From a virus, in IMG/VR virus record IMGVR_UViG_3300025913_000021, positions 1 through 64,000 of that record: a DNA stretch of 64,000 nt. One strand, 5' to 3'. The notes beneath the pieces are model-generated. The model saw only the letters and a list, made by a program, of their open reading frames with translations. It was not told the origin of the DNA and did not search any database. The position numbers and the translations under genes were made by a program. This document shows, in pieces, positions 1 to 64,000 of the stretch; within the stretch, counting starts at the first letter, position 1, and each line of letters starts with the position of its first letter.

Positions 1-350
1 CCCGCGCCGGACATGAGGTCCGAGACGACCTTGAGCGCGGTCGCCGCCTGGTCCTTGTCCTCGTCGTCGCACGTGGCCAGGTACATCGCCAGTGCCTGCC
101 AGGCCGACATGAGCAACTGCTGCTGCTCCGGGGTGTCGTCCTGGTCGGCAGCGTCGGCCACCAACGCCTTCTCGATCAGCTCGGACAGCTCGGCGGTCAG
201 CGTGTAGTCCTGGACCACAGTGGCGACCGGACCCTTGTCCGTGTTGTCGATCCGGATGATCTTCTTCCATTGTGGCGCGCTGGCGCTGACGGCGGCGAAC
301 ACCGACCCGTCGGACGAGGTGCTGGGCACGGCGGCGGCTTCGGTGGTCAT
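1..350 (-). CDS. Partial CDS (runs off the left edge); possible head-assembly protein
   Basis: ATG at 350 with GGAGGG upstream; open frame MTTEAAAVPSTSSDG... to position 1; lies downstream of the portal candidate. Confidence 0.55.
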   Translation of the reverse strand, partial: MTTEAAAVPSTSSDGSVFAAVSASAPQWKKIIRIDNTDKGPVATVVQDYTLTAELSELIEKALVADAADQDDTPEQQQLLMSAWQALAMYLATCDDEDKDQAATALKVVSDLMSGA

Positions 351-385
351 GCCCTCCGTATCGGCCTTCGCGGCTGCGCGTTCCA

Positions 386-685
386 CTAGACGAGCCAGAC
401 GGTGCCCGCGCCGGAGCCGGTGCACTCCAGGAACAGGCCGTGCTCGCAGTCGAGTTCGTAGTTCCACGAGTACGTGCCGGGCCCGCCGCAGACGGCCACC
501 ACGTCCCCCGTGGCGTCGGTGCCGTTGTGCACGACGACCTTCGTGAAGCCGTTGTAGGCGATGCCGACGATCTGCTCCTGCGTCGCGCCGACCGGGATCT
601 GCGCGCCGGAGTTCTGGTCGGTCGCGGTGTGCGCTGCGGTGCCCACCTGGCCGGAGCCAGTGAACGCAACGGGCTGAACCTGCAT
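386..685 (-). CDS. Hypothetical protein, possibly a small virion protein
   Basis: 99 aa ORF, AGGAG RBS, directly after the portal candidate. Confidence 0.6.
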   Translation of the reverse strand: MQVQPVAFTGSGQVGTAAHTATDQNSGAQIPVGATQEQIVGIAYNGFTKVVVHNGTDATGDVVAVCGGPGTYSWNYELDCEHGLFLECTGSGAGTVWLV

Positions 686-694
686 GGTGATCTC

Positions 695-2539
695 CTAGTT
701 CGGGGTGGCGGGCGTCTTGGGTGCGGTCGGTCCCGCAGCCGGGGTTCGGTCACTACCCAGCCCGCCACCGCCCTGCGGACGGCCCCCGGCGTTGCCGGTC
801 TGGAACGGGTTGGTCTCGGGCGAGGAGAACGGCACCGAGGACTTGAACACGTCGTCGATGCCCTTCTCGCGCTTGCGGCGCACGTACTCGACCTGCTGGT
901 CCATCTGGAACTCCTCCAGCTCGGTCTCGCGGCTGATGTCGCCACGGTCGCGGAGCTGGAGCACGAGCTTCATGATGTTCGCGTCCAGGCCGATGACCAC
1001 GCGCTTCGGGTGGAAACTGATGTGCGGCGCTTCGGTCAGCACGGTCTCGTTGCGCTTCATCGTCTGCTCGACGAGGTAGGTCCACAGCGTGTCGGCCAGG
1101 TCGTTGCGCCGCGACTCGATGCCCCGCGCGATCTCGTCGTCCGTGGGCCCGCCGCCGCCCGAGCCGCCCTCCATGCGCGAGCCGGAGCCGTTGAGCTTGA
1201 ACGTGCCGAGCGCCCGCATGATCAGCCGGTGGTCGATCAGGTCGTAGCGCTTCGGATCCAGGACGTGATCGACGGCCGGGGTGACGATTTCGACGGACAG
1301 TCGATGGTCGCCGACGAGGATCGGCATCCTGGCCACGACCCGGCTCTGCTCCCGAAGCTGCTCGACCTCACCGGGCCGCGCGGGGAACTTGTCGCTACCT
1401 CGCTTGAGAACGATGATGAAGTTCGTCGCACCGATCAGCGTCGCTCGGTCCGACGCACGCAGGTGGCTCTTGATGTCCAGGTCCGGCAGCACCGACTTGA
1501 GCCGCACCGACGCGAAGCGCTCGTAGTCCGCGCGGGTCAGCGTGTGCCGGAAGATCGCATCCCGCTTGAACAGCCACAGCCACGCCTTCGTCGCGGGGTC
1601 GCGATGGTTCTCGTGCAGGACGGCCAGCTCCTCGGGCGTCGGCGTGTACGGCCCGTCGAACATCTTGAGCACCAGCGGGTCGGTGCCCTTGCCCTCGAAC
1701 ACGGCCATGAACGCCTGGTGCTCGGCCGGGCTGGCGATGTAGGCGAAGCGCTCGCGGCCGAACATGAGCTGGCCGACCGGCAGGATCTTGGTCGGATCCC
1801 AGATGGTCAGCCCGGCCGGAGCGGTGATGGCGAACTGCTTGCGCCGGGCGCGCTTCTTCGGACCCGGGCGCGGCTCACCACTGGGGTGCAGATCCTCCGC
1901 ACCGGGGATCGGTACGTCGCCCTGCGAGTCGCTGTCCATGTTGGTGAGCGGGATCGTGGGCGTGCGGACCTTGAGGACGAGATCCTGCCAGTCGATGCCG
2001 AAGTACACCTGGCTGACCTTGAACAGCTCGCGCCAGGCGATCTTCATCTTGGTCTGGAGCCGCAGCTTGAGGCCGATCTGGTTCCAGATGTCCTCCTGGT
2101 CTTGATCGACCATCTCGAAGGACACCTGCGAGAAGGCGAGCCCCTCGGTGGCGTCGGCGACGGCCGAGAGGATGTCGTCGAACTCCACGGCGTCGGCCGC
2201 TTGCATCATCTGGTCGTAGACGTTCGTGGTCATCGTGTAGCGGCCACGGAAGAACAGCGAGCTACCCGCGAGGGACGTGCTGTTCATGTTCCGGGTCCAC
2301 TGCGCGACGGCCGAGGCGATCTCGTCTCGAATCGGACGGCCGTCCAAAGTCCGGCCCATCACCATCGCCTGCTCGGCGACCTCCTCCGGCACGCCCGCCT
2401 CGTTGATGTACGAGTAGGAGGCGTTGCCCGGCGCGTCCGTACCGCCCCAGTCCACCTCCAGCGGCAGCACCGTGGTCGGCGGCATGCTGGAGATGTCGAA
2501 CGGTGCGAGCCCCTGGGGCTCGTCGGATAGGACCCTCAC
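695..2539 (-). CDS. Probable portal protein
   Basis: About 614 aa; GTG overlaps the upstream stop (GTGA); downstream of terminase; size and Gly/Pro-rich tail fit a portal; function assigned by position. Confidence 0.6.
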   Translation of the reverse strand: MRVLSDEPQGLAPFDISSMPPTTVLPLEVDWGGTDAPGNASYSYINEAGVPEEVAEQAMVMGRTLDGRPIRDEIASAVAQWTRNMNSTSLAGSSLFFRGRYTMTTNVYDQMMQAADAVEFDDILSAVADATEGLAFSQVSFEMVDQDQEDIWNQIGLKLRLQTKMKIAWRELFKVSQVYFGIDWQDLVLKVRTPTIPLTNMDSDSQGDVPIPGAEDLHPSGEPRPGPKKRARRKQFAITAPAGLTIWDPTKILPVGQLMFGRERFAYIASPAEHQAFMAVFEGKGTDPLVLKMFDGPYTPTPEELAVLHENHRDPATKAWLWLFKRDAIFRHTLTRADYERFASVRLKSVLPDLDIKSHLRASDRATLIGATNFIIVLKRGSDKFPARPGEVEQLREQSRVVARMPILVGDHRLSVEIVTPAVDHVLDPKRYDLIDHRLIMRALGTFKLNGSGSRMEGGSGGGGPTDDEIARGIESRRNDLADTLWTYLVEQTMKRNETVLTEAPHISFHPKRVVIGLDANIMKLVLQLRDRGDISRETELEEFQMDQQVEYVRRKREKGIDDVFKSSVPFSSPETNPFQTGNAGGRPQGGGGLGSDRTPAAGPTAPKTPATPN

Positions 2540-2937
2540 ACCTGACCCCGCCCGCTCGCGTTCCAGTCGAACTCCCGCATCGCGTGCAGCCGCGAGGCAA
2601 CCTGGAACTGGTCCTTCAACGCTGCGATCACCCGCTCGCACTCCTCGCGCACTGGTCGCCACTCGCGTCGGATGTGCTCGATGCGGCTGATCTGGACGAC
2701 GATCTCGACGAGCCGGGCCGAGTGGGCGCTCACGGCGACCATGACCTGATCCGGCTCGAACTTGCTGAACACCTTCATGTCGGCCAGGGCGTCGTCGATC
2801 TCGCTGCGCACGCTCTGCACGCTGCCGAGCGTCGAGTTCACCGGGACGCCCAACGCTGCCGCGCTAGCTGGCGCAAGGGGCGCCTTAGCTTCCGGTAGCC
2901 CTTGGTTAGGTGCCGATTCCAGTTTCAAGGTGGCCAC
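2536..2937 (-). CDS. Hypothetical helical protein
   Basis: 133 aa ORF between terminase and portal candidate, coupled to the latter. Confidence 0.65.
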   Translation of the reverse strand: MATLKLESAPNQGLPEAKAPLAPASAAALGVPVNSTLGSVQSVRSEIDDALADMKVFSKFEPDQVMVAVSAHSARLVEIVVQISRIEHIRREWRPVREECERVIAALKDQFQVASRLHAMREFDWNASGRGQV

Positions 2938-2995
2938 GAGAAACTCATCGGGCTCCGACCTTCACACGATTGAGCCGGAGCTGCCTCTTATAGGT

Positions 2996-3238
2996 ATGAG
3001 CACCTACACCCTGGAGCTGGACGAGCACGACCTGCGCATGCTGATGCACGCGATGAAGGCGTACCGGCGGCAGCTCGACAAGAACCAGCGACGCAACGAG
3101 CGAATCGGATGGACGCCTGAACCTGGGAAGGGAGACCGGCAGAGCGCGCTGATGACGCGCTGGATCGACCTGGACCGACGACTGCGGGCTAGTAGTCGGC
3201 CCAGTCGTACATCGGGTCCATCGGAGCCGCCGCACTGA
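2996..3238 (+). CDS. Hypothetical protein on the opposite strand inside the packaging cluster
   Basis: MSTYTLELDEHDLRML..., good codon bias; 3' end overlaps the terminase 3' end. Confidence 0.55.
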   Translation: MSTYTLELDEHDLRMLMHAMKAYRRQLDKNQRRNERIGWTPEPGKGDRQSALMTRWIDLDRRLRASSRPSRTSGPSEPPH

Positions 3239-4877
3239 GGGCCATCGGGTCGTCATCGAACAAGCCGGTGACCAGCACGGAGGTGCGTTCGGGCAGCAGC
3301 TTCATCTGCTTCTCGATCAGCTCCTGGCTGTGCGCGAGAGCGGCCATCCGTGCGGCGTCGAGGGCGTGGAACTTGCCCTTGTTGAACTCCTTCTTGCCGT
3401 ACGGGTTGGTCGCCGACTTGCTGATGTAGTACGCCTGGCCCTGGAACTCCTTGAGCATGTCGATGTCCCACGGCAGCACGAGACGGCCCTGGTCAACGAG
3501 CAGGCGCAGCTCGTCGGAGCTGAACTCCAGCACGTTGCCGAGGATCGCGCGGTCCATCGGGTCGGACCATTCGTTCTCGTCCTCGGGCGGAGGCTCGAAG
3601 CCGACCGGGATCTTCTCCGAGAAGTTGTAGCCCCGAATCGCGTTCCGCAGCTCGTCGCTGACCTCGACGCCCTGGCCGGTGGCCGTGATGAGGTTGAAGA
3701 TCGGCAGGCCGAGACCGGTGCGGTCCATCCCGAAGGCGAGCGGCTTGTAGAACTGCGCGACGTGATCCATCACGCGGAGCTGGTCCATCGTGCCGATGCG
3801 CTCCAGGTGGATGCGCGTGAGGCAGCGCAGCCGCTCGCCGCCGTCCTTGCCCGGCTTGGCCTCTGCGCCGAACACCAGGATCTCGGACGGGTGGTTGGTC
3901 ATACCAACGTCCATCCCGATCCAGAGGCGCTTGAACTGCTTGTGGGAGCCGGGCAGGTCGATCAGTGCCTCGATCGGCAGGCCCGAGTCGCGCAGCGCCT
4001 CGTCGTTGATCCGGATGTGCGTGTAGACGCTGACGTTGTAGTCGCTCTCCTCGCGCGAGTCCACGCAGGCCATGAGGCGGTGCAGCACGAACAGCGAGGA
4101 CATCGCATCGCCGTGCAGGCCCAGGATGTTGCGCCGGTAGTCGGGGTGCTCGCGCGAGCCGTACAGCTCGGCCTTGGCCTTGCGCTCCTTCGCGGTCCAG
4201 TCGGGCCGGTGCATGGCGGTGATGCGGTGGACGTACCAGTCCTCGCTCTGGCTGCGCGTGTAGTAGTCGTCGCGCACGCCTCGGGACACGCCGTGGGCCC
4301 GCCAGCGCGAGGTCTCGTCGCCGTAGCGCAGCGTCTCGGTCAGTTCCACCCATCCGGCATGCGGGTAGTCCTGCGCCTCGTCCATCTCCAGGACGCGGGG
4401 GTGCATGCCCTTGACGCCTCGGCCGTCCTTCTGCGGGATACGGCCGATGATCTTCGCGTCGTTGCGGAACTTCGCCTCGAACGGGCGGTGCGTGATGCCG
4501 GTGGACTGCGAGCCGCTCTTGAGCATTTCCCTGGAGAGGCGAGTGCTGAGCAGGCGATCCTCGATGTGCTTGGTCACCGGGTCGAGGTGGATCATTTCCG
4601 GCGCGGTGATCAGCATGTCGTTGCCAGGGTTCATGAACGGGAAGGCGAACGCCCGCATCTGGATGCCGACCGACTTGCCGATCGCTCGACCGCACTGGTC
4701 GATCTGCTGCTTCGAGTCGTTGCGGTACCAGGCGTACTGGTAGTCGTAGCAGCGGAACAGGTTGTCAGGCTGGTCCGGGTCCTTCCAGAGGAACTCGGCG
4801 ATGTCCACGCCGCTCGAATCCATGAGGATGGCGACGAGGTACTTCTCCCCCTCGGTCAGAGCTTCGAGAACCGCCAT
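3189..4877 (-). CDS. terL: Terminase large subunit
   Basis: Walker A-like GRAIGKS, Walker B VLEMDEAQD, RNase H-like nuclease motifs IGMDVG, GMDRTGLG and HALDAARMA; 562 aa. Confidence 0.9.
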   Translation of the reverse strand: MAVLEALTEGEKYLVAILMDSSGVDIAEFLWKDPDQPDNLFRCYDYQYAWYRNDSKQQIDQCGRAIGKSVGIQMRAFAFPFMNPGNDMLITAPEMIHLDPVTKHIEDRLLSTRLSREMLKSGSQSTGITHRPFEAKFRNDAKIIGRIPQKDGRGVKGMHPRVLEMDEAQDYPHAGWVELTETLRYGDETSRWRAHGVSRGVRDDYYTRSQSEDWYVHRITAMHRPDWTAKERKAKAELYGSREHPDYRRNILGLHGDAMSSLFVLHRLMACVDSREESDYNVSVYTHIRINDEALRDSGLPIEALIDLPGSHKQFKRLWIGMDVGMTNHPSEILVFGAEAKPGKDGGERLRCLTRIHLERIGTMDQLRVMDHVAQFYKPLAFGMDRTGLGLPIFNLITATGQGVEVSDELRNAIRGYNFSEKIPVGFEPPPEDENEWSDPMDRAILGNVLEFSSDELRLLVDQGRLVLPWDIDMLKEFQGQAYYISKSATNPYGKKEFNKGKFHALDAARMAALAHSQELIEKQMKLLPERTSVLVTGLFDDDPMALSAAAPMDPMYDWADY

Positions 4878-4920
4878 ACTTCTTTGTTCGGACGCACGTC
4901 CATTCCGACTTAGAAAGCAC

Positions 4921-4955
4921 CGAGCCCCTGGCAGCGGGGGACCGCCAGGGGCTCG
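4921..4955 (-). terminator. Intrinsic terminator hairpin
   Basis: CGAGCCCCTGGC / GCCAGGGGCTCG inverted repeat followed by GTGCTTTCT on the minus strand. Confidence 0.65.
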
Positions 4956-4991
4956 ATGCGTCCGGCAGCGGGGGGAGTGCCGGAGTCGTGA

Positions 4992-5594
4992 TCAGGAGAC
5001 GGTCGGAGCCGTCCCGTCACCCGGGGCCGGAGCCGACGGGTCGGTCGTGCCGGTGTCGGTCGTGCCGGTCCCGTCGGTGGCGGTACCGGTCGTGTCCGTG
5101 GTGCCCGGGTCGGTCGTGCCCGGATCGGTGACGACCGTGCCACCGTCGCCGGTGCCGGTGCCGTCGCCCGCCGTGCCCGGATCGACCGGCGTGGTGCCGT
5201 CGGTCGGCGTGGTGCCCGGGTCCGGCGTGGTGCCCGGGTCCGGCGTGGTCGAGCTGCCGGAACCGCCACCGGCCAGCTCGGCGAGCTTGGCGTTCGCGGC
5301 GTTGAGGGCGTCGAGCGCCTTGCTCAGCTCGGCCTCGTCGGCGGCCTCCTGGTTCTGCGACGCGGTGAGCGCGTTCTGGAGGACGGCGGCTGCGGCCTGC
5401 TGAGCGACGATCACGCCGTTGAGCGCGTCGGTCTCGGTGGCGAGCTGGGCGAGAGCAGCGTCCACCTGATCGGTGAGTGCGGACATGAGGAAGTGCAGCT
5501 CCTTTCGGAGTTCGGTGAGCATGTACTGCTCGGCGGGTGAGAGTAGGAGCGCTTCGTAGTCCTCGCGAGGCACTCCGGCGTCCATTTGGGTCAC
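4992..5594 (-). CDS. Coiled-coil protein with a Thr/Pro/Gly/Asp low-complexity tail
   Basis: Ala/Leu heptads then TTPDPG repeats; start uncertain. Confidence 0.7.
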   Translation of the reverse strand: MTQMDAGVPREDYEALLLSPAEQYMLTELRKELHFLMSALTDQVDAALAQLATETDALNGVIVAQQAAAAVLQNALTASQNQEAADEAELSKALDALNAANAKLAELAGGGSGSSTTPDPGTTPDPGTTPTDGTTPVDPGTAGDGTGTGDGGTVVTDPGTTDPGTTDTTGTATDGTGTTDTGTTDPSAPAPGDGTAPTVS

Positions 5595-5665
5595 GGGTCT
5601 GACCGTAGCGCAGCAAAGCGACGCATCCTAGTCGTGATCGGCGATTCTCGCGCGTTGATCAAGAC

Positions 5666-5700
5666 AAAACCCCACGCCGCATTAGCAGTGCGGGTGGGGC
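5666..5700 (-). terminator. Terminator after the tRNA
   Basis: CCCCAC...GTGGGG stem followed by TTTT on the minus strand. Confidence 0.6.
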
Positions 5701-5742
5701 TCGCGGAGGCTCACAGCAGCCTCTCTAGCTGCCCTCGCCTCG

Positions 5743-5816
5743 TAGCGGGAGCTGGATTCGAACCAGCGACCTACGGATTATGAGTCCGCCGAGCTACCAA
5801 GCTGCTCCATCCCGCC
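5743..5816 (-). tRNA. tRNA with CAT anticodon (Met, initiator-like); CCA not encoded
   Basis: GGCGGGA TG GAGC AGCTTGGTA GCTC G GCGGA CT CAT AA TCCGT AGGTC GCTGG TTCGAAT CCAGC TCCCGCT A folds into a cloverleaf. Confidence 0.92.
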
Positions 5817-5985
5817 AGGGTGTGCTCCGGGCTGCGGTCTTCCCGATCTGCTGGGCCAGTCGTGAACTGCACCTGCGTGTTCGAGTCACCGCTGGGAGCC
5901 CACTCTCCCCGGAGCACGAGGCTGAACATTAGCTCGGGTTGGATGCGCTGTCCATCCCGTTTTCGTCGAAGCCGACGACTCCTGT

Positions 5986-6159
5986 GTGAGCACGACGGAT
6001 CAGCCCAGCGACGATCTTCCGAGTGCCCGGGTGACCTTGGAGACCACCTGGGTGACGACCTGCCCGCACTGCGGGGAGAGGAACCGGACTCATAGCCCGC
6101 CCTCGACGAAACAGCCGTTGGTCTGTTCTGAGTGTGGCTGGAAGTACCTGCCCGCCTGA
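5986..6159 (+). CDS. Small zinc-ribbon protein (57 aa, not in the ORF track)
   Basis: Manual translation MSTTDQPSDD...CPHCGERN...LVCSECGWKYLPA. Confidence 0.55.
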   Translation: MSTTDQPSDDLPSARVTLETTWVTTCPHCGERNRTHSPPSTKQPLVCSECGWKYLPA

Positions 6160-6233
6160 CCTGGCCGTGTTGTGTGCTGGGGGTGTATGTTCGACTGCGA
6201 TCGGTGCACGGGACACGGTGTGGAACGGGTGAG

Positions 6234-6273
6234 CGAAGGCCGGGCCTGGAGGAAACTCCGGACCCGGCCTTCG
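6234..6273. terminator. Hairpin between convergent genes
   Basis: CGAAGGCCGGG / CCCGGCCTTCG inverted repeat. Confidence 0.6.
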
Positions 6274-6286
6274 TCGTTGCTGTAGG

Positions 6287-6451
6287 TCAGACGGGTGTGC
6301 GCGGCCCCCGGCCGATCCCCGTCGCGACGCCCCAGGCGAGGCCGATGACGAGGCACACCAGGCCGATGATCCAGAGCAGACCCACGCCGAAGATCAGGCC
6401 CAGCACCAGCAGCACCACGCCCAGGATGGCGAGACCCCACGGACTCATCAT
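6287..6451 (-). CDS. Small membrane protein
   Basis: Two hydrophobic segments; GGAGGA RBS before the ATG at 6451. Confidence 0.7.
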   Translation of the reverse strand: MMSPWGLAILGVVLLVLGLIFGVGLLWIIGLVCLVIGLAWGVATGIGRGPRTPV

Positions 6452-6501
6452 GAGTTCCTCCACTCTCTCGCCTGAGAGCTTCCCCCGGGACAATCCGAAC
6501 G

Positions 6502-7089
6502 TCACCGAGCGAGGAACGGGCTCTCCTTGCTGACCTGGAGGAAGTCCCGGTAGAGCCGCGTCGCTATCACGGGGCGCTCGGTGATCAGCCGCAAGAACGC
6601 GGCCTGCGCCGCCATCAGCCGGTACTCCAGGAAGTAGCTCGGCGGCTTGTTCAGCGCCTCGGCGATGCGCTCGATGTCCTGCATCGTCGGGTGGTACTTG
6701 TCCGGGTGCGCGTCGGGCAGGAACATCCGCTGGTACATGCGCCGGGACATGAAGATCTTCTCGGCAAACATCTTGTGGTAGCCCTGCCGGACCTTCTTCG
6801 TCAGCACCTCGGTGATCGGGTCGTCCGTGTACTCACCGTGCAGGAGCGCGTTGAGGTTGACCTCCTCCTCCTTGGGCATCGGCCGCTGACCGATGCGCCC
6901 AGGCTTCGCGTACGCCTGCTTGATGAGGTCGGAGAGCATCGTTTCCAACGCCTCGGGGCGCGTGGTGAACGCGGCGACCCAGCTCTTTTCCACGGCCTTC
7001 GCGGTCGGGCCGGTGAGCGTGCGCAGCGAGGGATAGCTGCGCGAGAGGTTGTCGATGTCGTAGTTCGGAGCCTTCTGACGCGTGGTCAT
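6502..7089 (-). CDS. XRE-like helix-turn-helix protein
   Basis: C-terminal PTMQDIERIAEALNKPPSYFL resembles the end of an XRE HTH; ATGA coupling. Confidence 0.55.
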   Translation of the reverse strand: MTTRQKAPNYDIDNLSRSYPSLRTLTGPTAKAVEKSWVAAFTTRPEALETMLSDLIKQAYAKPGRIGQRPMPKEEEVNLNALLHGEYTDDPITEVLTKKVRQGYHKMFAEKIFMSRRMYQRMFLPDAHPDKYHPTMQDIERIAEALNKPPSYFLEYRLMAAQAAFLRLITERPVIATRLYRDFLQVSKESPFLAR

Positions 7090-7724
7090 AGGTCGCTGAT
7101 CCAGATCTTCTGGTTGGCGCGAAACGCCTGGTTCAGGCCAGCCCATTCCGGCATCACCTGCTCGCGGACCCACTGGATCATGGAGTCCGAGGACAGGTCC
7201 AGTTCCCGTCTCTCCTGCTCGTCGCAGCGGTCGTAGGTGTTGATCATCGAGATCAACTGCCAGAGGTACGTGACCGCCTTGGCGTACTGCTCGTCCCGGT
7301 GGACCCCGAACTCCTTCGCGCGATCCAGCAGGTTCGCCACGTAGTCGCCGAGGGTCTCGCCCTTGTCCTTCTCTCGTTGTGCCCGGTCGATGCCCAGGCT
7401 GGCCTTCACCAGCCGGATCTCGACGCTGTACTCCTTGATGTTCGACTTCAACTCGGTCTCGTTGACGCGACCGGCGAGGTAGTCGAAGCCCTGCGTGAGC
7501 CAGTTCGACCAACGGTGGACCATGACCTCCAAGGTCAACAACCGACTTAGGTCCTCAACGTCCGAGACGTTGGTGAAGTGGTTGTCGGACATGTACTTGT
7601 CGCGCTGGGACTCGTAGTAGATCGCCTCCCCCTCGTTCTGGAGGTTGATCGTCGAGCCCGACGGCGAGGTGACCTGGTAGAGCTGGAGCCCGTACGGGTT
7701 CTCCACATCGACGGTGGTCGGCAT
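7086..7724 (-). CDS. Hypothetical protein, possible terminase small subunit
   Basis: Helical, 212 aa; SLGIDRAQR resembles the LG(L/I)xxxxR motif of small terminases; upstream of terL. Confidence 0.35.
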   Translation of the reverse strand: MPTTVDVENPYGLQLYQVTSPSGSTINLQNEGEAIYYESQRDKYMSDNHFTNVSDVEDLSRLLTLEVMVHRWSNWLTQGFDYLAGRVNETELKSNIKEYSVEIRLVKASLGIDRAQREKDKGETLGDYVANLLDRAKEFGVHRDEQYAKAVTYLWQLISMINTYDRCDEQERRELDLSSDSMIQWVREQVMPEWAGLNQAFRANQKIWISDL

Positions 7725-7812
7725 GCTCTCTCCCCGACGTTCGTTGGTCGAGAACGAACGTCCGTCCATTCAAGCAGATCATCGGAACTAACGCTCAAAA
7801 TCTGAGCACAGA

Positions 7813-8343
7813 CTAGAACCAGCCGGTCAGCTCGATCTCCACGCCCTCGGGATGCTCGGCGTCGGCGAAGCGCTTGCACGAGTCCATGTCGGTGACCGTC
7901 TTGTCGTTCTCGATGATCCCGACCTTCTGGAGCGCGTCGAGCACGCACTTCTCCAGGTTGTCGAGGTCGCCTGGACGCGAGGTCATCGGGTACTGGACCT
8001 TCTTCGGCAGGCTGGCCGGGCGCTTCACGTTGAAGCGCAGCGACACGACGATGCGCCCCTTGATCGGCAGAACGTCGTACTCGCCGGGGTGGTCCATCAT
8101 CATGGCCGCGAGCGCCTGCTTGGCCTGCCAGGCGATCGTGTCCTCCCAGTTCACCGTCGAGTCCGGCGTGAAGGTCATGATCGCGCCGTTCTTGTCGCGC
8201 ACCGTGCGGGCGCGGGCCTTCGGCTTCGGCGTGCCGACGGCGGTGAACTTGAAGAAGATCAGGGAGTTGGTGCGGATCCATTCGGGCTTGAGCCAACTGG
8301 CTGCGACACCACCTGGAGAGACCTGTGGTGCCGCTCCGCCCAT
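7813..8343 (-). CDS. rusA: RusA-family Holliday junction resolvase
   Basis: PKPKARAR, RPGDLDNLEKCVLDAL and IENDKTV catalytic Asp motifs. Confidence 0.85.
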   Translation of the reverse strand: MGGAAPQVSPGGVAASWLKPEWIRTNSLIFFKFTAVGTPKPKARARTVRDKNGAIMTFTPDSTVNWEDTIAWQAKQALAAMMMDHPGEYDVLPIKGRIVVSLRFNVKRPASLPKKVQYPMTSRPGDLDNLEKCVLDALQKVGIIENDKTVTDMDSCKRFADAEHPEGVEIELTGWF

Positions 8344-8519
8344 GAGACGAGCCCTTCCGTGCGCAACCGGGTGAGGTAGCTGTGCAAGGTCGCCACGGAC
8401 GTATCGGTGACCTCAGCGACCTCGCGCAGTGATGGGGCTCGGCCGTGCTGCTGCGTCAGTCGCTCGATCGCGACGACGATCCCGTCCTTCTTGTAATCGT
8501 AGAGCGACTGGCGCGCCAA
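8259..8519 (-). CDS. Stand-alone LexA-type winged-helix DNA-binding domain
   Basis: HGRAPSLREVAE...SVATLHSYLTRLRTEGLV...RSL; TTG start after GAGGAG; no peptidase domain. Confidence 0.75.
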   Translation of the reverse strand: MARQSLYDYKKDGIVVAIERLTQQHGRAPSLREVAEVTDTSVATLHSYLTRLRTEGLVSWAERHHRSLQVVSQPVGSSPNGSAPTP

Positions 8520-8598
8520 GGCTGCTCCTCGTTCCGGTCCCCCGAAGCTGTTCCGTCTCCTGTTTCCTCGGCACTTGGTGTTCAGCTTTTGAACAAAG

Positions 8599-8636
8599 TC
8601 GTCCCCCAGTGCGGTCGAGGTGGCACTGGGGGACGA
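8599..8636 (-). terminator. Intrinsic terminator
   Basis: 14-bp perfect stem TCGTCCCCCAGTGC / GCACTGGGGGACGA followed by CTTTGTT. Confidence 0.7.
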
Positions 8637-8640
8637 GGAT

Positions 8641-8844
8641 CTAGTCGTAGGAGACGTACGCGCCGGGCGGCAGCAGCGTGCCTGGCGTACCCGAAGGTAC
8701 GTCGGCCGAAGCCTCGGGCCAGTCGTCGTTGGCCACGGCGGGCGTCGCACTCTCGGACGGATCGAGTTCGATCGCATCCGCTGGCGTCGGCACGTCCGGG
8801 TCCTCGATCTGGCCCTTCGGCGCGCCTGCGTTCCGCTCGCTCAT
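8641..8844 (-). CDS. Acidic hypothetical protein
   Basis: GGGGAGG RBS, followed by a terminator. Confidence 0.6.
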   Translation of the reverse strand: MSERNAGAPKGQIEDPDVPTPADAIELDPSESATPAVANDDWPEASADVPSGTPGTLLPPGAYVSYD

Positions 8845-8885
8845 GATCGCCTCCCCTTCGATCTGAACACTTTATGGGGACAGCA

Positions 8886-8924
8886 CACGGCGGGGCAACA
8901 CGACACGCGCGTTGCCCCGCCGTG
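8886..8924 (-). terminator. Hairpin terminator
   Basis: CACGGCGGGGCAAC / GTTGCCCCGCCGTG. Confidence 0.6.
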
Positions 8925-8932
8925 GTTGTCGG

Positions 8933-9124
8933 TCAGGTGCGACCGGGCTGGCCGTCCGCACGCGGATAGCCGTTGGCCCGAGCGGCGGCACCGGGGAAAT
9001 CGGTGTAGTCCGCCGGGTCGTAGTCGTTGCGGTCCGCCGGAGCGAGCGTGCTGTCGGCGTCGCTCACCGCGCGAGCGGCAGCGGCCGAGTAGCTGACCTG
9101 ACCCTGGTAAGCCTGCTGTGCCAT
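8933..9124 (-). CDS. Hypothetical protein
   Basis: AAAGGAGG RBS, followed by a hairpin. Confidence 0.65.
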   Translation of the reverse strand: MAQQAYQGQVSYSAAAARAVSDADSTLAPADRNDYDPADYTDFPGAAARANGYPRADGQPGRT

Positions 9125-9180
9125 GTCCGTCCTCCTTTCCGACGAGAGGCGTGATGTCGATCGACCTCTACTGCATCGGC

Positions 9181-9712
9181 TCAGGAGGCCAGCAGATGCG
9201 CCACTCGATCGGCGTCGCGCACCTCGCCGGTCACGACACGGCTAATTCGACGCTCGTCCAAACGCAGTTCGACCTCCAGCTCGATGATGCGCGTGCCGTG
9301 GTCGAGCAGGAAGTAGAAGTACGAGAGCCCGTCCGCGACGGGCACCTCACCGAGCAGCTCGGCGTCCTCACCCTTCGCCTGGAGGTACTTGGTCGCCGAC
9401 AGCAGGAGCGGATACGGGGAAGTGCTTCCGTTGCAGGGTCTCAGCCACGTTGGTGACGGCGCGCTCGAAGCTGAGGGCGATGGCGCTGAGCCCGTAGACG
9501 ATGGAATCGAGGACGACCTCGCGCTGGATAGGGTCGAGGGTGACACCGGCTGCCTCCCAATACTTGATCATGAGGCCCAGCTCTTGCACGACGAGCTTGG
9601 CATGGTCGTAGCTCACCGCCCTGAGGTGAGCAGCGGCCTTCGGGGACAGCAACCGGATGACGGTCAGAAGTTCCTGACCGTCATCCGGCCCGAGGTCAGG
9701 CTGGTCCGGCAA
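9181..9712 (-). CDS. Hypothetical protein split by an apparent +1 frameshift near 9416
   Basis: GC3 codon bias moves from ORF 9368-9712 to ORF 9181-9546 at CAC TTC CCC GTA. Confidence 0.5.
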
Positions 9713-10067
9713 CCAGCTCTGCCTGTGCCCGGAGGCTTATCCACGGCCGCGTGAGCTGCTGGACCACGCTCGCCGGGATCATGTCGGCGACGAGGATGGC
9801 CATCACCGCGTCGGCGACCGCGTGCAGCGCCTTGGTGTCAGCAGCCCAATCCTGGTAACGGAACACGGACTCGAACCACCGGCCGTCGATTGCGCGCCCC
9901 GAGACCTCCAGGGCGTCCTGGACCATCGCGCAGTGCGCGAGGTAGTCCCGGTTGGGGTCGCCCTCGTAGGCCCGTGACAACGCGATTGCCTGCTCGCGCG
10001 TCATCGTGAGCGCATCCTCGATGACCTCGTAGCAGTCCTCTGCGTGGGGCCCCGTGAGGGTGCTCAT
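9696..10067 (-). CDS. Hypothetical protein
   Basis: 123 aa, GGAGG RBS. Confidence 0.65.
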   Translation of the reverse strand: MSTLTGPHAEDCYEVIEDALTMTREQAIALSRAYEGDPNRDYLAHCAMVQDALEVSGRAIDGRWFESVFRYQDWAADTKALHAVADAVMAILVADMIPASVVQQLTRPWISLRAQAELVAGPA

Positions 10068-10341
10068 GGTGATTCGCCTCCTTCCGGCTTACCGAACGTT
10101 ATTCGGATCATCGGTGTCTCGGAAGCGCGAATAGCGAATCGGACATGAAGAAGCCAGCCCTGGGAGTCGTGTTGGGCGCTCGCGCAATGCGATTGCCGGT
10201 TCGAGCCGTAGGGCTGGCAACAAGGTGAACATACTCCGCAGCCCAACCTCGGGCCATCTCAGACATGGCCCGAGGCGGGAGATGCGGATCACCCCCTTGA
10301 TCAGGGCTGCGGTGCTGCTATCCAGTTCTGCGCGGCTGGGG

Positions 10342-10536
10342 TCACAGTTCCTCCTCGATGACGTAGGGATGACTCGCTCGGTCCATCTGGAATGGCGAGC
10401 GCTCGGGGCACTTGCTGCACCCCGGCCTGCGGACGCCCTGCTCTGACCACGGAGCCCAGGCGTGGGAGGGTCGCGCCGAGTTCAGCGCGACGATCATGCG
10501 GCGACGACGCTCCTCGGGCGTGACGGCGGTCGTCAT
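10342..10536 (-). CDS. Small Cys/His protein with C-terminal tag YVIEEEL*
   Basis: ATGA-coupled start; MTTAVTPEERR...CSKC...HPYVIEEEL. Confidence 0.7.
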   Translation of the reverse strand: MTTAVTPEERRRRMIVALNSARPSHAWAPWSEQGVRRPGCSKCPERSPFQMDRASHPYVIEEEL

Positions 10537-10850
10537 GGCTGGATCAGGTTCTCGCTGTCGGCGCGCTCGGAGTTCAGGAACTCGTGCTGCGCGGGCCACT
10601 TCCTCGCGTACTCGTCCAAGAGTCGATCGTGCCACTTGCGAGTGAGGTGCCGGTGGCACGTGGTCCACGCCGTGCCCTCGACGTGGTGCTTGCCGATGCG
10701 GAAGCAGCTCACGCACTTGCGGTGCTGGTAGAACAGCACGACACCCGCGAGCAGCGTGACGTTGCTGATGTTGGCCGCGAAGCCGGACCACCACAGGTAG
10801 TAGGCGCTGTCCGGGCTGTTGACACCCAGAAAGTGCGCCAGCCAGGTCAC
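10533..10850 (-). CDS. Membrane protein with Cys/His motif
   Basis: TM segment then CVSC...CHRH; GTGA coupled. Confidence 0.65.
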   Translation of the reverse strand: MTWLAHFLGVNSPDSAYYLWWSGFAANISNVTLLAGVVLFYQHRKCVSCFRIGKHHVEGTAWTTCHRHLTRKWHDRLLDEYARKWPAQHEFLNSERADSENLIQP

Positions 10851-11221
10851 CCGAGTTCCCATTCGTGGATGACGTAGAGGTGAGCGCCGGGGTCGTCCAT
10901 GTAGATCGACCCGGCCGCGCAGTCCTGACAGAACAGCCGGTGGTCCATCGCGAAGTCGTAGTACGGACGGCCGTCCGAATCCAGCATCGGGTTGAAGGGA
11001 TGGTCGGGCCGCTCGGAGATCTTCCGCGCCGATTCGACGAGCCCGGGCAGCACCATCGGGAAGCAGCTCGTGCGATCGACGAAGCCACCGCTCGACTGGA
11101 TCGCGGGCTGCTGCCGGATGCGTGGGTCGCCGTTGTAGACGTGACTGGACCCGGCCACGTGCAGGTACCCGTCGGGAGAGCCCGCCGTCGTGATCGTCCA
11201 GGTGACCGTGCTCGTGGCCAT
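10847..11221 (-). CDS. Hypothetical protein with tag HLYVIHEWELG*
   Basis: ORF track; CQDC motif. Confidence 0.65.
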   Translation of the reverse strand: MATSTVTWTITTAGSPDGYLHVAGSSHVYNGDPRIRQQPAIQSSGGFVDRTSCFPMVLPGLVESARKISERPDHPFNPMLDSDGRPYYDFAMDHRLFCQDCAAGSIYMDDPGAHLYVIHEWELG

Positions 11222-11273
11222 GCTCTTATCATCGGCCACACACGGAGCTGAGTCACTTGCCCCGGAACGGGCG

Positions 11274-11308
11274 ACAGCCCCCGCCGTTGGAGGACAGGCG
11301 GGGGCTGT
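11274..11308. terminator. Hairpin terminator
   Basis: ACAGCCCCCGCC / GGCGGGGGCTGT. Confidence 0.6.
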
Positions 11309-11502
11309 GCTTGGACCTAGATCATCGGTGCAGACCGGCACCTCGTCCAGAGTCCGACGGCGTGTCGTCGTCCTTCTTCTTCTTCGAGCCGGTCGGCGTC
11401 GCGCTCGCCGCTGCCGTCTCGCTGCCGTTGTCCTGCGGGTCAGGGTTCTTCGGCCCGCTCGCGCTTGCCTGGTCCTGCTTCGACACCTGGGTGCCCTGGT
11501 CG

Positions 11503-11928
11503 TCAGCCACGTCTCTCTCCTCGCATCAAGTCCTGGAGGTCAGGCACCTCCTGGATCACGTACTCCGGTGCTCCATGCAGTATGTGCCGCCAGCGACCAC
11601 CGGCAAAGGTCAGCTCGACGGCCACCTGCGACCAGCCGAGGATGTCCTTCGCCCGCACGCGCACACCGGAAGCCTTCCCACCCATCAGCTCGCCACGAAA
11701 CCGAGCAGGCCCCTCGGCGGTGCAGTTGGTGACCATGCCTCGGCCGAGCTTGTTCATGTTCAGCGGCATCCAGCTCGCGCCGCCCGTGTCGGTGATCTCC
11801 AGGACGACGAGTCCACCCTTCTTCTCCGGGTGGAACTCTCCGATCTCGATCAGGAGATTGCCGGTGCCGGTGAAGAACATCGTGATCGCGTCGAAGCTGG
11901 GCACGATCTCCACGCTCGCGCCGATCAC
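11503..11928 (-). CDS. Hypothetical protein with tag YVIQEVP-DLQDLM
   Basis: GTGA-coupled start at 11928. Confidence 0.65.
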   Translation of the reverse strand: MIGASVEIVPSFDAITMFFTGTGNLLIEIGEFHPEKKGGLVVLEITDTGGASWMPLNMNKLGRGMVTNCTAEGPARFRGELMGGKASGVRVRAKDILGWSQVAVELTFAGGRWRHILHGAPEYVIQEVPDLQDLMRGERRG

Positions 11929-12290
11929 AGCCCCAGCTCCCGGATCACGTACAGGTGCACCTCGGGCCGGAAGGCGTTGCGGTAGTCGGCGTCCTGCCAG
12001 CAGTCGGCGCACACGATCGCCGGTTCGCTCAGCTCGCCCGCGTCACCGATCGGGTACTGCGCGTCCTTCGGGTGCCACTTGTGCGAGACCTGCGTGGGGG
12101 ACGCGCCGAACGAGCCGAGCGAGGCCCAATCCCTGTCCGCTGGCGCATACACGTTGGGCGGCATGCACACGTGGTCGCGGCGCGCGACGTACGCCTGTCC
12201 TCGATGGACGACGATCGCGCCCGCGTCGTAGCTCTTGGTCGCATCGGCGGTTCCGGCGAAGTGCGTCGGCGCTCCCCTGCTGAATTTCAC
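11925..12290 (-). CDS. Hypothetical protein with tag HLYVIRELGL*
   Basis: GTGA-coupled start; CADC motif. Confidence 0.65.
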   Translation of the reverse strand: MKFSRGAPTHFAGTADATKSYDAGAIVVHRGQAYVARRDHVCMPPNVYAPADRDWASLGSFGASPTQVSHKWHPKDAQYPIGDAGELSEPAIVCADCWQDADYRNAFRPEVHLYVIRELGL

Positions 12291-12622
12291 GGCTCCTCGT
12301 AGATCACGAAATCTTGCGGGAACGACGAACCGTCCTGTCGGTACGCCAGCACCGGCTGCGTGATCCCGTGCTGGCGCATGAACTCGACCTGCGAGTCGAT
12401 GATCCCCTTCTGCACGTCGCACTCGACCTCCAGCCCGTCGATCCGCTTCTGCAATGCCTCCAGCGTCTGACCCTGCGTCTCCTTCTGGGCATCGAGGCGC
12501 TCGTGCATGCCCTTGATGGCGGCTTCGCGCCGACGCACCAGCTTGAACAGGAGGTGGATCATCCAGCACGCAATCCCCAGGAGGACGGCCAGCACGGCGA
12601 TGATGGTCAGCGCCCACGCCAC
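12287..12622 (-). CDS. N-terminal TM plus coiled-coil protein with tag FVIYEEP*
   Basis: ORF track. Confidence 0.7.
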   Translation of the reverse strand: MAWALTIIAVLAVLLGIACWMIHLLFKLVRRREAAIKGMHERLDAQKETQGQTLEALQKRIDGLEVECDVQKGIIDSQVEFMRQHGITQPVLAYRQDGSSFPQDFVIYEEP

Positions 12623-12685
12623 GCGACGACTCTAACGTGAGACCGAACATTCCGACGAGACATTCAGCGAGCAAAGGAGAAGGAC

Positions 12686-12868
12686 ATGGCTTCCGGTAGC
12701 GGCGACCCGCAGTTCGGCCTCCCCTACACCGGCACCCCGGTGCAGCAGGACTCGCGCGACGGCAAGGTCGCCACCGTGCTCGACATGAACCGGATGGCGG
12801 CGCGCACGATCACCGAGCACGCCGACGACGACCACTACACGGACGACGGCAACCTCTACCACGAGTGA
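12686..12868 (+). CDS. Hypothetical protein
   Basis: AAGGAGAAGGA RBS. Confidence 0.6.
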   Translation: MASGSGDPQFGLPYTGTPVQQDSRDGKVATVLDMNRMAARTITEHADDDHYTDDGNLYHE

Positions 12869-13036
12869 AGTGATCTGCTCGTCGTGCGGGCTGCGGATCT
12901 TCGCCGACTGGCACGCCATCGCGTCTGATCGACGCGGCCTGCACCACGCGTTCTGCTACTACGACACGACGATGGTGGTCATGCTCGTGCCGCGCATCCG
13001 GCCACCCGTCCGCCGCCCGATCAGGATCTCGCTGTA

Positions 13037-13396
13037 GTGGCCCGCCGCCGCATCACGGAGGAGCGCAGGCGCGGATTCGCCCAAGCGATGCGCGAGCACC
13101 CCACCGAGGCCGAGCGAGCCTTGCAGCAGGCGTTCTGGCGGCTACACGTCCGGCCGCGACGCCAAGCGATCGTCTCGGGCTACATCGTGGACTTCTACTT
13201 CCCCCGGGCGAAGCTCATCGTCGAGGTGGACGGCTACTACCACTTCACCTCGAAGGGTCAGTCGGCCGACCGAGTTCGGACGCGCGTCCTTATGAGCAAG
13301 GGCTTCACGGTCATCCGCTTCCCGAACAGTCAAGTCCTCAAGGACCCGGGACGTTGCGCCCGAATCGTGCTGCAAAGGGTTGCGCGAGCCGCATGA
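13037..13396 (+). CDS. DUF559 / Vsr-like endonuclease
   Basis: PTEAERAL...RRQ...YIVDFY...LIVEVDGYYH...DRVRTRVLMSKGFTVIRF. Confidence 0.85.
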   Translation: MARRRITEERRRGFAQAMREHPTEAERALQQAFWRLHVRPRRQAIVSGYIVDFYFPRAKLIVEVDGYYHFTSKGQSADRVRTRVLMSKGFTVIRFPNSQVLKDPGRCARIVLQRVARAA

Positions 13397-13516
13397 CGAG
13401 GTAATGTTCGGTTTCACATCGGGCTCGTGGAAGGCGCAGGGTTTCGGGGGGACCTCGGGAGCGATCCACGAGCCCGATGTCTTGCGTTCGGGGGCGCTCA
13501 GGTTTTGAGCACGAGT

Positions 13517-13711
13517 TCAGTGCACGAAACGCACCATTGAAGCGCCAGTGATGCACGAGAGTCGGTCATTGCAGTAGCGCACGTTCTGCCGGATCGGGAA
13601 ATCCACGCCCTCCACGGCGACATCGAAGCTCAGCACGCTGATCTGTGCATCCGGGCGTTCATCGCCGCACACGTGGCACGTCCAGGTCATCGTCGTGAAG
13701 TCGAGCGTCAT
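13517..13711 (-). CDS. Small zinc-binding protein
   Basis: CHVC...CNDRLSC. Confidence 0.6.
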   Translation of the reverse strand: MTLDFTTMTWTCHVCGDERPDAQISVLSFDVAVEGVDFPIRQNVRYCNDRLSCITGASMVRFVH

Positions 13712-13728
13712 CTAACGACCGCCTAACG

Positions 13729-14097
13729 CTAGGGCTGCTCGATGATGACGTAGCCCGGCACGATGTAGGTATCGACGCCAGCAGCGTGCGCGATACCCAC
13801 CATGTGAGCCGTTCCGCGTCCACCCGGGAACGCGATCACCAGATCGGGCTTGAACTCGACCAGCATTCGCTTGTTGCGGATCGCTCCAGCAGCCTTGCCA
13901 TGCTGATCCCAGTCGGCGCGGTACTCACGCCACCGCACCTTGCGATCGACGGCCCAGAACTTGCCCCAGCGGTCGGCACCGGCAGCCCCGCCTTGAGCCA
14001 GTTCCGTGATCGGAGTCGTCTCGTGGATCTTGTCCAGGATCTCGTTGACCCGCTCGTGGTCGGCGTAGTCGCGACCACCGCAGACGAGCACCCTCAT
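13729..14097 (-). CDS. SLOG (YspA-like) protein with tag YVIIEQP*
   Basis: MRVLVCGGRDY...GGAAGAD...ADW..HGKAAGAIRN..ML...PDLVIAFPGGRGTAHM. Confidence 0.85.
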   Translation of the reverse strand: MRVLVCGGRDYADHERVNEILDKIHETTPITELAQGGAAGADRWGKFWAVDRKVRWREYRADWDQHGKAAGAIRNKRMLVEFKPDLVIAFPGGRGTAHMVGIAHAAGVDTYIVPGYVIIEQP

Positions 14098-14438
14098 ATG
14101 GACGGACATTCGTGAGCAGGCAGCTCGCAGGGCTCCAACCACCACGCCTGCACCTCGTCGGGACAGCGCAAGAGCTGCTTCATCAGGTCGGCCTCGGTGA
14201 GCTGATAGCCCCGGAACTGCGCCGTAATGATCATCGAGTCGAGACCTTTCTGATCACACGAGGCGTACTTCTCGTAGATCAGATCCAAGACGGCCTGCCG
14301 CTTCGCAGCGTCGATGTCCGGCTGGATCTGCCCCCGCATGACGATGCGGTCGATCGTCTCGTCCAGGGACTTCCGAGCAGCGGCGACCCGTGGGTCACGG
14401 CGTTCCAGCTCCGCCAGGTGTCGTTCCAGGGTGTCCAT
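14094..14438 (-). CDS. Hypothetical protein
   Basis: GAGAGG RBS; coupled to the SLOG gene. Confidence 0.6.
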   Translation of the reverse strand: MDTLERHLAELERRDPRVAAARKSLDETIDRIVMRGQIQPDIDAAKRQAVLDLIYEKYASCDQKGLDSMIITAQFRGYQLTEADLMKQLLRCPDEVQAWWLEPCELPAHECPSI

Positions 14439-14890
14439 CGAACGTCCTCTCTGCATTCCGAACATTCTTACGTGGACAGCGGGTGTGTGTCACGGGGGCA
14501 GTGCCATCCTTCTTTACCCGCATCCATCGACCACAGGTCGGACAACGCATGTGCCCGCGCAAGCACCGCTTCTGCCAGGGATTCCAGCCACCGTACGGAC
14601 TCGGAAATTCGGACGTTGGTCCATATCCGCGATGACCGCAGACCTGGCACGTCACCTTGCGACTGAGCGGAGTGTCGTAGGCGAACGTGACCTCCGGTCC
14701 AGGAACCGTCACGACAGGTTCGGCTGGTACGGCGACGGTCGGCTCATCACGCGACGACGAAGCCACTCGATCTTCTCGAACATGTGCTTCTTGCATGCCC
14801 CCTTGTCGGCCTGGAACGACTTGTACGGGCACCCAGGAACGATGCACGGGTGAGTCGGCTTCTCGTAGCGACCCTCCTTGCCGATGAGCA

Positions 14891-15217
14891 TCAGTAGCCA
14901 CGCTCCGCATGGGCATGCTTCTCGAACTCCGAGCGGATGACCTTCTTCCCGCAGGTGTCGCAGACCCAGTAGCCGACCTTGCGATCAGGTCGAAGGTTGA
15001 CGAAGCGCACGAAGCCGCGAGCAGTGGACCACGCCGACTTCTGCACGGTCGGATACGCACGGTCCTGGGAAGGAACGGCGTCCAGGACTCCCAGAATCAC
15101 TTCGGCTTCTCGGAGGAACTGAGCACGGTTCGACTCCCAGTCGTAGTCGTGCTCGCTGTTCGCGATCTCCCACAGCTTCCGCGCGACGACTTCGAGTCGC
15201 TCTTGCTGCTCGTCCAC
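14891..15217 (-). CDS. Hypothetical protein with a C-terminal CxxC...H motif
   Basis: Coding-like 3' part of ORF 14891-15559; start uncertain. Confidence 0.55.
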   Translation of the reverse strand: MDEQQERLEVVARKLWEIANSEHDYDWESNRAQFLREAEVILGVLDAVPSQDRAYPTVQKSAWSTARGFVRFVNLRPDRKVGYWVCDTCGKKVIRSEFEKHAHAERGY

Positions 15218-15299
15218 TCCAGGACCCCTCTCCAGGACGGCTCCGCATCCGCAGCGGTGGGCTAGCAGGTGATCATCGTGCCAGCGAGTGCATCCATGC

Positions 15300-15875
15300 A
15301 CCTCGCCTCGATCATCCCGCCACTCGACCTGCACTCCACCCCGCCCAACTCGCCTCCATGCTCCACGAGCTTTGCATCGAGTGGAGCACCGACGCCGTTG
15401 TCCTCGTCCGCCAGCTCTCCCTGGGTTCCCCACCGCCGAGAAGTCGATCTCGGTGGCCGTCTCCGCCACGTAGCCGTATGGACTGAGGGTTCCGTATGCC
15501 GTACGCCCGCACTCAATACTGCGCCGGGGCCCAACCGGCATCGGGCAGTAACCCTGCAACGGGGATCAGTGCCGAGGGTCAATCGGCCCCGGGGCTCGGT
15601 TGACGGTGGCCCGATCACCAAGGTCTCGGTTATCGCTGGTATCGCTGTTATCGCTGGTATCGGCTGCCCTCGGCGGGACGAAGCTACCACGGCTTCGTTC
15701 GAGATCGGAACATGCTCTCGGGGACGTTTTGACACGCTGAGAGAGCTTGCGACCAAGCATTCGCGTTGGCTACTGTTCGGCTTGCCGGACGGTGACTCGC
15801 ATCCCCCGTGCGCGATCCTCACGGCAACTGCGGCCCACCTCGTCGAACCCCACCCCGATAGAGGTGGGCCGCTCC
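15300..15875 (-). ncRNA. Candidate large structured non-coding RNA
   Basis: No convincing ORF; many nested inverted repeats (15830-41/15861-72, 15782-87/15822-27, 15571-78/15667-74). Confidence 0.35.
15629..15664. repeat. Tandem repeat, 4 x 9 bp, G(T/G)TATCGCT
   Basis: gttatcgct ggtatcgct gttatcgct ggtatcggc. Confidence 0.8.
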
Positions 15876-15878
15876 ATG

Positions 15879-16049
15879 TCACGGCTCCTCGGCGATGACG
15901 TACACGCCCTGGAACTCCTCCTCGGTGCTGACGAGCCGGAACCACGAGCCCATCCAGATGTACGCGCAGCCGGTCGCCGGGTCGAACCAGCAGTCGCCCT
16001 CCTCCGGGTTCACCGGCTCCTGGTCACCGACCATCCGCATCGAGATCAC
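15879..16049 (-). CDS. Small protein with tag YVIAEEP*
   Basis: GTGA-coupled start. Confidence 0.7.
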   Translation of the reverse strand: MISMRMVGDQEPVNPEEGDCWFDPATGCAYIWMGSWFRLVSTEEEFQGVYVIAEEP

Positions 16050-16351
16050 GGCTCCTCCTGGATGGTCGGCGGGTCGAGGTAGCGGCACTCGTACTCGCAC
16101 ATCAGGTAGTCCGGGTGGCCGCACATGCACTGGCCATCGACAGCGGCCGGGTGCATCGACTCGCCGTGGTACTCGAAGTCCGGCTCGTCGATGTCGAAGC
16201 CGATCGGGTCCACGTGCCCTGGGCAAACGCCGAGGATCGCTTCCAGACGAGCGTCGATTTCTTCCTCCGTGATCATCGCGGCCCACTGCTCGGCCAGCTC
16301 GTGCACCTCGGTGAACAGCGCGGCCAGTTCTCTGAGTTCGTCAGCGTCCAT
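16046..16351 (-). CDS. Acidic Cys/His protein with tag PTIQEEP*
   Basis: ORF track. Confidence 0.7.
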   Translation of the reverse strand: MDADELRELAALFTEVHELAEQWAAMITEEEIDARLEAILGVCPGHVDPIGFDIDEPDFEYHGESMHPAAVDGQCMCGHPDYLMCEYECRYLDPPTIQEEP

Positions 16352-16386
16352 ACCTATTAGGTCCAGCCGACGGCCCAGTCGTGAGG

Positions 16387-16569
16387 TCAGGGCTCCTCTT
16401 GGATCAGATACATGTTGTCGCCGTGCAGCCAGCCGACCTTCTTGGCGATGTCCAGAGCGATCATCCGGTCTCGCGCGCGGCGCAGTTCGTACTCGCTCGT
16501 GAAGATCAGCTCGTGCTCGGTCCCTTCGTGCGTAACCGCCACCAGGATCCAGGTGGGGACGACGGTCAG
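16387..16569 (-). CDS. Small protein with tag YLIQEEP* (probable CTG start; not in the ORF track)
   Basis: Manual translation (L)TVVPTWILVAVTHEG...GDNMYLIQEEP. Confidence 0.6.
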   Translation of the reverse strand: MTVVPTWILVAVTHEGTEHELIFTSEYELRRARDRMIALDIAKKVGWLHGDNMYLIQEEP

Positions 16570-16736
16570 GGCTCCTCCTCGATGATGTAGATCATGAGCG
16601 AGTTGAAGGCGATCGACAGTTCCAAGTACACCTCGTTGAAGGGTCGGTGCTGAGTCGAGGCGACGTTCTCGACCAGCTCGTTGAACAGTTTCCGCGCGTG
16701 CAGATCCTCGTCAAGCGCGGTCTCGATCGGATTCAC
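16566..16736 (-). CDS. Small protein with tag YIIEEEP* (not in the ORF track)
   Basis: Manual translation MNPIETALDEDL...SLMIYIIEEEP; GTGA coupled. Confidence 0.7.
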   Translation of the reverse strand: MNPIETALDEDLHARKLFNELVENVASTQHRPFNEVYLELSIAFNSLMIYIIEEEP

Positions 16737-17029
16737 ACGAAGGGGCTCAAGGGCGGGAAGTCCATGCGGGCCACGACCATCGTGATGACCTCGATGCTGG
16801 CCGAGCGTGGCCCCATCAGGCCGATGCCCATGAGCTGCGCGTCCATCGGTCGGTCGGCCTCGAAGTGGCTGGAGAACCGCGCGATAGCGAAGCCCTCATT
16901 TGACACGGCCTTCTTCACGACGACGTGCCGTCCTGCCAGGGCTGCCGTCTCCTCGACCCATTTCTGATGCTCGTCCAATTCCGACTCCATGCCGTTCATG
17001 ACGAGTTCGACGTGATACTCCAAACCCAT
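16733..17029 (-). CDS. Hypothetical protein (untagged)
   Basis: TAATG-coupled start. Confidence 0.65.
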   Translation of the reverse strand: MGLEYHVELVMNGMESELDEHQKWVEETAALAGRHVVVKKAVSNEGFAIARFSSHFEADRPMDAQLMGIGLMGPRSASIEVITMVVARMDFPPLSPFV

Positions 17030-17304
17030 TAGGGCTCCTCCTGGATGGTGTACTGCCAGGTCGCCCAGCGGTAGATCATGCCGTGCGGTGGCTTGAGGGA
17101 TGGTCGGAAGATCGTCTGTTCACAGCGCAGGCACTCGGCCGTGCTCAGATAGGCCGCGCGCATTTCGTCCACCGGTTCGTGGAACCGCAGTATCCGACCG
17201 TCGAGCGCCTGGCAGAGGAAGCTGAGTCCCCAGCTCCCCGACTTCGGAATGAGCTGGAAGGCTTCGGGCGTCCAGTCCAGATAGATCGTGCGCGTGCCGG
17301 TCAT
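17029..17304 (-). CDS. Small Cys protein with tag YTIQEEP*
   Basis: ORF track. Confidence 0.7.
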   Translation of the reverse strand: MTGTRTIYLDWTPEAFQLIPKSGSWGLSFLCQALDGRILRFHEPVDEMRAAYLSTAECLRCEQTIFRPSLKPPHGMIYRWATWQYTIQEEP

Positions 17305-17537
17305 GGCAGCTCCACGATCTCGTAGTCCTCATAGCGCGCCGCGAACTGCTCGTCGGTGTACCAGCGGGAACCGACGACCTTGAGCGCCTTGCAGTGCTGC
17401 CCGCAGTGCGCACACGTGCCCTGGAGGAACGGGAGGGACTCGAACGCGAGCCGTCGCTCTGCCGCCACGCGGTGTAGCCCGTTGACCGCGTAGAAGCAGT
17501 TGACCTCCTCGCGAGGATGGGGGACTTGAATGGTCAC
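17301..17537 (-). CDS. Small Cys protein with tag YEIVELP*
   Basis: ORF track. Confidence 0.7.
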   Translation of the reverse strand: MTIQVPHPREEVNCFYAVNGLHRVAAERRLAFESLPFLQGTCAHCGQHCKALKVVGSRWYTDEQFAARYEDYEIVELP

Positions 17538-17752
17538 GGCAGCTCCGAGATCACGTACTGCGGCCAGTCGGTTTCCAGGGCCGCGATGTGGTCGGCCTTC
17601 GCCTTCTCAACCCTGGCGACGCGAGCCTCCACGTCGAGTCGGTTCATCAGCACGCTGATCCCGACCTGGACGAGCACGATCGCGACGCAGGCACCGTAGA
17701 TGCAGACGAGCAGCACGTCGCTGATGATGCGACTTGCGAGATCACTGCTCAC
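17534..17752 (-). CDS. Small membrane protein with tag YVISELP*
   Basis: GTGA-coupled start; one TM segment. Confidence 0.7.
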   Translation of the reverse strand: MSSDLASRIISDVLLVCIYGACVAIVLVQVGISVLMNRLDVEARVARVEKAKADHIAALETDWPQYVISELP

Positions 17753-17928
17753 GGTTCCTCCTGGATGACCAGAAGTGGATCTATCTTGCTGTACCGACCG
17801 CGAGAGCTGACCTGCGCCGTATGGGTGATCTTGAAGCCCGGGTAGGGCAGGTGGCACCAACTCAGCGACTGGTCGTCCCAGTAGATGTAGTGGCCGCAGG
17901 TGTAGCACACCCGCATCCAGCGGCTCAC
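17749..17928 (-). CDS. Small Cys/His protein with tag LVIQEEP*
   Basis: GTGA-coupled start; CYTC. Confidence 0.7.
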   Translation of the reverse strand: MSRWMRVCYTCGHYIYWDDQSLSWCHLPYPGFKITHTAQVSSRGRYSKIDPLLVIQEEP

Positions 17929-18149
17929 GGTTCTTCCTGGATGACGTACTCCGGGATGCCGGTGCGGTGCTCCATGCACTCGTAGGTCTGTCGAGCGCCG
18001 ACGAACATGCACCCGCAGTGCATCGTGAAGTGGTACTGGTTCACGTTCTTCGCCTCACGCGCGCGGAGCGCTGCGATGCCGAGCGCCTGGTGCACGTCGC
18101 TGCTGACGCGAGGTCGGCGCTGGCCGGTCTCGTACCACTCATCGCTCAC
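17925..18149 (-). CDS. Small Cys/His protein with tag YVIQEEP*
   Basis: GTGA-coupled start. Confidence 0.7.
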   Translation of the reverse strand: MSDEWYETGQRRPRVSSDVHQALGIAALRAREAKNVNQYHFTMHCGCMFVGARQTYECMEHRTGIPEYVIQEEP

Positions 18150-18439
18150 GGCAGCTCCTCGATGACGAACGGTCGCGTCCGCCACGGTGAGGTGGTGATC
18201 GTGCCTTGGAAGCGCTTGTCCTTCGACGGGTGCGCGGTCACGTCGCGCTCGATGAGTCGCCCGCAGCCGCTACAGGTGGCCTCCTGGCCAACCCGGGGTA
18301 CGGTGCTGGCCGGAGCGCGCTGCGAGTACGCCGCAGGCAAGTGGCCACCGATGCTCGTCGGGCATTCCTCGTTCCACCAGCGCAGCTCCTTGCGGATGCG
18401 TCGGTGCGTGCGCTTGCGCTCGTTGCGGCCACGGGTCAC
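18146..18439 (-). CDS. Basic Cys protein with tag FVIEELP*
   Basis: GTGA-coupled start. Confidence 0.7.
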   Translation of the reverse strand: MTRGRNERKRTHRRIRKELRWWNEECPTSIGGHLPAAYSQRAPASTVPRVGQEATCSGCGRLIERDVTAHPSKDKRFQGTITTSPWRTRPFVIEELP

Positions 18440-18798
18440 GGTTCCTCGCTGATCACGTGGATGCTCTTGCAGCCGACCCAGGCGATCGGCCCACGCTCGT
18501 CGTCGGTCCAGGCGACATCGCGTGCGTCCCAATCGAGGTTGTCGCGATGCACGTCGCGCTCGAACTGGATTGCATCCTCACGATCGAGATCGCACTGCTG
18601 AGCCCAGTCAGGCGTGGGATCTGGACGCACGTCGAAAAGCTCATGGCAGCCGATGCAGCGCCAGGCGGTGCGCTTGCGGATGAAGCCCGCCGACTCCGGG
18701 ATGGTGTTGTGCCGGTGTGGCGTGCCGGTCATCAGCTCCATCTGGTGCTCCTCGATGTGGTCGCACGTCACCGTGCGGCACAGTGGACAGACCCTCAA
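18436..18798 (-). CDS. Cys/His-rich protein with tag HVISEEP*
   Basis: TTGA-coupled start. Confidence 0.7.
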   Translation of the reverse strand: MRVCPLCRTVTCDHIEEHQMELMTGTPHRHNTIPESAGFIRKRTAWRCIGCHELFDVRPDPTPDWAQQCDLDREDAIQFERDVHRDNLDWDARDVAWTDDERGPIAWVGCKSIHVISEEP

Positions 18799-19217
18799 AA
18801 CGGGTGATCGTTCGGGTCGGTTTCCCACCACGCAGGCACTGCCTTGTGCGTCTGCGGCGTCTGCGTCTGCGGCGTGTTCATGGCCTGGCGACGCTCGCGG
18901 TCCTCCTTGCGCTTGTAGGCCGCGTCCATGTAGTCCTTCGCCTCCTTGAGTCCGAGGCTGTCGCCGTACGACCCCTTCGTCATGGAGCGACTACGCAGCT
19001 CCTTGATCGCCATGATCTTCTTGTCCGGGAACTCCTCGACCAGCCGGTCGGCGAGCACGACGTTGGGGTCCGGCTGTCCGTACGCCGGGTCGATCGGCGA
19101 ACCGTGGATCAGCTTGCCGAGCCACTCCTGCGTGCCCTCGCGCTGCTGCAAGAGCATGTCGCGCTCCATGCGCAGCGCGGCCACCTCCAGCTCCAGCTCG
19201 CGGCAACGGTCACACAT
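18795..19217 (-). CDS. Protein with a ribosomal bL12 (L7/L12) C-terminal-like domain
   Basis: KKIMAIKELR...LGLKEAKDYMD matches the bL12 CTD signature. Confidence 0.7.
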   Translation of the reverse strand: MCDRCRELELEVAALRMERDMLLQQREGTQEWLGKLIHGSPIDPAYGQPDPNVVLADRLVEEFPDKKIMAIKELRSRSMTKGSYGDSLGLKEAKDYMDAAYKRKEDRERRQAMNTPQTQTPQTHKAVPAWWETDPNDHPF

Positions 19218-19431
19218 GGTGGGTGGTCTCCTTCGGGTCGATCTCGAACTCGGGGACCGTGTAGCCGGTGGGCACCCACTCGGTCGCGCTCACGTTCCCG
19301 TCCCTGTCAATGTTCGGGATGGTGTCCACGTAGTTGCGGCACTCGCGGCAGAACGAGCGCAGCCACTTCGTGCCGTCACGCTCCACGATCATCGCCTCGC
19401 GCACCGAGGCCGAGGTGTGCGGGCAGCTCAC
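19210..19431 (-). CDS. Small zinc-binding protein
   Basis: CPH...CREC. Confidence 0.6.
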   Translation of the reverse strand: MSCPHTSASVREAMIVERDGTKWLRSFCRECRNYVDTIPNIDRDGNVSATEWVPTGYTVPEFEIDPKETTHHV

Positions 19432-19622
19432 GGTTCCTCCTGGATGATGTACGGCTGCATCACCTGGAGACCGTGGCCGGGAGGAGTTCTAGGCATGGTG
19501 GCGAACACCTTGCCCAGGTCGCGGAACGCTTGCTGCATCTTCCGGCCGTTCATCGCGAAGTCCACGTAGCTCTTGGTGACCGCATCGTCGGACGGGGGCT
19601 CGACGTTGGAAAGCTCACTCAC
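19428..19622 (-). CDS. Small protein with tag YIIQEEP*
   Basis: GTGA-coupled to the HIT gene. Confidence 0.7.
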   Translation of the reverse strand: MSELSNVEPPSDDAVTKSYVDFAMNGRKMQQAFRDLGKVFATMPRTPPGHGLQVMQPYIIQEEP

Positions 19623-19975
19623 TCCTTCACCTGACCAGTCCACGGCAGGTGCAGGCCGTCGCCGGGCCGACGAGGCACGTAGTGGATGTGCAGGTGGTAC
19701 ACGCTCTGCGTCGCGTGGAAGCCGTCGCTGGTGATGAGGTTGAAGTCATCGGGCGAGTGAGTGGCGTAGGTGGCAGCAGCCTCGAACACGCGCCCCGTGA
19801 TCATCGGGTCCTCGCTCGCGCGAGCGGTGTGCTTGCGATGGACGAACAGCCGATGACCGGGCACGACGGGGTTCAGCGGCTCGAAGCTCACCACATCGGC
19901 GAACTCGGTGTCCTGGTAGCTGTCCTCCGGCTTCGAGCTGCGCAGCTTCGCGCAGAACACGCAATCAGTCGTCAT
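19619..19975 (-). CDS. HIT-family nucleotide hydrolase
   Basis: CVFC...PLNPVVPGH...QSVYHLHIHYVP histidine triad. Confidence 0.9.
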   Translation of the reverse strand: MTTDCVFCAKLRSSKPEDSYQDTEFADVVSFEPLNPVVPGHRLFVHRKHTARASEDPMITGRVFEAAATYATHSPDDFNLITSDGFHATQSVYHLHIHYVPRRPGDGLHLPWTGQVKE

Positions 19976-20510
19976 CGTGGCTCGACAATCCCATGACGGC
20001 GCGACGAGCGGTGGCGTCGTCCAGGCCGACGAGTCCTACTAACGTGCGTCTGTATTGCTCGTCGAGGTCGGCACGCTGGCACCCTTCGAGGATGCGCACC
20101 GCATGGGTCTGAGCCTGCTCGTAGTCCCACTGACCCTTGTCCTGGCCGTCGATAACGACGGTGAGGAAGGGCTTGCCCTTGATGTTGACACCGGGCCGCA
20201 GACGCAGCCGCTGCACCGAGAGGTTCGGGTTCGAGTAGTCGGCGCGGTCCTTGCGTAGCTCCTGGATGACATCGCCAGCGGCGCGCGGATCATTGGTGGA
20301 GTGGGTGAGCTGACGGAACACCAGGGCGTCGTAGTGCGCGAGCACTGCCTGGTGGAGCACGTACTCGGCCCAGGCCCGCGCCTGGTCTACGTCGAGGAAC
20401 TGGCCGTGGTCCTCGTCGATCTCCAGCTTGAGGCGGTAGGTCCCGCTGGAGTCCGGTTCGGTGCGGACCCAGATGACGCCTGCGCCTTCATCGACGGGTT
20501 GCTGGGTCAA
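19965..20510 (-). CDS. Hypothetical protein
   Basis: 181 aa, AAGGAG RBS. Confidence 0.6.
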   Translation of the reverse strand: MTQQPVDEGAGVIWVRTEPDSSGTYRLKLEIDEDHGQFLDVDQARAWAEYVLHQAVLAHYDALVFRQLTHSTNDPRAAGDVIQELRKDRADYSNPNLSVQRLRLRPGVNIKGKPFLTVVIDGQDKGQWDYEQAQTHAVRILEGCQRADLDEQYRRTLVGLVGLDDATARRAVMGLSSHDDD

Positions 20511-21396
20511 CGTGCTTCTCCTTCATCGGGGGGATCGGGAACTCGATGGCGAACACGCCGAGCACGTGACGCGCTTCCACGCTCTGCTGCGGACCGCCGA
20601 TCCACGGCGCGAGCACGAAGGACATGAGAGCACCGCTCTCGAAGTAGTGGATGCTGATGACCTTGTGATCGGAGTGCGTGACCCAGCCACGACCGCGCGG
20701 CATCCGAGCGGTGAGGTGAACCCGCATGCCGACCACGATGTCGGTGATCGAGATCTGCCGCCTCACAGCGGCGGTGCTCCCCGCTCGGCGCGCTTCTCGT
20801 TCTCGTACGCGCGGCAGTCGTGCTCCGGGTGCTTGACGATGTTGACCTGATGCGAACACCACTCGGTGTGCTCCTGTCCGAGGGTCTCGTACGGCTCGGT
20901 CGGTGTGCGTTGGAGCTGCCGATGGAGTCGCTGGTTGGACTTCCAGGTCGAGCGAGTCGAACTCTCCCGGGCGTTGATGCGGGCCTCACGCCTGCTGATC
21001 GGCATCCGACTTCTCCTTGAGCCGACGGTTCCACTCGGTGACGTACTCGGTGAGCTGCTTGCTGAGCACCTCGATCATCCCGGTGATCTGGGCGTCCGTC
21101 AGCCCCTGGATGGAGGGCTTGGCCACCTCAGATCTCCTTCCACTGCGTCCCGGGGTTCTCGACCTGCGCCCGGATCGCGAGCTGCGCCGCCACGTCGGCG
21201 GTCGCGGCCGTGGCCATGATCGCGGTCTTGAAGTCGTTCCAGTCGGGGTGCTGCCGCTTCACGATCTCCTCGATGTACGGGTAGAGACCGTGCGGGTCGC
21301 GGCCGGAGTACGGCGTCTCCCAGTACACGCGCAGCACCTCGGCCAGGGCTGCGTCCAGCTCGGCCTGCTTCTCTGGCGACGGGCGCGGGATCTCCA

Positions 21397-21828
21397 TCAG
21401 TTGCTCGGGCAGTCGCTGGAGTGGTCGTACTTGTACGGCGCGATCTCGACGCCACCGCACTTCGGGCAGCGCTCCCTGGGCGTGGCACTGCTCGGGTCGT
21501 GGTAACCCGGCGTGGGCTCGACCTTCTCGGGCGTCGCGTAGCCGGGGATGGTGAAGCCGAGGCTGGCGGCGTTGATGCACTCCATCGCGGTCTGACTGGC
21601 CCACAACGTTGTCCCCTCGCCCGTGACGGCGAAGTGGTGCCGCCCGCCATGCGCGTCGCAGGCCATGATCGAGACGACGGCCAGACGCAGGTCGTGCGAG
21701 TTGCCGAAGGTGATGCCCTCGGTGGCTCCGGCCAGATAGGCGTTGCGCATCCGCGCCGCCTCGATCGCCTTGGCCTGCTGGAGCTGCTCGCTCTCGTCAG
21801 CCGCCGGAATGATGGTCTCGTCGGTCAC
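21397..21828 (-). CDS. Hypothetical protein
   Basis: 143 aa, coupled at both ends. Confidence 0.6.
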   Translation of the reverse strand: MTDETIIPAADESEQLQQAKAIEAARMRNAYLAGATEGITFGNSHDLRLAVVSIMACDAHGGRHHFAVTGEGTTLWASQTAMECINAASLGFTIPGYATPEKVEPTPGYHDPSSATPRERCPKCGGVEIAPYKYDHSSDCPSN

Positions 21829-22082
21829 TGCTCTGATCCTTTCGGCTGCTCGTCCAAATCGGCCTGGTCAGGTTCCTCCTGGATCACCTGGCCGAGGATG
21901 AAGGGCGCGAAGATGTCCGCGCCGACGTTCGTCCACATCACGGCCTCGTGGACGCGGAAGTGCTGCTGCGGGTTGGTGACGACGGCGGTGCAGAGATCGC
22001 AGACGAACAGCTCGGGGCTGATCAAGTCGTTGAACGGCGTCGCGGTCAGACGGATCGCGCGCTGGCTGTCGCTGTCGGCCAT
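21825..22082 (-). CDS. Zinc-finger-like protein with sub-terminal tag QVIQEEP-DQADL
   Basis: CDLC...H...H; AGGAG RBS. Confidence 0.7.
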   Translation of the reverse strand: MADSDSQRAIRLTATPFNDLISPELFVCDLCTAVVTNPQQHFRVHEAVMWTNVGADIFAPFILGQVIQEEPDQADLDEQPKGSEQ

Positions 22083-22520
22083 GCAGGGACTCCTGATGTT
22101 GCGGTCGAGGGATGTTCGGAAATGTAGTCGCAGGCGATTACAGCGTCCACCTGCGACTACCTCCGACGACCGCCGACCGCTACGGGACGGTGTTGTACTC
22201 CGTCTTGGGCAGGGCGATCTCCACCGTGTCGGTGTCCCACTGGTAGGACCAGTCGTGGCTCAGCACGAGCTGGTCGGCCCAGGGGAACGAGCTGGCAGCG
22301 GCGGAAGCGAGCGCGACCTTGAGCGCGTCCACGGCCTCCTGGACCCGCGTGAAGCGGATGTCCCGGCGCAGGCCCTGCGGCACGCGCAGCTCGGCGGTGA
22401 TGGTGAGAACGCGCGGCGAGTAGCCGTCGTTCGAGGTGCTGGTCATGGAGACCTCCGGTTGTTCGGAATGGGCTCCGTGAGCATAGGCCAACTCGGCGAG
22501 ATTCGCCAATCTCGGCGAGA

Positions 22521-22853
22521 TTAGTCGCGGCCGGGGAACTCGGGGATCACGTAGATCCGGTACGCGCCGCGCAGGGTGAAGTTGCACCGCTCGCAGTACC
22601 AGAGCTTGGTCACCCGCAGCTCATCGACGGTGTGCGACACCAGCGGCATCGACGCGGCGCAGAAGTCGCACTCTGCCTCGTACTCGCGTAGCGCCTGCCA
22701 CCACGGCATGCTCGCAACCCGACGCCCTGTCGTCGGCCGCTCGCGCTGCTCCTCGGGCGAGTAGATCCCGGTGCGCCGCATCTTCGACCGCTCGGCGGCA
22801 CGACTCATGGCGCGCCGGAGCTGGGCGCGCTCGATCTCGTCCCGCAGAGCCAT
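22521..22853 (-). CDS. Zinc-ribbon protein with tag YVIPEFP-GRD*
   Basis: CDFC...CERC. Confidence 0.7.
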   Translation of the reverse strand: MALRDEIERAQLRRAMSRAAERSKMRRTGIYSPEEQRERPTTGRRVASMPWWQALREYEAECDFCAASMPLVSHTVDELRVTKLWYCERCNFTLRGAYRIYVIPEFPGRD

Positions 22854-22879
22854 ACCGAACATTCTCCCCGGTGGACGCA

Positions 22880-22915
22880 AACCGGCCCCGGAGCACGACA
22901 ACTCCGGGGCCGGTT
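22880..22915 (-). terminator. Intrinsic terminator
   Basis: AACCGGCCCCGGAG / CTCCGGGGCCGGTT. Confidence 0.65.
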
Positions 22916-22926
22916 CAGGCACCTCG

Positions 22927-23118
22927 TCAGCGACGGCGAGCGGCGAGCAACTGGCCGTAGCGGACGAGGAAGTACGTGATCACGCCGGTCACGACGATGA
23001 GCGTCGTGCCGATCCAGAAGCTCACTCGGCCCGTCACCGCGACGACGGCGATCAGGACGAGCATCCAAATCGCCAGCCACGCGACGGCGGCGACTGGCCG
23101 GAGACGGACGGTGTGCAT
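22927..23118 (-). CDS. Small two-TM membrane protein
   Basis: Hydrophobic, 63 aa. Confidence 0.65.
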   Translation of the reverse strand: MHTVRLRPVAAVAWLAIWMLVLIAVVAVTGRVSFWIGTTLIVVTGVITYFLVRYGQLLAARRR

Positions 23119-23128
23119 GTTCGGAATC

Positions 23129-23737
23129 CTAGACGTGCCAGAAGAACGTGACCAGACCGCCGACGCAGCCGCCGCCGAGCGTGGCGACCACGCCGATGCC
23201 GGTGGCCTCGCCTGCCGTCTTGAGGATGATCGCCGTGGCACCGCCACCGACCATGCCGCGCGTGCACGCCTGGACGCCCCGGTTGTGGAACAGATGCTTC
23301 ACCACGCTCCACATGCCTTCGGAGTGCGTGATGTTGTACGCCTGGGCTGGACCGCAGTGGTACGGGTAGTAGTAGCCCGACCAATACTGCATGCAGATCA
23401 GGTGCGCGACGCCGCGCGAGTAGCAGCGCTTCACGAGGTGCTTGGCTGCCCACTCACACGACGGTCCGCCTGGACCAGCGGGCTGCATGGTCGTCGCGGG
23501 CTGCACGCTCGGGGCCGGGCTCGCGTAGCGCACGGCAGGGCTGGGCTCCTTGACCGTGTAGACGTCGTAGCGGATGTGGAGGCAGTTGAGGAAGTGCTCC
23601 ATCGCCACGACCTTGCCGGTGAAGCGGTCGGTGCTCTTGCACGCGTACGCCTGCGCCGGGCTGGTGCCGACGACGAGCGGCACGATCAGGGTGGCGATGG
23701 CGAGCGTCAGCGTGGCCAGGATGCGAGAGGTTCTCAC
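23129..23737 (-). CDS. Secreted Cys-containing protein with a Gly-rich hydrophobic C-terminus
   Basis: Signal peptide ending PAQA; GAAGGAG RBS. Confidence 0.7.
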   Translation of the reverse strand: MRTSRILATLTLAIATLIVPLVVGTSPAQAYACKSTDRFTGKVVAMEHFLNCLHIRYDVYTVKEPSPAVRYASPAPSVQPATTMQPAGPGGPSCEWAAKHLVKRCYSRGVAHLICMQYWSGYYYPYHCGPAQAYNITHSEGMWSVVKHLFHNRGVQACTRGMVGGGATAIILKTAGEATGIGVVATLGGGCVGGLVTFFWHV

Positions 23738-23859
23738 GGGACTCCTTCCAGTGATCGGTAGCGCGATCATGGACCCGTGATGTTCGGAATGTCTGTATGC
23801 GGTAAGTGACCACTTGGTGACTGGCAGCTATTGGACACTAAGACGAGCTTGATTCGACC

Positions 23860-23943
23860 TAACGTCCATTTTTCGGCCCTGAAACTGGCTTAGCGTCCAT
23901 TTTTCGGTACCTAAACCGAGTTAGCGTCCTCTTTTCGGGACCT
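23860..23943. repeat. Three direct repeats with a 31-bp period (iteron-like)
   Basis: TA(A/G)CGTCC(AT/TC)TTTTCGG at 23860, 23891 and 23922. Confidence 0.85.
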
Positions 23944-24137
23944 TAGCCGTCACGACCAGGCTCCTCCTGGATGACGTACAGCGTCGGTATGCCGCGATGA
24001 CGCTGCACGATCGTGTGCCGCCAACCGCCCACGATGTGCAGCTCGCCCTCGAAGTCCGGCTGCATGCTGGCGTAGAGCATGTACCCGCACTTCGCACAGG
24101 GCATCTGGATCGACCAGGGCGAGCGGCCGGGCTGCAC
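23943..24137 (-). CDS. Small Cys/His protein with tag YVIQEEP-GRDG*
   Basis: TAGTG-coupled start; CAKC. Confidence 0.7.
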   Translation of the reverse strand: MQPGRSPWSIQMPCAKCGYMLYASMQPDFEGELHIVGGWRHTIVQRHRGIPTLYVIQEEPGRDG

Positions 24138-26100
24138 TACTGGTGCCAGATGTCCTCGTGGACGTTGTAGAGCAGCGACGCGAGGTCCGGGCGCTCCTGG
24201 CGCAGCATCGAGACCTGTTCGGTCGTCAGGATGCTCCACAGGTGATCGAGTGCCTCGCGCAGCGTCGGCTTCGGGTTCGGATCACCGATCGCGTCGAGCA
24301 CTGCCGGATCGGCCGGGAAGTCCGTGGCTGGAGCCGCGCCGTTCATAGACTCCAGTCGATGCTCGCCGAGCAGGTCGCGGTAATCGCCCTCGGCCACGGC
24401 CATCAGCGCCGCCACCAGCGAGTGCACCGTGAAGCCGTCCACCACGAACGTGCGCCGTCCGAACCACGTCGCCTCGGGCGTGATCCACGAATCGACGATC
24501 ACGCGCCACTGGCCGCTCATCGCTTCTTCTTTCCCTTCGAGTTGTCGGACTGCTCCCTCCACCGGACCTCGACCTCCTTGCTGCCGATCCTGGCGGTGCC
24601 GTGGTGGGTGTGACGAGTAGACGGCTCGCCCTCGCAGCGGATGGGGACTCGCCTGCCGATGATCTCGAACTCAGCGTCGCAACGTTCAGTCACAGGAGTG
24701 ACCATCGCACGAGGCGCAATGGTGATGTTCGAGGTGCGCCAGCGACCGGTCGTCGTGCACGTAGTGGACGACCTCGCGGTGCTCGTGCGGGATGCTGGGC
24801 CGACCACAGCTCTCGGACAGGCAGTCGTAGACCTTCGTGCACGGCGCGTTGATCGGTGCCTCGCACAGCTCGTACGGACACGCGGTGGTCGTGATGACCT
24901 CGCGCCGGTACTCGATCAGGTTCATCAGCCGATCCTCTCGAAGGTGCCGTCGTCGAGGCCGTCGAGCACCGACTGGATCATCGCGCGGAAGTCGTCCTTG
25001 CTCATGCCGTTCCGACTCCAGATTTCGACGGTCGTCGTTTTCGAGTGCTTGCCGGTCGGGTCCTTGAAGCGCAGCACCAGGATGTCGTCGTCCTGGGGAA
25101 CGGCAGTGCGGGCCTGGTCGCTCAGCTCGCGCAGTCGCGAGCCCGGCACCTCGTACATGGGCTCGCTCATCAGTCGATCTCCTTCTCGTAGCGCGTGGTC
25201 GAACCGTCCGGGTACGTGACCTCCAGGTCGATCCGGTCGTCCGGGTGCAGATCGGGGATGCTCAGCTCCATCCAGACGCGCTCGCTCTCGCCGATCACGC
25301 GGATCCGCAGCTCGCTCATCGCGCCACCTCCGGCTTGAAGGGCTTGGCCTCGCCGTTGCGGATATGAACGCACGTCGCTTTCGGTGGGTAGTCGTAGTGG
25401 GTCGCGCACCACTCGCACGACTGCGGCTCCTGGAGGTCGTACGCGTTCGGGTCGCCGACCCACTCCAGGAGCGAGCGCAGCCACGCCTCGATGTGCTCGT
25501 CGCCGTTGTCCTTCTCCCAGCGCGACTTCCAGTAGCTGCTCTCGCGCCGGTCCACGTCGAGCTGGTGCAGCACGCGGCGCACGTCGCGCACGTCCGGCGC
25601 GCGAGTGGGCATGGGCCGCGTCACGGCGTCTCCTGGCTGGAGCGATAGGTGACCGGGATCGGCGCGGACGGGCTCCAGGCTTGCAGCGGCAGCACCTGGG
25701 CGAACACGAAGTGGTCGGGGTTCTCCGCGCGCCAGCGGTTGATGAATGCCGTGGTCTCGTCGCCCGACACGACATAAGCGATCTCGCTGGGCGCGCGGTT
25801 CTGCACGATCTTCACTACATGGTCGTTCGTCATGGCCGTCCCTTCATGAGCACGAGTGGTAGTCCTGGCGATGACCAGCCCAGAGCTGGCACTTCCAGGA
25901 GTGATCGACGTTCGGGTCCTGCCAGAGGCACAGTGGCGCTTCGGCCGCTAGGAAGATGAACAAGGGGTTGAGCTGCGCGAACTCGTCCTTCGCGCGCTGC
26001 TCGCCCTTGTCGATGCGATCGGACAGCTCATGGAAGTAGTCCTGCATCGCCTCCAGCAGTCGCGTGAGCGTCGGCGGGTTCGCGCGCGGACTGAGATCCT

Positions 26101-26358
26101 TCACGGCTTCTTCTCCTCGTCCTCGACGAACCCGTGCAGCTTGTTCCACTCCTCGCTGTCCTGGTCGTGCAGCGACGCCGTGATGAGCCCGAAGATGCCA
26201 CCGAGGATCGCCACGACGAGCCCAGCAGCGATCAGGTCCTTGTGCAGCGGCTTGTGGTGCACGAACTGCGCGGCGACGAACAGTCCGGCCGCGCTCATCG
26301 CCACGAGCGTGAACATCACCGCGAAGAAGATGGTCAGCCCGCGCCAGCGCTTCGTCAC
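26101..26358 (-). CDS. Two-TM membrane protein
   Basis: Two hydrophobic helices. Confidence 0.65.
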   Translation of the reverse strand: MTKRWRGLTIFFAVMFTLVAMSAAGLFVAAQFVHHKPLHKDLIAAGLVVAILGGIFGLITASLHDQDSEEWNKLHGFVEDEEKKP

Positions 26359-26868
26359 TCGGGCCTCCGGTCGCGGCGCACCGTCGGGCTCTCCATCGCC
26401 TGCTTGAGTTCGGCCTGGAGGTCGGCCTGCTTGCCCGCCTCGATATAGACGCGCGTCTGATTCGGTTCGGCCTGGTAGACGTCCAGCAGGTCACGGGTCG
26501 CGTCGCCCGAGAGGATCAGCTCCTCGTACTTGCACCCGCCCACGACGCCGGGCGCGAACTTCGTCGTCCAGCGCTGCATCGTGTCGTCCCAGGTCCACGT
26601 GTAGCCCGCTGGGTCGGTGATCTGCTTGATCTCCATGTCTCTCCAGTCCGGTTCGTTCGGCATCCGCCAGCCGTGCAGGTGTCCGTGGGCGTCCACGAGG
26701 AACAGCCGCGCGCAGCCGTCCAGCGCGGCGGGGTGGCATTGGAGCACGCCTCGGTCGGGCGGCGCGGCCCACATCCCGTCGGGTTCGGTCAGCGGCACGC
26801 CGTCGAACGGGCAGTGCGGCAGGCGGAGGTTGTGCAGGAGGTCGTCCTGGAATCTCACGCGCGGCACC

Positions 26869-27144
26869 CTATTCCCCTTCCGCCAGCGCAGCGGCACTCG
26901 AATTTTTCATTTTCGCCATGTAGAGCGCGGCGCGGTGTTGGAAGCCGGGGTCGTTGCGGCGGGTGTGCAAGTAGGCGTTGATGGCGCGGCGCACGACTTC
27001 GTTCTGGGAGCACTTGTCGATGCGGGCCACCAGTTCCAGTTCTTCGGCCAGCGCCAGCGGCAGTCGCAGCGTGAGGGCTTTCGCGGTTTGTGCAGGCGCT
27101 CCTGCGGAGACGCCTAGCTGACCCGAGGGTTCCGGCTCGCTCAT
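26869..27144 (-). CDS. Ribbon-helix-helix (Arc/CopG-like) regulator
   Basis: ALTLRLPLALAEELELVARIDKCSQNEVVRRAINAYL. Confidence 0.75.
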   Translation of the reverse strand: MSEPEPSGQLGVSAGAPAQTAKALTLRLPLALAEELELVARIDKCSQNEVVRRAINAYLHTRRNDPGFQHRAALYMAKMKNSSAAALAEGE

Positions 27145-27332
27145 AGCCCACTCTCCGAGCTGACCTGCTTGAGCCGCTCCTTGAGGGCACGCTGGTTCTG
27201 GAGCGCCACGGAGCACATGACGCGGATGACGACGGCGCGGGGCAGGCCGAACTCGTGGACGAGGGTGTCGATCTCGGCCATCCCCTTGTTCGAGAATCGG
27301 ACGGTCATCAGATTCCCGCGCTGCTGAGCCAC
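27141..27332 (-). CDS. Ribbon-helix-helix-like regulator
   Basis: MTVRFSNKGMAEIDTLVHEFGLPRAVVIRVM. Confidence 0.55.
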   Translation of the reverse strand: MAQQRGNLMTVRFSNKGMAEIDTLVHEFGLPRAVVIRVMCSVALQNQRALKERLKQVSSESGL

Positions 27333-27402
27333 GAGGCGACCTCCCGGGTCGAGTGTTCTGAGGAGTTCTGAGGAAAACCTAGCCCAGCCCCCGTGAGGGC
27401 GT

Positions 27403-27606
27403 CTACGGCCACTCCGGGATCACGTAGGTGACCGAGATGGAGGCCGACCACGGCTCCCCCACGTGCCCCGGGACGGCCCCGAAGCCGTCCTCGTGCCACC
27501 ACCGGTCCTTGTACCCGCTAACCCGAACAAGCACCTCGTGGCAGGTCCTACAGAGGCCCTCGTAGCGCAGACGATCACCGCTTCTCCCGTCGTGAATCCT
27601 GGACAA
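27403..27606 (-). CDS. Small Cys/His protein with tag YVIPEWP*
   Basis: First gene of the left arm; CRTC. Confidence 0.65.
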   Translation of the reverse strand: MSRIHDGRSGDRLRYEGLCRTCHEVLVRVSGYKDRWWHEDGFGAVPGHVGEPWSASISVTYVIPEWP

Positions 27607-28023
27607 AGAGGGCGTCCTCCTGCCTATGTTCGCCTATTTAGCCGAACGTCCGAATGCTCGGATGATCTCCGCTGATCATCGGAACAAGCACGCGGAGATC
27701 GTATCCCTCCCGATCCCTCTCCAGGGGCAAATGCGTCTGGGCCAGCAAATCTGGGGCCTAGAGCATTCCGAACAAGGAAAAACGGGACAGGGTTGCTGCG
27801 TCTAGCTACCACGCGAGTCGTAGATCAGTGGTGTCCGAAATACACCCCAGAAAGGCGGGGGGTGACTTCGAAAACGAATACTCCACCATTTCTGGTCCAG
27901 GTCGAGTATTTGGGGTGTCAGGGCAACACCTGGCACGACGTGAGGCACCCGGGTGGTCACACACCGCGCGTCGCACGCACACCCATCCACGCGCAGATCT
28001 GCGCACACACGAAAGGCACCGCC
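27607..28023. promoter_or_regulatory. Divergent non-coding region at the strand switch
   Basis: Genes diverge on both sides; lower GC; contains CCGAAC motifs. Confidence 0.6.
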
Positions 28024-28781
28024 ATGCTCACCATCGAGGCTTGCACCAACGGCACCATCACCCGCGCCTGCGCCCGTGCGTTGAACCGCGCGCTCGGTAC
28101 GGCGTTCTCCGGCTCGACCCTGGTGGACGACGTGCTCGCGCACGTGCACACGCTCGGGCGGGACGACGTGCGCGTCGTTGGCGCTTCGTCGCTCACCGGG
28201 CAGGACAAGGCCCGCCACACCCGCGAGGTCACGCGCTCGCGCAACGCCCAGGCGCGTCGGGTCGAGCGCAAGGCTGCCGAGGCTGCCCCGCGTCGCCCGA
28301 TGCCGTACCCGCGCGCTGCCGCGTGACGTACGCCCGCAAGGCCGAAACGCGCTCGCCCGACCCGAGCGCGTCCGCACGTACATGCGTGCGCTGACGAGGC
28401 CAGATCGCCCCACGAGAGGACCGACCATGAACCGCACGCTGTCCACCCGCACGCTCGCGCTCACCCACACGCCCGCTCAGGCGCTCGCCTGGTACGAGTG
28501 CGGCGAGTTGGCCACCGAGATCGACCGCCTCAAGGGCCTGCGCGTGCAGCCGGGCGCGAACGTGAGCGCCATCAACGCCCGCATCACCACGCTGGAGGGC
28601 GACCTCGCCGCGCACCTGCGCACGTACGACGCGAGCCTCTAGCGCAAACGGACGAGCGTCTGTTTTGATTCCGAGCGCACCTCGTGCGCCTGCCTGCGGG
28701 CGGGCGTACGGCGAGCCGCTCGGCTCACACCCTCGCACGCGCCATCCGAGCGCGCGTGCCCTAGTGCCCAGGAGGCACCAG

Positions 28782-29444
28782 ATGTCCAGCAACACCACCA
28801 CCACGCCCGCCCGCCCGACCGTGCGTCAGGCGCTCGACGAGATCGCGGCCGTCCGCGCCGAGATCGCCGCCTTCCGGGGCGACCTGGCCACCGTGGCGGG
28901 CGCGGTCACCAGCGTGGCCGAGATCGTCGCCCGCTCGCAGGCGTTCGCCCCTGCGGCCGTGGCCGAGGCCACCGTGACGGCGATCGGCGACGCGCCGAGC
29001 GCCAAGCCCGCCCGCAAGAGCGCGCCGCGCAAGGCCGCTGCCAGCAAGGCCACCAGCAAGCCCGCCCGCAAGGCGACCGTGCAGGAGGCCGCGCAGGCGA
29101 CCGTGCAGGGGCTGCCCACGATCGACGAGGCTCGTGCGCTCGTGGACGCGGGCGGGGACGCCTGGAAGATCCGCGTGCTCAGCACCGAGGGCAACCCGAT
29201 CCCGTTCGGGCTCGTGCTGCGCGCCGAGAAGGCCGCTGCGCGCAAGGCCGCGCCTGCGCCCAAGGCCCCGGCCAAGAAGGCTCCGGCCAAGGCGCGCAAG
29301 GGCAAGGCCGCGCAGGTGAGCGCCGAGGACGCCAAGCGCGTGTTCGTGCTCGGCGGCAAGGATCTGGCCGCGCTCGCGGCCAAGGGTGACGCGGCTGCGC
29401 AGGCGGAGATCGACCGCCGCGCCGCCAAGCGCACCGCCAAGTAG
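28782..29444 (+). CDS. Ala/Lys-rich histone-like protein
   Basis: KPARK / KAPAKK repeats; AGGAGG RBS. Confidence 0.7.
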   Translation: MSSNTTTTPARPTVRQALDEIAAVRAEIAAFRGDLATVAGAVTSVAEIVARSQAFAPAAVAEATVTAIGDAPSAKPARKSAPRKAAASKATSKPARKATVQEAAQATVQGLPTIDEARALVDAGGDAWKIRVLSTEGNPIPFGLVLRAEKAAARKAAPAPKAPAKKAPAKARKGKAAQVSAEDAKRVFVLGGKDLAALAAKGDAAAQAEIDRRAAKRTAK

Positions 29445-29702
29445 CCCGATCCGGGTTGCGCTCCAGCGCGCAGGCGTCCACACGGGCGTCTGCGCGCTGG
29501 CTGAGCTGCCCGGCTCACCCACACCCCCGAGAGAGGACACCACCATGAGCGACACCCTGCGCCTGGCCACGATCGTGCCCGACGGCGTGTACGACGACGG
29601 CATCCACCAGCCGCGCGAGCACACGGTCCCGTGCGCGATCTGCCACCGCCCGACCTGGAACCACAACGCGCACTGCAACGCGCACCAGCCCGTGAGTGCG
29701 AA

Positions 29703-30104
29703 ATGAGCGTGTGGCTGCACGACTGCGAATCGTGCGAGTTCCTGGGAACCGTGAACATCGACGGCCGAACGTTCGACCTCTACACGTGCGCGCAGGGCGG
29801 GCTCGGGCGCACGTTCATCGCCCGCTACGGCGACGACGGTCCCGACTACTCGTCGGGGCTCAACTTCCCGAACGTGCCCGCGCTCAACGCTGCAATGGCG
29901 CTGCACCCGGTCGGGCGTGAGCTGATCGGGCTCAACGCGCGGCTGGACGCCTTGCAAGCTGCGATGCGCGCGACGAGCGCGCAGTGGCGCGCAACGCCTC
30001 GTGCCGACCGCGATCGGCGTGAGGCGCTCAACGTGCAGCGCGAGCAGCTCGACACGCTCGCGCACGAGCTTGAGCGCGAGATCGAGAAGCTCCGCAAGGT
30101 CTGA
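29703..30104 (+). CDS. Hypothetical protein
   Basis: ATGA coupled; HDCESC and a coiled-coil end. Confidence 0.6.
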   Translation: MSVWLHDCESCEFLGTVNIDGRTFDLYTCAQGGLGRTFIARYGDDGPDYSSGLNFPNVPALNAAMALHPVGRELIGLNARLDALQAAMRATSAQWRATPRADRDRREALNVQREQLDTLAHELEREIEKLRKV

Positions 30105-30612
30105 GCACTAACCAGCGCACGGCTCGCTCGTGCGTTGGCTGGGCTGCTCAGCCCGAACAAACCCCGCACGCAGGATCCGCCTGTGTGCCCATGCCCAGGA
30201 GGCAGAGAGCAATGAGCAAGAGCGACCACAGCAAGTCCCGCAAGCAGGAGCGCCCCGGCGCGATGCGCATCAACGGCGAGCTGTTCGCGGTGCCGCGCCG
30301 CTGGCACGCGGCCATGCCTGAGCGCGAGGCCATCGCCGAGAGCCTGGCCGACCACGTGACCGAGGTCGCGGTCACGCCCGAGCACGAGCCGGTGCGCTAC
30401 ACGAGCGAGACCACGCACATGGCCCCGCGCAGCCCGTTCGCGGTGCTCACGCAGCCGATCGCCGCGCCGCGCAAGCGCGTGCAGCACGTGCACAACCGCG
30501 AGCGCACGATCAGCCGCGACCTCACCCGCGCGTCGCACTCGATGGTGGACGCGGGCTGCGACGCGCCCACGCCCATGCAGATGGCCAAGGCGCGCGCCAA
30601 GGCGCTCGGGCT

Positions 30613-30981
30613 GTGACCGCCACGGTCACGTACCGCGAGGTTGCGCTCGGCGACGTGATCGTCGGGCGCGACACCGCGCGGCTGTACGAGGTGCTGTCCA
30701 TCGAGCCCGTGGGCGAGCTGCTGCGCGTGAGCACCTGGGAGGACGTGACGCGCCAGGTGCTCACGTTCGACCTGGAGCCCAACCGCACGTGCGTGGTGGA
30801 CAACGACCGGCTGACGCACTGCGAGAAGTGCAACGGCTCGGGCGTGTACGCCTGGGGCGGCACCGTCAACGGCAAGCCCGTGCACGAGGGCGAGTGCTTC
30901 CGCTGCGGTGGCAAGGGCAAGCAGGACGCGGCCGACCGCAAGCGCAACCACAACTACGACCGCTACGGCATCCGCCTGTAG
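30613..30981 (+). CDS. DnaJ-type (CxxCxGxG)2 zinc-finger protein
   Basis: CEKCNGSG and CFRCGGKG. Confidence 0.75.
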   Translation: MTATVTYREVALGDVIVGRDTARLYEVLSIEPVGELLRVSTWEDVTRQVLTFDLEPNRTCVVDNDRLTHCEKCNGSGVYAWGGTVNGKPVHEGECFRCGGKGKQDAADRKRNHNYDRYGIRL

Positions 30982-31020
30982 CGCAAACGGACGCACGTCC
31001 GAATCGAAGGGAGCAAGATC

Positions 31021-31443
31021 ATGATGCACATGCGTGGCGGAGGAGGTGGGCACGGGATCGAGGGCATGACGCCCCCGATCGGCCCGATCGCCAGCGCGTC
31101 GAGCATCGGCGCGTTCCTCGCGTTCGTCGCCCTGGTCGTCAAGCACCCGCGTGTCGCGTTCAACTGCGCGCTCACGGGGCTGGGTGTCGCCTGGCTGTTC
31201 GCGCTGTTCGGCGCGGGCACGGGCGGCACGGGCGTGAGCAACAGCGTGTTCACGTTCGTGCTCGTGATCGTCCTGGGCTGCCTGCTCGGCGACGGCAAGA
31301 GCTACTGGCGCAGGCCCGACAAGCCTGCGCGTGTCCAACCGCCTGTCATCGACCCGGTGACCAGGCCCGACCGCATCACCACCAACCACATGCTCGCGTA
31401 CGCAACCGCGATGACGAGCCAATCGAAGGGAAATGACCGATGA
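31021..31443 (+). CDS. Membrane protein
   Basis: Three hydrophobic segments. Confidence 0.6.
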   Translation: MMHMRGGGGGHGIEGMTPPIGPIASASSIGAFLAFVALVVKHPRVAFNCALTGLGVAWLFALFGAGTGGTGVSNSVFTFVLVIVLGCLLGDGKSYWRRPDKPARVQPPVIDPVTRPDRITTNHMLAYATAMTSQSKGNDR

Positions 31444-32558
31444 CCGCCACGACCGCAGTGTTGCTGCCCGTGCAGAAGAAGCGCGTACGCGCCGCGATCA
31501 TGAACGCGCTGGGACGCCACGGCGTCAGCCAGCAGACCGCCGAGTCGATCTGGACGGACCTGACCACGGGCAACGACCCGCGTCCGGCCAACCTGCCCGA
31601 GAGCTTCCACTATCGGGGCATCGCGCTCATGTGGCCGAACGGGCGTCACCTGCGCCCGGTGCGCAACGACGAGATCAAGTCGCTCAACGCCGCGCTCTCG
31701 TCCGCAGGCGTGCGCAAGAGCAGCGGCAAGCTGCTCGACCAGGACGACAACGCCGCTGGTGCGCGCGCTGCGTACACGTTCCTGTGGACGCACAAGAACG
31801 GCACGCCGAGCACCGAGTACGGGCCGTACAACCCCGAGCCGGTGCGTGCGGCCAAGCTGCGTGCCCTGGTGGAGGAGGCCACCGAGGCTCGCGAGATCGC
31901 CAACGCGCCGATCATCGTGGACGCGCCCGAGCCCGTGTGGGACGAGGACGTGCCGCTGCTGACCGGTCACGACACGTGCACGAGCACGAGCCCGAAGGGC
32001 AAGGCGTGCACCCTGGTCGGCACCCACGACGGCCAGCACGCCAACGGCAGCACGCGCTGGGGCAAGCGTGACCGCGTGTACGTCGAGCCGGTGGCTGAGC
32101 CGGTGCTGGCCACGTGCGGCGTGGCTGGTCCGTTCGAGGGTGTCGCGTGCGAGCGCGAGGCGCACGAGGACGACCAGCACAACGGCAACGGCTACGCCTG
32201 GACGGGCGTGAGCGAGCCCGTGAGCGTGCCGGAGCCGGTGGCCGAGGTCATCGCCTGCCCGTTCGAGCGGGACGAGTGCCTGGCCATGCAAGAGGGCGGC
32301 GAGGGTGCGTGCGACGAGCACCCGATGCCCACGCGGCTGGAGATCCTCTCGGCTGCGATGACGGCCGGGCGCAAGTCGCCCGCACGGGCCAAGGCGAAGG
32401 CTGCCAAGGCCAAGGCCAAGGAACGGACGAACGTCCAAATCGTCACCACGCCTGAGCGCGTGGCCACGGCACAGGCCGTGCCGCTGGAGGCGACCACGGA
32501 CGTGGACGCGCTGCTCGCCGAGCTGCGTGAGCTGAGCATCCGATTGGAGGGCAAGTGA
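31440..32558 (+). CDS. Hypothetical protein with Cys/His clusters
   Basis: 372 aa, coupled. Confidence 0.7.
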   Translation: MTATTAVLLPVQKKRVRAAIMNALGRHGVSQQTAESIWTDLTTGNDPRPANLPESFHYRGIALMWPNGRHLRPVRNDEIKSLNAALSSAGVRKSSGKLLDQDDNAAGARAAYTFLWTHKNGTPSTEYGPYNPEPVRAAKLRALVEEATEAREIANAPIIVDAPEPVWDEDVPLLTGHDTCTSTSPKGKACTLVGTHDGQHANGSTRWGKRDRVYVEPVAEPVLATCGVAGPFEGVACEREAHEDDQHNGNGYAWTGVSEPVSVPEPVAEVIACPFERDECLAMQEGGEGACDEHPMPTRLEILSAAMTAGRKSPARAKAKAAKAKAKERTNVQIVTTPERVATAQAVPLEATTDVDALLAELRELSIRLEGK

Positions 32559-33031
32559 CTCAGCAGATGATCGACCCCGCCCTTTCGCAGACGCTGATCG
32601 CGGCTGCGTGCGGGACGGGCAACCCACCCACCAGCGACACGCCGGAGGCTCCGGCGACAAACGATCATGCCGAGGCGCTCGCAGAGATCCTGCGCAAGGC
32701 CAAGGGCGTGCGCAGCACGGGCGAGAAGCTCGTGGATGCGTACGTGGATCGGCTCTGGTCCGAGCGCAAGCTGAGCAAGATCGAGGCTGCGCGCATGGGC
32801 CTGGTCGCGGGTGAGCACAACCCCGAGGTCTGGAAGCAACTCCAGACCCTGCGCGGCGAGCTGAAAGCAGCCGTGCGCAAGGACGCGCGTGCTCACGCGC
32901 ACGTCGCACCGAAGATCGCGGCCAGCACGAAGGTGCGCAAGGACGGCCGCACGCCGGAGCTGGATGCGTTCCTGCTCCAACACGCCGATGACCAAGGCGT
33001 GCAACAGCTCGCGCAACTGCTCGGGCTCTGA
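32555..33031 (+). CDS. Hypothetical protein
   Basis: 158 aa, GTGA coupled. Confidence 0.65.
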   Translation: MTQQMIDPALSQTLIAAACGTGNPPTSDTPEAPATNDHAEALAEILRKAKGVRSTGEKLVDAYVDRLWSERKLSKIEAARMGLVAGEHNPEVWKQLQTLRGELKAAVRKDARAHAHVAPKIAASTKVRKDGRTPELDAFLLQHADDQGVQQLAQLLGL

Positions 33032-33050
33032 CACACGGGAAGGCACGCAA

Positions 33051-34415
33051 GTGAACGACACCATCGAGATCGACAACGAACTCGACGAACTCGCACGAGC
33101 GCTCGACGAGCTGGACGCGCAGGTCGCAACCGCGACTGTCGTCGAGGCTGAGGTCGAGGGCACCACCGACGACGACTACCTCGCACGGCTGGACCTGGAC
33201 GCGATCCTGGGTGGCGCGCTGCTGCTCAAGGGCGACCAGACGGCACGCACGTTCGTGAAGTCGAAGGAGATTTACCGCAACCCGGACGTGCTCGCGGCCG
33301 AGCGCGCTGCACGTGAGCGCAACCGCGACAAGCTGCGCAAGCGCATCGCTCGCCAGCGCGTGAAGCGGGCTGCGTTCGACAAGGAGCGCGAGGCCAAGCC
33401 GATCGACCAGGCGCGCATGAGCGCGTGCCTCCAGATGCTCGGCAACCTCTCGCACGTGATCGCGGACCTGACCATGCAGCGGTACAACCGGTTCCGCCGC
33501 ACGCTCGGGGACGTGATGGTCGAGGACATCGCGCAGGACGCGATCATCGCCATTGCCGAGGCCATGTCGCGCTCGGACACGGACCTGAGCGCGTACGCCG
33601 CGTGCTGCCTGTGGCTCAAGCGTGCGCCGCAACCGTTCGTGGCTGCCGACGGGCCGGAGGGCACGGGGCGACTGCTGGGCACGATCATCCGCGTGATCGG
33701 CACGACGATCATCGCGGTCTACCGCAAGTCCACGATCAAGACGTGGACGCTCGCGGTCGGACCCGAGGGCAAGGACGTGTGGGTGCGTCGCGACACGACG
33801 ATCGAGAGCCTCGACAAGCTCGCGACCATCGCGGCCAACACGTACACGGACGTGGACACGCTGATCGCCAAGCACAAGGCGAGCGGCAAGCCCAAGCAGA
33901 AGTCCACGCCCCCGGGCATGCGCGAGAAGCGCCTGTTCGCACGTGCGGTGATCGACTCGGCGATCGAGGCGCGTGGACTCGGCTGGCTGGCGACGATGCT
34001 CCTGGACGACGACCGCAGGCGCACGGACGGCAGCTTCAAGTGGACCGAGAACGCGGACACGGTGTGGGCTGGCTTCGGCTTCCCGCCGATGACCGTGGAC
34101 AGCCCGCGCCTGCGCGCTGACTTCGCACGTCAGGCGGTCAAGCTCGCGTTCGCGGACATGCCCGCGATCGTCAGCGAGGTCTACGGGCTGATCGACTCGC
34201 CCGAGCTGATGTGGTTCATCGACGTGTTCGGCGACAACGCCGCGCACGTGGTGGCGGGCAAGATCATCGCCAACCGCGCCAACCAGGAGCACCAGTGGGC
34301 GATCGACGGTGGGCGCTCGCTGGAGATGACCATGCGCATGATCGAGGACCCGGCCTACCGGCAGGACTCGCTCGCATGCATCATCGCGGCCGAGTTGGAC
34401 GATGACGACGAGTGA
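33051..34415 (+). CDS. Hypothetical protein with a weak sigma-70 region-2-like segment
   Basis: About 454 aa; VEDIAQDAIIAIAE resembles the sigma EDLxQE motif. Confidence 0.5.
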   Translation: MNDTIEIDNELDELARALDELDAQVATATVVEAEVEGTTDDDYLARLDLDAILGGALLLKGDQTARTFVKSKEIYRNPDVLAAERAARERNRDKLRKRIARQRVKRAAFDKEREAKPIDQARMSACLQMLGNLSHVIADLTMQRYNRFRRTLGDVMVEDIAQDAIIAIAEAMSRSDTDLSAYAACCLWLKRAPQPFVAADGPEGTGRLLGTIIRVIGTTIIAVYRKSTIKTWTLAVGPEGKDVWVRRDTTIESLDKLATIAANTYTDVDTLIAKHKASGKPKQKSTPPGMREKRLFARAVIDSAIEARGLGWLATMLLDDDRRRTDGSFKWTENADTVWAGFGFPPMTVDSPRLRADFARQAVKLAFADMPAIVSEVYGLIDSPELMWFIDVFGDNAAHVVAGKIIANRANQEHQWAIDGGRSLEMTMRMIEDPAYRQDSLACIIAAELDDDDE

Positions 34416-34591
34416 GCCCGTGGGTCGCGTCGTACCGCACGTGTGCCTGGTGTGGTCGCCAGTGCACCGTGCGGGACGACGAATGGGTGCACGTCCTGGA
34501 CAACGACCGCAGGTGTTGGCCCAACGTCCACACGACGGGCGAGTACGTGCGGTTCGCCACTCCGGAGTACCTGATCCGCGAGGAGCCTTAG
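34412..34591 (+). CDS. Small Cys/His protein with tag YLIREEP* (not in the ORF track)
   Basis: Manual translation MSPWVASYRTCAWCG...ATPEYLIREEP; GTGA coupled. Confidence 0.7.
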   Translation: MSPWVASYRTCAWCGRQCTVRDDEWVHVLDNDRRCWPNVHTTGEYVRFATPEYLIREEP

Positions 34592-34938
34592 AGCGAGTCG
34601 TACCAGTCGAGAAACCGACGCGCGTCCGTAGCGCGTCGGTTTCCCAACCACGGAAGGAGGTCGCGAATCACATGCGCGATGTCATCACGACGACGCACGA
34701 CCCAAACCCACTGCGGCTTCCATCCCACCTGCCGACGCGGGAGCGCGTAGACGTAGCCAACCCCGGCGATCTCGTGCGCACGACGCACGGTGTCCTCGTC
34801 GGTCATCGGCAGGCGCAGGTGATAGCTCACCGAGCCATTGCGCGCGTCTGTCTGGCGATACAGGGTGCCTTCACCTTCGTACAGCCCGGCAAGCCAAGCG
34901 CACTGCGCGTCACGCGTCAGGCGTGCGGGTCGCGTCAC
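34588..34938 (-). CDS. Single-motif LAGLIDADG homing endonuclease
   Basis: AWLAGLYEGEG...MTDEDTVRR...KPQWVW...LLPWL; opposite to the flanking genes. Confidence 0.8.
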   Translation of the reverse strand: MTRPARLTRDAQCAWLAGLYEGEGTLYRQTDARNGSVSYHLRLPMTDEDTVRRAHEIAGVGYVYALPRRQVGWKPQWVWVVRRRDDIAHVIRDLLPWLGNRRATDARRFLDWYDSL

Positions 34939-35144
34939 GCGTCACACGTTACGCGACGTTACGCGGCGCATCACGTGACGACTCGACGGGACAGCCGGAC
35001 AGTTTCGCTATTACCCAGTGTCAGCCCAGCAACCCGCTGGGTACGCCGCACGCACCGTGCACGACGCACGGTGTGAGCGATCCATCCACCACGACGCGCA
35101 AGGCGCGCGTCAGGGCCTGGTGCCCATCACACGAGGAGGCGCAC

Positions 35145-35540
35145 ATGAGCGCATCGAACCCGACCAAGGCCGAACTCGCGGCGTTGGTCGCCCAGCAGGC
35201 GCAGGCCATCGCGGAGCTGCGTGGCCAGCTCGCCACGCCCGCCGCCGTCGCCGAGGTCGCCGCCGCCGCGACCGAGGTCGTCAAGCCCGAGAGCGCGAGC
35301 GACAAGCTCAAGGCGTTCGTCGAGAGCAACGGCCACCTGTTCGCGCGGGGCGGTCGCACGATCTGGACCATCGCGAACCTCAAGGCCGCGACCAAGGTGC
35401 TCCAGACCGGCGAGCCCACGATCCTGCCCGTCGAGGGCCTCGGCTCGCTCGCCAAGCGCGGCGTGTCCGGCATCGCGGTCGGCCGCGCGGACGACGGCAA
35501 GTCGATCATCACGCAGAACGTCTACACGCCCGAGGTCTGA
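35145..35540 (+). CDS. Hypothetical protein
   Basis: GAGGAGG RBS; strong codon bias. Confidence 0.7.
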   Translation: MSASNPTKAELAALVAQQAQAIAELRGQLATPAAVAEVAAAATEVVKPESASDKLKAFVESNGHLFARGGRTIWTIANLKAATKVLQTGEPTILPVEGLGSLAKRGVSGIAVGRADDGKSIITQNVYTPEV

Positions 35541-35816
35541 GCGTGTACGTGCTGCTCTCGTGGTGGTACCAGATGCGCGGCCGCAACGCCGACTGGTAGC
35601 CACCACGGCGCGCAGGTGACCCATGTGGCTGCGCACAACCGGACCGGGTGACCGTCACTAGCCCGTGTCCACCTCAACGCAACGCGCGCACGCGCGTACG
35701 GCACGAACTGCTTTTCCCGCCCAGGTACGAACTACGCGGCCCTGAGCGGTGATGGACGTTCGTCCAAATCTGTGCTGGCCGTGGTCGGTCTGTCGGGATC
35801 ACCACGGCCAGCGCGT

Positions 35817-35864
35817 AGGCCGGAGAGTGCACGCTTCGCGCGTGTGCTTTCCGGCCTTTTTTTT
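35817..35864 (+). terminator. Strong intrinsic terminator
   Basis: Long GC stem followed by a T8 run. Confidence 0.85.
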
Positions 35865-36239
35865 GTGCCTTTTTCCGGGCGCGCGAACGCGTCCGGGAGG
35901 TCGTTCCCAAAATGCCCTATAGGCGATTTTCCTAGGGGCCCGACCCGACCGGAGGAGATCCTATGGCCTTCTATCAGACGCTCGGCGAGTTGGTCGAGGC
36001 GATCAAGCACAAGCGCGAGGTCGAGGTCGTCGCGATGATCGACAACGACAACGTGACGTTCTACTCGCGCCAGGACGACTACTCGCGCGACCTGCTCGAA
36101 CTGCACCCGTACGACCTGCAACAGCAGGCGCTTACGCTCCTGGGCATCGAGAGCGAAAGCGTCTGATGGCCGCGTGCCGCTGCTACGAGGGCGGCTACTA
36201 CACATCCTGCCCAGTGCACCGCGAACGAAAGGAACGTCC

Positions 36240-36794
36240 ATGCCCATCACGCGCATCGTCAGCTTCGAACTCAAGCCGAACGACGAGATCGAACTCGCCT
36301 TCGGTCACGGCACCACGAACGTAGTCACCCGCCAGGGCTTGAGCGACATGTACCAGCTCAAGCTGATCTTCGTGGTCACCATCGAGCCCACGGGCGGCGA
36401 GGGTGGCGTCGGCGGCTTCGAGTGGCGCACCGAGTACCGCGCTGCCGAGGAGTTCTACGTCGGGCTCGTGCAGGATCTCCAGCGCTTGCACGACCCGAAC
36501 CTGCTCACGCTGTGGGCATGCCTGGTGCCCGACTCGCTCGTGCCCGAGGAGATCAGCAACTACGTGGACGACGGGTTCATCACCAACGACCCGGAGACCG
36601 CCGTGCCGTACGTCAAGAAGATCAACGAGACGGTCACCGAGCCTCCGCACGTGGTCATGGTCGGCAACCCGATCGACGGCATTGAGCTGTTCGGCCCGTT
36701 CGGCACGGGCGCGGAGGCGACCGAGTACGCCGAGCAGCAGCGCTTCCAGAGCGACTGGTGGGTCGCGCCGATCACCCGCCCGGCCGAGTCGTGA
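36240..36794 (+). CDS. Hypothetical protein
   Basis: AAAGGA RBS. Confidence 0.65.
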   Translation: MPITRIVSFELKPNDEIELAFGHGTTNVVTRQGLSDMYQLKLIFVVTIEPTGGEGGVGGFEWRTEYRAAEEFYVGLVQDLQRLHDPNLLTLWACLVPDSLVPEEISNYVDDGFITNDPETAVPYVKKINETVTEPPHVVMVGNPIDGIELFGPFGTGAEATEYAEQQRFQSDWWVAPITRPAES

Positions 36795-36941
36795 AGGCGT
36801 TCGCCTGGGGTATCGCGCTCGGATTCGTGTTCGGCGCGTCGTTCTGGCCCCTGTTCTACATCCTCGGCGGCAATGGCTCGTGAGCGACCCCAACACCCAA
36901 TAACCCACGAGAGCACCGCTCTCAGTCCCAGGAGGACAGCA

Positions 36942-37421
36942 ATGCAGATCACCGGAGTGACCCCTAGCCAGCTCGCGTTCGCCGTCAACTGGGCGAACGA
37001 GCAGCGCTACGAGGGCAACCTCGCCATCGCCGAGATCACCGACCACCACGGCGTGCGTCGGCCGCGCCTGACCGCGCGCATCGGCACGCACGAGGGCAAG
37101 GGTGAGGGTCGTGACCCCGCAATCGGCGCTCGCAAGTCGTCGTCGGGTCGCCGTGGCCCGTGGGCGTGCTGGCACGCCATCCGCGACGTGCTCAACGTGA
37201 TGTTCGAGCAGGTGCCGGACGCCGTGGTCATCGCGGGCATCCACTGGCGCGTGAAGTACGAGGGACTCGACGGCTTCCGCGAGGTCTACCCCGAGACCGC
37301 GTACAAGAACGTCGGCTCGATGATCGAGTTCACGACGATGCCGGATCTATGCGTGTGTACCGACTGGCGACGTGAGGCGCTCAGCGCGCCGCCCGCCTAC
37401 GTCATCACCTTCCCGGTCTGA
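36942..37421 (+). CDS. Hypothetical protein with degenerate tag YVITFPV*
   Basis: AGGAGG RBS. Confidence 0.7.
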   Translation: MQITGVTPSQLAFAVNWANEQRYEGNLAIAEITDHHGVRRPRLTARIGTHEGKGEGRDPAIGARKSSSGRRGPWACWHAIRDVLNVMFEQVPDAVVIAGIHWRVKYEGLDGFREVYPETAYKNVGSMIEFTTMPDLCVCTDWRREALSAPPAYVITFPV

Positions 37422-37430
37422 GGAGGAGCC

Positions 37431-38111
37431 GTGAGCTACTGGGCAGGGGTCAGTAACCGTCCACCCAACACGTTCCAGGGCCGCACGTACGCCGCTGCCA
37501 AGGAGTATTTGGACGGGGGTCTGAATCCGAAGAACCGGCGTGTCGGCAAGACGAGCTACCTGGCCATGCAGCCGGACGACTCGATCTCGCTGGTGCTGCA
37601 CCGCACGAGCGTGGTGACGTACATGCCGGACGGGACGTTCATCCTCGACCACGGCGGCTTCCGCACCGTGACCACGCAGACGTGGATCAACACGTTCTCG
37701 CCCTTCTACGTCGGCTCGACGCACGACCGCAAGAACAAGGGCTGGACGGTCGGCGACACCGACGAGCTGACTCCGCCGCGCGTGCAGAAGTGCCGCACGT
37801 GCTCGGGTACCGGCTGGGATCCCTGGTGCATGGCGCAGTCGCGCAAGACGCCAGGCGGCTGGCCCAACAGCAAGATGACCAAGTGCTACCGCTGCGACGG
37901 GGCGAAGGTCGTGGACTACGGCTCGCGACCGATCCCGATCATGTTCGAGTGGCCGATCCAGTTGGCCGAGGGCGCGGAGTGGCGCAAGCCGATCGTCATC
38001 GACGACCACGTGATCCGGCACTACCCGCCGGAGTACGAGCCGTACGAGCGCTGGCGTCCGACGTACGTGATCTCGGGCTACAGCAACTCGATGCTCAAGG
38101 CGATGGCCTGA
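37431..38111 (+). CDS. Protein with a DnaJ-like zinc finger
   Basis: CRTCSGTG and CYRCDG; YVISGY near the C-terminus. Confidence 0.7.
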   Translation: MSYWAGVSNRPPNTFQGRTYAAAKEYLDGGLNPKNRRVGKTSYLAMQPDDSISLVLHRTSVVTYMPDGTFILDHGGFRTVTTQTWINTFSPFYVGSTHDRKNKGWTVGDTDELTPPRVQKCRTCSGTGWDPWCMAQSRKTPGGWPNSKMTKCYRCDGAKVVDYGSRPIPIMFEWPIQLAEGAEWRKPIVIDDHVIRHYPPEYEPYERWRPTYVISGYSNSMLKAMA

Positions 38112-38119
38112 GCATGCAC

Positions 38120-38216
38120 GGCCCAGCGGGGTTACGCTCCGCTGGTACTGGCCCGGCAAGGCAGGCATTGGGGCTTTATATCCCTAAATGCGTGGGTTCG
38201 AATCCCACCTGGGCCT
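38120..38216 (+). tRNA. Aberrant tRNA-like gene (8-nt anticodon loop, non-canonical D region)
   Basis: Acceptor GGCCCAG / CTGGGCC, T-arm GTGGG TTCGAAT CCCAC, stem TTGGGG / CCCTAA around CTTTATAT. Confidence 0.6.
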
Positions 38217-38393
38217 CCTAGCTCATGTTCCACGGATGTTCGCCGATCGAACATTCATGGTGCAATTGCTTCTCGCGTCCGTGATCGTTGTGGAGATCGC
38301 AGGCGTGGGAGTCCTGCTGCTGATAGGGCAGCGGCGGGACAGCACCACCTCGGCACGACATGGAGTCGAGCCGCAGACCCTCTGGAGGTCATC

Positions 38394-38699
38394 ATGTCCA
38401 ACACCCGCGTCGCCTACCGCTCCAGCACGGGCGCTCTCACCGGAGCCCAGCGTGCCGAGCAGCGCGAGAAGCGCATCCAGTTCGTGACGGCGCGCAACAC
38501 CGCGCTCATGGGCCAGCGCTCGCTGGCCGCGCACCGGCTCGCCGTGCTGCGCCACGACATCGCCAACGTGCACCGCGCGATCGTCAGCGGTGCCGAGCTG
38601 AGCGACGCGCAGATGGTCGAGCGCGTGCTGGAGCACGCCCGGGCCTCCGAGCGCAAGCTCGTGGACGAGATCACCCGCCTCAGCAGCAAGATCCGCTGA
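38394..38699 (+). CDS. Hypothetical coiled-coil protein
   Basis: GGAGG RBS. Confidence 0.65.
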   Translation: MSNTRVAYRSSTGALTGAQRAEQREKRIQFVTARNTALMGQRSLAAHRLAVLRHDIANVHRAIVSGAELSDAQMVERVLEHARASERKLVDEITRLSSKIR

Positions 38700-38722
38700 C
38701 CACCACCAACGAAGGGAACTAC

Positions 38723-39802
38723 ATGAAGCGAACCAGGGTCATCCCCGGCGTCATCGCGTTCGTCCTCGGCGTCCTGCTGCTGACGTTCGCGATGCCGGGC
38801 CTGTCCGACGCGCACACGCCGTCGGCCAAGGGCACGTCGTCCTGCAAGAACCCCAACGACGGGTCCTGGACGGCGAAGTTCACGGTCTACAACGACCCGA
38901 ACTCGTCCTACGGCCAGGCCACGATCAGCGGTACCGGCACCGGGCTCGACGGCCAGACCATCACGGCCGGTGGGCACATCGCGCTCGACATCGACGAGCC
39001 CAGCTCGGTCACCAGCGTGACCCTGAGCGGCACACTGACGTGGACGAAGGACAACTACTCCGCCCCGTTCAGCGCCACGGCCACGCCGCCCAACGGCTGC
39101 AAGCCGAGTGCCACCCAGACGGCCACCACGACCGTCACGGCCACGGCCACGGTGCCCGGCCCCACGGTGACGGTGCCCGGCCCGACGCAGACCGCGACGG
39201 TGGTCGTCAGCAACACGGTGACCGTGACCGACACGCCTCCGGCCAGCACCGTCACGGTGCCCGGCCCGACCTCGACGGTGATCGTGCCCGGCCCGACCGT
39301 GACGGTTACCAAGACCGACACCGCGACCGAGACCGCCACGGCGACCGAGACTCAGACGGCGACCGAGACGGCCACGGCCACGGAGACCGCCACGGAGACG
39401 GCTACCGCGACCGCGACGGAGACTGCGACCGAGACCCAGACGGCCACTGCCACGGTCACCGCCGTGCAGACCGTCACGGCCACGGAGACGGTCAACAACA
39501 CCGTCACGGCCACGGTGACCCAGACGGTCGCTGGCCCGGCCACCACGGTCACCGTGACGGCTTCGGGCGGCAAGGTCACCGAGACCAAGACGGAGACCGC
39601 CACGGTCACGCAGACGGCGACGGTGACCAAGTACCAGTGCCCGCCGAACTCGACCACGCACAACGGTCACACCACGTATCTGGCCTCCACGGGTCCGGCC
39701 AACGCTGGCTGGCTCAGCGCGGTCGGCGGTGGCCTGCTCGTGCTCGGCATGGCGCTGACGTTCTCGGGTCGTTCGCGTCGAACGAAGCCGAATCACGCCT
39801 GA
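38723..39802 (+). CDS. Sortase-anchored (LAxTG) cell-surface protein with a Thr-rich stalk
   Basis: Signal peptide; TATETA / TVTVPGP repeats; LASTG + TM + RSRR. Confidence 0.85.
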   Translation: MKRTRVIPGVIAFVLGVLLLTFAMPGLSDAHTPSAKGTSSCKNPNDGSWTAKFTVYNDPNSSYGQATISGTGTGLDGQTITAGGHIALDIDEPSSVTSVTLSGTLTWTKDNYSAPFSATATPPNGCKPSATQTATTTVTATATVPGPTVTVPGPTQTATVVVSNTVTVTDTPPASTVTVPGPTSTVIVPGPTVTVTKTDTATETATATETQTATETATATETATETATATATETATETQTATATVTAVQTVTATETVNNTVTATVTQTVAGPATTVTVTASGGKVTETKTETATVTQTATVTKYQCPPNSTTHNGHTTYLASTGPANAGWLSAVGGGLLVLGMALTFSGRSRRTKPNHA

Positions 39803-39830
39803 CGCGGAGCGTAAGTTCCGTGTAAGGTCC

Positions 39831-39872
39831 GGGTGGGCGGCGGTTACCTGCGGGGGGAACCGCCGCCCACTC
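39831..39872 (+). terminator. Hairpin terminator
   Basis: GTGGGCGGCGGTT / AACCGCCGCCCAC. Confidence 0.6.
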
Positions 39873-40656
39873 TCGTCTTGCGAGAGAGGTCGCGCATGAC
39901 CAAGGCCAAGCTCACCGTGTGGATCAACTGGGATCCGGACGGTACGGGCGTCGGGGCAGACCTGCCCGGCCCGGACGCGATGGAGTTCGACATCGAGGTC
40001 ACCAAGCCCGAGGACACCATCACGATCACCATCGACCACGAGAAGGTGTCGATGACCACCCCTCACGAGCCCAGGTTCGTGACCTTGCCCCAGGAGGCAA
40101 CCGATGGCACCCACCAGGAATCGGACGAACATCCGTAGCGTTCCGGCGCTCACGGACGCGCCCGTCGGCACCAAGATCAGCTTCAAGGGCCTGCGCACCG
40201 AGTTCCGCTACGCCAAGCAGGACGACGGCATGTGGCGCGAGACCGCGCCGCTCATCGCCGGAGCGCAGAACGCCCGCGTGTGCGGCTCCGAGGAGCTGAA
40301 CCGGACCATCGACCGGACCACGCACGGCGGCTGGGCGCAGGTGCTCCAGTGACCACGCCCGCGCCTGACCCGCGCTTCCCGGATCGCCCCGACCACCCGG
40401 ACTTCTGGCGGCTCTCGCGGGCCGTCATCGCCAACGACACCCTGGCCGACAAGGGCATGCCGATCGAGGCGATCCTGGTCAGCCGAGGGCTCGACAACAT
40501 CGAGTCGCTGAGGTACATGGCCGAGCAGCGCGTCTTGCGCGCCTTCGGCCACAACTTCATCAGCACCGATGCCAAGGCGCTCATGGTCTCGCTCTACATG
40601 GACGCCTTCGCGGCTGCGCTCGGCTACGTCCAGGAGCGCGCGATCGAGGAGGGCAA

Positions 40657-41214
40657 GTGAAGATCGCACACACCGACTTCGACACGCAGCACCCGTGGCC
40701 CGAGGGCATGTTCATCCAGGGTGGTAGCTCGGGCCTGGTGATCCGGCCGCAGAGCAAGGGCGGCAACTACGGCACGGCGTTCGTCGAGGCGTTCCCCGAC
40801 GGCACGTTCATCCGTGGCGAGGGCGCGACCGTGCCCGAGGCGGAGACGGCGTGCTGGGAGAAGTACCAGCGCTACGAGAACTGCCCCGGCCTGAACGGGC
40901 ACGAGTATGTGCCTCACAACAAGGCCGGGCACGTCTACCGCAACGGCGCTGGCTTCTGCAAGCACTGCTGGCGGTTCGCCTCGCAGGTGTTCACGCCCGA
41001 GCAGCTCGGCTGCTTCTGCAAGACGTGCGGCACGCCGACGTTCTGGTCCCGGATCGGCGAGGACATGTTCTGCGAGGAACACGCCGACGACCCGGACACG
41101 CGGTGGCTCAAGCGTGAGCGGCTGCGTGCGGTTGAAGGTACCGAGGAGACCGTCACCGGCTCCGTGCTCGGGGACTTCTTCGAGCGCCTGGACCTGGAGA
41201 GGGAGGGCGGATGA
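40657..41214 (+). CDS. Cys-rich hypothetical protein
   Basis: Several CxxC motifs. Confidence 0.7.
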   Translation: MKIAHTDFDTQHPWPEGMFIQGGSSGLVIRPQSKGGNYGTAFVEAFPDGTFIRGEGATVPEAETACWEKYQRYENCPGLNGHEYVPHNKAGHVYRNGAGFCKHCWRFASQVFTPEQLGCFCKTCGTPTFWSRIGEDMFCEEHADDPDTRWLKRERLRAVEGTEETVTGSVLGDFFERLDLEREGG

Positions 41215-42008
41215 CCACCTTCGACGACCTCACGCCCGGCCCGCTCATCATCGACGACAAGCTCGTCGAGGTGGCGCTCGTGGGCGACCGTGAACTCACG
41301 ATCACGTGGACCAAGGAGGACGGCTCGAAGCACACCACGTCGCTGTCCTGGCCGACCACGCAGGAGCGCGAGGCCAACTGGCGCAACGCCGTGAAGCTGT
41401 GGGCCGAGCGGCGGATCAGCGGCTGGTTCGAGGTCGCTGGCCAGGCGCAGTTCACGCGGCGGCTCGGGCACGGCTGGTACTTCGCCGTGCTGTCCGGCCC
41501 GCCGACGTGGTGGCTGCCGCGCGTGAAGGTCAAGCGCTGGCGGCTCATGGTGGGCTGGCTGCGACGGGGCTACGTTCTCAGCCGTGCCCGGTGACCCGCT
41601 CGAAGAAATACTGACGAGCATCGAAAACGGCGAGCATGCCACGACCGGCCGAGACTTCGGTCGTGGCATGGCCTACGCCGTGCGCCTGATCCGCGCCGCA
41701 CTCAATCCGAACGAGCCTGGTGCCGCTGAGGAAGTCGAACGTTCGACGACCTCGGGAGCTGGAAATGCCACTGCTCGTTCTGATGAACACGCCCTGCACG
41801 ACCTGCGGAAGCCAGGACGCCAGGCTGGTCGATGACGACCGCTGCCTGGAGCGCTACCTGGACGCCGGTGGCGAGCTGGACGACTACAACCCGGTGGAGC
41901 ACTGCGAGCACTTCGAGTGCACGAACTGCGGGAGCCGTTTCGACGGCTGACTAGCCCGCCTCTCCACTGGCATGATTCAATCCGAACAAGCCGGAGAGAG
42001 AGGCAGCC

Positions 42009-42881
42009 ATGACGATGTGGGGTGGGGGTGGATTCGACCCCGGCCTGAGCAGCAAGATCGACCAGATGCTCGCAGGGAAGCCCAGCGCGAAACAGCGTGT
42101 CGAGGAGTTCCTGGTCGATGAGCTGCACGTGGACCCGAGCAAGATCCCGCTGTCGTTCAAGGACGCCCGTGTTCTGATCAATCAGAAGATGGGCGAGCGC
42201 GACGCGGGATCTGCTCGTCTCCAGGGCAACTCGATGGGCCTGGTCTACGTCGAGTTCTTCAAGCAGGACCAGGATGAGCCCGACTCGTGCCCGAACTGCT
42301 CGGCCACGCGCATGGGCGGGGCCTACTTCTACCGATCCGGCAAGGACTGGATGTGCGACGACTGCGAGCAGTCGTTCACCTGGACGCCGACGAAGGCAGG
42401 CGGCGAGAAGGTCACCGAGCGCACCCACGCCTCGCTGTGGCCGGACCTGCTGCGCGTCTACACGTCCTTCCTCAAGCACGTCGAGCCCGAGGCCGTGGGC
42501 GATGCGCCCGACTGCGAGGGCTGCGGCGCATCCAACGCCGGTAGTCGTCGTGCACCGCACCTGTGTGACACGTGCGAGAAGCGACTCCAGGGTGGCAAGC
42601 CGATCGTACGGCCACCGGCCTTCACGAAGTTCATGGTCACGCACTCGTGGGCCGAGGCCGACGTGACCGGCGTGCCGGACAAGAAGCCCAAGTGGAAGCG
42701 GGCCGACAAGTACCCGACCGGCGCTCAGCTTCGGATCACCGACGGCACGGAGTTGATCTACGTGCGCATCGGCGGGCTGTTCTCGGATACCGATGTCGTC
42801 AACCTGGCCACGATGAAGCCGATCCAGAAGGTATCGGCCTGGACCGTCGTGGAGGTGCTCGATGACGAAGCCACTGGATGA
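42009..42881 (+). CDS. Multi-zinc-finger protein
   Basis: CPNC, CDDC, CEGC and CDTC motifs. Confidence 0.7.
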   Translation: MTMWGGGGFDPGLSSKIDQMLAGKPSAKQRVEEFLVDELHVDPSKIPLSFKDARVLINQKMGERDAGSARLQGNSMGLVYVEFFKQDQDEPDSCPNCSATRMGGAYFYRSGKDWMCDDCEQSFTWTPTKAGGEKVTERTHASLWPDLLRVYTSFLKHVEPEAVGDAPDCEGCGASNAGSRRAPHLCDTCEKRLQGGKPIVRPPAFTKFMVTHSWAEADVTGVPDKKPKWKRADKYPTGAQLRITDGTELIYVRIGGLFSDTDVVNLATMKPIQKVSAWTVVEVLDDEATG

Positions 42882-43098
42882 CAACCTGCACGAAATGGAG
42901 CCGCTCTCCACGGCCGACCGCTGCGATCGTTGCGGCGCTCAGGCGTGGGTGCGCGTCGGGATCGGCGACAGCAGCCTGCTGTTCTGCGGGCACCACTTCG
43001 CCGAGAGCGAGGACCGGCTGCGGCCGATCGCTTCCTACGTGCACGACGAGAGGGAGCACCTCCGTGCGAGCGAGAAGAAGGCTGCGACCGTCGGTTAG
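42862..43098 (+). CDS. Small actinobacterial-type zinc-binding protein
   Basis: LSTADRCDRCGAQA...LLFCGHH, recalled as a conserved actinobacterial small-protein family. Confidence 0.7.
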   Translation: MTKPLDDNLHEMEPLSTADRCDRCGAQAWVRVGIGDSSLLFCGHHFAESEDRLRPIASYVHDEREHLRASEKKAATVG

Positions 43099-43164
43099 CT
43101 TCCGCATCCGCGCCTGGCTGCATCGCCGGGCTCGGGAACGGGAGATCGCGGCCCTGCGCCGCCA

Positions 43165-43533
43165 GTGACCACCTACGACCTGTCCACCGCCGTCCGTGAC
43201 GAGTGGGACGACGGATTCGAGGACTGCGACGACTGCGCAGAACCGTGGGAGCAGCCCAAGTGGGACTGCGGCTGCTCACGATGCAAGCCCGGCCTTCGCG
43301 ACTCGGAGCGCTGCATCTGTCCCGCCAATCTCGTCATCAACGACGACGGCACCCGCCAGTGGCACGGCACCCTCAAGGGCAATACGGACGGGTGTCCAAT
43401 TCACATCCAGCCTGGTTGCCCACAATGCGGCGAGACCTGGATCAAGTCTTGGCGCTGGCCGAAGTGCGACTCGTGCGGCTGGACCGCACCGATCATCGAA
43501 GAAGAACCATCCGCGCTCGACCTGAGCGCCTAG
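43165..43533 (+). CDS. Cys-rich protein with tag PIIEEEP-SALDL
   Basis: ORF track; the EEE is encoded GAA GAA GAA. Confidence 0.65.
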   Translation: MTTYDLSTAVRDEWDDGFEDCDDCAEPWEQPKWDCGCSRCKPGLRDSERCICPANLVINDDGTRQWHGTLKGNTDGCPIHIQPGCPQCGETWIKSWRWPKCDSCGWTAPIIEEEPSALDLSA

Positions 43534-43550
43534 GACCCTGGAGGTCACTC

Positions 43551-44030
43551 ATGGGAATGTCCCTGTCCGTCAACCGCGAGAAGCTGCTCGCCCAGTTGAC
43601 CGAGAAACTCGACAAGATCGACAAGTTCTACGACGACGAGAAGGTCAAGCTCGAAGCGGCACTCACCGCGCTGACCACCGGCAAGGACGCCTGGGCCAAC
43701 TACCACCGCGAGATTGCCGAGGGTCTCGACAACGGCGACTACGTGTACGACAACGGCCGCATCAAGGTGGCGCGGGACCGGCACGGTCGCCAGGCGACCG
43801 GCAAGCCGTTGCCCGACAAGCCGGACAGCAAGCAGGCCAACAACTACGGCAACCGCCAGCAGATCGAGAACAACCTGGAGTGGCTGGAGCAGTACCGCCA
43901 GCGTGACCTGGAACCGGTGCGCGCCGCGATCAGCATCCTGAACCTCTCCGAGGACGAGTCGATCACCATCGAGGGCTCGGACTACGACCGGCTGCTCTCG
44001 CAGTCCGTCGGCCGCAACTTCGCCTGGTAG
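43551..44030 (+). CDS. Hypothetical protein
   Basis: CCCTGGAGG leader. Confidence 0.7.
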   Translation: MGMSLSVNREKLLAQLTEKLDKIDKFYDDEKVKLEAALTALTTGKDAWANYHREIAEGLDNGDYVYDNGRIKVARDRHGRQATGKPLPDKPDSKQANNYGNRQQIENNLEWLEQYRQRDLEPVRAAISILNLSEDESITIEGSDYDRLLSQSVGRNFAW

Positions 44031-44445
44031 ATCGTGATCTCCATCGAGGTCACCTCGCGCAACCGCATGGTGACCCTGCGTCGTAACCCGCCGAGGATGA
44101 TCTTCCTCACGGATCGGCCGATCGGCTTCTGGAAGCGCATGCAGCGCCTGCTCAACCGGTTCCCGCTCAACCCGACCCGTCGTCACCACGAGACCCTCAA
44201 GCCGCTGTTCGGCACCCAACGAGGTACGAGCAACGAGCCGGTCGCGAGCCGCAACGACCACCTGATGAAGCAGACCAACTGCTACACGTGGCTCGGCTTC
44301 GAACTCCTGATCTCCACGCGTTACCCGCTCACCGCAGAGGAGAGCGCGCAGTGGACGAGTCCGAGTCACCGAGACCGCTCGACGGCACTTCGCCACTTCT
44401 GATCCGACCCGACGGCACCTGCCGTCCTGAGTCCCTGGAGGACAC

Positions 44446-45243
44446 ATGCCCGCACCCGCACCCGGCAAGGCGACCATGAAGCTCACGCTCACCATCGGGA
44501 TGATCCCGCTGGCCCTGGACGTGTTCAGCGCGGTCGAGGAGTCCAACATCAGCCGATCCATGTACGTCAAGGACGGCGGCACCCTGCACAAGGTCGGCAT
44601 GACGACCTACGACACCGTGACCGGCAAGAACGTCGAGCGCAGCGACGTGATCAAGTGCGTCGAGACGCCCGAGGGTGACCTCGTGGAGGTCAGCGACGAC
44701 GAGTTGCAGGCCATGCTCGCCAGCGAGAACGGCACCTGCTCGTTCCTCGGCTTCCTGCCCCAGGACCAGTTCGACTACTCGACCGAGAAGCCGTACCAGG
44801 TGCGCCCGCAGCGGGCCAAGACGAAGCAGAACCCGTACGAGAAGCCGTTCGTGCTCATCATGGAAGCCATGCGCGAGACCAGCACCGTCGCGCTGCTCAG
44901 CTTCGTCAGCCGGGGCAAGACGCGCTACGCCGCGATCGACTGCGACGGCCACCTCGCCACGCTGCGCTTCGATGAGGAGGTGCGCGCCGAGCGGCCGATG
45001 CCGACCGTCACGCTCACCGCCCAGGAGAAGGCGATGGGCGTGTCGTTCATCGACAACTTCAAGGTGGACGAGGCCCCGGTGTTCCACGACGACGACTCCG
45101 AGCGCCTCATGCAGTTCGCCGTCCAGAAGGTCAAGACGCTGGCCGAGGGCGGCGAGGTCGTGATCCCGACGGTCGAGAGCGCGGCTCCGGCTGCCGGTGA
45201 CGACCTCATGGCGCTCATGGCCGCGAGCCTCCAGCAGAAGTGA
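44446..45243 (+). CDS. ku: Ku-like DNA end-binding protein
   Basis: TIGMIPLALDVFSAVE...VERSDVIK...VSDDEL...PFVLIMEAM...TLRFDEEVR...DDLMALMAASL follow the prokaryotic Ku pattern. Confidence 0.8.
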   Translation: MPAPAPGKATMKLTLTIGMIPLALDVFSAVEESNISRSMYVKDGGTLHKVGMTTYDTVTGKNVERSDVIKCVETPEGDLVEVSDDELQAMLASENGTCSFLGFLPQDQFDYSTEKPYQVRPQRAKTKQNPYEKPFVLIMEAMRETSTVALLSFVSRGKTRYAAIDCDGHLATLRFDEEVRAERPMPTVTLTAQEKAMGVSFIDNFKVDEAPVFHDDDSERLMQFAVQKVKTLAEGGEVVIPTVESAAPAAGDDLMALMAASLQQK

Positions 45244-46284
45244 CCGAGGAACGCAGCCCGGCCGCACTCAGGGCGTGGAAGCAGTCGCAACCACCGAGGC
45301 CAGCGAACCGATCGTTCGCGTCGCTGGCCGAGCTGGGCGCGTACCTCGACCAACTCGCGCCGGACGTGATCATCAAGTTCCACCTCGATCTCCTGGACAA
45401 CGCACGAGAGCGAGCGCTCTACACGATCGCCACGCTATTCGAGGGCACCTACACGGTCCACGTTCACGCCGAGGTCAAGGAGACACCCTGATGCAGGGCG
45501 AGATCATCAGTCACTCGAAGATGCGACAGGCGAGTGACATTGCCGACCGGCTTCGGGCTCAAGCACAGCAGATCGCCGTGCTCCCGAAGCCCCTCTACGA
45601 CGCGATCCAGGAGGCCCAGCGCTTCCTGGACGAGATCGCGTGGCTAGGAGCCGAACGATGAGCGCAACACCGCTGGAGCTGCTCCAGTCGATCGTGCAGA
45701 CGGCGTACGACCTCCAGCAGGCTCCCGACGACCTGCTGGCCAACTACGCCAAGGGCCTGAGCGACGTGGACGACATGCTCGACAGCATCAGCTCGGCCGT
45801 CGAGGACGAGAAGAACGAGCGCGAGGTCCCCGGTGACCTGCTCGGGAGGGACCTGCCATGACCACCATCAAGATCACCGATCCGGTGATCGAGGAGCGAC
45901 GGGCGAAGCGACAGACGCTCGTGTTCGTAATGCTCACGATTCTGACGGCCGTCGTAATCGTCTGCGACCTGCTCAGCGACATCTTCCTCCGGCCGCGTCA
46001 CCAGACGGCCGCGTACCACGTCGTCAACATCGCCACCGACTACGACCTCCAGGCGAGCGCGTTCGTGCTCGCTTGGATCATCGTGGCCGTCCGGGTCTGG
46101 AGGCGTCGGTGACCAGCGAGGACATCGTGGAGAGCGTCCACAACCTCGCGGTCGAACTGAGCGATCTCGACGGCATGACCGCCCGGGTGTTCCAGGCTGA
46201 CGACTGGTTGAAGGAGCGCGAGGAGCTGCGCAGTCGGCTGGAGACCGTACGCAACGACATCAGCGCGATCCTGGACGAGATCTG

Positions 46285-46641
46285 ATGGCCAGTGCACGAC
46301 CCGGCCCGAAGCAGTTCAGCGCGCCGATGCCGGAGATCCTGTTCGTGCTCGACAACGACTTCGAGCAGCGGTACTACCGCTCGCCGGAGACGGCTGCGCG
46401 GGGCATGGGTTGGCTCGCCAGGGACTACGGCCAGGTCGTTGCCTACCGGCGCATCGACGAGGGTGGGCCGAACATGGCGCAGGTCCGGAAGATCATGACC
46501 GACGCCGAGGCCGACTTCGCGAAGAAGTACCCGCGCGGTTGGCAACCAGGGATCTCGCAGGCCGACTTCCAGAAGGACTCGCAAGCGATGGACAAGCGCG
46601 TCCGCGAGGAGCTGGCGAAGCTGTTCGCGCAAGTGCGCTGA
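46285..46641 (+). CDS. Hypothetical protein
   Basis: TGATG coupled. Confidence 0.6.
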   Translation: MASARPGPKQFSAPMPEILFVLDNDFEQRYYRSPETAARGMGWLARDYGQVVAYRRIDEGGPNMAQVRKIMTDAEADFAKKYPRGWQPGISQADFQKDSQAMDKRVREELAKLFAQVR

Positions 46642-47172
46642 ACCTATCCACATGATCGGACTCGGGGGCTAGTATTCCCGAGTCCGATCGAATGTTCGTG
46701 ATCGCGAGGAAACAGCCCCGCGATCTTGGGGAGGAACCCGTGTCACAACCCCACATCACCGAGCTGGGGGCATTCGATCCGATCCAGGCGTTCTACGAGA
46801 CGTTCTCCAACCTGACGCGGCTGTTCGACGGCCTCAACCAGGACCCGGAGGCATTGCCTCCCGAGGAGATCATCCGCGCGACGATCGTGTCGGTGGATCT
46901 CCTGGAAGCGATCACGGAGACGACGCTGCACTCGATGCTCCTGATGCTGGCGAAGTTCGTGCCGCCCGAGGTCTACGAGGCCGCACGTACCGAGTACATG
47001 CTCGCCAAGGAGACGCGCACTCCCGACGAGGCGCGCGAGTACAAGATGACGTTGATGCGCAAGATCACGACGTTCATCCCGCACGAGGCTGCCTATCCGA
47101 AGGACGAGCCGCCTCCGGCACCCGACGCCTGATCCATCCACGTGCTTCGGCACCCTGACCCTGGAGGTCAAC

Positions 47173-48354
47173 TTGGGAAAGACCGCCTGGCGACCCGCAC
47201 CGTGGTTCGGACGGGGGAGCTGGCTGTTCACGGACGGAACCATCGAGCAGGCCCCCACGGTCGAGACCACGCCGTCGCAGCGGCGGTGGCGGATCAGCGG
47301 GACCGACATGTCCGTCCAGAAATACGACCTGCGCGACAAGATCGTCGCCTACATGCAGAACCGGGCGCGTGCGGCCGGGACGACGCTGTGGATGGAACTG
47401 ACGGACGACGAGGACAACGACGTGGCCCTGCACGAGAAGGTCGCGTGCGGCACCCACCAGAAGTTCTCGTTCGACAAGACGCCGCCCGTCAGCCTGGAGC
47501 GCGGGAAGATCCTCCCGATCGCCTTCGAATTCCGGCACGCCACCTACCCGCTGCGCGCGATGATCTGGGTGGTGCTCCGTACCGACGCGTACGGCGCGGC
47601 ATCGGTGTCCGCTGGCATCACCTACCGCGCCGGGGACACCATGCGCGCTGGCGATCACAGCGTGTCGCTCTACAACAAGGACCGTGGTTGGGCGCTGAAC
47701 CAGAAGTTCAAGCCCGACCTCGGATTCGAGTTGACCGAGACGCGCTTCGGTAGTCGGCCACGACAGGCGGCGGCGAAGTTCGTCGAGCTGTTGCAGCAGG
47801 CGCAGGAGGTCGATACGGTCCAGATCCCCGACGGTCGTGACCCGAAGGGACGCACGACGCTGGAGTTCCAGTTCGTGCGATCGAACTACACGCAGGACTT
47901 CTATCGCCAGTTGCTCGACATCGTGCAGTCGGGCCCGGCGATGGAGCGTTTGGCCGAGCATCTGAAAGGCATCCGCCGCGAGTTGAGCAACCTCGGCCTG
48001 GTCGCCCAGGACAAGGACGGCTTCGATCTCAACGCGCTGCTCAACGGCAAGCTCTCCGAGTTCCAGGTGCAGCTCGTCCCGCAAGAGCCGAGCGACACCG
48101 ACAAGGACGGCCACGGTCGCGACCCGCACCACAAGGTCCACCTGGACCTGGCGCACGGCGTGTTCGCCGTGAGCTGCAACCGGCACGACCTGGAGGAGGT
48201 CGCGGAGCAGTGGAACATCGCCAAGTTCAAGGCGGAGGTGACGGGCGAGACCGATGCGCTGCTGGCCTACGCTGAGGCGTACAACGACCCAGCCGAACGT
48301 GCTCGGATCAAGAAGATCGTCAACGAGCGACGGCTCCCCGCGCGTGGCGCGTGA
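47173..48354 (+). CDS. Hypothetical protein (393 aa)
   Basis: TTG start after the CCCTGGAGG leader. Confidence 0.7.
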   Translation: MGKTAWRPAPWFGRGSWLFTDGTIEQAPTVETTPSQRRWRISGTDMSVQKYDLRDKIVAYMQNRARAAGTTLWMELTDDEDNDVALHEKVACGTHQKFSFDKTPPVSLERGKILPIAFEFRHATYPLRAMIWVVLRTDAYGAASVSAGITYRAGDTMRAGDHSVSLYNKDRGWALNQKFKPDLGFELTETRFGSRPRQAAAKFVELLQQAQEVDTVQIPDGRDPKGRTTLEFQFVRSNYTQDFYRQLLDIVQSGPAMERLAEHLKGIRRELSNLGLVAQDKDGFDLNALLNGKLSEFQVQLVPQEPSDTDKDGHGRDPHHKVHLDLAHGVFAVSCNRHDLEEVAEQWNIAKFKAEVTGETDALLAYAEAYNDPAERARIKKIVNERRLPARGA

Positions 48355-48514
48355 CGCATGACGTGACGTTACGTGCACCTCACGTAGCGACGCGAGGCAC
48401 CGCCGGACAGAAATCCCACTTTCCACTGGACCCAAATCGTCAGACCCAAGCCGTACCATCCAACCCGAACGTTCGAGACTTCACCCGTCTCCCTGAGTCC
48501 CTGGAGGACACACC

Positions 48515-49765
48515 GTGACCAGTACCGTCAAGAGCAAGCCCGTCGCCGCCGCCGCTACCCCGGCGACGGAGAACACCCAGCAGCAGATCCAGCGCATCAT
48601 CGCCGAGATGGGCGAGACGCACTTCGAGCGCCGCGAGATCATCGAGGCGATCTGGACCGCCGCCGTCAGCCAGCAGCACCTGCTCATGGTCGGCCCGGGC
48701 GGCACCGGCAAGTCGATGATCTCCCGCGACTTCGCCTCCCGCGTGGACGGCGCGGCGTACTTCGAGATCGCGATGGACGAGACCACCACGCCCGACCAGA
48801 TCCTCGGCCCGCCGGACATCAAGAGCATGGTCGAGGAGGGCAAGACCCGTCGGGTCACCGACGGCATGCTGCCGACGGCGCACTACGCCTTCCTGGACGA
48901 GTTCTTCAACGCCAACGGCCCGGCGCTGCACTGCTGCATGCCGATCCTCAACGAGCGGATCGTGCACAACAACGGCAAGCCGGTCCCGACGCCGCTGCGC
49001 TCGGCCGTCATGGGCACCAACAAGCTCAACGCCGACCAGGACCAGGCGGCGCTCTGGGACCGGGTGCACCTGCGGCACCAGATCGGCTACGTCACCGACC
49101 GCGACAACCTGAACGCGCTGCTCAACGCGGCCGTCCTGCGCTCGGTGTCCACGTTCCAGACGCCGCAGCGGACCACGGTCAGCCTCGGTGACCTGGACAT
49201 GGCGCACGACGAGGCCATGCTCCTGCCGTACAGCGACCTCGCGGCCGAGACGTTCCTCAACCTCTACGAGGAGCTGGCGCGCAAGGGCATCGTGATCTCG
49301 ACCCGGCGTGCCGTCGAGGGCCGCAAGGCCGTGCTGGCGAGCGCGTGGCTCAACGGCCACGACGAGGTGCTCGTCGGCGACCTGTCGATCCTCCGGCACC
49401 TGTTCTGGAACCGGCAGGAGGAGGTCAACGAGGTCAAGAACACGATCCTCTCGGCCTGCAACCCGGGCGAGAAGGCGGCGCTGGAGTTCCTGGAGCAGCT
49501 CGACAAGCTCAAGGTGGACTACCAGGCGGCGTGCGACCTGGACGACATCAAGCGCAACACCGCCGCGATCGACGTGTTCAAGAAGGCGCAGGGCCTGATC
49601 GACAAGGCCGCGCCGCTCCGGGACACCGCCGTCGCGGCCGGTGCGGGCACGCAGCGCATCGACGACCTGATCGAGTCCAGCAAGGCGCTGCGGCTCAAGA
49701 TCGGCGTCGAGTGCTTCGACATGGACCCGAGCGACATCGACAAGGTGCCGTCCGGCCGTCGATGA
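48515..49765 (+). CDS. RavA/MoxR-family AAA+ ATPase
   Basis: GPGGTGKS, TTPDQILGP, AFLDEFF, ALWDR, ISTRR. Confidence 0.88.
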   Translation: MTSTVKSKPVAAAATPATENTQQQIQRIIAEMGETHFERREIIEAIWTAAVSQQHLLMVGPGGTGKSMISRDFASRVDGAAYFEIAMDETTTPDQILGPPDIKSMVEEGKTRRVTDGMLPTAHYAFLDEFFNANGPALHCCMPILNERIVHNNGKPVPTPLRSAVMGTNKLNADQDQAALWDRVHLRHQIGYVTDRDNLNALLNAAVLRSVSTFQTPQRTTVSLGDLDMAHDEAMLLPYSDLAAETFLNLYEELARKGIVISTRRAVEGRKAVLASAWLNGHDEVLVGDLSILRHLFWNRQEEVNEVKNTILSACNPGEKAALEFLEQLDKLKVDYQAACDLDDIKRNTAAIDVFKKAQGLIDKAAPLRDTAVAAGAGTQRIDDLIESSKALRLKIGVECFDMDPSDIDKVPSGRR

Positions 49766-50023
49766 GCAGGATGGTCATGGTCGCGCTGACGGACGAGCAG
49801 GTAGCTGTTCTCCGTCAGCGCGGCCTCACCTCCGACGAGGAGATCCGCCAGGTCATGCTCAAGGGCATGGGCACGCTGTTCGACCTCTACGACGTGACCA
49901 ACGACGGCCAGCTCGTGGTTCTTCGGCCAGGCGCGAAGGTCCGTGGCCGATTCCGCCGCATCACCCTCGACATCGACACCTGACACGACGGCGAGCACCC
50001 GTCTCTAGCCCTGGAGGCTACGC

Positions 50024-51973
50024 ATGACCAACCCCAACCTGCCCAGTCCGCTCAACTTCGCCGACAAGTTCGCGGCCAAGGCCGGGCGCGCCGGGCGGAT
50101 CCTCAACCCGTTCCGGCAGAAGGTGAAGCGCGAGTTCACCCGCCAGATCATCAAGACGACCTCCTGGGACGAGTTCGACTGGAAAACCGTCCGCAAGGAC
50201 AAGGAGATCGACAAGGCGATCACCGACCTGTACCTCGGCGACCTCAAGAACCCCGAGGAGCGGCCCGGCTACCTCAACGCGCCGGAGCTGATCCAGGACA
50301 TCTTCATGTGCTTCCTCAAGCCCGTGCCGATGCTGCACAAGAAGCACGAGGTGAAAAGGGACGCCCGCCTGAATGGCAAGTTCGTGGAGCAGCTCATGGC
50401 TCTCACGGACTACGAGCGGCTGCACGACCAGACCATGACCGACGTGATGCTGTCCCGCATGGCGACGATCGTCGTCATCGAGGCGCTCCAGGAAATGATC
50501 AAGCAGCACCGCGAGGCCGTGAAGGCTGCCAACGAGGAGCGCCGCAAGCAGGGCGACATCCCGCAGGACAAGCTGCCGCCCAGCAACGGTGGCGACTCCT
50601 GGGACGAGGAGAGTGGCCAGGGCCAGTCCAAGTCCAGCGGCTCGGGCGGCGGCGAGGGCAACGCGGAGGGCACGCCCGGCAAGAACGAGAACACCGGCCA
50701 GTCCCAGCAGCAGGGCCAGGACCCCGGCGAGCCCGGCCAGGAGAACGAGCAGCCGGAGACGCCGTGGGACAACGAGCAGGAAATGCGCGAGCAGATGCGC
50801 AAGGAGCTGGAGGAGCAGCGCAAGCGCGAGCAGGAGTCCGGCGCGTCCCAGGGCGAGTTCTCCGGTCAGAACGACGCGACCGGCGAGCACGGCGAGGGCG
50901 AGGGCGACGAGTCCGAGGGTGAGGGCGAGGGCGACGACGAGGGCAACCTCGACGACCTGGAGCGCGAGTTCGACGACATGGACCTGGACGAGATCGAGGA
51001 GACCGACTGGGAGCAGATGTTCGAGGGCGTGGACTTCGGTCGGCACGTCAACTCGGCTCTCGGCAAGGCGGCGGACTCGATCCAGGAACTCGACGACCTG
51101 CGCAAGGGCGTCGGCATCGACGACGCCGAGTGGAAGGCGATGGACCCCACCGAGCGGCTCAAGATCGCCGAGCGGCTCAACACGCCACGGATGAAGCAGA
51201 TCGCCGACATGGTGGGCCGGATGAAGCGCTTCGCGCTGTCCAAGCAGGCCACGAAGGTGATCGACGCGCCCCACGAGATCTACGACGTGGAAATGGGCAA
51301 CGACATCCGGCGCGTGCTGCGCAGCGAGTTCGCGTTCCTCGGTCACCCGGACACGAAGATCCTGTTCTACAAGAAGTACATCGACCACGAGCTGCTCCAG
51401 TACAAGGAGCGTGGGCACGAGGACGTGGGCAAGGGCCCGATGATCGTGTGCATCGACAACTCGGGCTCGATGGGTGGAGCGCCGGAGAACTGGGCGAAGG
51501 GCGTGGCCGAGGCGATGCGTCGCGTCTGCGCCGACCAGCGCCGGGACTTCTACGCGATGTACTTCGAGACCAACCGACACCGTGAGCGGTTCGACTTCCC
51601 GATGGGCCAGGGCCCGTTCGAGAAGGTGCTCTCGTTCCTGGCGGTCAGCGCGGGTGGTGGCACCGAGTTCGACGGCGTGCTCACCGAGGCGCTCCAGCGG
51701 TGCGAGACGATGTTCGAGTCCGAGGGCAAGGGCAAGGCCGACATCGTGTTCATCACCGACGGCGAGGCGTACCTCGACCAGGCGTGGATCGACAAGTTCG
51801 TGAAGCGGCGGGACGAGATCGGTGCCCGGATCTTCGGCATCTACATCAGCGCCTACGACTCCAGCCGGGGCAGCGCCACGCGCCTGCTGGAGAAGTTCTG
51901 CCAGGTGGTCGTGCCCGTCAAGGCCCTGGAGGTCAACGACGACGCCAGCGACCTGCTGTTCAGCTCGCTGTGA
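50024..51973 (+). CDS. ViaA-like VWA (MIDAS) domain protein with an acidic linker
   Basis: CIDNSGSM, GGGTEF, VFITDGE; next to the AAA+ gene. Confidence 0.88.
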   Translation: MTNPNLPSPLNFADKFAAKAGRAGRILNPFRQKVKREFTRQIIKTTSWDEFDWKTVRKDKEIDKAITDLYLGDLKNPEERPGYLNAPELIQDIFMCFLKPVPMLHKKHEVKRDARLNGKFVEQLMALTDYERLHDQTMTDVMLSRMATIVVIEALQEMIKQHREAVKAANEERRKQGDIPQDKLPPSNGGDSWDEESGQGQSKSSGSGGGEGNAEGTPGKNENTGQSQQQGQDPGEPGQENEQPETPWDNEQEMREQMRKELEEQRKREQESGASQGEFSGQNDATGEHGEGEGDESEGEGEGDDEGNLDDLEREFDDMDLDEIEETDWEQMFEGVDFGRHVNSALGKAADSIQELDDLRKGVGIDDAEWKAMDPTERLKIAERLNTPRMKQIADMVGRMKRFALSKQATKVIDAPHEIYDVEMGNDIRRVLRSEFAFLGHPDTKILFYKKYIDHELLQYKERGHEDVGKGPMIVCIDNSGSMGGAPENWAKGVAEAMRRVCADQRRDFYAMYFETNRHRERFDFPMGQGPFEKVLSFLAVSAGGGTEFDGVLTEALQRCETMFESEGKGKADIVFITDGEAYLDQAWIDKFVKRRDEIGARIFGIYISAYDSSRGSATRLLEKFCQVVVPVKALEVNDDASDLLFSSL

Positions 51974-52199
51974 CCGAGAAGTCGCCCGCCGAGCTGCGCG
52001 CCGAGGGCCTCCAGATGATCGACGAGTCGCGTGTTCGTAACGCGGCTCATCGTCTGGAGGTCCAGCGCGCGCTCGGCAGTGCCTACATCCAGTGGAAATA
52101 CTGCCCGCGCCGCTACTGGCGCGAGCGGGGTCGTCTGCGGCGCGCCTTCCGAGCGATCGAGGCGGAGGCGCGCCGCATCTACGGCGGACGGCTGTTCCA

Positions 52200-52538
52200 G
52201 TGACCACGCGGATGACGTACGCCGAGGCGCAGCGGGCCAACCGTCTGTACTCGGTGCTACCGACCCTGCCCAAGACCAACCGGCCCGAGTGGGCCACGTT
52301 CATCTACGGTCGATCGCCGGAGTTCAAGCAGCACAGCAACATCGGACACGCCAAGAGCGCGATCCACTCGGCTGGGCACGGCGTGCTCTACCGCTGGATG
52401 ACCTGGGACCACGAGGAGCCGAATTGGACGCCCGTCGCAATCGTCGAGAAGGGCGAGGTCAAGACCCACCCGGCAATGCAGACGGGGGCGAAGCCGATGA
52501 CTCCGGCGGTCGCGCACATGATCGAGGAGGAGCCGTGA
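52200..52538 (+). CDS. Hypothetical protein with tag HMIEEEP*
   Basis: GTGA coupled. Confidence 0.7.
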   Translation: MTTRMTYAEAQRANRLYSVLPTLPKTNRPEWATFIYGRSPEFKQHSNIGHAKSAIHSAGHGVLYRWMTWDHEEPNWTPVAIVEKGEVKTHPAMQTGAKPMTPAVAHMIEEEP

Positions 52539-52957
52539 AGCGACTAGCCCGCGCGTTTCCTCGGGCGATCTTCGCCGCTGCGTCGGTCGCGTTCGTGTTC
52601 ATGGCGGTCAGCCATGCCGTGCACCTCGTACATGACCCGACAAGGTTCTACTACAGGGACTCCGAGCGAGCATTGGCCCTGTTCACGGTCATCGTCGTTT
52701 CGTGGGTCCTGGGCCTGTTGAGCTGCTACGTGCTGTTCCAGTACCAGCTCCGGAAGCGTCGGCGGGCCAACCCGCCGATCATGACGTTGCAGTGCCCACG
52801 ATGTCGAAACCCGTTCCCGATCACCGAGATCGCTGCTCACGTCGATGAGCACATCGCCGAGGCGCGTGCACTGTCCACGCACAACGGACCACCGATCACG
52901 GCGATCGTGCGCAACCCGAGCGACTCGGAGTGGCGCATCATCCAGGAGGGAGTCTGA
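52535..52957 (+). CDS. Two-TM protein with a zinc finger and tag RIIQEGV*
   Basis: GTGA coupled; CPRC...H...H. Confidence 0.7.
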   Translation: MKRLARAFPRAIFAAASVAFVFMAVSHAVHLVHDPTRFYYRDSERALALFTVIVVSWVLGLLSCYVLFQYQLRKRRRANPPIMTLQCPRCRNPFPITEIAAHVDEHIAEARALSTHNGPPITAIVRNPSDSEWRIIQEGV

Positions 52958-53874
52958 TGGCGAAGGTCTATTGCCCAGGCTGCAAGCAACTGCTCGAACA
53001 CGATCGCGGCCACCTGCCGCTGCACATGACCGACATCCAGCGCGGCCTGCTCGTCACCGGCTCGAAGGTGTGCGACTACAGCAACAAGAAGATCGTCACC
53101 GAGAAGGCGACCGCCGAGTACACGTACGACTGCCCGGACTGCGGGATGGAGACCTCGCTCAAGATCACCGAGGACTACCCGGGCGCATTCACCGACGGCA
53201 TCAAGCCCTGGATCGAGATCGACTGCATCGGCTGCTCGGTGAGCCACGACGGCTACTACTGCTCGAACCCGGGCTGTGGCATCGAAGTCCTGGAGCGGAC
53301 GAACGAGTTCTACCGCGTGTCCGATTCCGAGGGCAGATACCTGCCGAAGGAAACCGGCGAGGACAAGCCGGTCATGCACCGGGACTTCGACACCGAGGCC
53401 GACGCGGGGTCCTACATCGCGTCGATCACTCAGCCGGACGACGAGCCGGATCGGTACAACCTCGACGCCATGCCCTCGGGCTGGTACGAGGTACGCAACG
53501 GCGTCGCTGGTGACAGCGACTGCCGAGCAGCGCTGCACGACCCGAAGCTGCTGCTGATGTCCGGTGGCAGCGCCTACCACGTGGGCGTGCTCAGGCCCGA
53601 GTTCCACAAGACGGTGCGCGTGACCGACGGTCACGTCATCGACGAGGAGCCCGAGCCCGGCGAGGTCATCCTGGCCACGGACGCCGAACCGGTCGCAGTG
53701 GACGGGATGCTCATCTGCGACTGCTGCAACCTTGCTCGACCCGAACTGCCCTACGAACACCAGTACGACGACGGGCGTCCCTCGCAGGTCTACTGCCAGG
53801 AGTGCTACGACGCCGGATGTGACGACGAATGCGCCGTGCGCGCCCGAGCCCGACAGGGGAGGACCCATGCCTGA
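52957..53874 (+). CDS. Cys-rich acidic protein
   Basis: Multiple CxxC motifs; TGATG coupled. Confidence 0.7.
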   Translation: MAKVYCPGCKQLLEHDRGHLPLHMTDIQRGLLVTGSKVCDYSNKKIVTEKATAEYTYDCPDCGMETSLKITEDYPGAFTDGIKPWIEIDCIGCSVSHDGYYCSNPGCGIEVLERTNEFYRVSDSEGRYLPKETGEDKPVMHRDFDTEADAGSYIASITQPDDEPDRYNLDAMPSGWYEVRNGVAGDSDCRAALHDPKLLLMSGGSAYHVGVLRPEFHKTVRVTDGHVIDEEPEPGEVILATDAEPVAVDGMLICDCCNLARPELPYEHQYDDGRPSQVYCQECYDAGCDDECAVRARARQGRTHA

Positions 53875-54247
53875 CAAGAGCACCCTCACGAAGATCGAAA
53901 TCCGCTACATCCCGAACGCCAAGGTCGGGCCGTTGTTCATGAAGGCGCAGCTCGGTGACCCGAGCGCGTTCCTTCCGGTCAACGAGCTGGACCTGATCGA
54001 CATGCCCGGCATGGACGCCAGCCGCCGGGCCGTCTCCCACCCGAAGAACCTGGAGACGATCTACAAGCACTACCAGCGCATCGACGACACGCCGGACGAG
54101 CGCTGCACGCAGCTCAAGGTCCGCTCGATGTCGGTCGGGGATGCGATCGTCGTGAAGGGCAAGGCGTACTACGTCGTGTCCGACGGCTTCGCCTTCAAGG
54201 ACGAGAGCGGTGCTCTCGTGCCGGTGACCCCCGAGAACTGCGGCTGA
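53867..54247 (+). CDS. YodL-like domain protein
   Basis: LETIY...RSMSVGDAIVV...AYYVVSDGF. Confidence 0.6.
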   Translation: MPDKSTLTKIEIRYIPNAKVGPLFMKAQLGDPSAFLPVNELDLIDMPGMDASRRAVSHPKNLETIYKHYQRIDDTPDERCTQLKVRSMSVGDAIVVKGKAYYVVSDGFAFKDESGALVPVTPENCG

Positions 54248-54626
54248 TCGGAGACCGTCGTGTCCGCACCCACCGTCGTCGGCACCTTCCGGTGCACCTG
54301 CTGCTGTAGCGGCAACCGGATCGAGCACACCGACGAGGACTGCGAAGTTGGCTACATGCGCTGCTCTGGATGCAATTGCGTCAAGGCACGCATGGGGTCG
54401 GCCACGCAGATCACGCTGCGGGTGCAGGTGTCGGGCGCACTCACGATCGACACCGTAGAGCGGGCTGCCGAGCTGGCGCGAGCGCTCGGAGCCACGGACG
54501 ACCTGGCGATGGTCCGTGGCTCCGACAACGTGCACTACTTCGAGGTCTCCGGCCAGGGCGCGGTCAACGCGCTGGAGATCGCGAAGCTGCGTCGTGACCA
54601 CCACGGCAGGGCACACAGGAGCTGAG

Positions 54627-55013
54627 TTGCCGAAGCTGACCCTCCAGGGGTGTAAGCATCCGATCCTCCAACCGTGGGGAGCGGACTACGACCCGTGGAC
54701 GAGCGAGGGCTCGAAGCAGGTCACCTGCATGGTCTGCTACGAGCGCCTGATCGTCGAGGACGACCAGCCCGCCAACCGCATCTTTGGTCGTCGCGGCGGC
54801 GCAATGGACAACTCGAAGCTGCCTCGCGCCCAGCCAGCTCTGCCGTGCGAGCACCGAAGCAAGACGCCCATCCAGAAGCCCGAGAAGTTCACTCACGGCG
54901 ACTACACCGATGCGCTCTGCGAGACGTGCGGCGTCGTGCTGCGTCACCCCGAAGGCCCCGGCCAGTGGGAGGAGGTGATCTTCAATGGCTATGTCATCCG
55001 AGAGGAGCCCTGA
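54627..55013 (+). CDS. Double zinc-binding protein with tag YVIREEP*
   Basis: Two CxH...CxxC units; probable TTG start. Confidence 0.65.
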   Translation: MPKLTLQGCKHPILQPWGADYDPWTSEGSKQVTCMVCYERLIVEDDQPANRIFGRRGGAMDNSKLPRAQPALPCEHRSKTPIQKPEKFTHGDYTDALCETCGVVLRHPEGPGQWEEVIFNGYVIREEP

Positions 55014-55014
55014 C

Positions 55015-55323
55015 GTGCCCACCTGCATGCGCTGCGAGCGGACGTTCAGCTCGCATCGGGGTTTGGACATCCATCGAAATCGGGCTCACCCGGTCTCGGA
55101 CAACTTCGTCATCGACTTCCTCAACCTCCCGCACGCACAGCAGGAGGAGGTTCTGCGCATCGTCGCGCCGGACGGCAAGCCGATCGACCTGGACCAGATC
55201 GTGCCTCGGATGCTGGCGATCGTCAGTTCACCGCAGAGCCGTGCCGAGAACACGACACTGCGCTCGGCGCTGGCGAAGATCACCGGAGTCGAGTACCGCT
55301 ACATGATTTCGGAGGAGCCGTGA
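55015..55323 (+). CDS. C2H2 zinc-finger protein with tag YMISEEP*
   Basis: CMRCERTFSSHRGLDIHRNRAH. Confidence 0.75.
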   Translation: MPTCMRCERTFSSHRGLDIHRNRAHPVSDNFVIDFLNLPHAQQEEVLRIVAPDGKPIDLDQIVPRMLAIVSSPQSRAENTTLRSALAKITGVEYRYMISEEP

Positions 55324-55589
55324 CGATGACACTGCCTCCGGCGATGCCCGCCTGGCAGCCCCAGGACAAGCGCCCACTGCCTGATGCGATCGGCACGGGC
55401 ACGCAGTACGTCAAGGAGTGCGCCAACAGCCAGCGCGACAACGGCTACCACTTCCCGAAGTGCGGCGTGCTGATGTCACCGGACGAGCGCTCGGACTGGT
55501 GCGCGTCCTGCGGTCTGCGGATCTTCTTCCACCCGGCTTCGCAGAACTGGTACAGCGCCACGTGGCACCTGATCATCGAGGAACCATGA
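55320..55589 (+). CDS. Small Cys protein with tag HLIIEEP*
   Basis: ORF track. Confidence 0.7.
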   Translation: MTMTLPPAMPAWQPQDKRPLPDAIGTGTQYVKECANSQRDNGYHFPKCGVLMSPDERSDWCASCGLRIFFHPASQNWYSATWHLIIEEP

Positions 55590-56062
55590 GCGGCGTCGGG
55601 CACGCGGCACTCACGTGGTACTGCATCGACTGCGCGCACTACTTCGACGACCCGATGGACTCCAACGCTCACGTCCGCAAGACCGGGCACACCGCGCGCT
55701 GCGTCAACATGGCCGATCACGACACGTGGGTCCATGACGAACGCGACGACGTACCGCTCACCCGCAAGACGCAGCTCGTCAGAAAGGCTGCTCGTCAGTT
55801 TCGGACGGGCGAGGTGCTGTACCTGTTCGGGTGCGACACCGGGCCGGAACTCTACGGCGTGCTGCGCGGCGCGTTCGTCATCACCGAGAAGAAGCACCAG
55901 TCCGACACGGGCGTGAGCTTCTTCCTGCGTCACCAGTACGTCCAGCCCAACAAGCCGTGGTCGGGTCCGGGTCGCAGCTACTTGGTCGAGTTCGCACGCG
56001 ACCAGTTGCTGTACCGGCTCTCGGGCACGCCGGTCACATTCGTCATTCGGGAACTGCCGTGA
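55586..56062 (+). CDS. C2H2-like protein with tag FVIRELP*
   Basis: CIDC...H....H; ATGA coupled. Confidence 0.7.
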   Translation: MSGVGHAALTWYCIDCAHYFDDPMDSNAHVRKTGHTARCVNMADHDTWVHDERDDVPLTRKTQLVRKAARQFRTGEVLYLFGCDTGPELYGVLRGAFVITEKKHQSDTGVSFFLRHQYVQPNKPWSGPGRSYLVEFARDQLLYRLSGTPVTFVIRELP

Positions 56063-56262
56063 CCGCCGAACTGCCACAGCTACGCGATGCGCTCGTGGAG
56101 CTATTCAGAGAGCACGAAGATGAGATCACCGAGGAGTACGGCGACTACGGCTACGGCGGCGAATGGCACGACCTCGGTCGTCGTCTCGTTCCCGAGTCTG
56201 CTGCCGACTTGGTGATCCGATTCCTGGCTTCCAGGACGTACGTCATACAGGAGACGCCATGA
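56059..56262 (+). CDS. Small protein with tag YVIQETP*
   Basis: GTGA coupled. Confidence 0.7.
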   Translation: MTAELPQLRDALVELFREHEDEITEEYGDYGYGGEWHDLGRRLVPESAADLVIRFLASRTYVIQETP

Positions 56263-56693
56263 CGAGACCAGCAAGCAAACGCGCCCGCATCCTGGTCAAG
56301 GGGACGGCGCTGCACTTCTTCGACGCGGGCCTCGGCCAGCGCGGCAGTGACAAGTTCTATCGGGCTTTCGTGTACGAGCACCCGGCGGGCCAGTGGCACG
56401 CCGTAATGTGCTGGGGCCGCGACGGCACCTACGGCCAGAGCAAGGCCGAGGACTTCCCCACCGAGTACGACGCCAACAAGGTGATCCAGCGGAAGATCGC
56501 CGAGAAGATGCGCCACGGCTACGAGATCATCGGCAACGGCGACGCGGTGCTCGACATCGCCTCGTCCATCCGGCTGGAAATGCTCGGCGTGGAGTTCATG
56601 CACGCCGTCGCGCAGCGCGACCCGGACAAGAGCCGGATGAGTGGAGGCATCATCATCCAGGAGGAACCGGACCTGATGGACTTGCTGGGCTGA
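56259..56693 (+). CDS. WGR-domain protein with tag IIIQEEP-DLMDLLG*
   Basis: SDKFY...WGRDGTYGQ...EKMRHGY. Confidence 0.8.
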   Translation: MTRPASKRARILVKGTALHFFDAGLGQRGSDKFYRAFVYEHPAGQWHAVMCWGRDGTYGQSKAEDFPTEYDANKVIQRKIAEKMRHGYEIIGNGDAVLDIASSIRLEMLGVEFMHAVAQRDPDKSRMSGGIIIQEEPDLMDLLG

Positions 56694-56758
56694 GCCCCTA
56701 GTCCAATCCGAACATCGGACTACGCTCAACCTCAACTTCACCCGTCGATAGGACTCCG

Positions 56759-57118
56759 ATGAACAAGATCGCCTCAACACGTCAGGTCGCCCAAGTCGCT
56801 CAAGGACTGAGCGACGCGTTCCTGCGGTGCCGCGACATCGGCCACCAGTGGAGGCTCTACTACCAGCACCGCGAAGGCTCCGTGATCGTGCGGAAGATGT
56901 GGTGCCCATCGTGCAAGACGAACCGCAAGACGAAGATCAACCGCTACGGCGAGGTCGTGTCCAACAGCTACGACTACGACGACGGTTACCTCATCGAGGG
57001 ACTCGGCCGCGTGCAGGGTCGCAGCAAGGCGCTGCTCCGAGCCGAAGCGATCAACCGCACACCCGAGATCGACCTCGACTACCGCATCTTCGAGGAACCC
57101 AGCACTGCCGACCTGTAG
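56759..57118 (+). CDS. Zinc-binding protein with tag YRIFEEP-STADL*
   Basis: CRDIGHQW...CPSC. Confidence 0.7.
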   Translation: MNKIASTRQVAQVAQGLSDAFLRCRDIGHQWRLYYQHREGSVIVRKMWCPSCKTNRKTKINRYGEVVSNSYDYDDGYLIEGLGRVQGRSKALLRAEAINRTPEIDLDYRIFEEPSTADL

Positions 57119-57127
57119 GAGGCCGAC

Positions 57128-58009
57128 ATGACCGAGCCCACGGCTCCCACGCCCACGGAGGCGACCCCGTACAACCCGGGTGGCGACATGACCCAGGGCG
57201 TCGCCCGAGCGCACATCGAGACGCCCGAGGAGATCGCCGCCAACCCGATCGACGACGAGCCCAACACAACCTGCATGGCCTGCCTCGGCGGCGGCTCCGA
57301 CCTGGACGAGCCCTGCCCGGCCAGTGAGTCCGGCGAGCACGTGTTCGACGCGACCGAGGACGAGCTGCCGACGCCGTACCCGACCGACGAGGACGACGAG
57401 CGCACCCGCCGCGAGTGGCAGGAGGCGCACCCGGAGGCTCGTGAGCGTCCGACCGCTCCGCCGACCACGACGACCCCGCCGACCGAACTGCCGATCAGTG
57501 ATCTCGCCGACCAGGCCAAGGGTCTCCTCAACCAGTGGAAGGACCAGCCTGCCGAGCCGTACAGCACCCAGCACGCCAAGGTGCTGCGCTTCGAGCTGAG
57601 CATCGGCAAGAACGACGACGCCCGCACGCTGGAGCGCTTCGAACAGGACATCCGCGCCGCCCTGGCGAAGATCGAGGGCGAGCCGATCCACAACGTCACG
57701 CTCCAGGGCGGCTACTACATCATCGACGGCAAGGTCTGCCTCCCGGCCGACTACGACCCGGCGACGAAGAACCGCAAGCCCGGCACGTACCCGCCCTCGT
57801 GGGCCGGTGGCCCGGAGAAGGGCAAGGAGCGCGAGTACCTCGCCGCCCAGGACGACGAGCCGGTGGCCAGTCTGCCCCCGGTGAAGGCGCAGCCCGCCAA
57901 GACCCGCAAGCCGCGTGCGAAGCGCGAGGAGCCCGCTCCGACCGACTCCGCCGAGGACGTGGTGGCGAAGCTGGCCGGGAACATGACCCGAGAGGTGCAG
58001 GCACAGTGA
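57128..58009 (+). CDS. Hypothetical Pro/Glu-rich protein
   Basis: AGGAGG RBS. Confidence 0.7.
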   Translation: MTEPTAPTPTEATPYNPGGDMTQGVARAHIETPEEIAANPIDDEPNTTCMACLGGGSDLDEPCPASESGEHVFDATEDELPTPYPTDEDDERTRREWQEAHPEARERPTAPPTTTTPPTELPISDLADQAKGLLNQWKDQPAEPYSTQHAKVLRFELSIGKNDDARTLERFEQDIRAALAKIEGEPIHNVTLQGGYYIIDGKVCLPADYDPATKNRKPGTYPPSWAGGPEKGKEREYLAAQDDEPVASLPPVKAQPAKTRKPRAKREEPAPTDSAEDVVAKLAGNMTREVQAQ

Positions 58010-58596
58010 CCGAGGCGACCGCAGCGCCGGACGAGCGTCCGGTCGAGGAGCAGGACGAACCGCAGCCGTACGTCGTGCGTCTGCTGGCCACGGTGCCCGC
58101 TCACAGCCCCGAGGAGGCGGTGCTCGGCTTCATCGAGCAACTCACTGCCAACGGGCTGCGTAACTGGGTGTACGGCGTCCTGGACGCTGAGACCGGCGAG
58201 ACGGTCGCCGAACTGAACGGCTACGCCCAGGACCAGAGCGAGCTGATCGAGCGGCTCAGCGCCGAGCAGGAGGCCGCAGAGCGCGACCGAGAGCCCGACG
58301 ACGACGAGCCCGAGCCGGACGAGGCTGCCACGCCGGACAGCGACGAGGAGCTGACCCGACTCGCGGAGGGCCTCAATGCCGGACAGCAGTGATCTCGGTG
58401 CCCTGCCGGAGCCCCGGGCCAGCGAGGACGAGGAGTACGCGCGACTCCTCGCGGCCCGGCGGCAGGCGGTCGCCGCGATCATGGACGCCGAGCAGATCGA
58501 GCGCGAGGCAAGTGCGGCCCGGCGCAAAGCCGCACGACTGACGAAAACGTACGAAAGACTCCTTCTGGAGTGGCACGGCCAGCAACGGTTGCTCTA

Positions 58597-58950
58597 GTGG
58601 TCAAGACATTCAGCCGCGTGCCCATTTTCGATCGGCTCATGGCCCGATCGGAGTACCGGCCGTCTCCACCAGGCATCCCGACGCCGTGCCTCGTATGGAC
58701 GGGCGCGAGGACCAAGTTCGGATACGGCAACATCCGCTACCAGGGTCGAGTCGTGCTGATCCACCGCCTCGTCTGGGAGCTGCGCAACGGGCCGATTCCG
58801 CCCGGTATGCACGTCCTCCATCGGTGCGACAATCCGCCCTGCTGGGCGGAGGGGCATCACTGGCTGGGCACCAACGCCGAGAACACGGCGGATCGACAGC
58901 GAAAGGGTCGCTTCAAGGCTCGCGGGCCGAATAGAGTGCGGCCAAACTGA
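58597..58950 (+). CDS. HNH homing endonuclease
   Basis: CLVWTG..GYG...HRLVW...VLHRCDNPPC...GTNAEN. Confidence 0.88.
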   Translation: MVKTFSRVPIFDRLMARSEYRPSPPGIPTPCLVWTGARTKFGYGNIRYQGRVVLIHRLVWELRNGPIPPGMHVLHRCDNPPCWAEGHHWLGTNAENTADRQRKGRFKARGPNRVRPN

Positions 58951-59008
58951 ATCAATGATCGGATTGCGCGGCAGGTCCGCCGCCGATTTTCACCAGAGGG
59001 AGAAGCCG

Positions 59009-59737
59009 ATGACCGACCTCACGGCGCGCAAGAAGATGCTCGACACCCTCAGCGACGATCTCGTCTACGAGGGCTGGGACCTACCGTGCAAGCTCTGGAT
59101 GGTCCTGGGCAGCAACGAGGACCCGTACCTGGAGTTCGTCGGGAACTACAACATGGACCCGAACCACTGGTGGATGCACCGCGCCGAGGAGGGCTCCGTC
59201 AAGGACCACGTGATCGGCCTGGTGACGTGCTGGGAGTCGTGGTGCTACCCGAAGGCGCTCGGCGACTACTTCGACCAGCACCGCGAGAAGGGCGGCGTCG
59301 CGCTCCAGGCGTACAGCGCGATCATCGGCCCGCAGGGCCACCCGGACCACGGGAACCTGCGCTCGATGATGGCCGTGTTCCGCGACGGCGAGGTCATCAA
59401 GGTCGAGCACTTCGACACGGGCGAGAAGAAGTTCAACGCGATGTCCGATCACCCGCTCACCGGGTCCGTCGGCGACGAACTCGTGGACTACATGCGCTGC
59501 GTCATCGGCATCCACTCCTACGACCCGAACCCGCTGCACCGGATCTCGGAGCTGTTCACCAGCAGCGCGGAGATCCAGTCGATCATCGACACGGCGAAGC
59601 GCGAGAACTGGCCGTCGGTGCGGCTCTCGGCCGAGATCTTCAAGCACGCCCCCGAGGACGTGCAGCAGGAGCTGGCCCGCACGATGCCGGAGGAAGTGCG
59701 GAGGTACCTCGATGCCGAGTCCCACCCGCAACCCTGA
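59009..59737 (+). CDS. Hypothetical protein
   Basis: 242 aa with good codon bias. Confidence 0.65.
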   Translation: MTDLTARKKMLDTLSDDLVYEGWDLPCKLWMVLGSNEDPYLEFVGNYNMDPNHWWMHRAEEGSVKDHVIGLVTCWESWCYPKALGDYFDQHREKGGVALQAYSAIIGPQGHPDHGNLRSMMAVFRDGEVIKVEHFDTGEKKFNAMSDHPLTGSVGDELVDYMRCVIGIHSYDPNPLHRISELFTSSAEIQSIIDTAKRENWPSVRLSAEIFKHAPEDVQQELARTMPEEVRRYLDAESHPQP

Positions 59738-60215
59738 GGCGCTGAACCAGCGCTGCCTGGAGCTGCTCACGGAGCAGCCAAACGCGCAGATCATGGCGTG
59801 CCGTCCTGCCGACTGGAACGACTACCCGCCCGAATGTCAGCCGGAGGCGATGGGACTCACTCTCGCTCCACTCGACCCGGGCTGGATCGACGTGCCGTGC
59901 CAGGTCTGTGGCATCACCTGCCGGATGGGGCCACGTCAGCGCACGCAGTACGAGGCGTTCCCGAACTCCTTCCTGATCGGCGACTTCCTGTGCGCTGCCC
60001 GGATCGCAGCGATCTGCGACGCGCAACCCGGTGGCTCGGCGTCGATTCGCCACCTCGGCGGGCGCTGATGCCCGGCCGTCAGTACGAGGTCGTCGCCTAC
60101 GACCGGGAGACGCGCCAGATCACGCTGTGCTCGAAGGACACGCACGAACTGACCACGGTCACGTGCATGGACGACACCCTCATCAACGCCCTGACCGCCC
60201 TGGAGAGGACACCGC

Positions 60216-60800
60216 ATGGCCCAGTGGGGAACGACGGAATCTGACGAGCAGCCGATTCGGGGACAGCGCATCTTCGCTCCCTGGACCGACGAGCAGGTGA
60301 CACAGCTCAACGCTTGGCAGCAGTCCGGGTACATGCATCCCTTTACGTGCGGCGGCTCCGTGCACGACGGCAACGTGCACGGCGAGCGACCCACGCTGTT
60401 CGCCGAGCGTGACGGCTGGGTCTGTCCCGACACGAACTGCGACTATCGGCAGAACTGGGCGCACTCGTTCATGGCGAGCCCGGAAGTGCTGACCAACATG
60501 GACGACCAGCACAACCGACTGCTCAGTGAGTTCTTCGACGCCCAGCGTCAGCGGGCACGGGCATCCGCCAAGCGTCTGCCGTCCCCCGAGCCGGAACCCC
60601 AGTGGGCTCCGACGGAGCAGCTCATCGAGGAAGCGTGCGAGGTCATGCACGACGCCTACGAGAAGGCCGCTCTCGGCACTGGTTGGGCCACGAATCCCGC
60701 ATCACGCAAGCCGTGGGCGGACGTGCCCGAGGCCAACAAGGAGACGATGCGTGCTGCCGTTCACGCGCTGCTCGTCTGGCTCCAGAAGGGGGCGCCATGA
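60216..60800 (+). CDS. Hypothetical protein
   Basis: GGAGAGG RBS; HPFTC...C..C motif. Confidence 0.65.
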   Translation: MAQWGTTESDEQPIRGQRIFAPWTDEQVTQLNAWQQSGYMHPFTCGGSVHDGNVHGERPTLFAERDGWVCPDTNCDYRQNWAHSFMASPEVLTNMDDQHNRLLSEFFDAQRQRARASAKRLPSPEPEPQWAPTEQLIEEACEVMHDAYEKAALGTGWATNPASRKPWADVPEANKETMRAAVHALLVWLQKGAP

Positions 60801-61422
60801 GGCAGGTCAAGACGAAAGAGGACTTCGCCGAGATCACGGCGATGGGCTGGTCGGGCTGCATGCACGACAGCGACTGCGCGTGCAGCGACGCCACGCAGGA
60901 GCGCGACCGCAGGATCTTGAACGATTGGGCGCAGCGTCCTCGTCGTCGTCGGCGCACTCCAGCCAAGCCGAAACCCGATCGCACCCTGCTCGACGGTGAG
61001 TCGATGATGATCCAGACACCGCACGGCCTCGTCTGGATCAGCGCGCTGGTCGGCACGAGCGTCGTTGTCTACGACAACCCGGAGCACAACCCGGTAGCGA
61101 TGATCAACCTGCCGAGCCACGCATGAGCAGCAAGATCAAGGACGTGATCAACGGCCCGTGGCCGTTCGTCGCGCCGACACCCATAGGTGAGGGCTGGGGC
61201 TGGGGCTCACGCCTCATCGAGATCGCCTTCACTCCGGTCGGCATCGTCTTTTGGACGTGCGTCTGGATCGGACGTGGCTTCATGTGGATCGGCGAACGGC
61301 TGTTCCGATGAAGGCGTATCCGTATATCCCAGGCGTTCCCGCCGCTGGTCACGTAACGTCGTCCGGCTACTGGCATCCAGGAGCGATTCACAACTGCTGC
61401 AAGTGCGAACCCAAGGAGACAC

Positions 61423-62154
61423 GTGACCGCCGTCCGACTCGACAATCCGTACTGGCGGATCGTCGAGAAGTTCCCTAACTCGGGCCTGCGCTGGAGTAAG
61501 GGCAGGTTCGAGCCTGAGAGTTACCCCATCATCAGCGACCTGATGGAAGCCCATCGCAAGGGCACGCCACTGCCGGACCTCGCGAACTTCGACGAGAACA
61601 AGAGCCCGACGCGCTCGTCGCTGGTGAAGCAGTTCGCCTGGGCGATCCCGTCGGATCAGACGCTCGCCTGGATTCGCAAGAGGCTGCTCGGCCGCGAGGT
61701 CGTGGAGATCGGCGCGGGTCGTGGCTACTGGGCGTGGATGTTGGAGCAGGTCGGCATCCCGGTCACCGCCTACGACGAGAAGCTGCTCGGCCTGGGCGAG
61801 GAGATCGGCTACTTCAAGGACGCGGGCGAGCACACGTACCACGAGATCCTGCGTGGTGGTCCGGAGAAGGCGGCGCTGCACCCGGACAAGGTGCTGTTCC
61901 TGTGCTGGCCTCCGTACGACGACGACATGGCCGTGAACTGCCTGCGCGCCTACCAGGGCGACACGCTGATGTTCGAAGGCGAGGGCGAGGGTGGCTGCAC
62001 GGCCAACGACGCCTTCTTCACCGAGCTGGCGGTCAACTGGGTGGAAGTCGATCAGCACTACCCGACGCAGTGGTCGGGCATCCACGACTTCCTGACGATC
62101 TACCGACGCAGCGAGCGCCAGATCGACCTGACGATCATCCGAGAGGAGCCCTGA
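61423..62154 (+). CDS. Class I SAM-dependent methyltransferase-like protein with tag TIIREEP*
   Basis: VVEIGAGRGYWA motif I; LFLCWPPY. Confidence 0.7.
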   Translation: MTAVRLDNPYWRIVEKFPNSGLRWSKGRFEPESYPIISDLMEAHRKGTPLPDLANFDENKSPTRSSLVKQFAWAIPSDQTLAWIRKRLLGREVVEIGAGRGYWAWMLEQVGIPVTAYDEKLLGLGEEIGYFKDAGEHTYHEILRGGPEKAALHPDKVLFLCWPPYDDDMAVNCLRAYQGDTLMFEGEGEGGCTANDAFFTELAVNWVEVDQHYPTQWSGIHDFLTIYRRSERQIDLTIIREEP

Positions 62155-62555
62155 TGAGCTTCGACAGCACCACGAGGGTGCACGTCACCGACCCGGCCTT
62201 CATGAACGCCCTGCTCGGTCGTCGCATCGTGGCCATCGACGACGAGGCGACCACGCTGATCCTGGACAACGGGGTCCGCATGGAGTTCGAGGTCGATATC
62301 TCGGACTGCTGCTCGTCGGTCGTGCTCAAGAGCCTGGCCACCGACGAGAACGTCATCACCAACGTCGAGGTCGCCGACAACGAGGACGAGACCGGTGGCG
62401 AGGGTGCGTACCGCGCGTGGATCCACGTGATCACCGAGGCGGGCGAGCTGAACATCGCCGAGGCCGAGGGCGACGCCTCGAACGGCTACTACCTGCACGG
62501 CTTCGCACTCGCCGTCACCATCACCACTCCGCACCTCATCCAGGAGCACCCATGA
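62154..62555 (+). CDS. Acidic hypothetical protein with tag HLIQEHP*
   Basis: TGATG coupled; SDCCS...SNGYY. Confidence 0.7.
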   Translation: MSFDSTTRVHVTDPAFMNALLGRRIVAIDDEATTLILDNGVRMEFEVDISDCCSSVVLKSLATDENVITNVEVADNEDETGGEGAYRAWIHVITEAGELNIAEAEGDASNGYYLHGFALAVTITTPHLIQEHP

Positions 62556-63184
62556 CCACACCGATCGAGACGCCCACCAAGACCCACAACGACGTGCGCC
62601 TGGAGATCCGCGCTGGCTTCGGCGGGATGCCGCTGAGCATGGCCGGGTTCCTGCTCCAGGCGATCGGCACCGCCTACCCGCACACGCAGATCGAGACCCA
62701 GCACGCGACGGGCATCAACCTGCGCATCCCGTACGAGGACTTCCTCGACTTCGAGGGCCTGCCCGAGGGCGCGCTCGACGAGGTGCTGCCCGGCAAGGAC
62801 GACCCGGAGACCATCGCGTTCACGAACGGCTTCACGAAGGGCGGCGCGGGGATCAGCCCGCCGCCGTGGCTGGCACAACTGCTGGCCACGACGGCGGGCA
62901 TGCTGGAGGAGCAGCTCACCGACGACGTGGCTCCGAACTACATGGAGCTGACGATCATGCCGCAGGACGGCGGCGAGCCCTTCAAGTGGATCATCTGCAA
63001 GCGGGGCAAGCCGTCGCCGCACGATTTCAGACGAGCAGCCGAATCCCAGGTCGAGGCTCTGCTCCAGTGCATCCGCGACGCGATGGCCGAGATCGAGATC
63101 CAGGTGAACGAGGTCGAGGCCGCTGGCCTGAACGCCCTGCACCTCAAGAAGGCGTGGGGAAACCTCAACTCGCTGATCTCGTGA
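62552..63184 (+). CDS. Hypothetical protein
   Basis: ATGA coupled. Confidence 0.65.
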   Translation: MTTPIETPTKTHNDVRLEIRAGFGGMPLSMAGFLLQAIGTAYPHTQIETQHATGINLRIPYEDFLDFEGLPEGALDEVLPGKDDPETIAFTNGFTKGGAGISPPPWLAQLLATTAGMLEEQLTDDVAPNYMELTIMPQDGGEPFKWIICKRGKPSPHDFRRAAESQVEALLQCIRDAMAEIEIQVNEVEAAGLNALHLKKAWGNLNSLIS

Positions 63185-63390
63185 AGGGTCCGCCGTCCGG
63201 CGACCCAGCCGCGCTCCAGAGGTGGTGCGAGGACGTGCGCTCACGCAACGAGCGAGAGCGGCAAGACCGCTGGTGGCACGAGATCGCACTCGAACGAGCC
63301 CGTCGCTACTGGGATGACGGCACCGGCTACGGCGCGGAGGTCTGGGATCAGAACATGCCGATCCTCGTGATCGTCGAACTGCCCAGCTAG
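63181..63390 (+). CDS. Small protein with tag LVIVELPS*
   Basis: GTGA coupled. Confidence 0.6.
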   Translation: MKGPPSGDPAALQRWCEDVRSRNERERQDRWWHEIALERARRYWDDGTGYGAEVWDQNMPILVIVELPS

Positions 63391-63464
63391 TATCCGAGCG
63401 AATGTTCCGAATGACCTGACACCCGCCCGCCGATTTTTGGTAGGCCCTGGCCCGAGGAGGCCAC

Positions 63465-63743
63465 ATGAAGAAGGACCCGCGAAACAAGAGCGGCTACGAG
63501 AAGGCCGTGCTGCTCGAACTGATCATCGCCCGCGTCTGTGCCTGGGTGCTGTACCTGGCAGTGGTCACCGTCATCGCCCTCGCCGCGAGCGGCATCGCCA
63601 AGATCAGCTTCTGGCAGGGGGTGACGACCTGCCTTGTACTCGCATGGGCTGCCGGGATGTCGGCCCGCTGCGAGTACAAGGCCGAGAAGCAGCTCAAGGA
63701 CATCTGGGAGGCCGACGGCCTGGAGCGGCTGGTGAACGGATGA
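63465..63743 (+). CDS. Two-TM membrane protein
   Basis: GAGGAGG RBS. Confidence 0.65.
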   Translation: MKKDPRNKSGYEKAVLLELIIARVCAWVLYLAVVTVIALAASGIAKISFWQGVTTCLVLAWAAGMSARCEYKAEKQLKDIWEADGLERLVNG

Positions 63744-64000
63744 GACGCCGCCGCGACGAGGCCGAGGAGAAGGTGGACCGCCGCGAGCTGTATCGCACCA
63801 TGTCAGCCGACCTGATGGACGAGGAGGTCAAGCCGTGACCGTTGCCAACGACACGATCAAGGACCTGGACGCAGCGATCAAGCGCTTCGGGACCTACCAG
63901 CTCCACGACAAGGGCGCGTCCGAGGTCATGGACGTGAAGAAGATCGAGCTGCGCCTGTCGCACGCCGGGATCGAGCCCACCATCGAGACGCTCCGTGCGC

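Follow-up and report, generated by a model that had tools for sequence, protein, structure and literature searches.

A set of small proteins of an uncultured soil phage was found to share a short C-terminal motif that is a peptide-level signal under selection, and that is carried by about one in six of the phage's proteins. This tag resembles an address label, and its most plausible reader is a protein-remodelling machine encoded by the phage itself. The DNA analyzed (the window) is the opening 64 kb of a virus record that is 149,260 bp long, and genome-wide figures refer to the 272 genes predicted by our own gene caller on the whole 149-kb genome. The host is probably an actinobacterium; prophage and host searches returned nothing usable, with the single MAG match being a 3.6-kb contig that is not evidence of a host. 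An Rfam search matched only one tRNA family.

A preliminary description of the window had listed 36 genes ending in the motif, and at all 36 stop coordinates the motif was present and the frame open. The consensus (here type A) is aromatic-aliphatic-I-x-E-E, often followed by P. Genome-wide, C termini were rich in the motif: the exact ending I-x-E-x-P-stop was detected by regex in 30 genes compared with 0.05 expected, and in 9 further genes I-x-E-x-P lay within 15 residues of the stop. A profile matched 45 of the 245 proteins of up to 320 aa, with 2.9 expected from internal control windows; since the profile was trained on these very tags, the regex count is the non-circular figure. Apart from the tag, the carriers were mutually unrelated (best blastp E 0.008). 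One contig of a rhizosphere assembly from a different study covers 10300-24300 with 112 substitutions, and this independent recovery rules out an assembly artefact for that region. Contigs from RNA runs gave thin, partial cover of the tag array, which is not proof of expression. The earlier list needed amendment in three respects: (i) the invariance of I-x-E is partly a product of how members were chosen, as V replaces I in two genes that lie outside the window; (ii) the member at 52957 is doubtful, its Pro being absent and its L065 orthologue untagged; and (iii) an in-frame internal copy at 53632 had been overlooked.

The tagged genes were clustered on both strands of the window. On the minus strand, six small tagged genes occupy 10342..14097 (stops 10342, 10847, 11503, 11925, 12287, and 13729), one of which (12287-12622) encodes a membrane-anchored protein and another (13729-14097) a SLOG protein. 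A dense array of 12 tagged genes follows at 15879..19622 (stops 15879 to 19428), in which all but one of the 12 consecutive genes as far as 18771 are tagged, including a second membrane-anchored protein (17534-17752). Four more lie at 21825..27534 (stops 21825, 22521, 23943, and 27403), three of which extend 3-14 residues past the tag. On the plus strand, the tag at 34568..34591 closes a 40-aa gene; the next gene is 553 bp away, so coupling is impossible there. A Cys-rich protein of 122 aa continues for 7 residues beyond its tag at 43489..43509, and a 112-aa gene at 52200..52538 is tagged. The internal copy at 53632..53652 stands 73 residues before the stop of the gene at 52957-53874, and the L065 orthologue has a counterpart near its C terminus. 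Seven consecutive tagged genes at 54627..57118 encode zinc-binding proteins and a WGR protein (56259-56693, tag at 56649-56669) among others, and three at 61423..63390 encode a 243-aa methyltransferase-like protein (weak Pfam match), a DUF7448 protein, and a 69-aa protein. Overall, the carriers are both soluble and membrane-anchored, with a median pI of 6.2, and are not notably basic.

That selection acts on the peptide and not on the DNA was apparent from several observations. Strong matches to a DNA matrix of the motif occurred in the coding frame only, with none that was strong out-of-frame, antisense, or intergenic. The preliminary description had argued from both Ile and Glu codons; the Ile codons (38 ATC, 2 ATT, and 1 ATA) match genome usage and prove little, whereas the Glu codons do vary, as do those of Val and Pro, and this synonymous variation within the motif supports selection at the peptide level. 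Among the 10 WGR orthologues, I133, E135, E136, and P137 were invariant down to 50% identity, and the WGR tail carrying the tag was predicted to be disordered in the structure model of this one carrier (pLDDT about 49). DNA-pattern scans for the motif were low-yield, with one match being a response-regulator-like end. Stretches resembling type A in two genes of the virion module, and one in the portal resembling the type B tag described below, were rejected as chance, being family-wide conserved segments that do not track tag type consistently.

The type A tag was also detected in at least 10 relatives, where it floats freely at 0-17 residues upstream of the stop; profile matches among the proteins examined were 16/97 in G002, 8/31 in L065, 7/17 in L001, 20/47 in L112, 7/27 in L113, 7/35 in L114, 7/38 in L115, 6/26 in L117, 13/46 in L141, and 4/32 in L142. 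In a sister clade, the ends of small proteins instead carry an acidic helix, D-E-E-I-x-x-A-I-x-S-I (type B; 11/210 in G003 and 17/235 in G004), always 4-17 residues before the stop and with Ser encoded by both TCN (15) and AGC (9) codons. The two types have an acidic pair in common. Orthologues of two type A carriers, those at 52200-52538 (orthologues in both G003 and G004) and at genome positions 85408-85602, bear the type B tag; from these sequence comparisons, type A was replaced by type B on orthologous carriers, i.e., the label was swapped. The terminases of phages with different tags are 62-66% identical. The earlier view that the signal had been added to unrelated accessory proteins was borne out: the addition is lineage-specific, the SLOG and DUF7448 proteins have untagged homologues in isolates, and the core genes lack the tag.

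A three-gene module at 47173-51973 on the plus strand was present in the tagged genomes. Its first gene (47173..48354) encodes a 393-aa protein of an unnamed family of about 160 clusters at 50%, with invariant His320 and Cys335, and is a candidate adaptor or reader. No clear match to this protein emerged from Pfam, PHROG, PDB sequences, or ESM Atlas, nor from fold searches (best Z 5.3, with a WGR-like middle part), which does not imply a novel fold. The second gene (48515..49765) encodes a MoxR-type AAA+ ATPase (PF20030 bpMoxR, AAA_5, and AAA_lid_8), a candidate motor, and adjoins the third (50024..51973), whose vWA protein (VWA_2) is a candidate reader with a complete MIDAS (D478, S480, S482, T547, and D579, all fully or almost fully conserved across 78 sequences). 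The AAA+ and VWA genes had previously been listed only as untagged and are now the leading candidates for reading the tag. The 393-aa gene was found in 13 of 13 tagged genomes or loci for which the region was read, and the neighborhoods of four of its distant homologues, chosen blind to tags, all contained tag-like ends, clear by profile in L141, L142, and L138 and by eye only in L140. MoxR was found in every tagged genome that could be checked. L141 had been considered as a tagged phage devoid of MoxR and vWA, both being absent from its 21-kb locus; this was rejected, as MoxR is on a contig taken to be that of L141. Conversely, G005, G009, and G012 have neither tag nor 393-aa gene and only distant MoxR/vWA (about 30%), MoxR/vWA occurring in untagged relatives too. 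The 47-kb fragment G008 has an intact-looking 393-aa homologue and no tag in 78 small proteins.

The residues of the vWA ligand face were found to differ by tag type. Conserved positions of the vWA domain that differ by tag were more frequent on this face (9/31) than elsewhere (3/47, P=0.009), the face windows having been drawn post hoc, after the differences were seen, with no 3D model; in a larger sequence set the excess falls to 7/30 vs 5/52 (P=0.09). The N-terminal part of the vWA protein differs as often (15/63), and the corresponding figure for MoxR is 6/93. Intermediate vWA signatures are seen in P0019, P0038, P0039, and P0040. In the trees of MoxR, vWA, and the 393-aa gene alike, type B falls in one clade; since types A and B parted in a single evolutionary split, co-variation with the tag is expected of any gene that diverged at that point.

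Of the options raised earlier, docking to a phage hub agrees best with the data. We propose that the lineage appends the type A motif to new accessory proteins as a short linear docking signal, which would hang free at or near the C terminus and be bound by one phage-encoded partner. That the binder is encoded by the phage appears marginally the better bet. Its most likely identity is the module at 47173-51973, and a docking signal read by this module has a fair deal to recommend it while falling somewhat short of an even chance. The vWA protein is favored over other phage genes since its MIDAS is a known peptide binder and the others are not. Here, the vWA would grip the invariant Glu of the tag via the MIDAS metal, with flanking residues giving specificity, a contact that we consider speculative and rather unlikely; the MoxR hexamer would then remodel, release, or hand on the client, with the 393-aa protein possibly serving as adaptor, and the client might be activated, turned over, or localized. 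Reading by this module requires that beta-like and helical tags use homologous sites.

Other readers of the tag were weighed. A host protein (Clp, FtsH, a proteasome adaptor, or another hub) may recognize it as a degron or localization signal, with the clades differing by host or target. This would suit soluble and membrane-anchored carriers alike, require no phage gene, and account for G008, yet a conserved host reader poorly explains a full change of tag between phages as close as their terminases indicate, and we regard it as unlikely. To our knowledge, acidic ends are atypical of known bacterial C-degrons, and by eye the tag shows no likeness to ssrA, Pup, or HbYX. A phage-encoded reader outside the MoxR module, e.g., DUF6744 at genome position 66750, the genes at 67862 or 68064, or a head protein, is a somewhat weaker prospect still: several genes have an equal presence pattern or divergence between the clades, but no candidate has a known peptide-binding fold such as the vWA MIDAS.

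The remaining explanations assign the tag to translation, packaging, secretion, or recombination. Its DNA may serve as a Shine-Dalgarno sequence overlapping the next start, with Glu-Pro-stop slowing termination to promote re-initiation or tmRNA tagging; Glu-Pro before the stop favors trans-translation in Escherichia coli (PMC3985003). Consistent with this, 33 of the 45 tags end at the stop in the X-Pro-stop register and 26 contain a Shine-Dalgarno-like word, 17 of which overlap the next start. However, coupling to the next gene was no commoner in tagged (27/45) than untagged genes (114/202), 14 tagged genes have no close downstream gene, the tags of relatives end at the stop in only 22/75 cases and often lack Pro, and type B is never directly at the stop. 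As in Glu-Pro-stop termination pausing and SsrA tagging, x-Pro-stop is the ending of most tags in this genome; in contrast to them, the conserved core of the tag sits further upstream at a variable distance from the stop and is retained in relatives that have lost the Pro. As the signal itself a ribosomal role is improbable, though it may be an overlay shaping the last three codons in this genome. Scarcely more credible, indeed a shade less so, is prohead loading with possible cleavage by a prohead protease. In T4, the internal proteins IPI-III carry a short shared capsid targeting peptide that gp21 cuts at an L/I-x-E-like site (PMC9026906), which resembles a short terminal peptide on diverse small phage proteins that holds I-x-E. 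The T4 signal is an N-terminal propeptide of 10 residues, cleaved, and confined to few, basic proteins, whereas here about 45 carriers, membrane proteins included, have a C-terminal tag and are encoded in accessory regions outside the virion module, and a sister clade has an unrelated helix without I-x-E in its place. No tag was found on scaffold or capsid protein, and no shared N-terminal motif beyond CxxC was found in the carriers. Thus, the earlier suggestion of gp21-type cleavage or capsid loading is poorly supported, as is that of type VII secretion (YxxxD/E). The latter, together with a gene-cassette recombination site acting at the DNA level, is the least probable reading. In its favor are the tandem arrays of tagged genes, a host that is probably an actinobacterium, and a consensus matching Y-x-x-x-E, but Tyr is present in only 65/120 type A tags and in no type B tag, and some carriers are membrane-anchored. 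The 10 carriers scanned gave no helix-hairpin (WXG100-like) Pfam match, and the one carrier that was folded modelled as WGR. Against a cassette site, strong DNA copies are in frame only, and no joints were found at tags in three DNA runs (contigs only).

Docking of several proteins on one hub has precedents in the clamp-binding C-terminal peptides of T4 gp33, gp55, and gp43 and in acidic SSB tails. The T4 peptides serve 3-4 core replication and transcription proteins, in contrast to a sixth of the proteome for the phage tag. Further likenesses may exist to encapsulin cargo peptides, to IEEVD, and to the motifs that interact with SUMO or ubiquitin. As in CbbQ-CbbO, NorQ-NorD, and Rea1/midasin, the phage MoxR gene stands before a vWA gene whose MIDAS is complete; here, a third, unnamed gene precedes MoxR. 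Known pairs engage clients via an acidic residue, bound by the MIDAS in CbbQ-CbbO (PMC4660213) and proposed to be so contacted in NorQD (PMC13036017), and the acidic residue of the tag would be the candidate contact here. Each of those pairs has one or two folded clients, which it contacts at a surface residue, whereas in the phage an appended tag would be common to dozens of unrelated proteins. Binding of extended peptides by MIDAS, along with effector deployment by vWA-MoxR ternary conflict systems, is put forward in PMC7159879. Jumbo phages and Acidianus two-tailed virus also encode MoxR-vWA pairs, for which a role in virion assembly was proposed (PMC7824862), and this proposal counts against the docking model; the searched passages of the two sources, which likewise concern virus-encoded pairs, report no shared C-terminal tag on accessory proteins.

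A search of the literature outside subscription journals, on the phenomenon and on phage MoxR/vWA, found no description, and the motif can still be called undescribed on that basis. The small proteins of phages are mostly of unknown function and seemingly have nothing in common, and here a sixth of a proteome has a selected tag. Large soil phages may have a private addressing system, in which MoxR-vWA plus a new adaptor reads an appended acidic tag, with tag and reader co-switched at least once into two orthogonal codes; from the sequence comparisons this is conceivable, if doubtful. The shared tag and its swap in the sister clade bring a long-open question within reach of tests that need only synthetic genes and no phage in culture. 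If the module reads the tag, these would be the first substrates for phage MoxR-vWA pairs and an orthogonal tag-reader pair for protein engineering, and if the addressing system is true, it would provide a general answer on phage MoxR-vWA pairs and on how dozens of small proteins are handled as a group. Even with a different reader, the tag flags which unknown proteins act in one pathway.

The type A tag, an aromatic and an aliphatic residue followed by I-x-E-E and often by P, is real, selected and undescribed. The preliminary description had listed 36 such motifs at the C-termini of proteins in the window, and all 36 were confirmed at their stops. Genome-wide, I-x-E-x-P-stop forms the exact end of 30 genes against 0.05 expected, another nine genes carry I-x-E-x-P within 15 residues of the stop, and a profile count places the tag on 45 of 245 small proteins. 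These carriers are small (median 99 aa) and mutually unrelated after tag removal; CxxC occurs in 44% of them vs 22% of untagged small proteins (2-fold). In two carriers, which are clearly membrane-anchored, the tag is predicted to face the cytoplasm. Coding-type GC3 bias was seen down to the shortest tagged frames, and a single contig of a strain from another study's assembly covers positions 10300-24300. An internal type A copy was also noted 66 residues before the stop of an acidic 173-aa protein (genome 94842-95363, minus strand; 10842-11363 of genome piece L058). A related strain has a cluster of seven substitutions where the dense array's sole untagged gene ends (window 16721-16751), and these make no tag; accessory genes of related strains also display a compensating one-base insertion and deletion (window 21587-21593) and a three-base insertion (window 10940).

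The virus record (149,260 bp, GC 66%), of which the window is the initial 64 kb, derives from rhizosphere metagenomes, and our own codon-bias caller predicted 272 genes (91% coding, start positions approximate), including a tape-measure-sized gene (2,427 aa), a WhiG-like sigma factor, Ku, ligase and a class II ribonucleotide reductase. The host is probably an actinobacterium. No close isolate was found, with capsid matches peaking at 45% and the next, Bacillus phage Basilisk, at 28%. The WhiG-like factor, a phage-encoded member of the sigma-70 family (genome 88435-89112, plus strand; L058 4435-5112), has counterparts in the relatives G003, G004 and G009, while a second vWA protein, TerF-like (PF10138; genome 71864-72631, plus strand; 7864-8631 of genome piece L057), is absent from G003 and G004. 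A tRNA-Met (CAT; window 5742-5816, minus strand) adjoins the terminase gene. A 359-aa protein (window 38723-39802, plus strand) combines a signal peptide with Thr-rich repeats, an LAxTG-like word, a membrane segment and a tail of basic residues, and has the look of an actinobacterial sortase substrate.

When a 21-base DNA matrix derived from the tags was used for searching, all strong matches were in coding frame; the lone 'intergenic' match (genome 89834) is inside an uncalled open frame, 26 codons before its stop. Tag codons for Val, Glu and Pro vary within the genome, and Glu in the tags of relatives is encoded by 42 GAG and 33 GAA. Many tags double as a Shine-Dalgarno sequence with an overlapping start; coupling to the next gene was detected for 27 of 45 tagged vs 114 of 202 untagged genes, i.e., no excess among the tagged, and 14 tagged genes have no near neighbor. 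Since the tag residues are invariant in ten orthologues of the WGR carrier (identity down to 50%) and are placed by the model in a tail of low confidence beyond the domain, the conservation pattern is that of a short linear motif.

Relatives reached via the terminase, WGR and vWA genes have the same tag core, with tails of 0 to 17 residues and Pro often missing. Homologues of the SLOG and DUF7448 carriers in isolates have no tag, nor does an orthologue sharing 70% identity with gene 56759-57118, and thus the tag's distribution is one of quick gain or loss, as judged from sequence comparison. No type A expansion was found in the near-complete genomes G003 and G004 (terminase 62-66%). An unbiased scan of their C-termini revealed type B, an amphipathic acidic helix (P-T/S-D-E-E-I-x-x-A-I-x-S-I) borne by 11 small proteins in G003 and 17 in G004, 4 to 17 residues before the stop and with both Ser codon families in use. 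Two carriers have type A in this phage and type B on their G003/G004 orthologues, and a conserved acidic pair is common to both types. Neither type was found in seven more distant relatives (G005, G009, G010, G011, G012, G013 and G014). Tagging is, on these comparisons, a family trait with a clade-specific tag sequence. Three adjacent paralogues of G004 (34916-35877, minus strand; 14916-15877 of its piece L067) end in a shorter acidic helical variant, V-T-D-E-E-V followed by K/R-E-L/V-F-G-L, which may be a third form of the tag.

A tentative candidate for the tag reader is a module of three plus-strand genes in the window: a 393-aa gene (47173-48354), then a MoxR AAA+ gene (48515-49765) and a vWA gene with a complete MIDAS (50024-51973). 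The family of the 393-aa gene has no name and comprises about 160 clusters. The gene was found in 13 of 13 tagged genomes or loci with the region read and is missing from three untagged relatives, which hold only distant MoxR/vWA; the counter-case is fragment G008, which has the gene but no tags. Four distant homologues, picked before the tag search, all had tag-like ends nearby (4/4), those of locus L140 being seen by eye only and under the profile threshold. The protein model (pLDDT 87) gave no clear fold match. His320 and Cys335 are invariant family-wide and Asp317 is conserved; these could form a catalytic or metal site, and the protein might act enzymatically on the tags. Residues around the vWA MIDAS form two signatures matching the tag types, a correlation that rests on one split. 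Conserved positions differing between tag types number 9/31 on this face vs 3/47 elsewhere and 6/93 in MoxR, in a post hoc test that was weaker in a larger set (P = 0.09), and the vWA N-terminal region differs as much as the face (15/63). The MIDAS would bind an acidic residue of the tag, as with clients of known MoxR-vWA pairs; such binding has been established for CbbQ-CbbO (PMC4660213), and for NorQD it has been proposed (PMC13036017). For phage MoxR-vWA, a jumbo-phage survey proposes virion assembly (PMC7824862). In L140, a type B relative, MoxR and vWA are separated by a ribosomal L12-like gene (12650-13090). DUF6744 and RuvB-like AAA+ genes (L057 2750-3775 and 5680-6783) accompany MoxR-vWA, Ku, ligase and WGR both in relatives with tags and in those without.

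Other accounts of the tag were considered alongside this module. That a host protein reads the tag, or that the tag is a degron, is unlikely, and a reader elsewhere among the phage proteins is rather more doubtful. Pausing of ribosomes at Glu-Pro-stop (PMC3985003) may influence the final codons of the tags in this genome, yet it does not account for the floating core or for type B and is improbable as the explanation. Targeting to the capsid in the manner of T4 is quite improbable, as that signal is N-terminal (PMC9026906) and the membrane carriers fit it poorly, while type VII secretion or a DNA cassette site, whose defining features the tag lacks, is highly improbable.

Literature searches identified no description of type A, type B or proteome-wide C-terminal tagging in phages. 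The system resembles motif-and-hub systems, a known kind, yet fits no described family. This case contributes a change of tag type between orthologous carriers together with a named three-gene candidate reader, and the clade-specific tag sequence points to a reader that would change with the phage.
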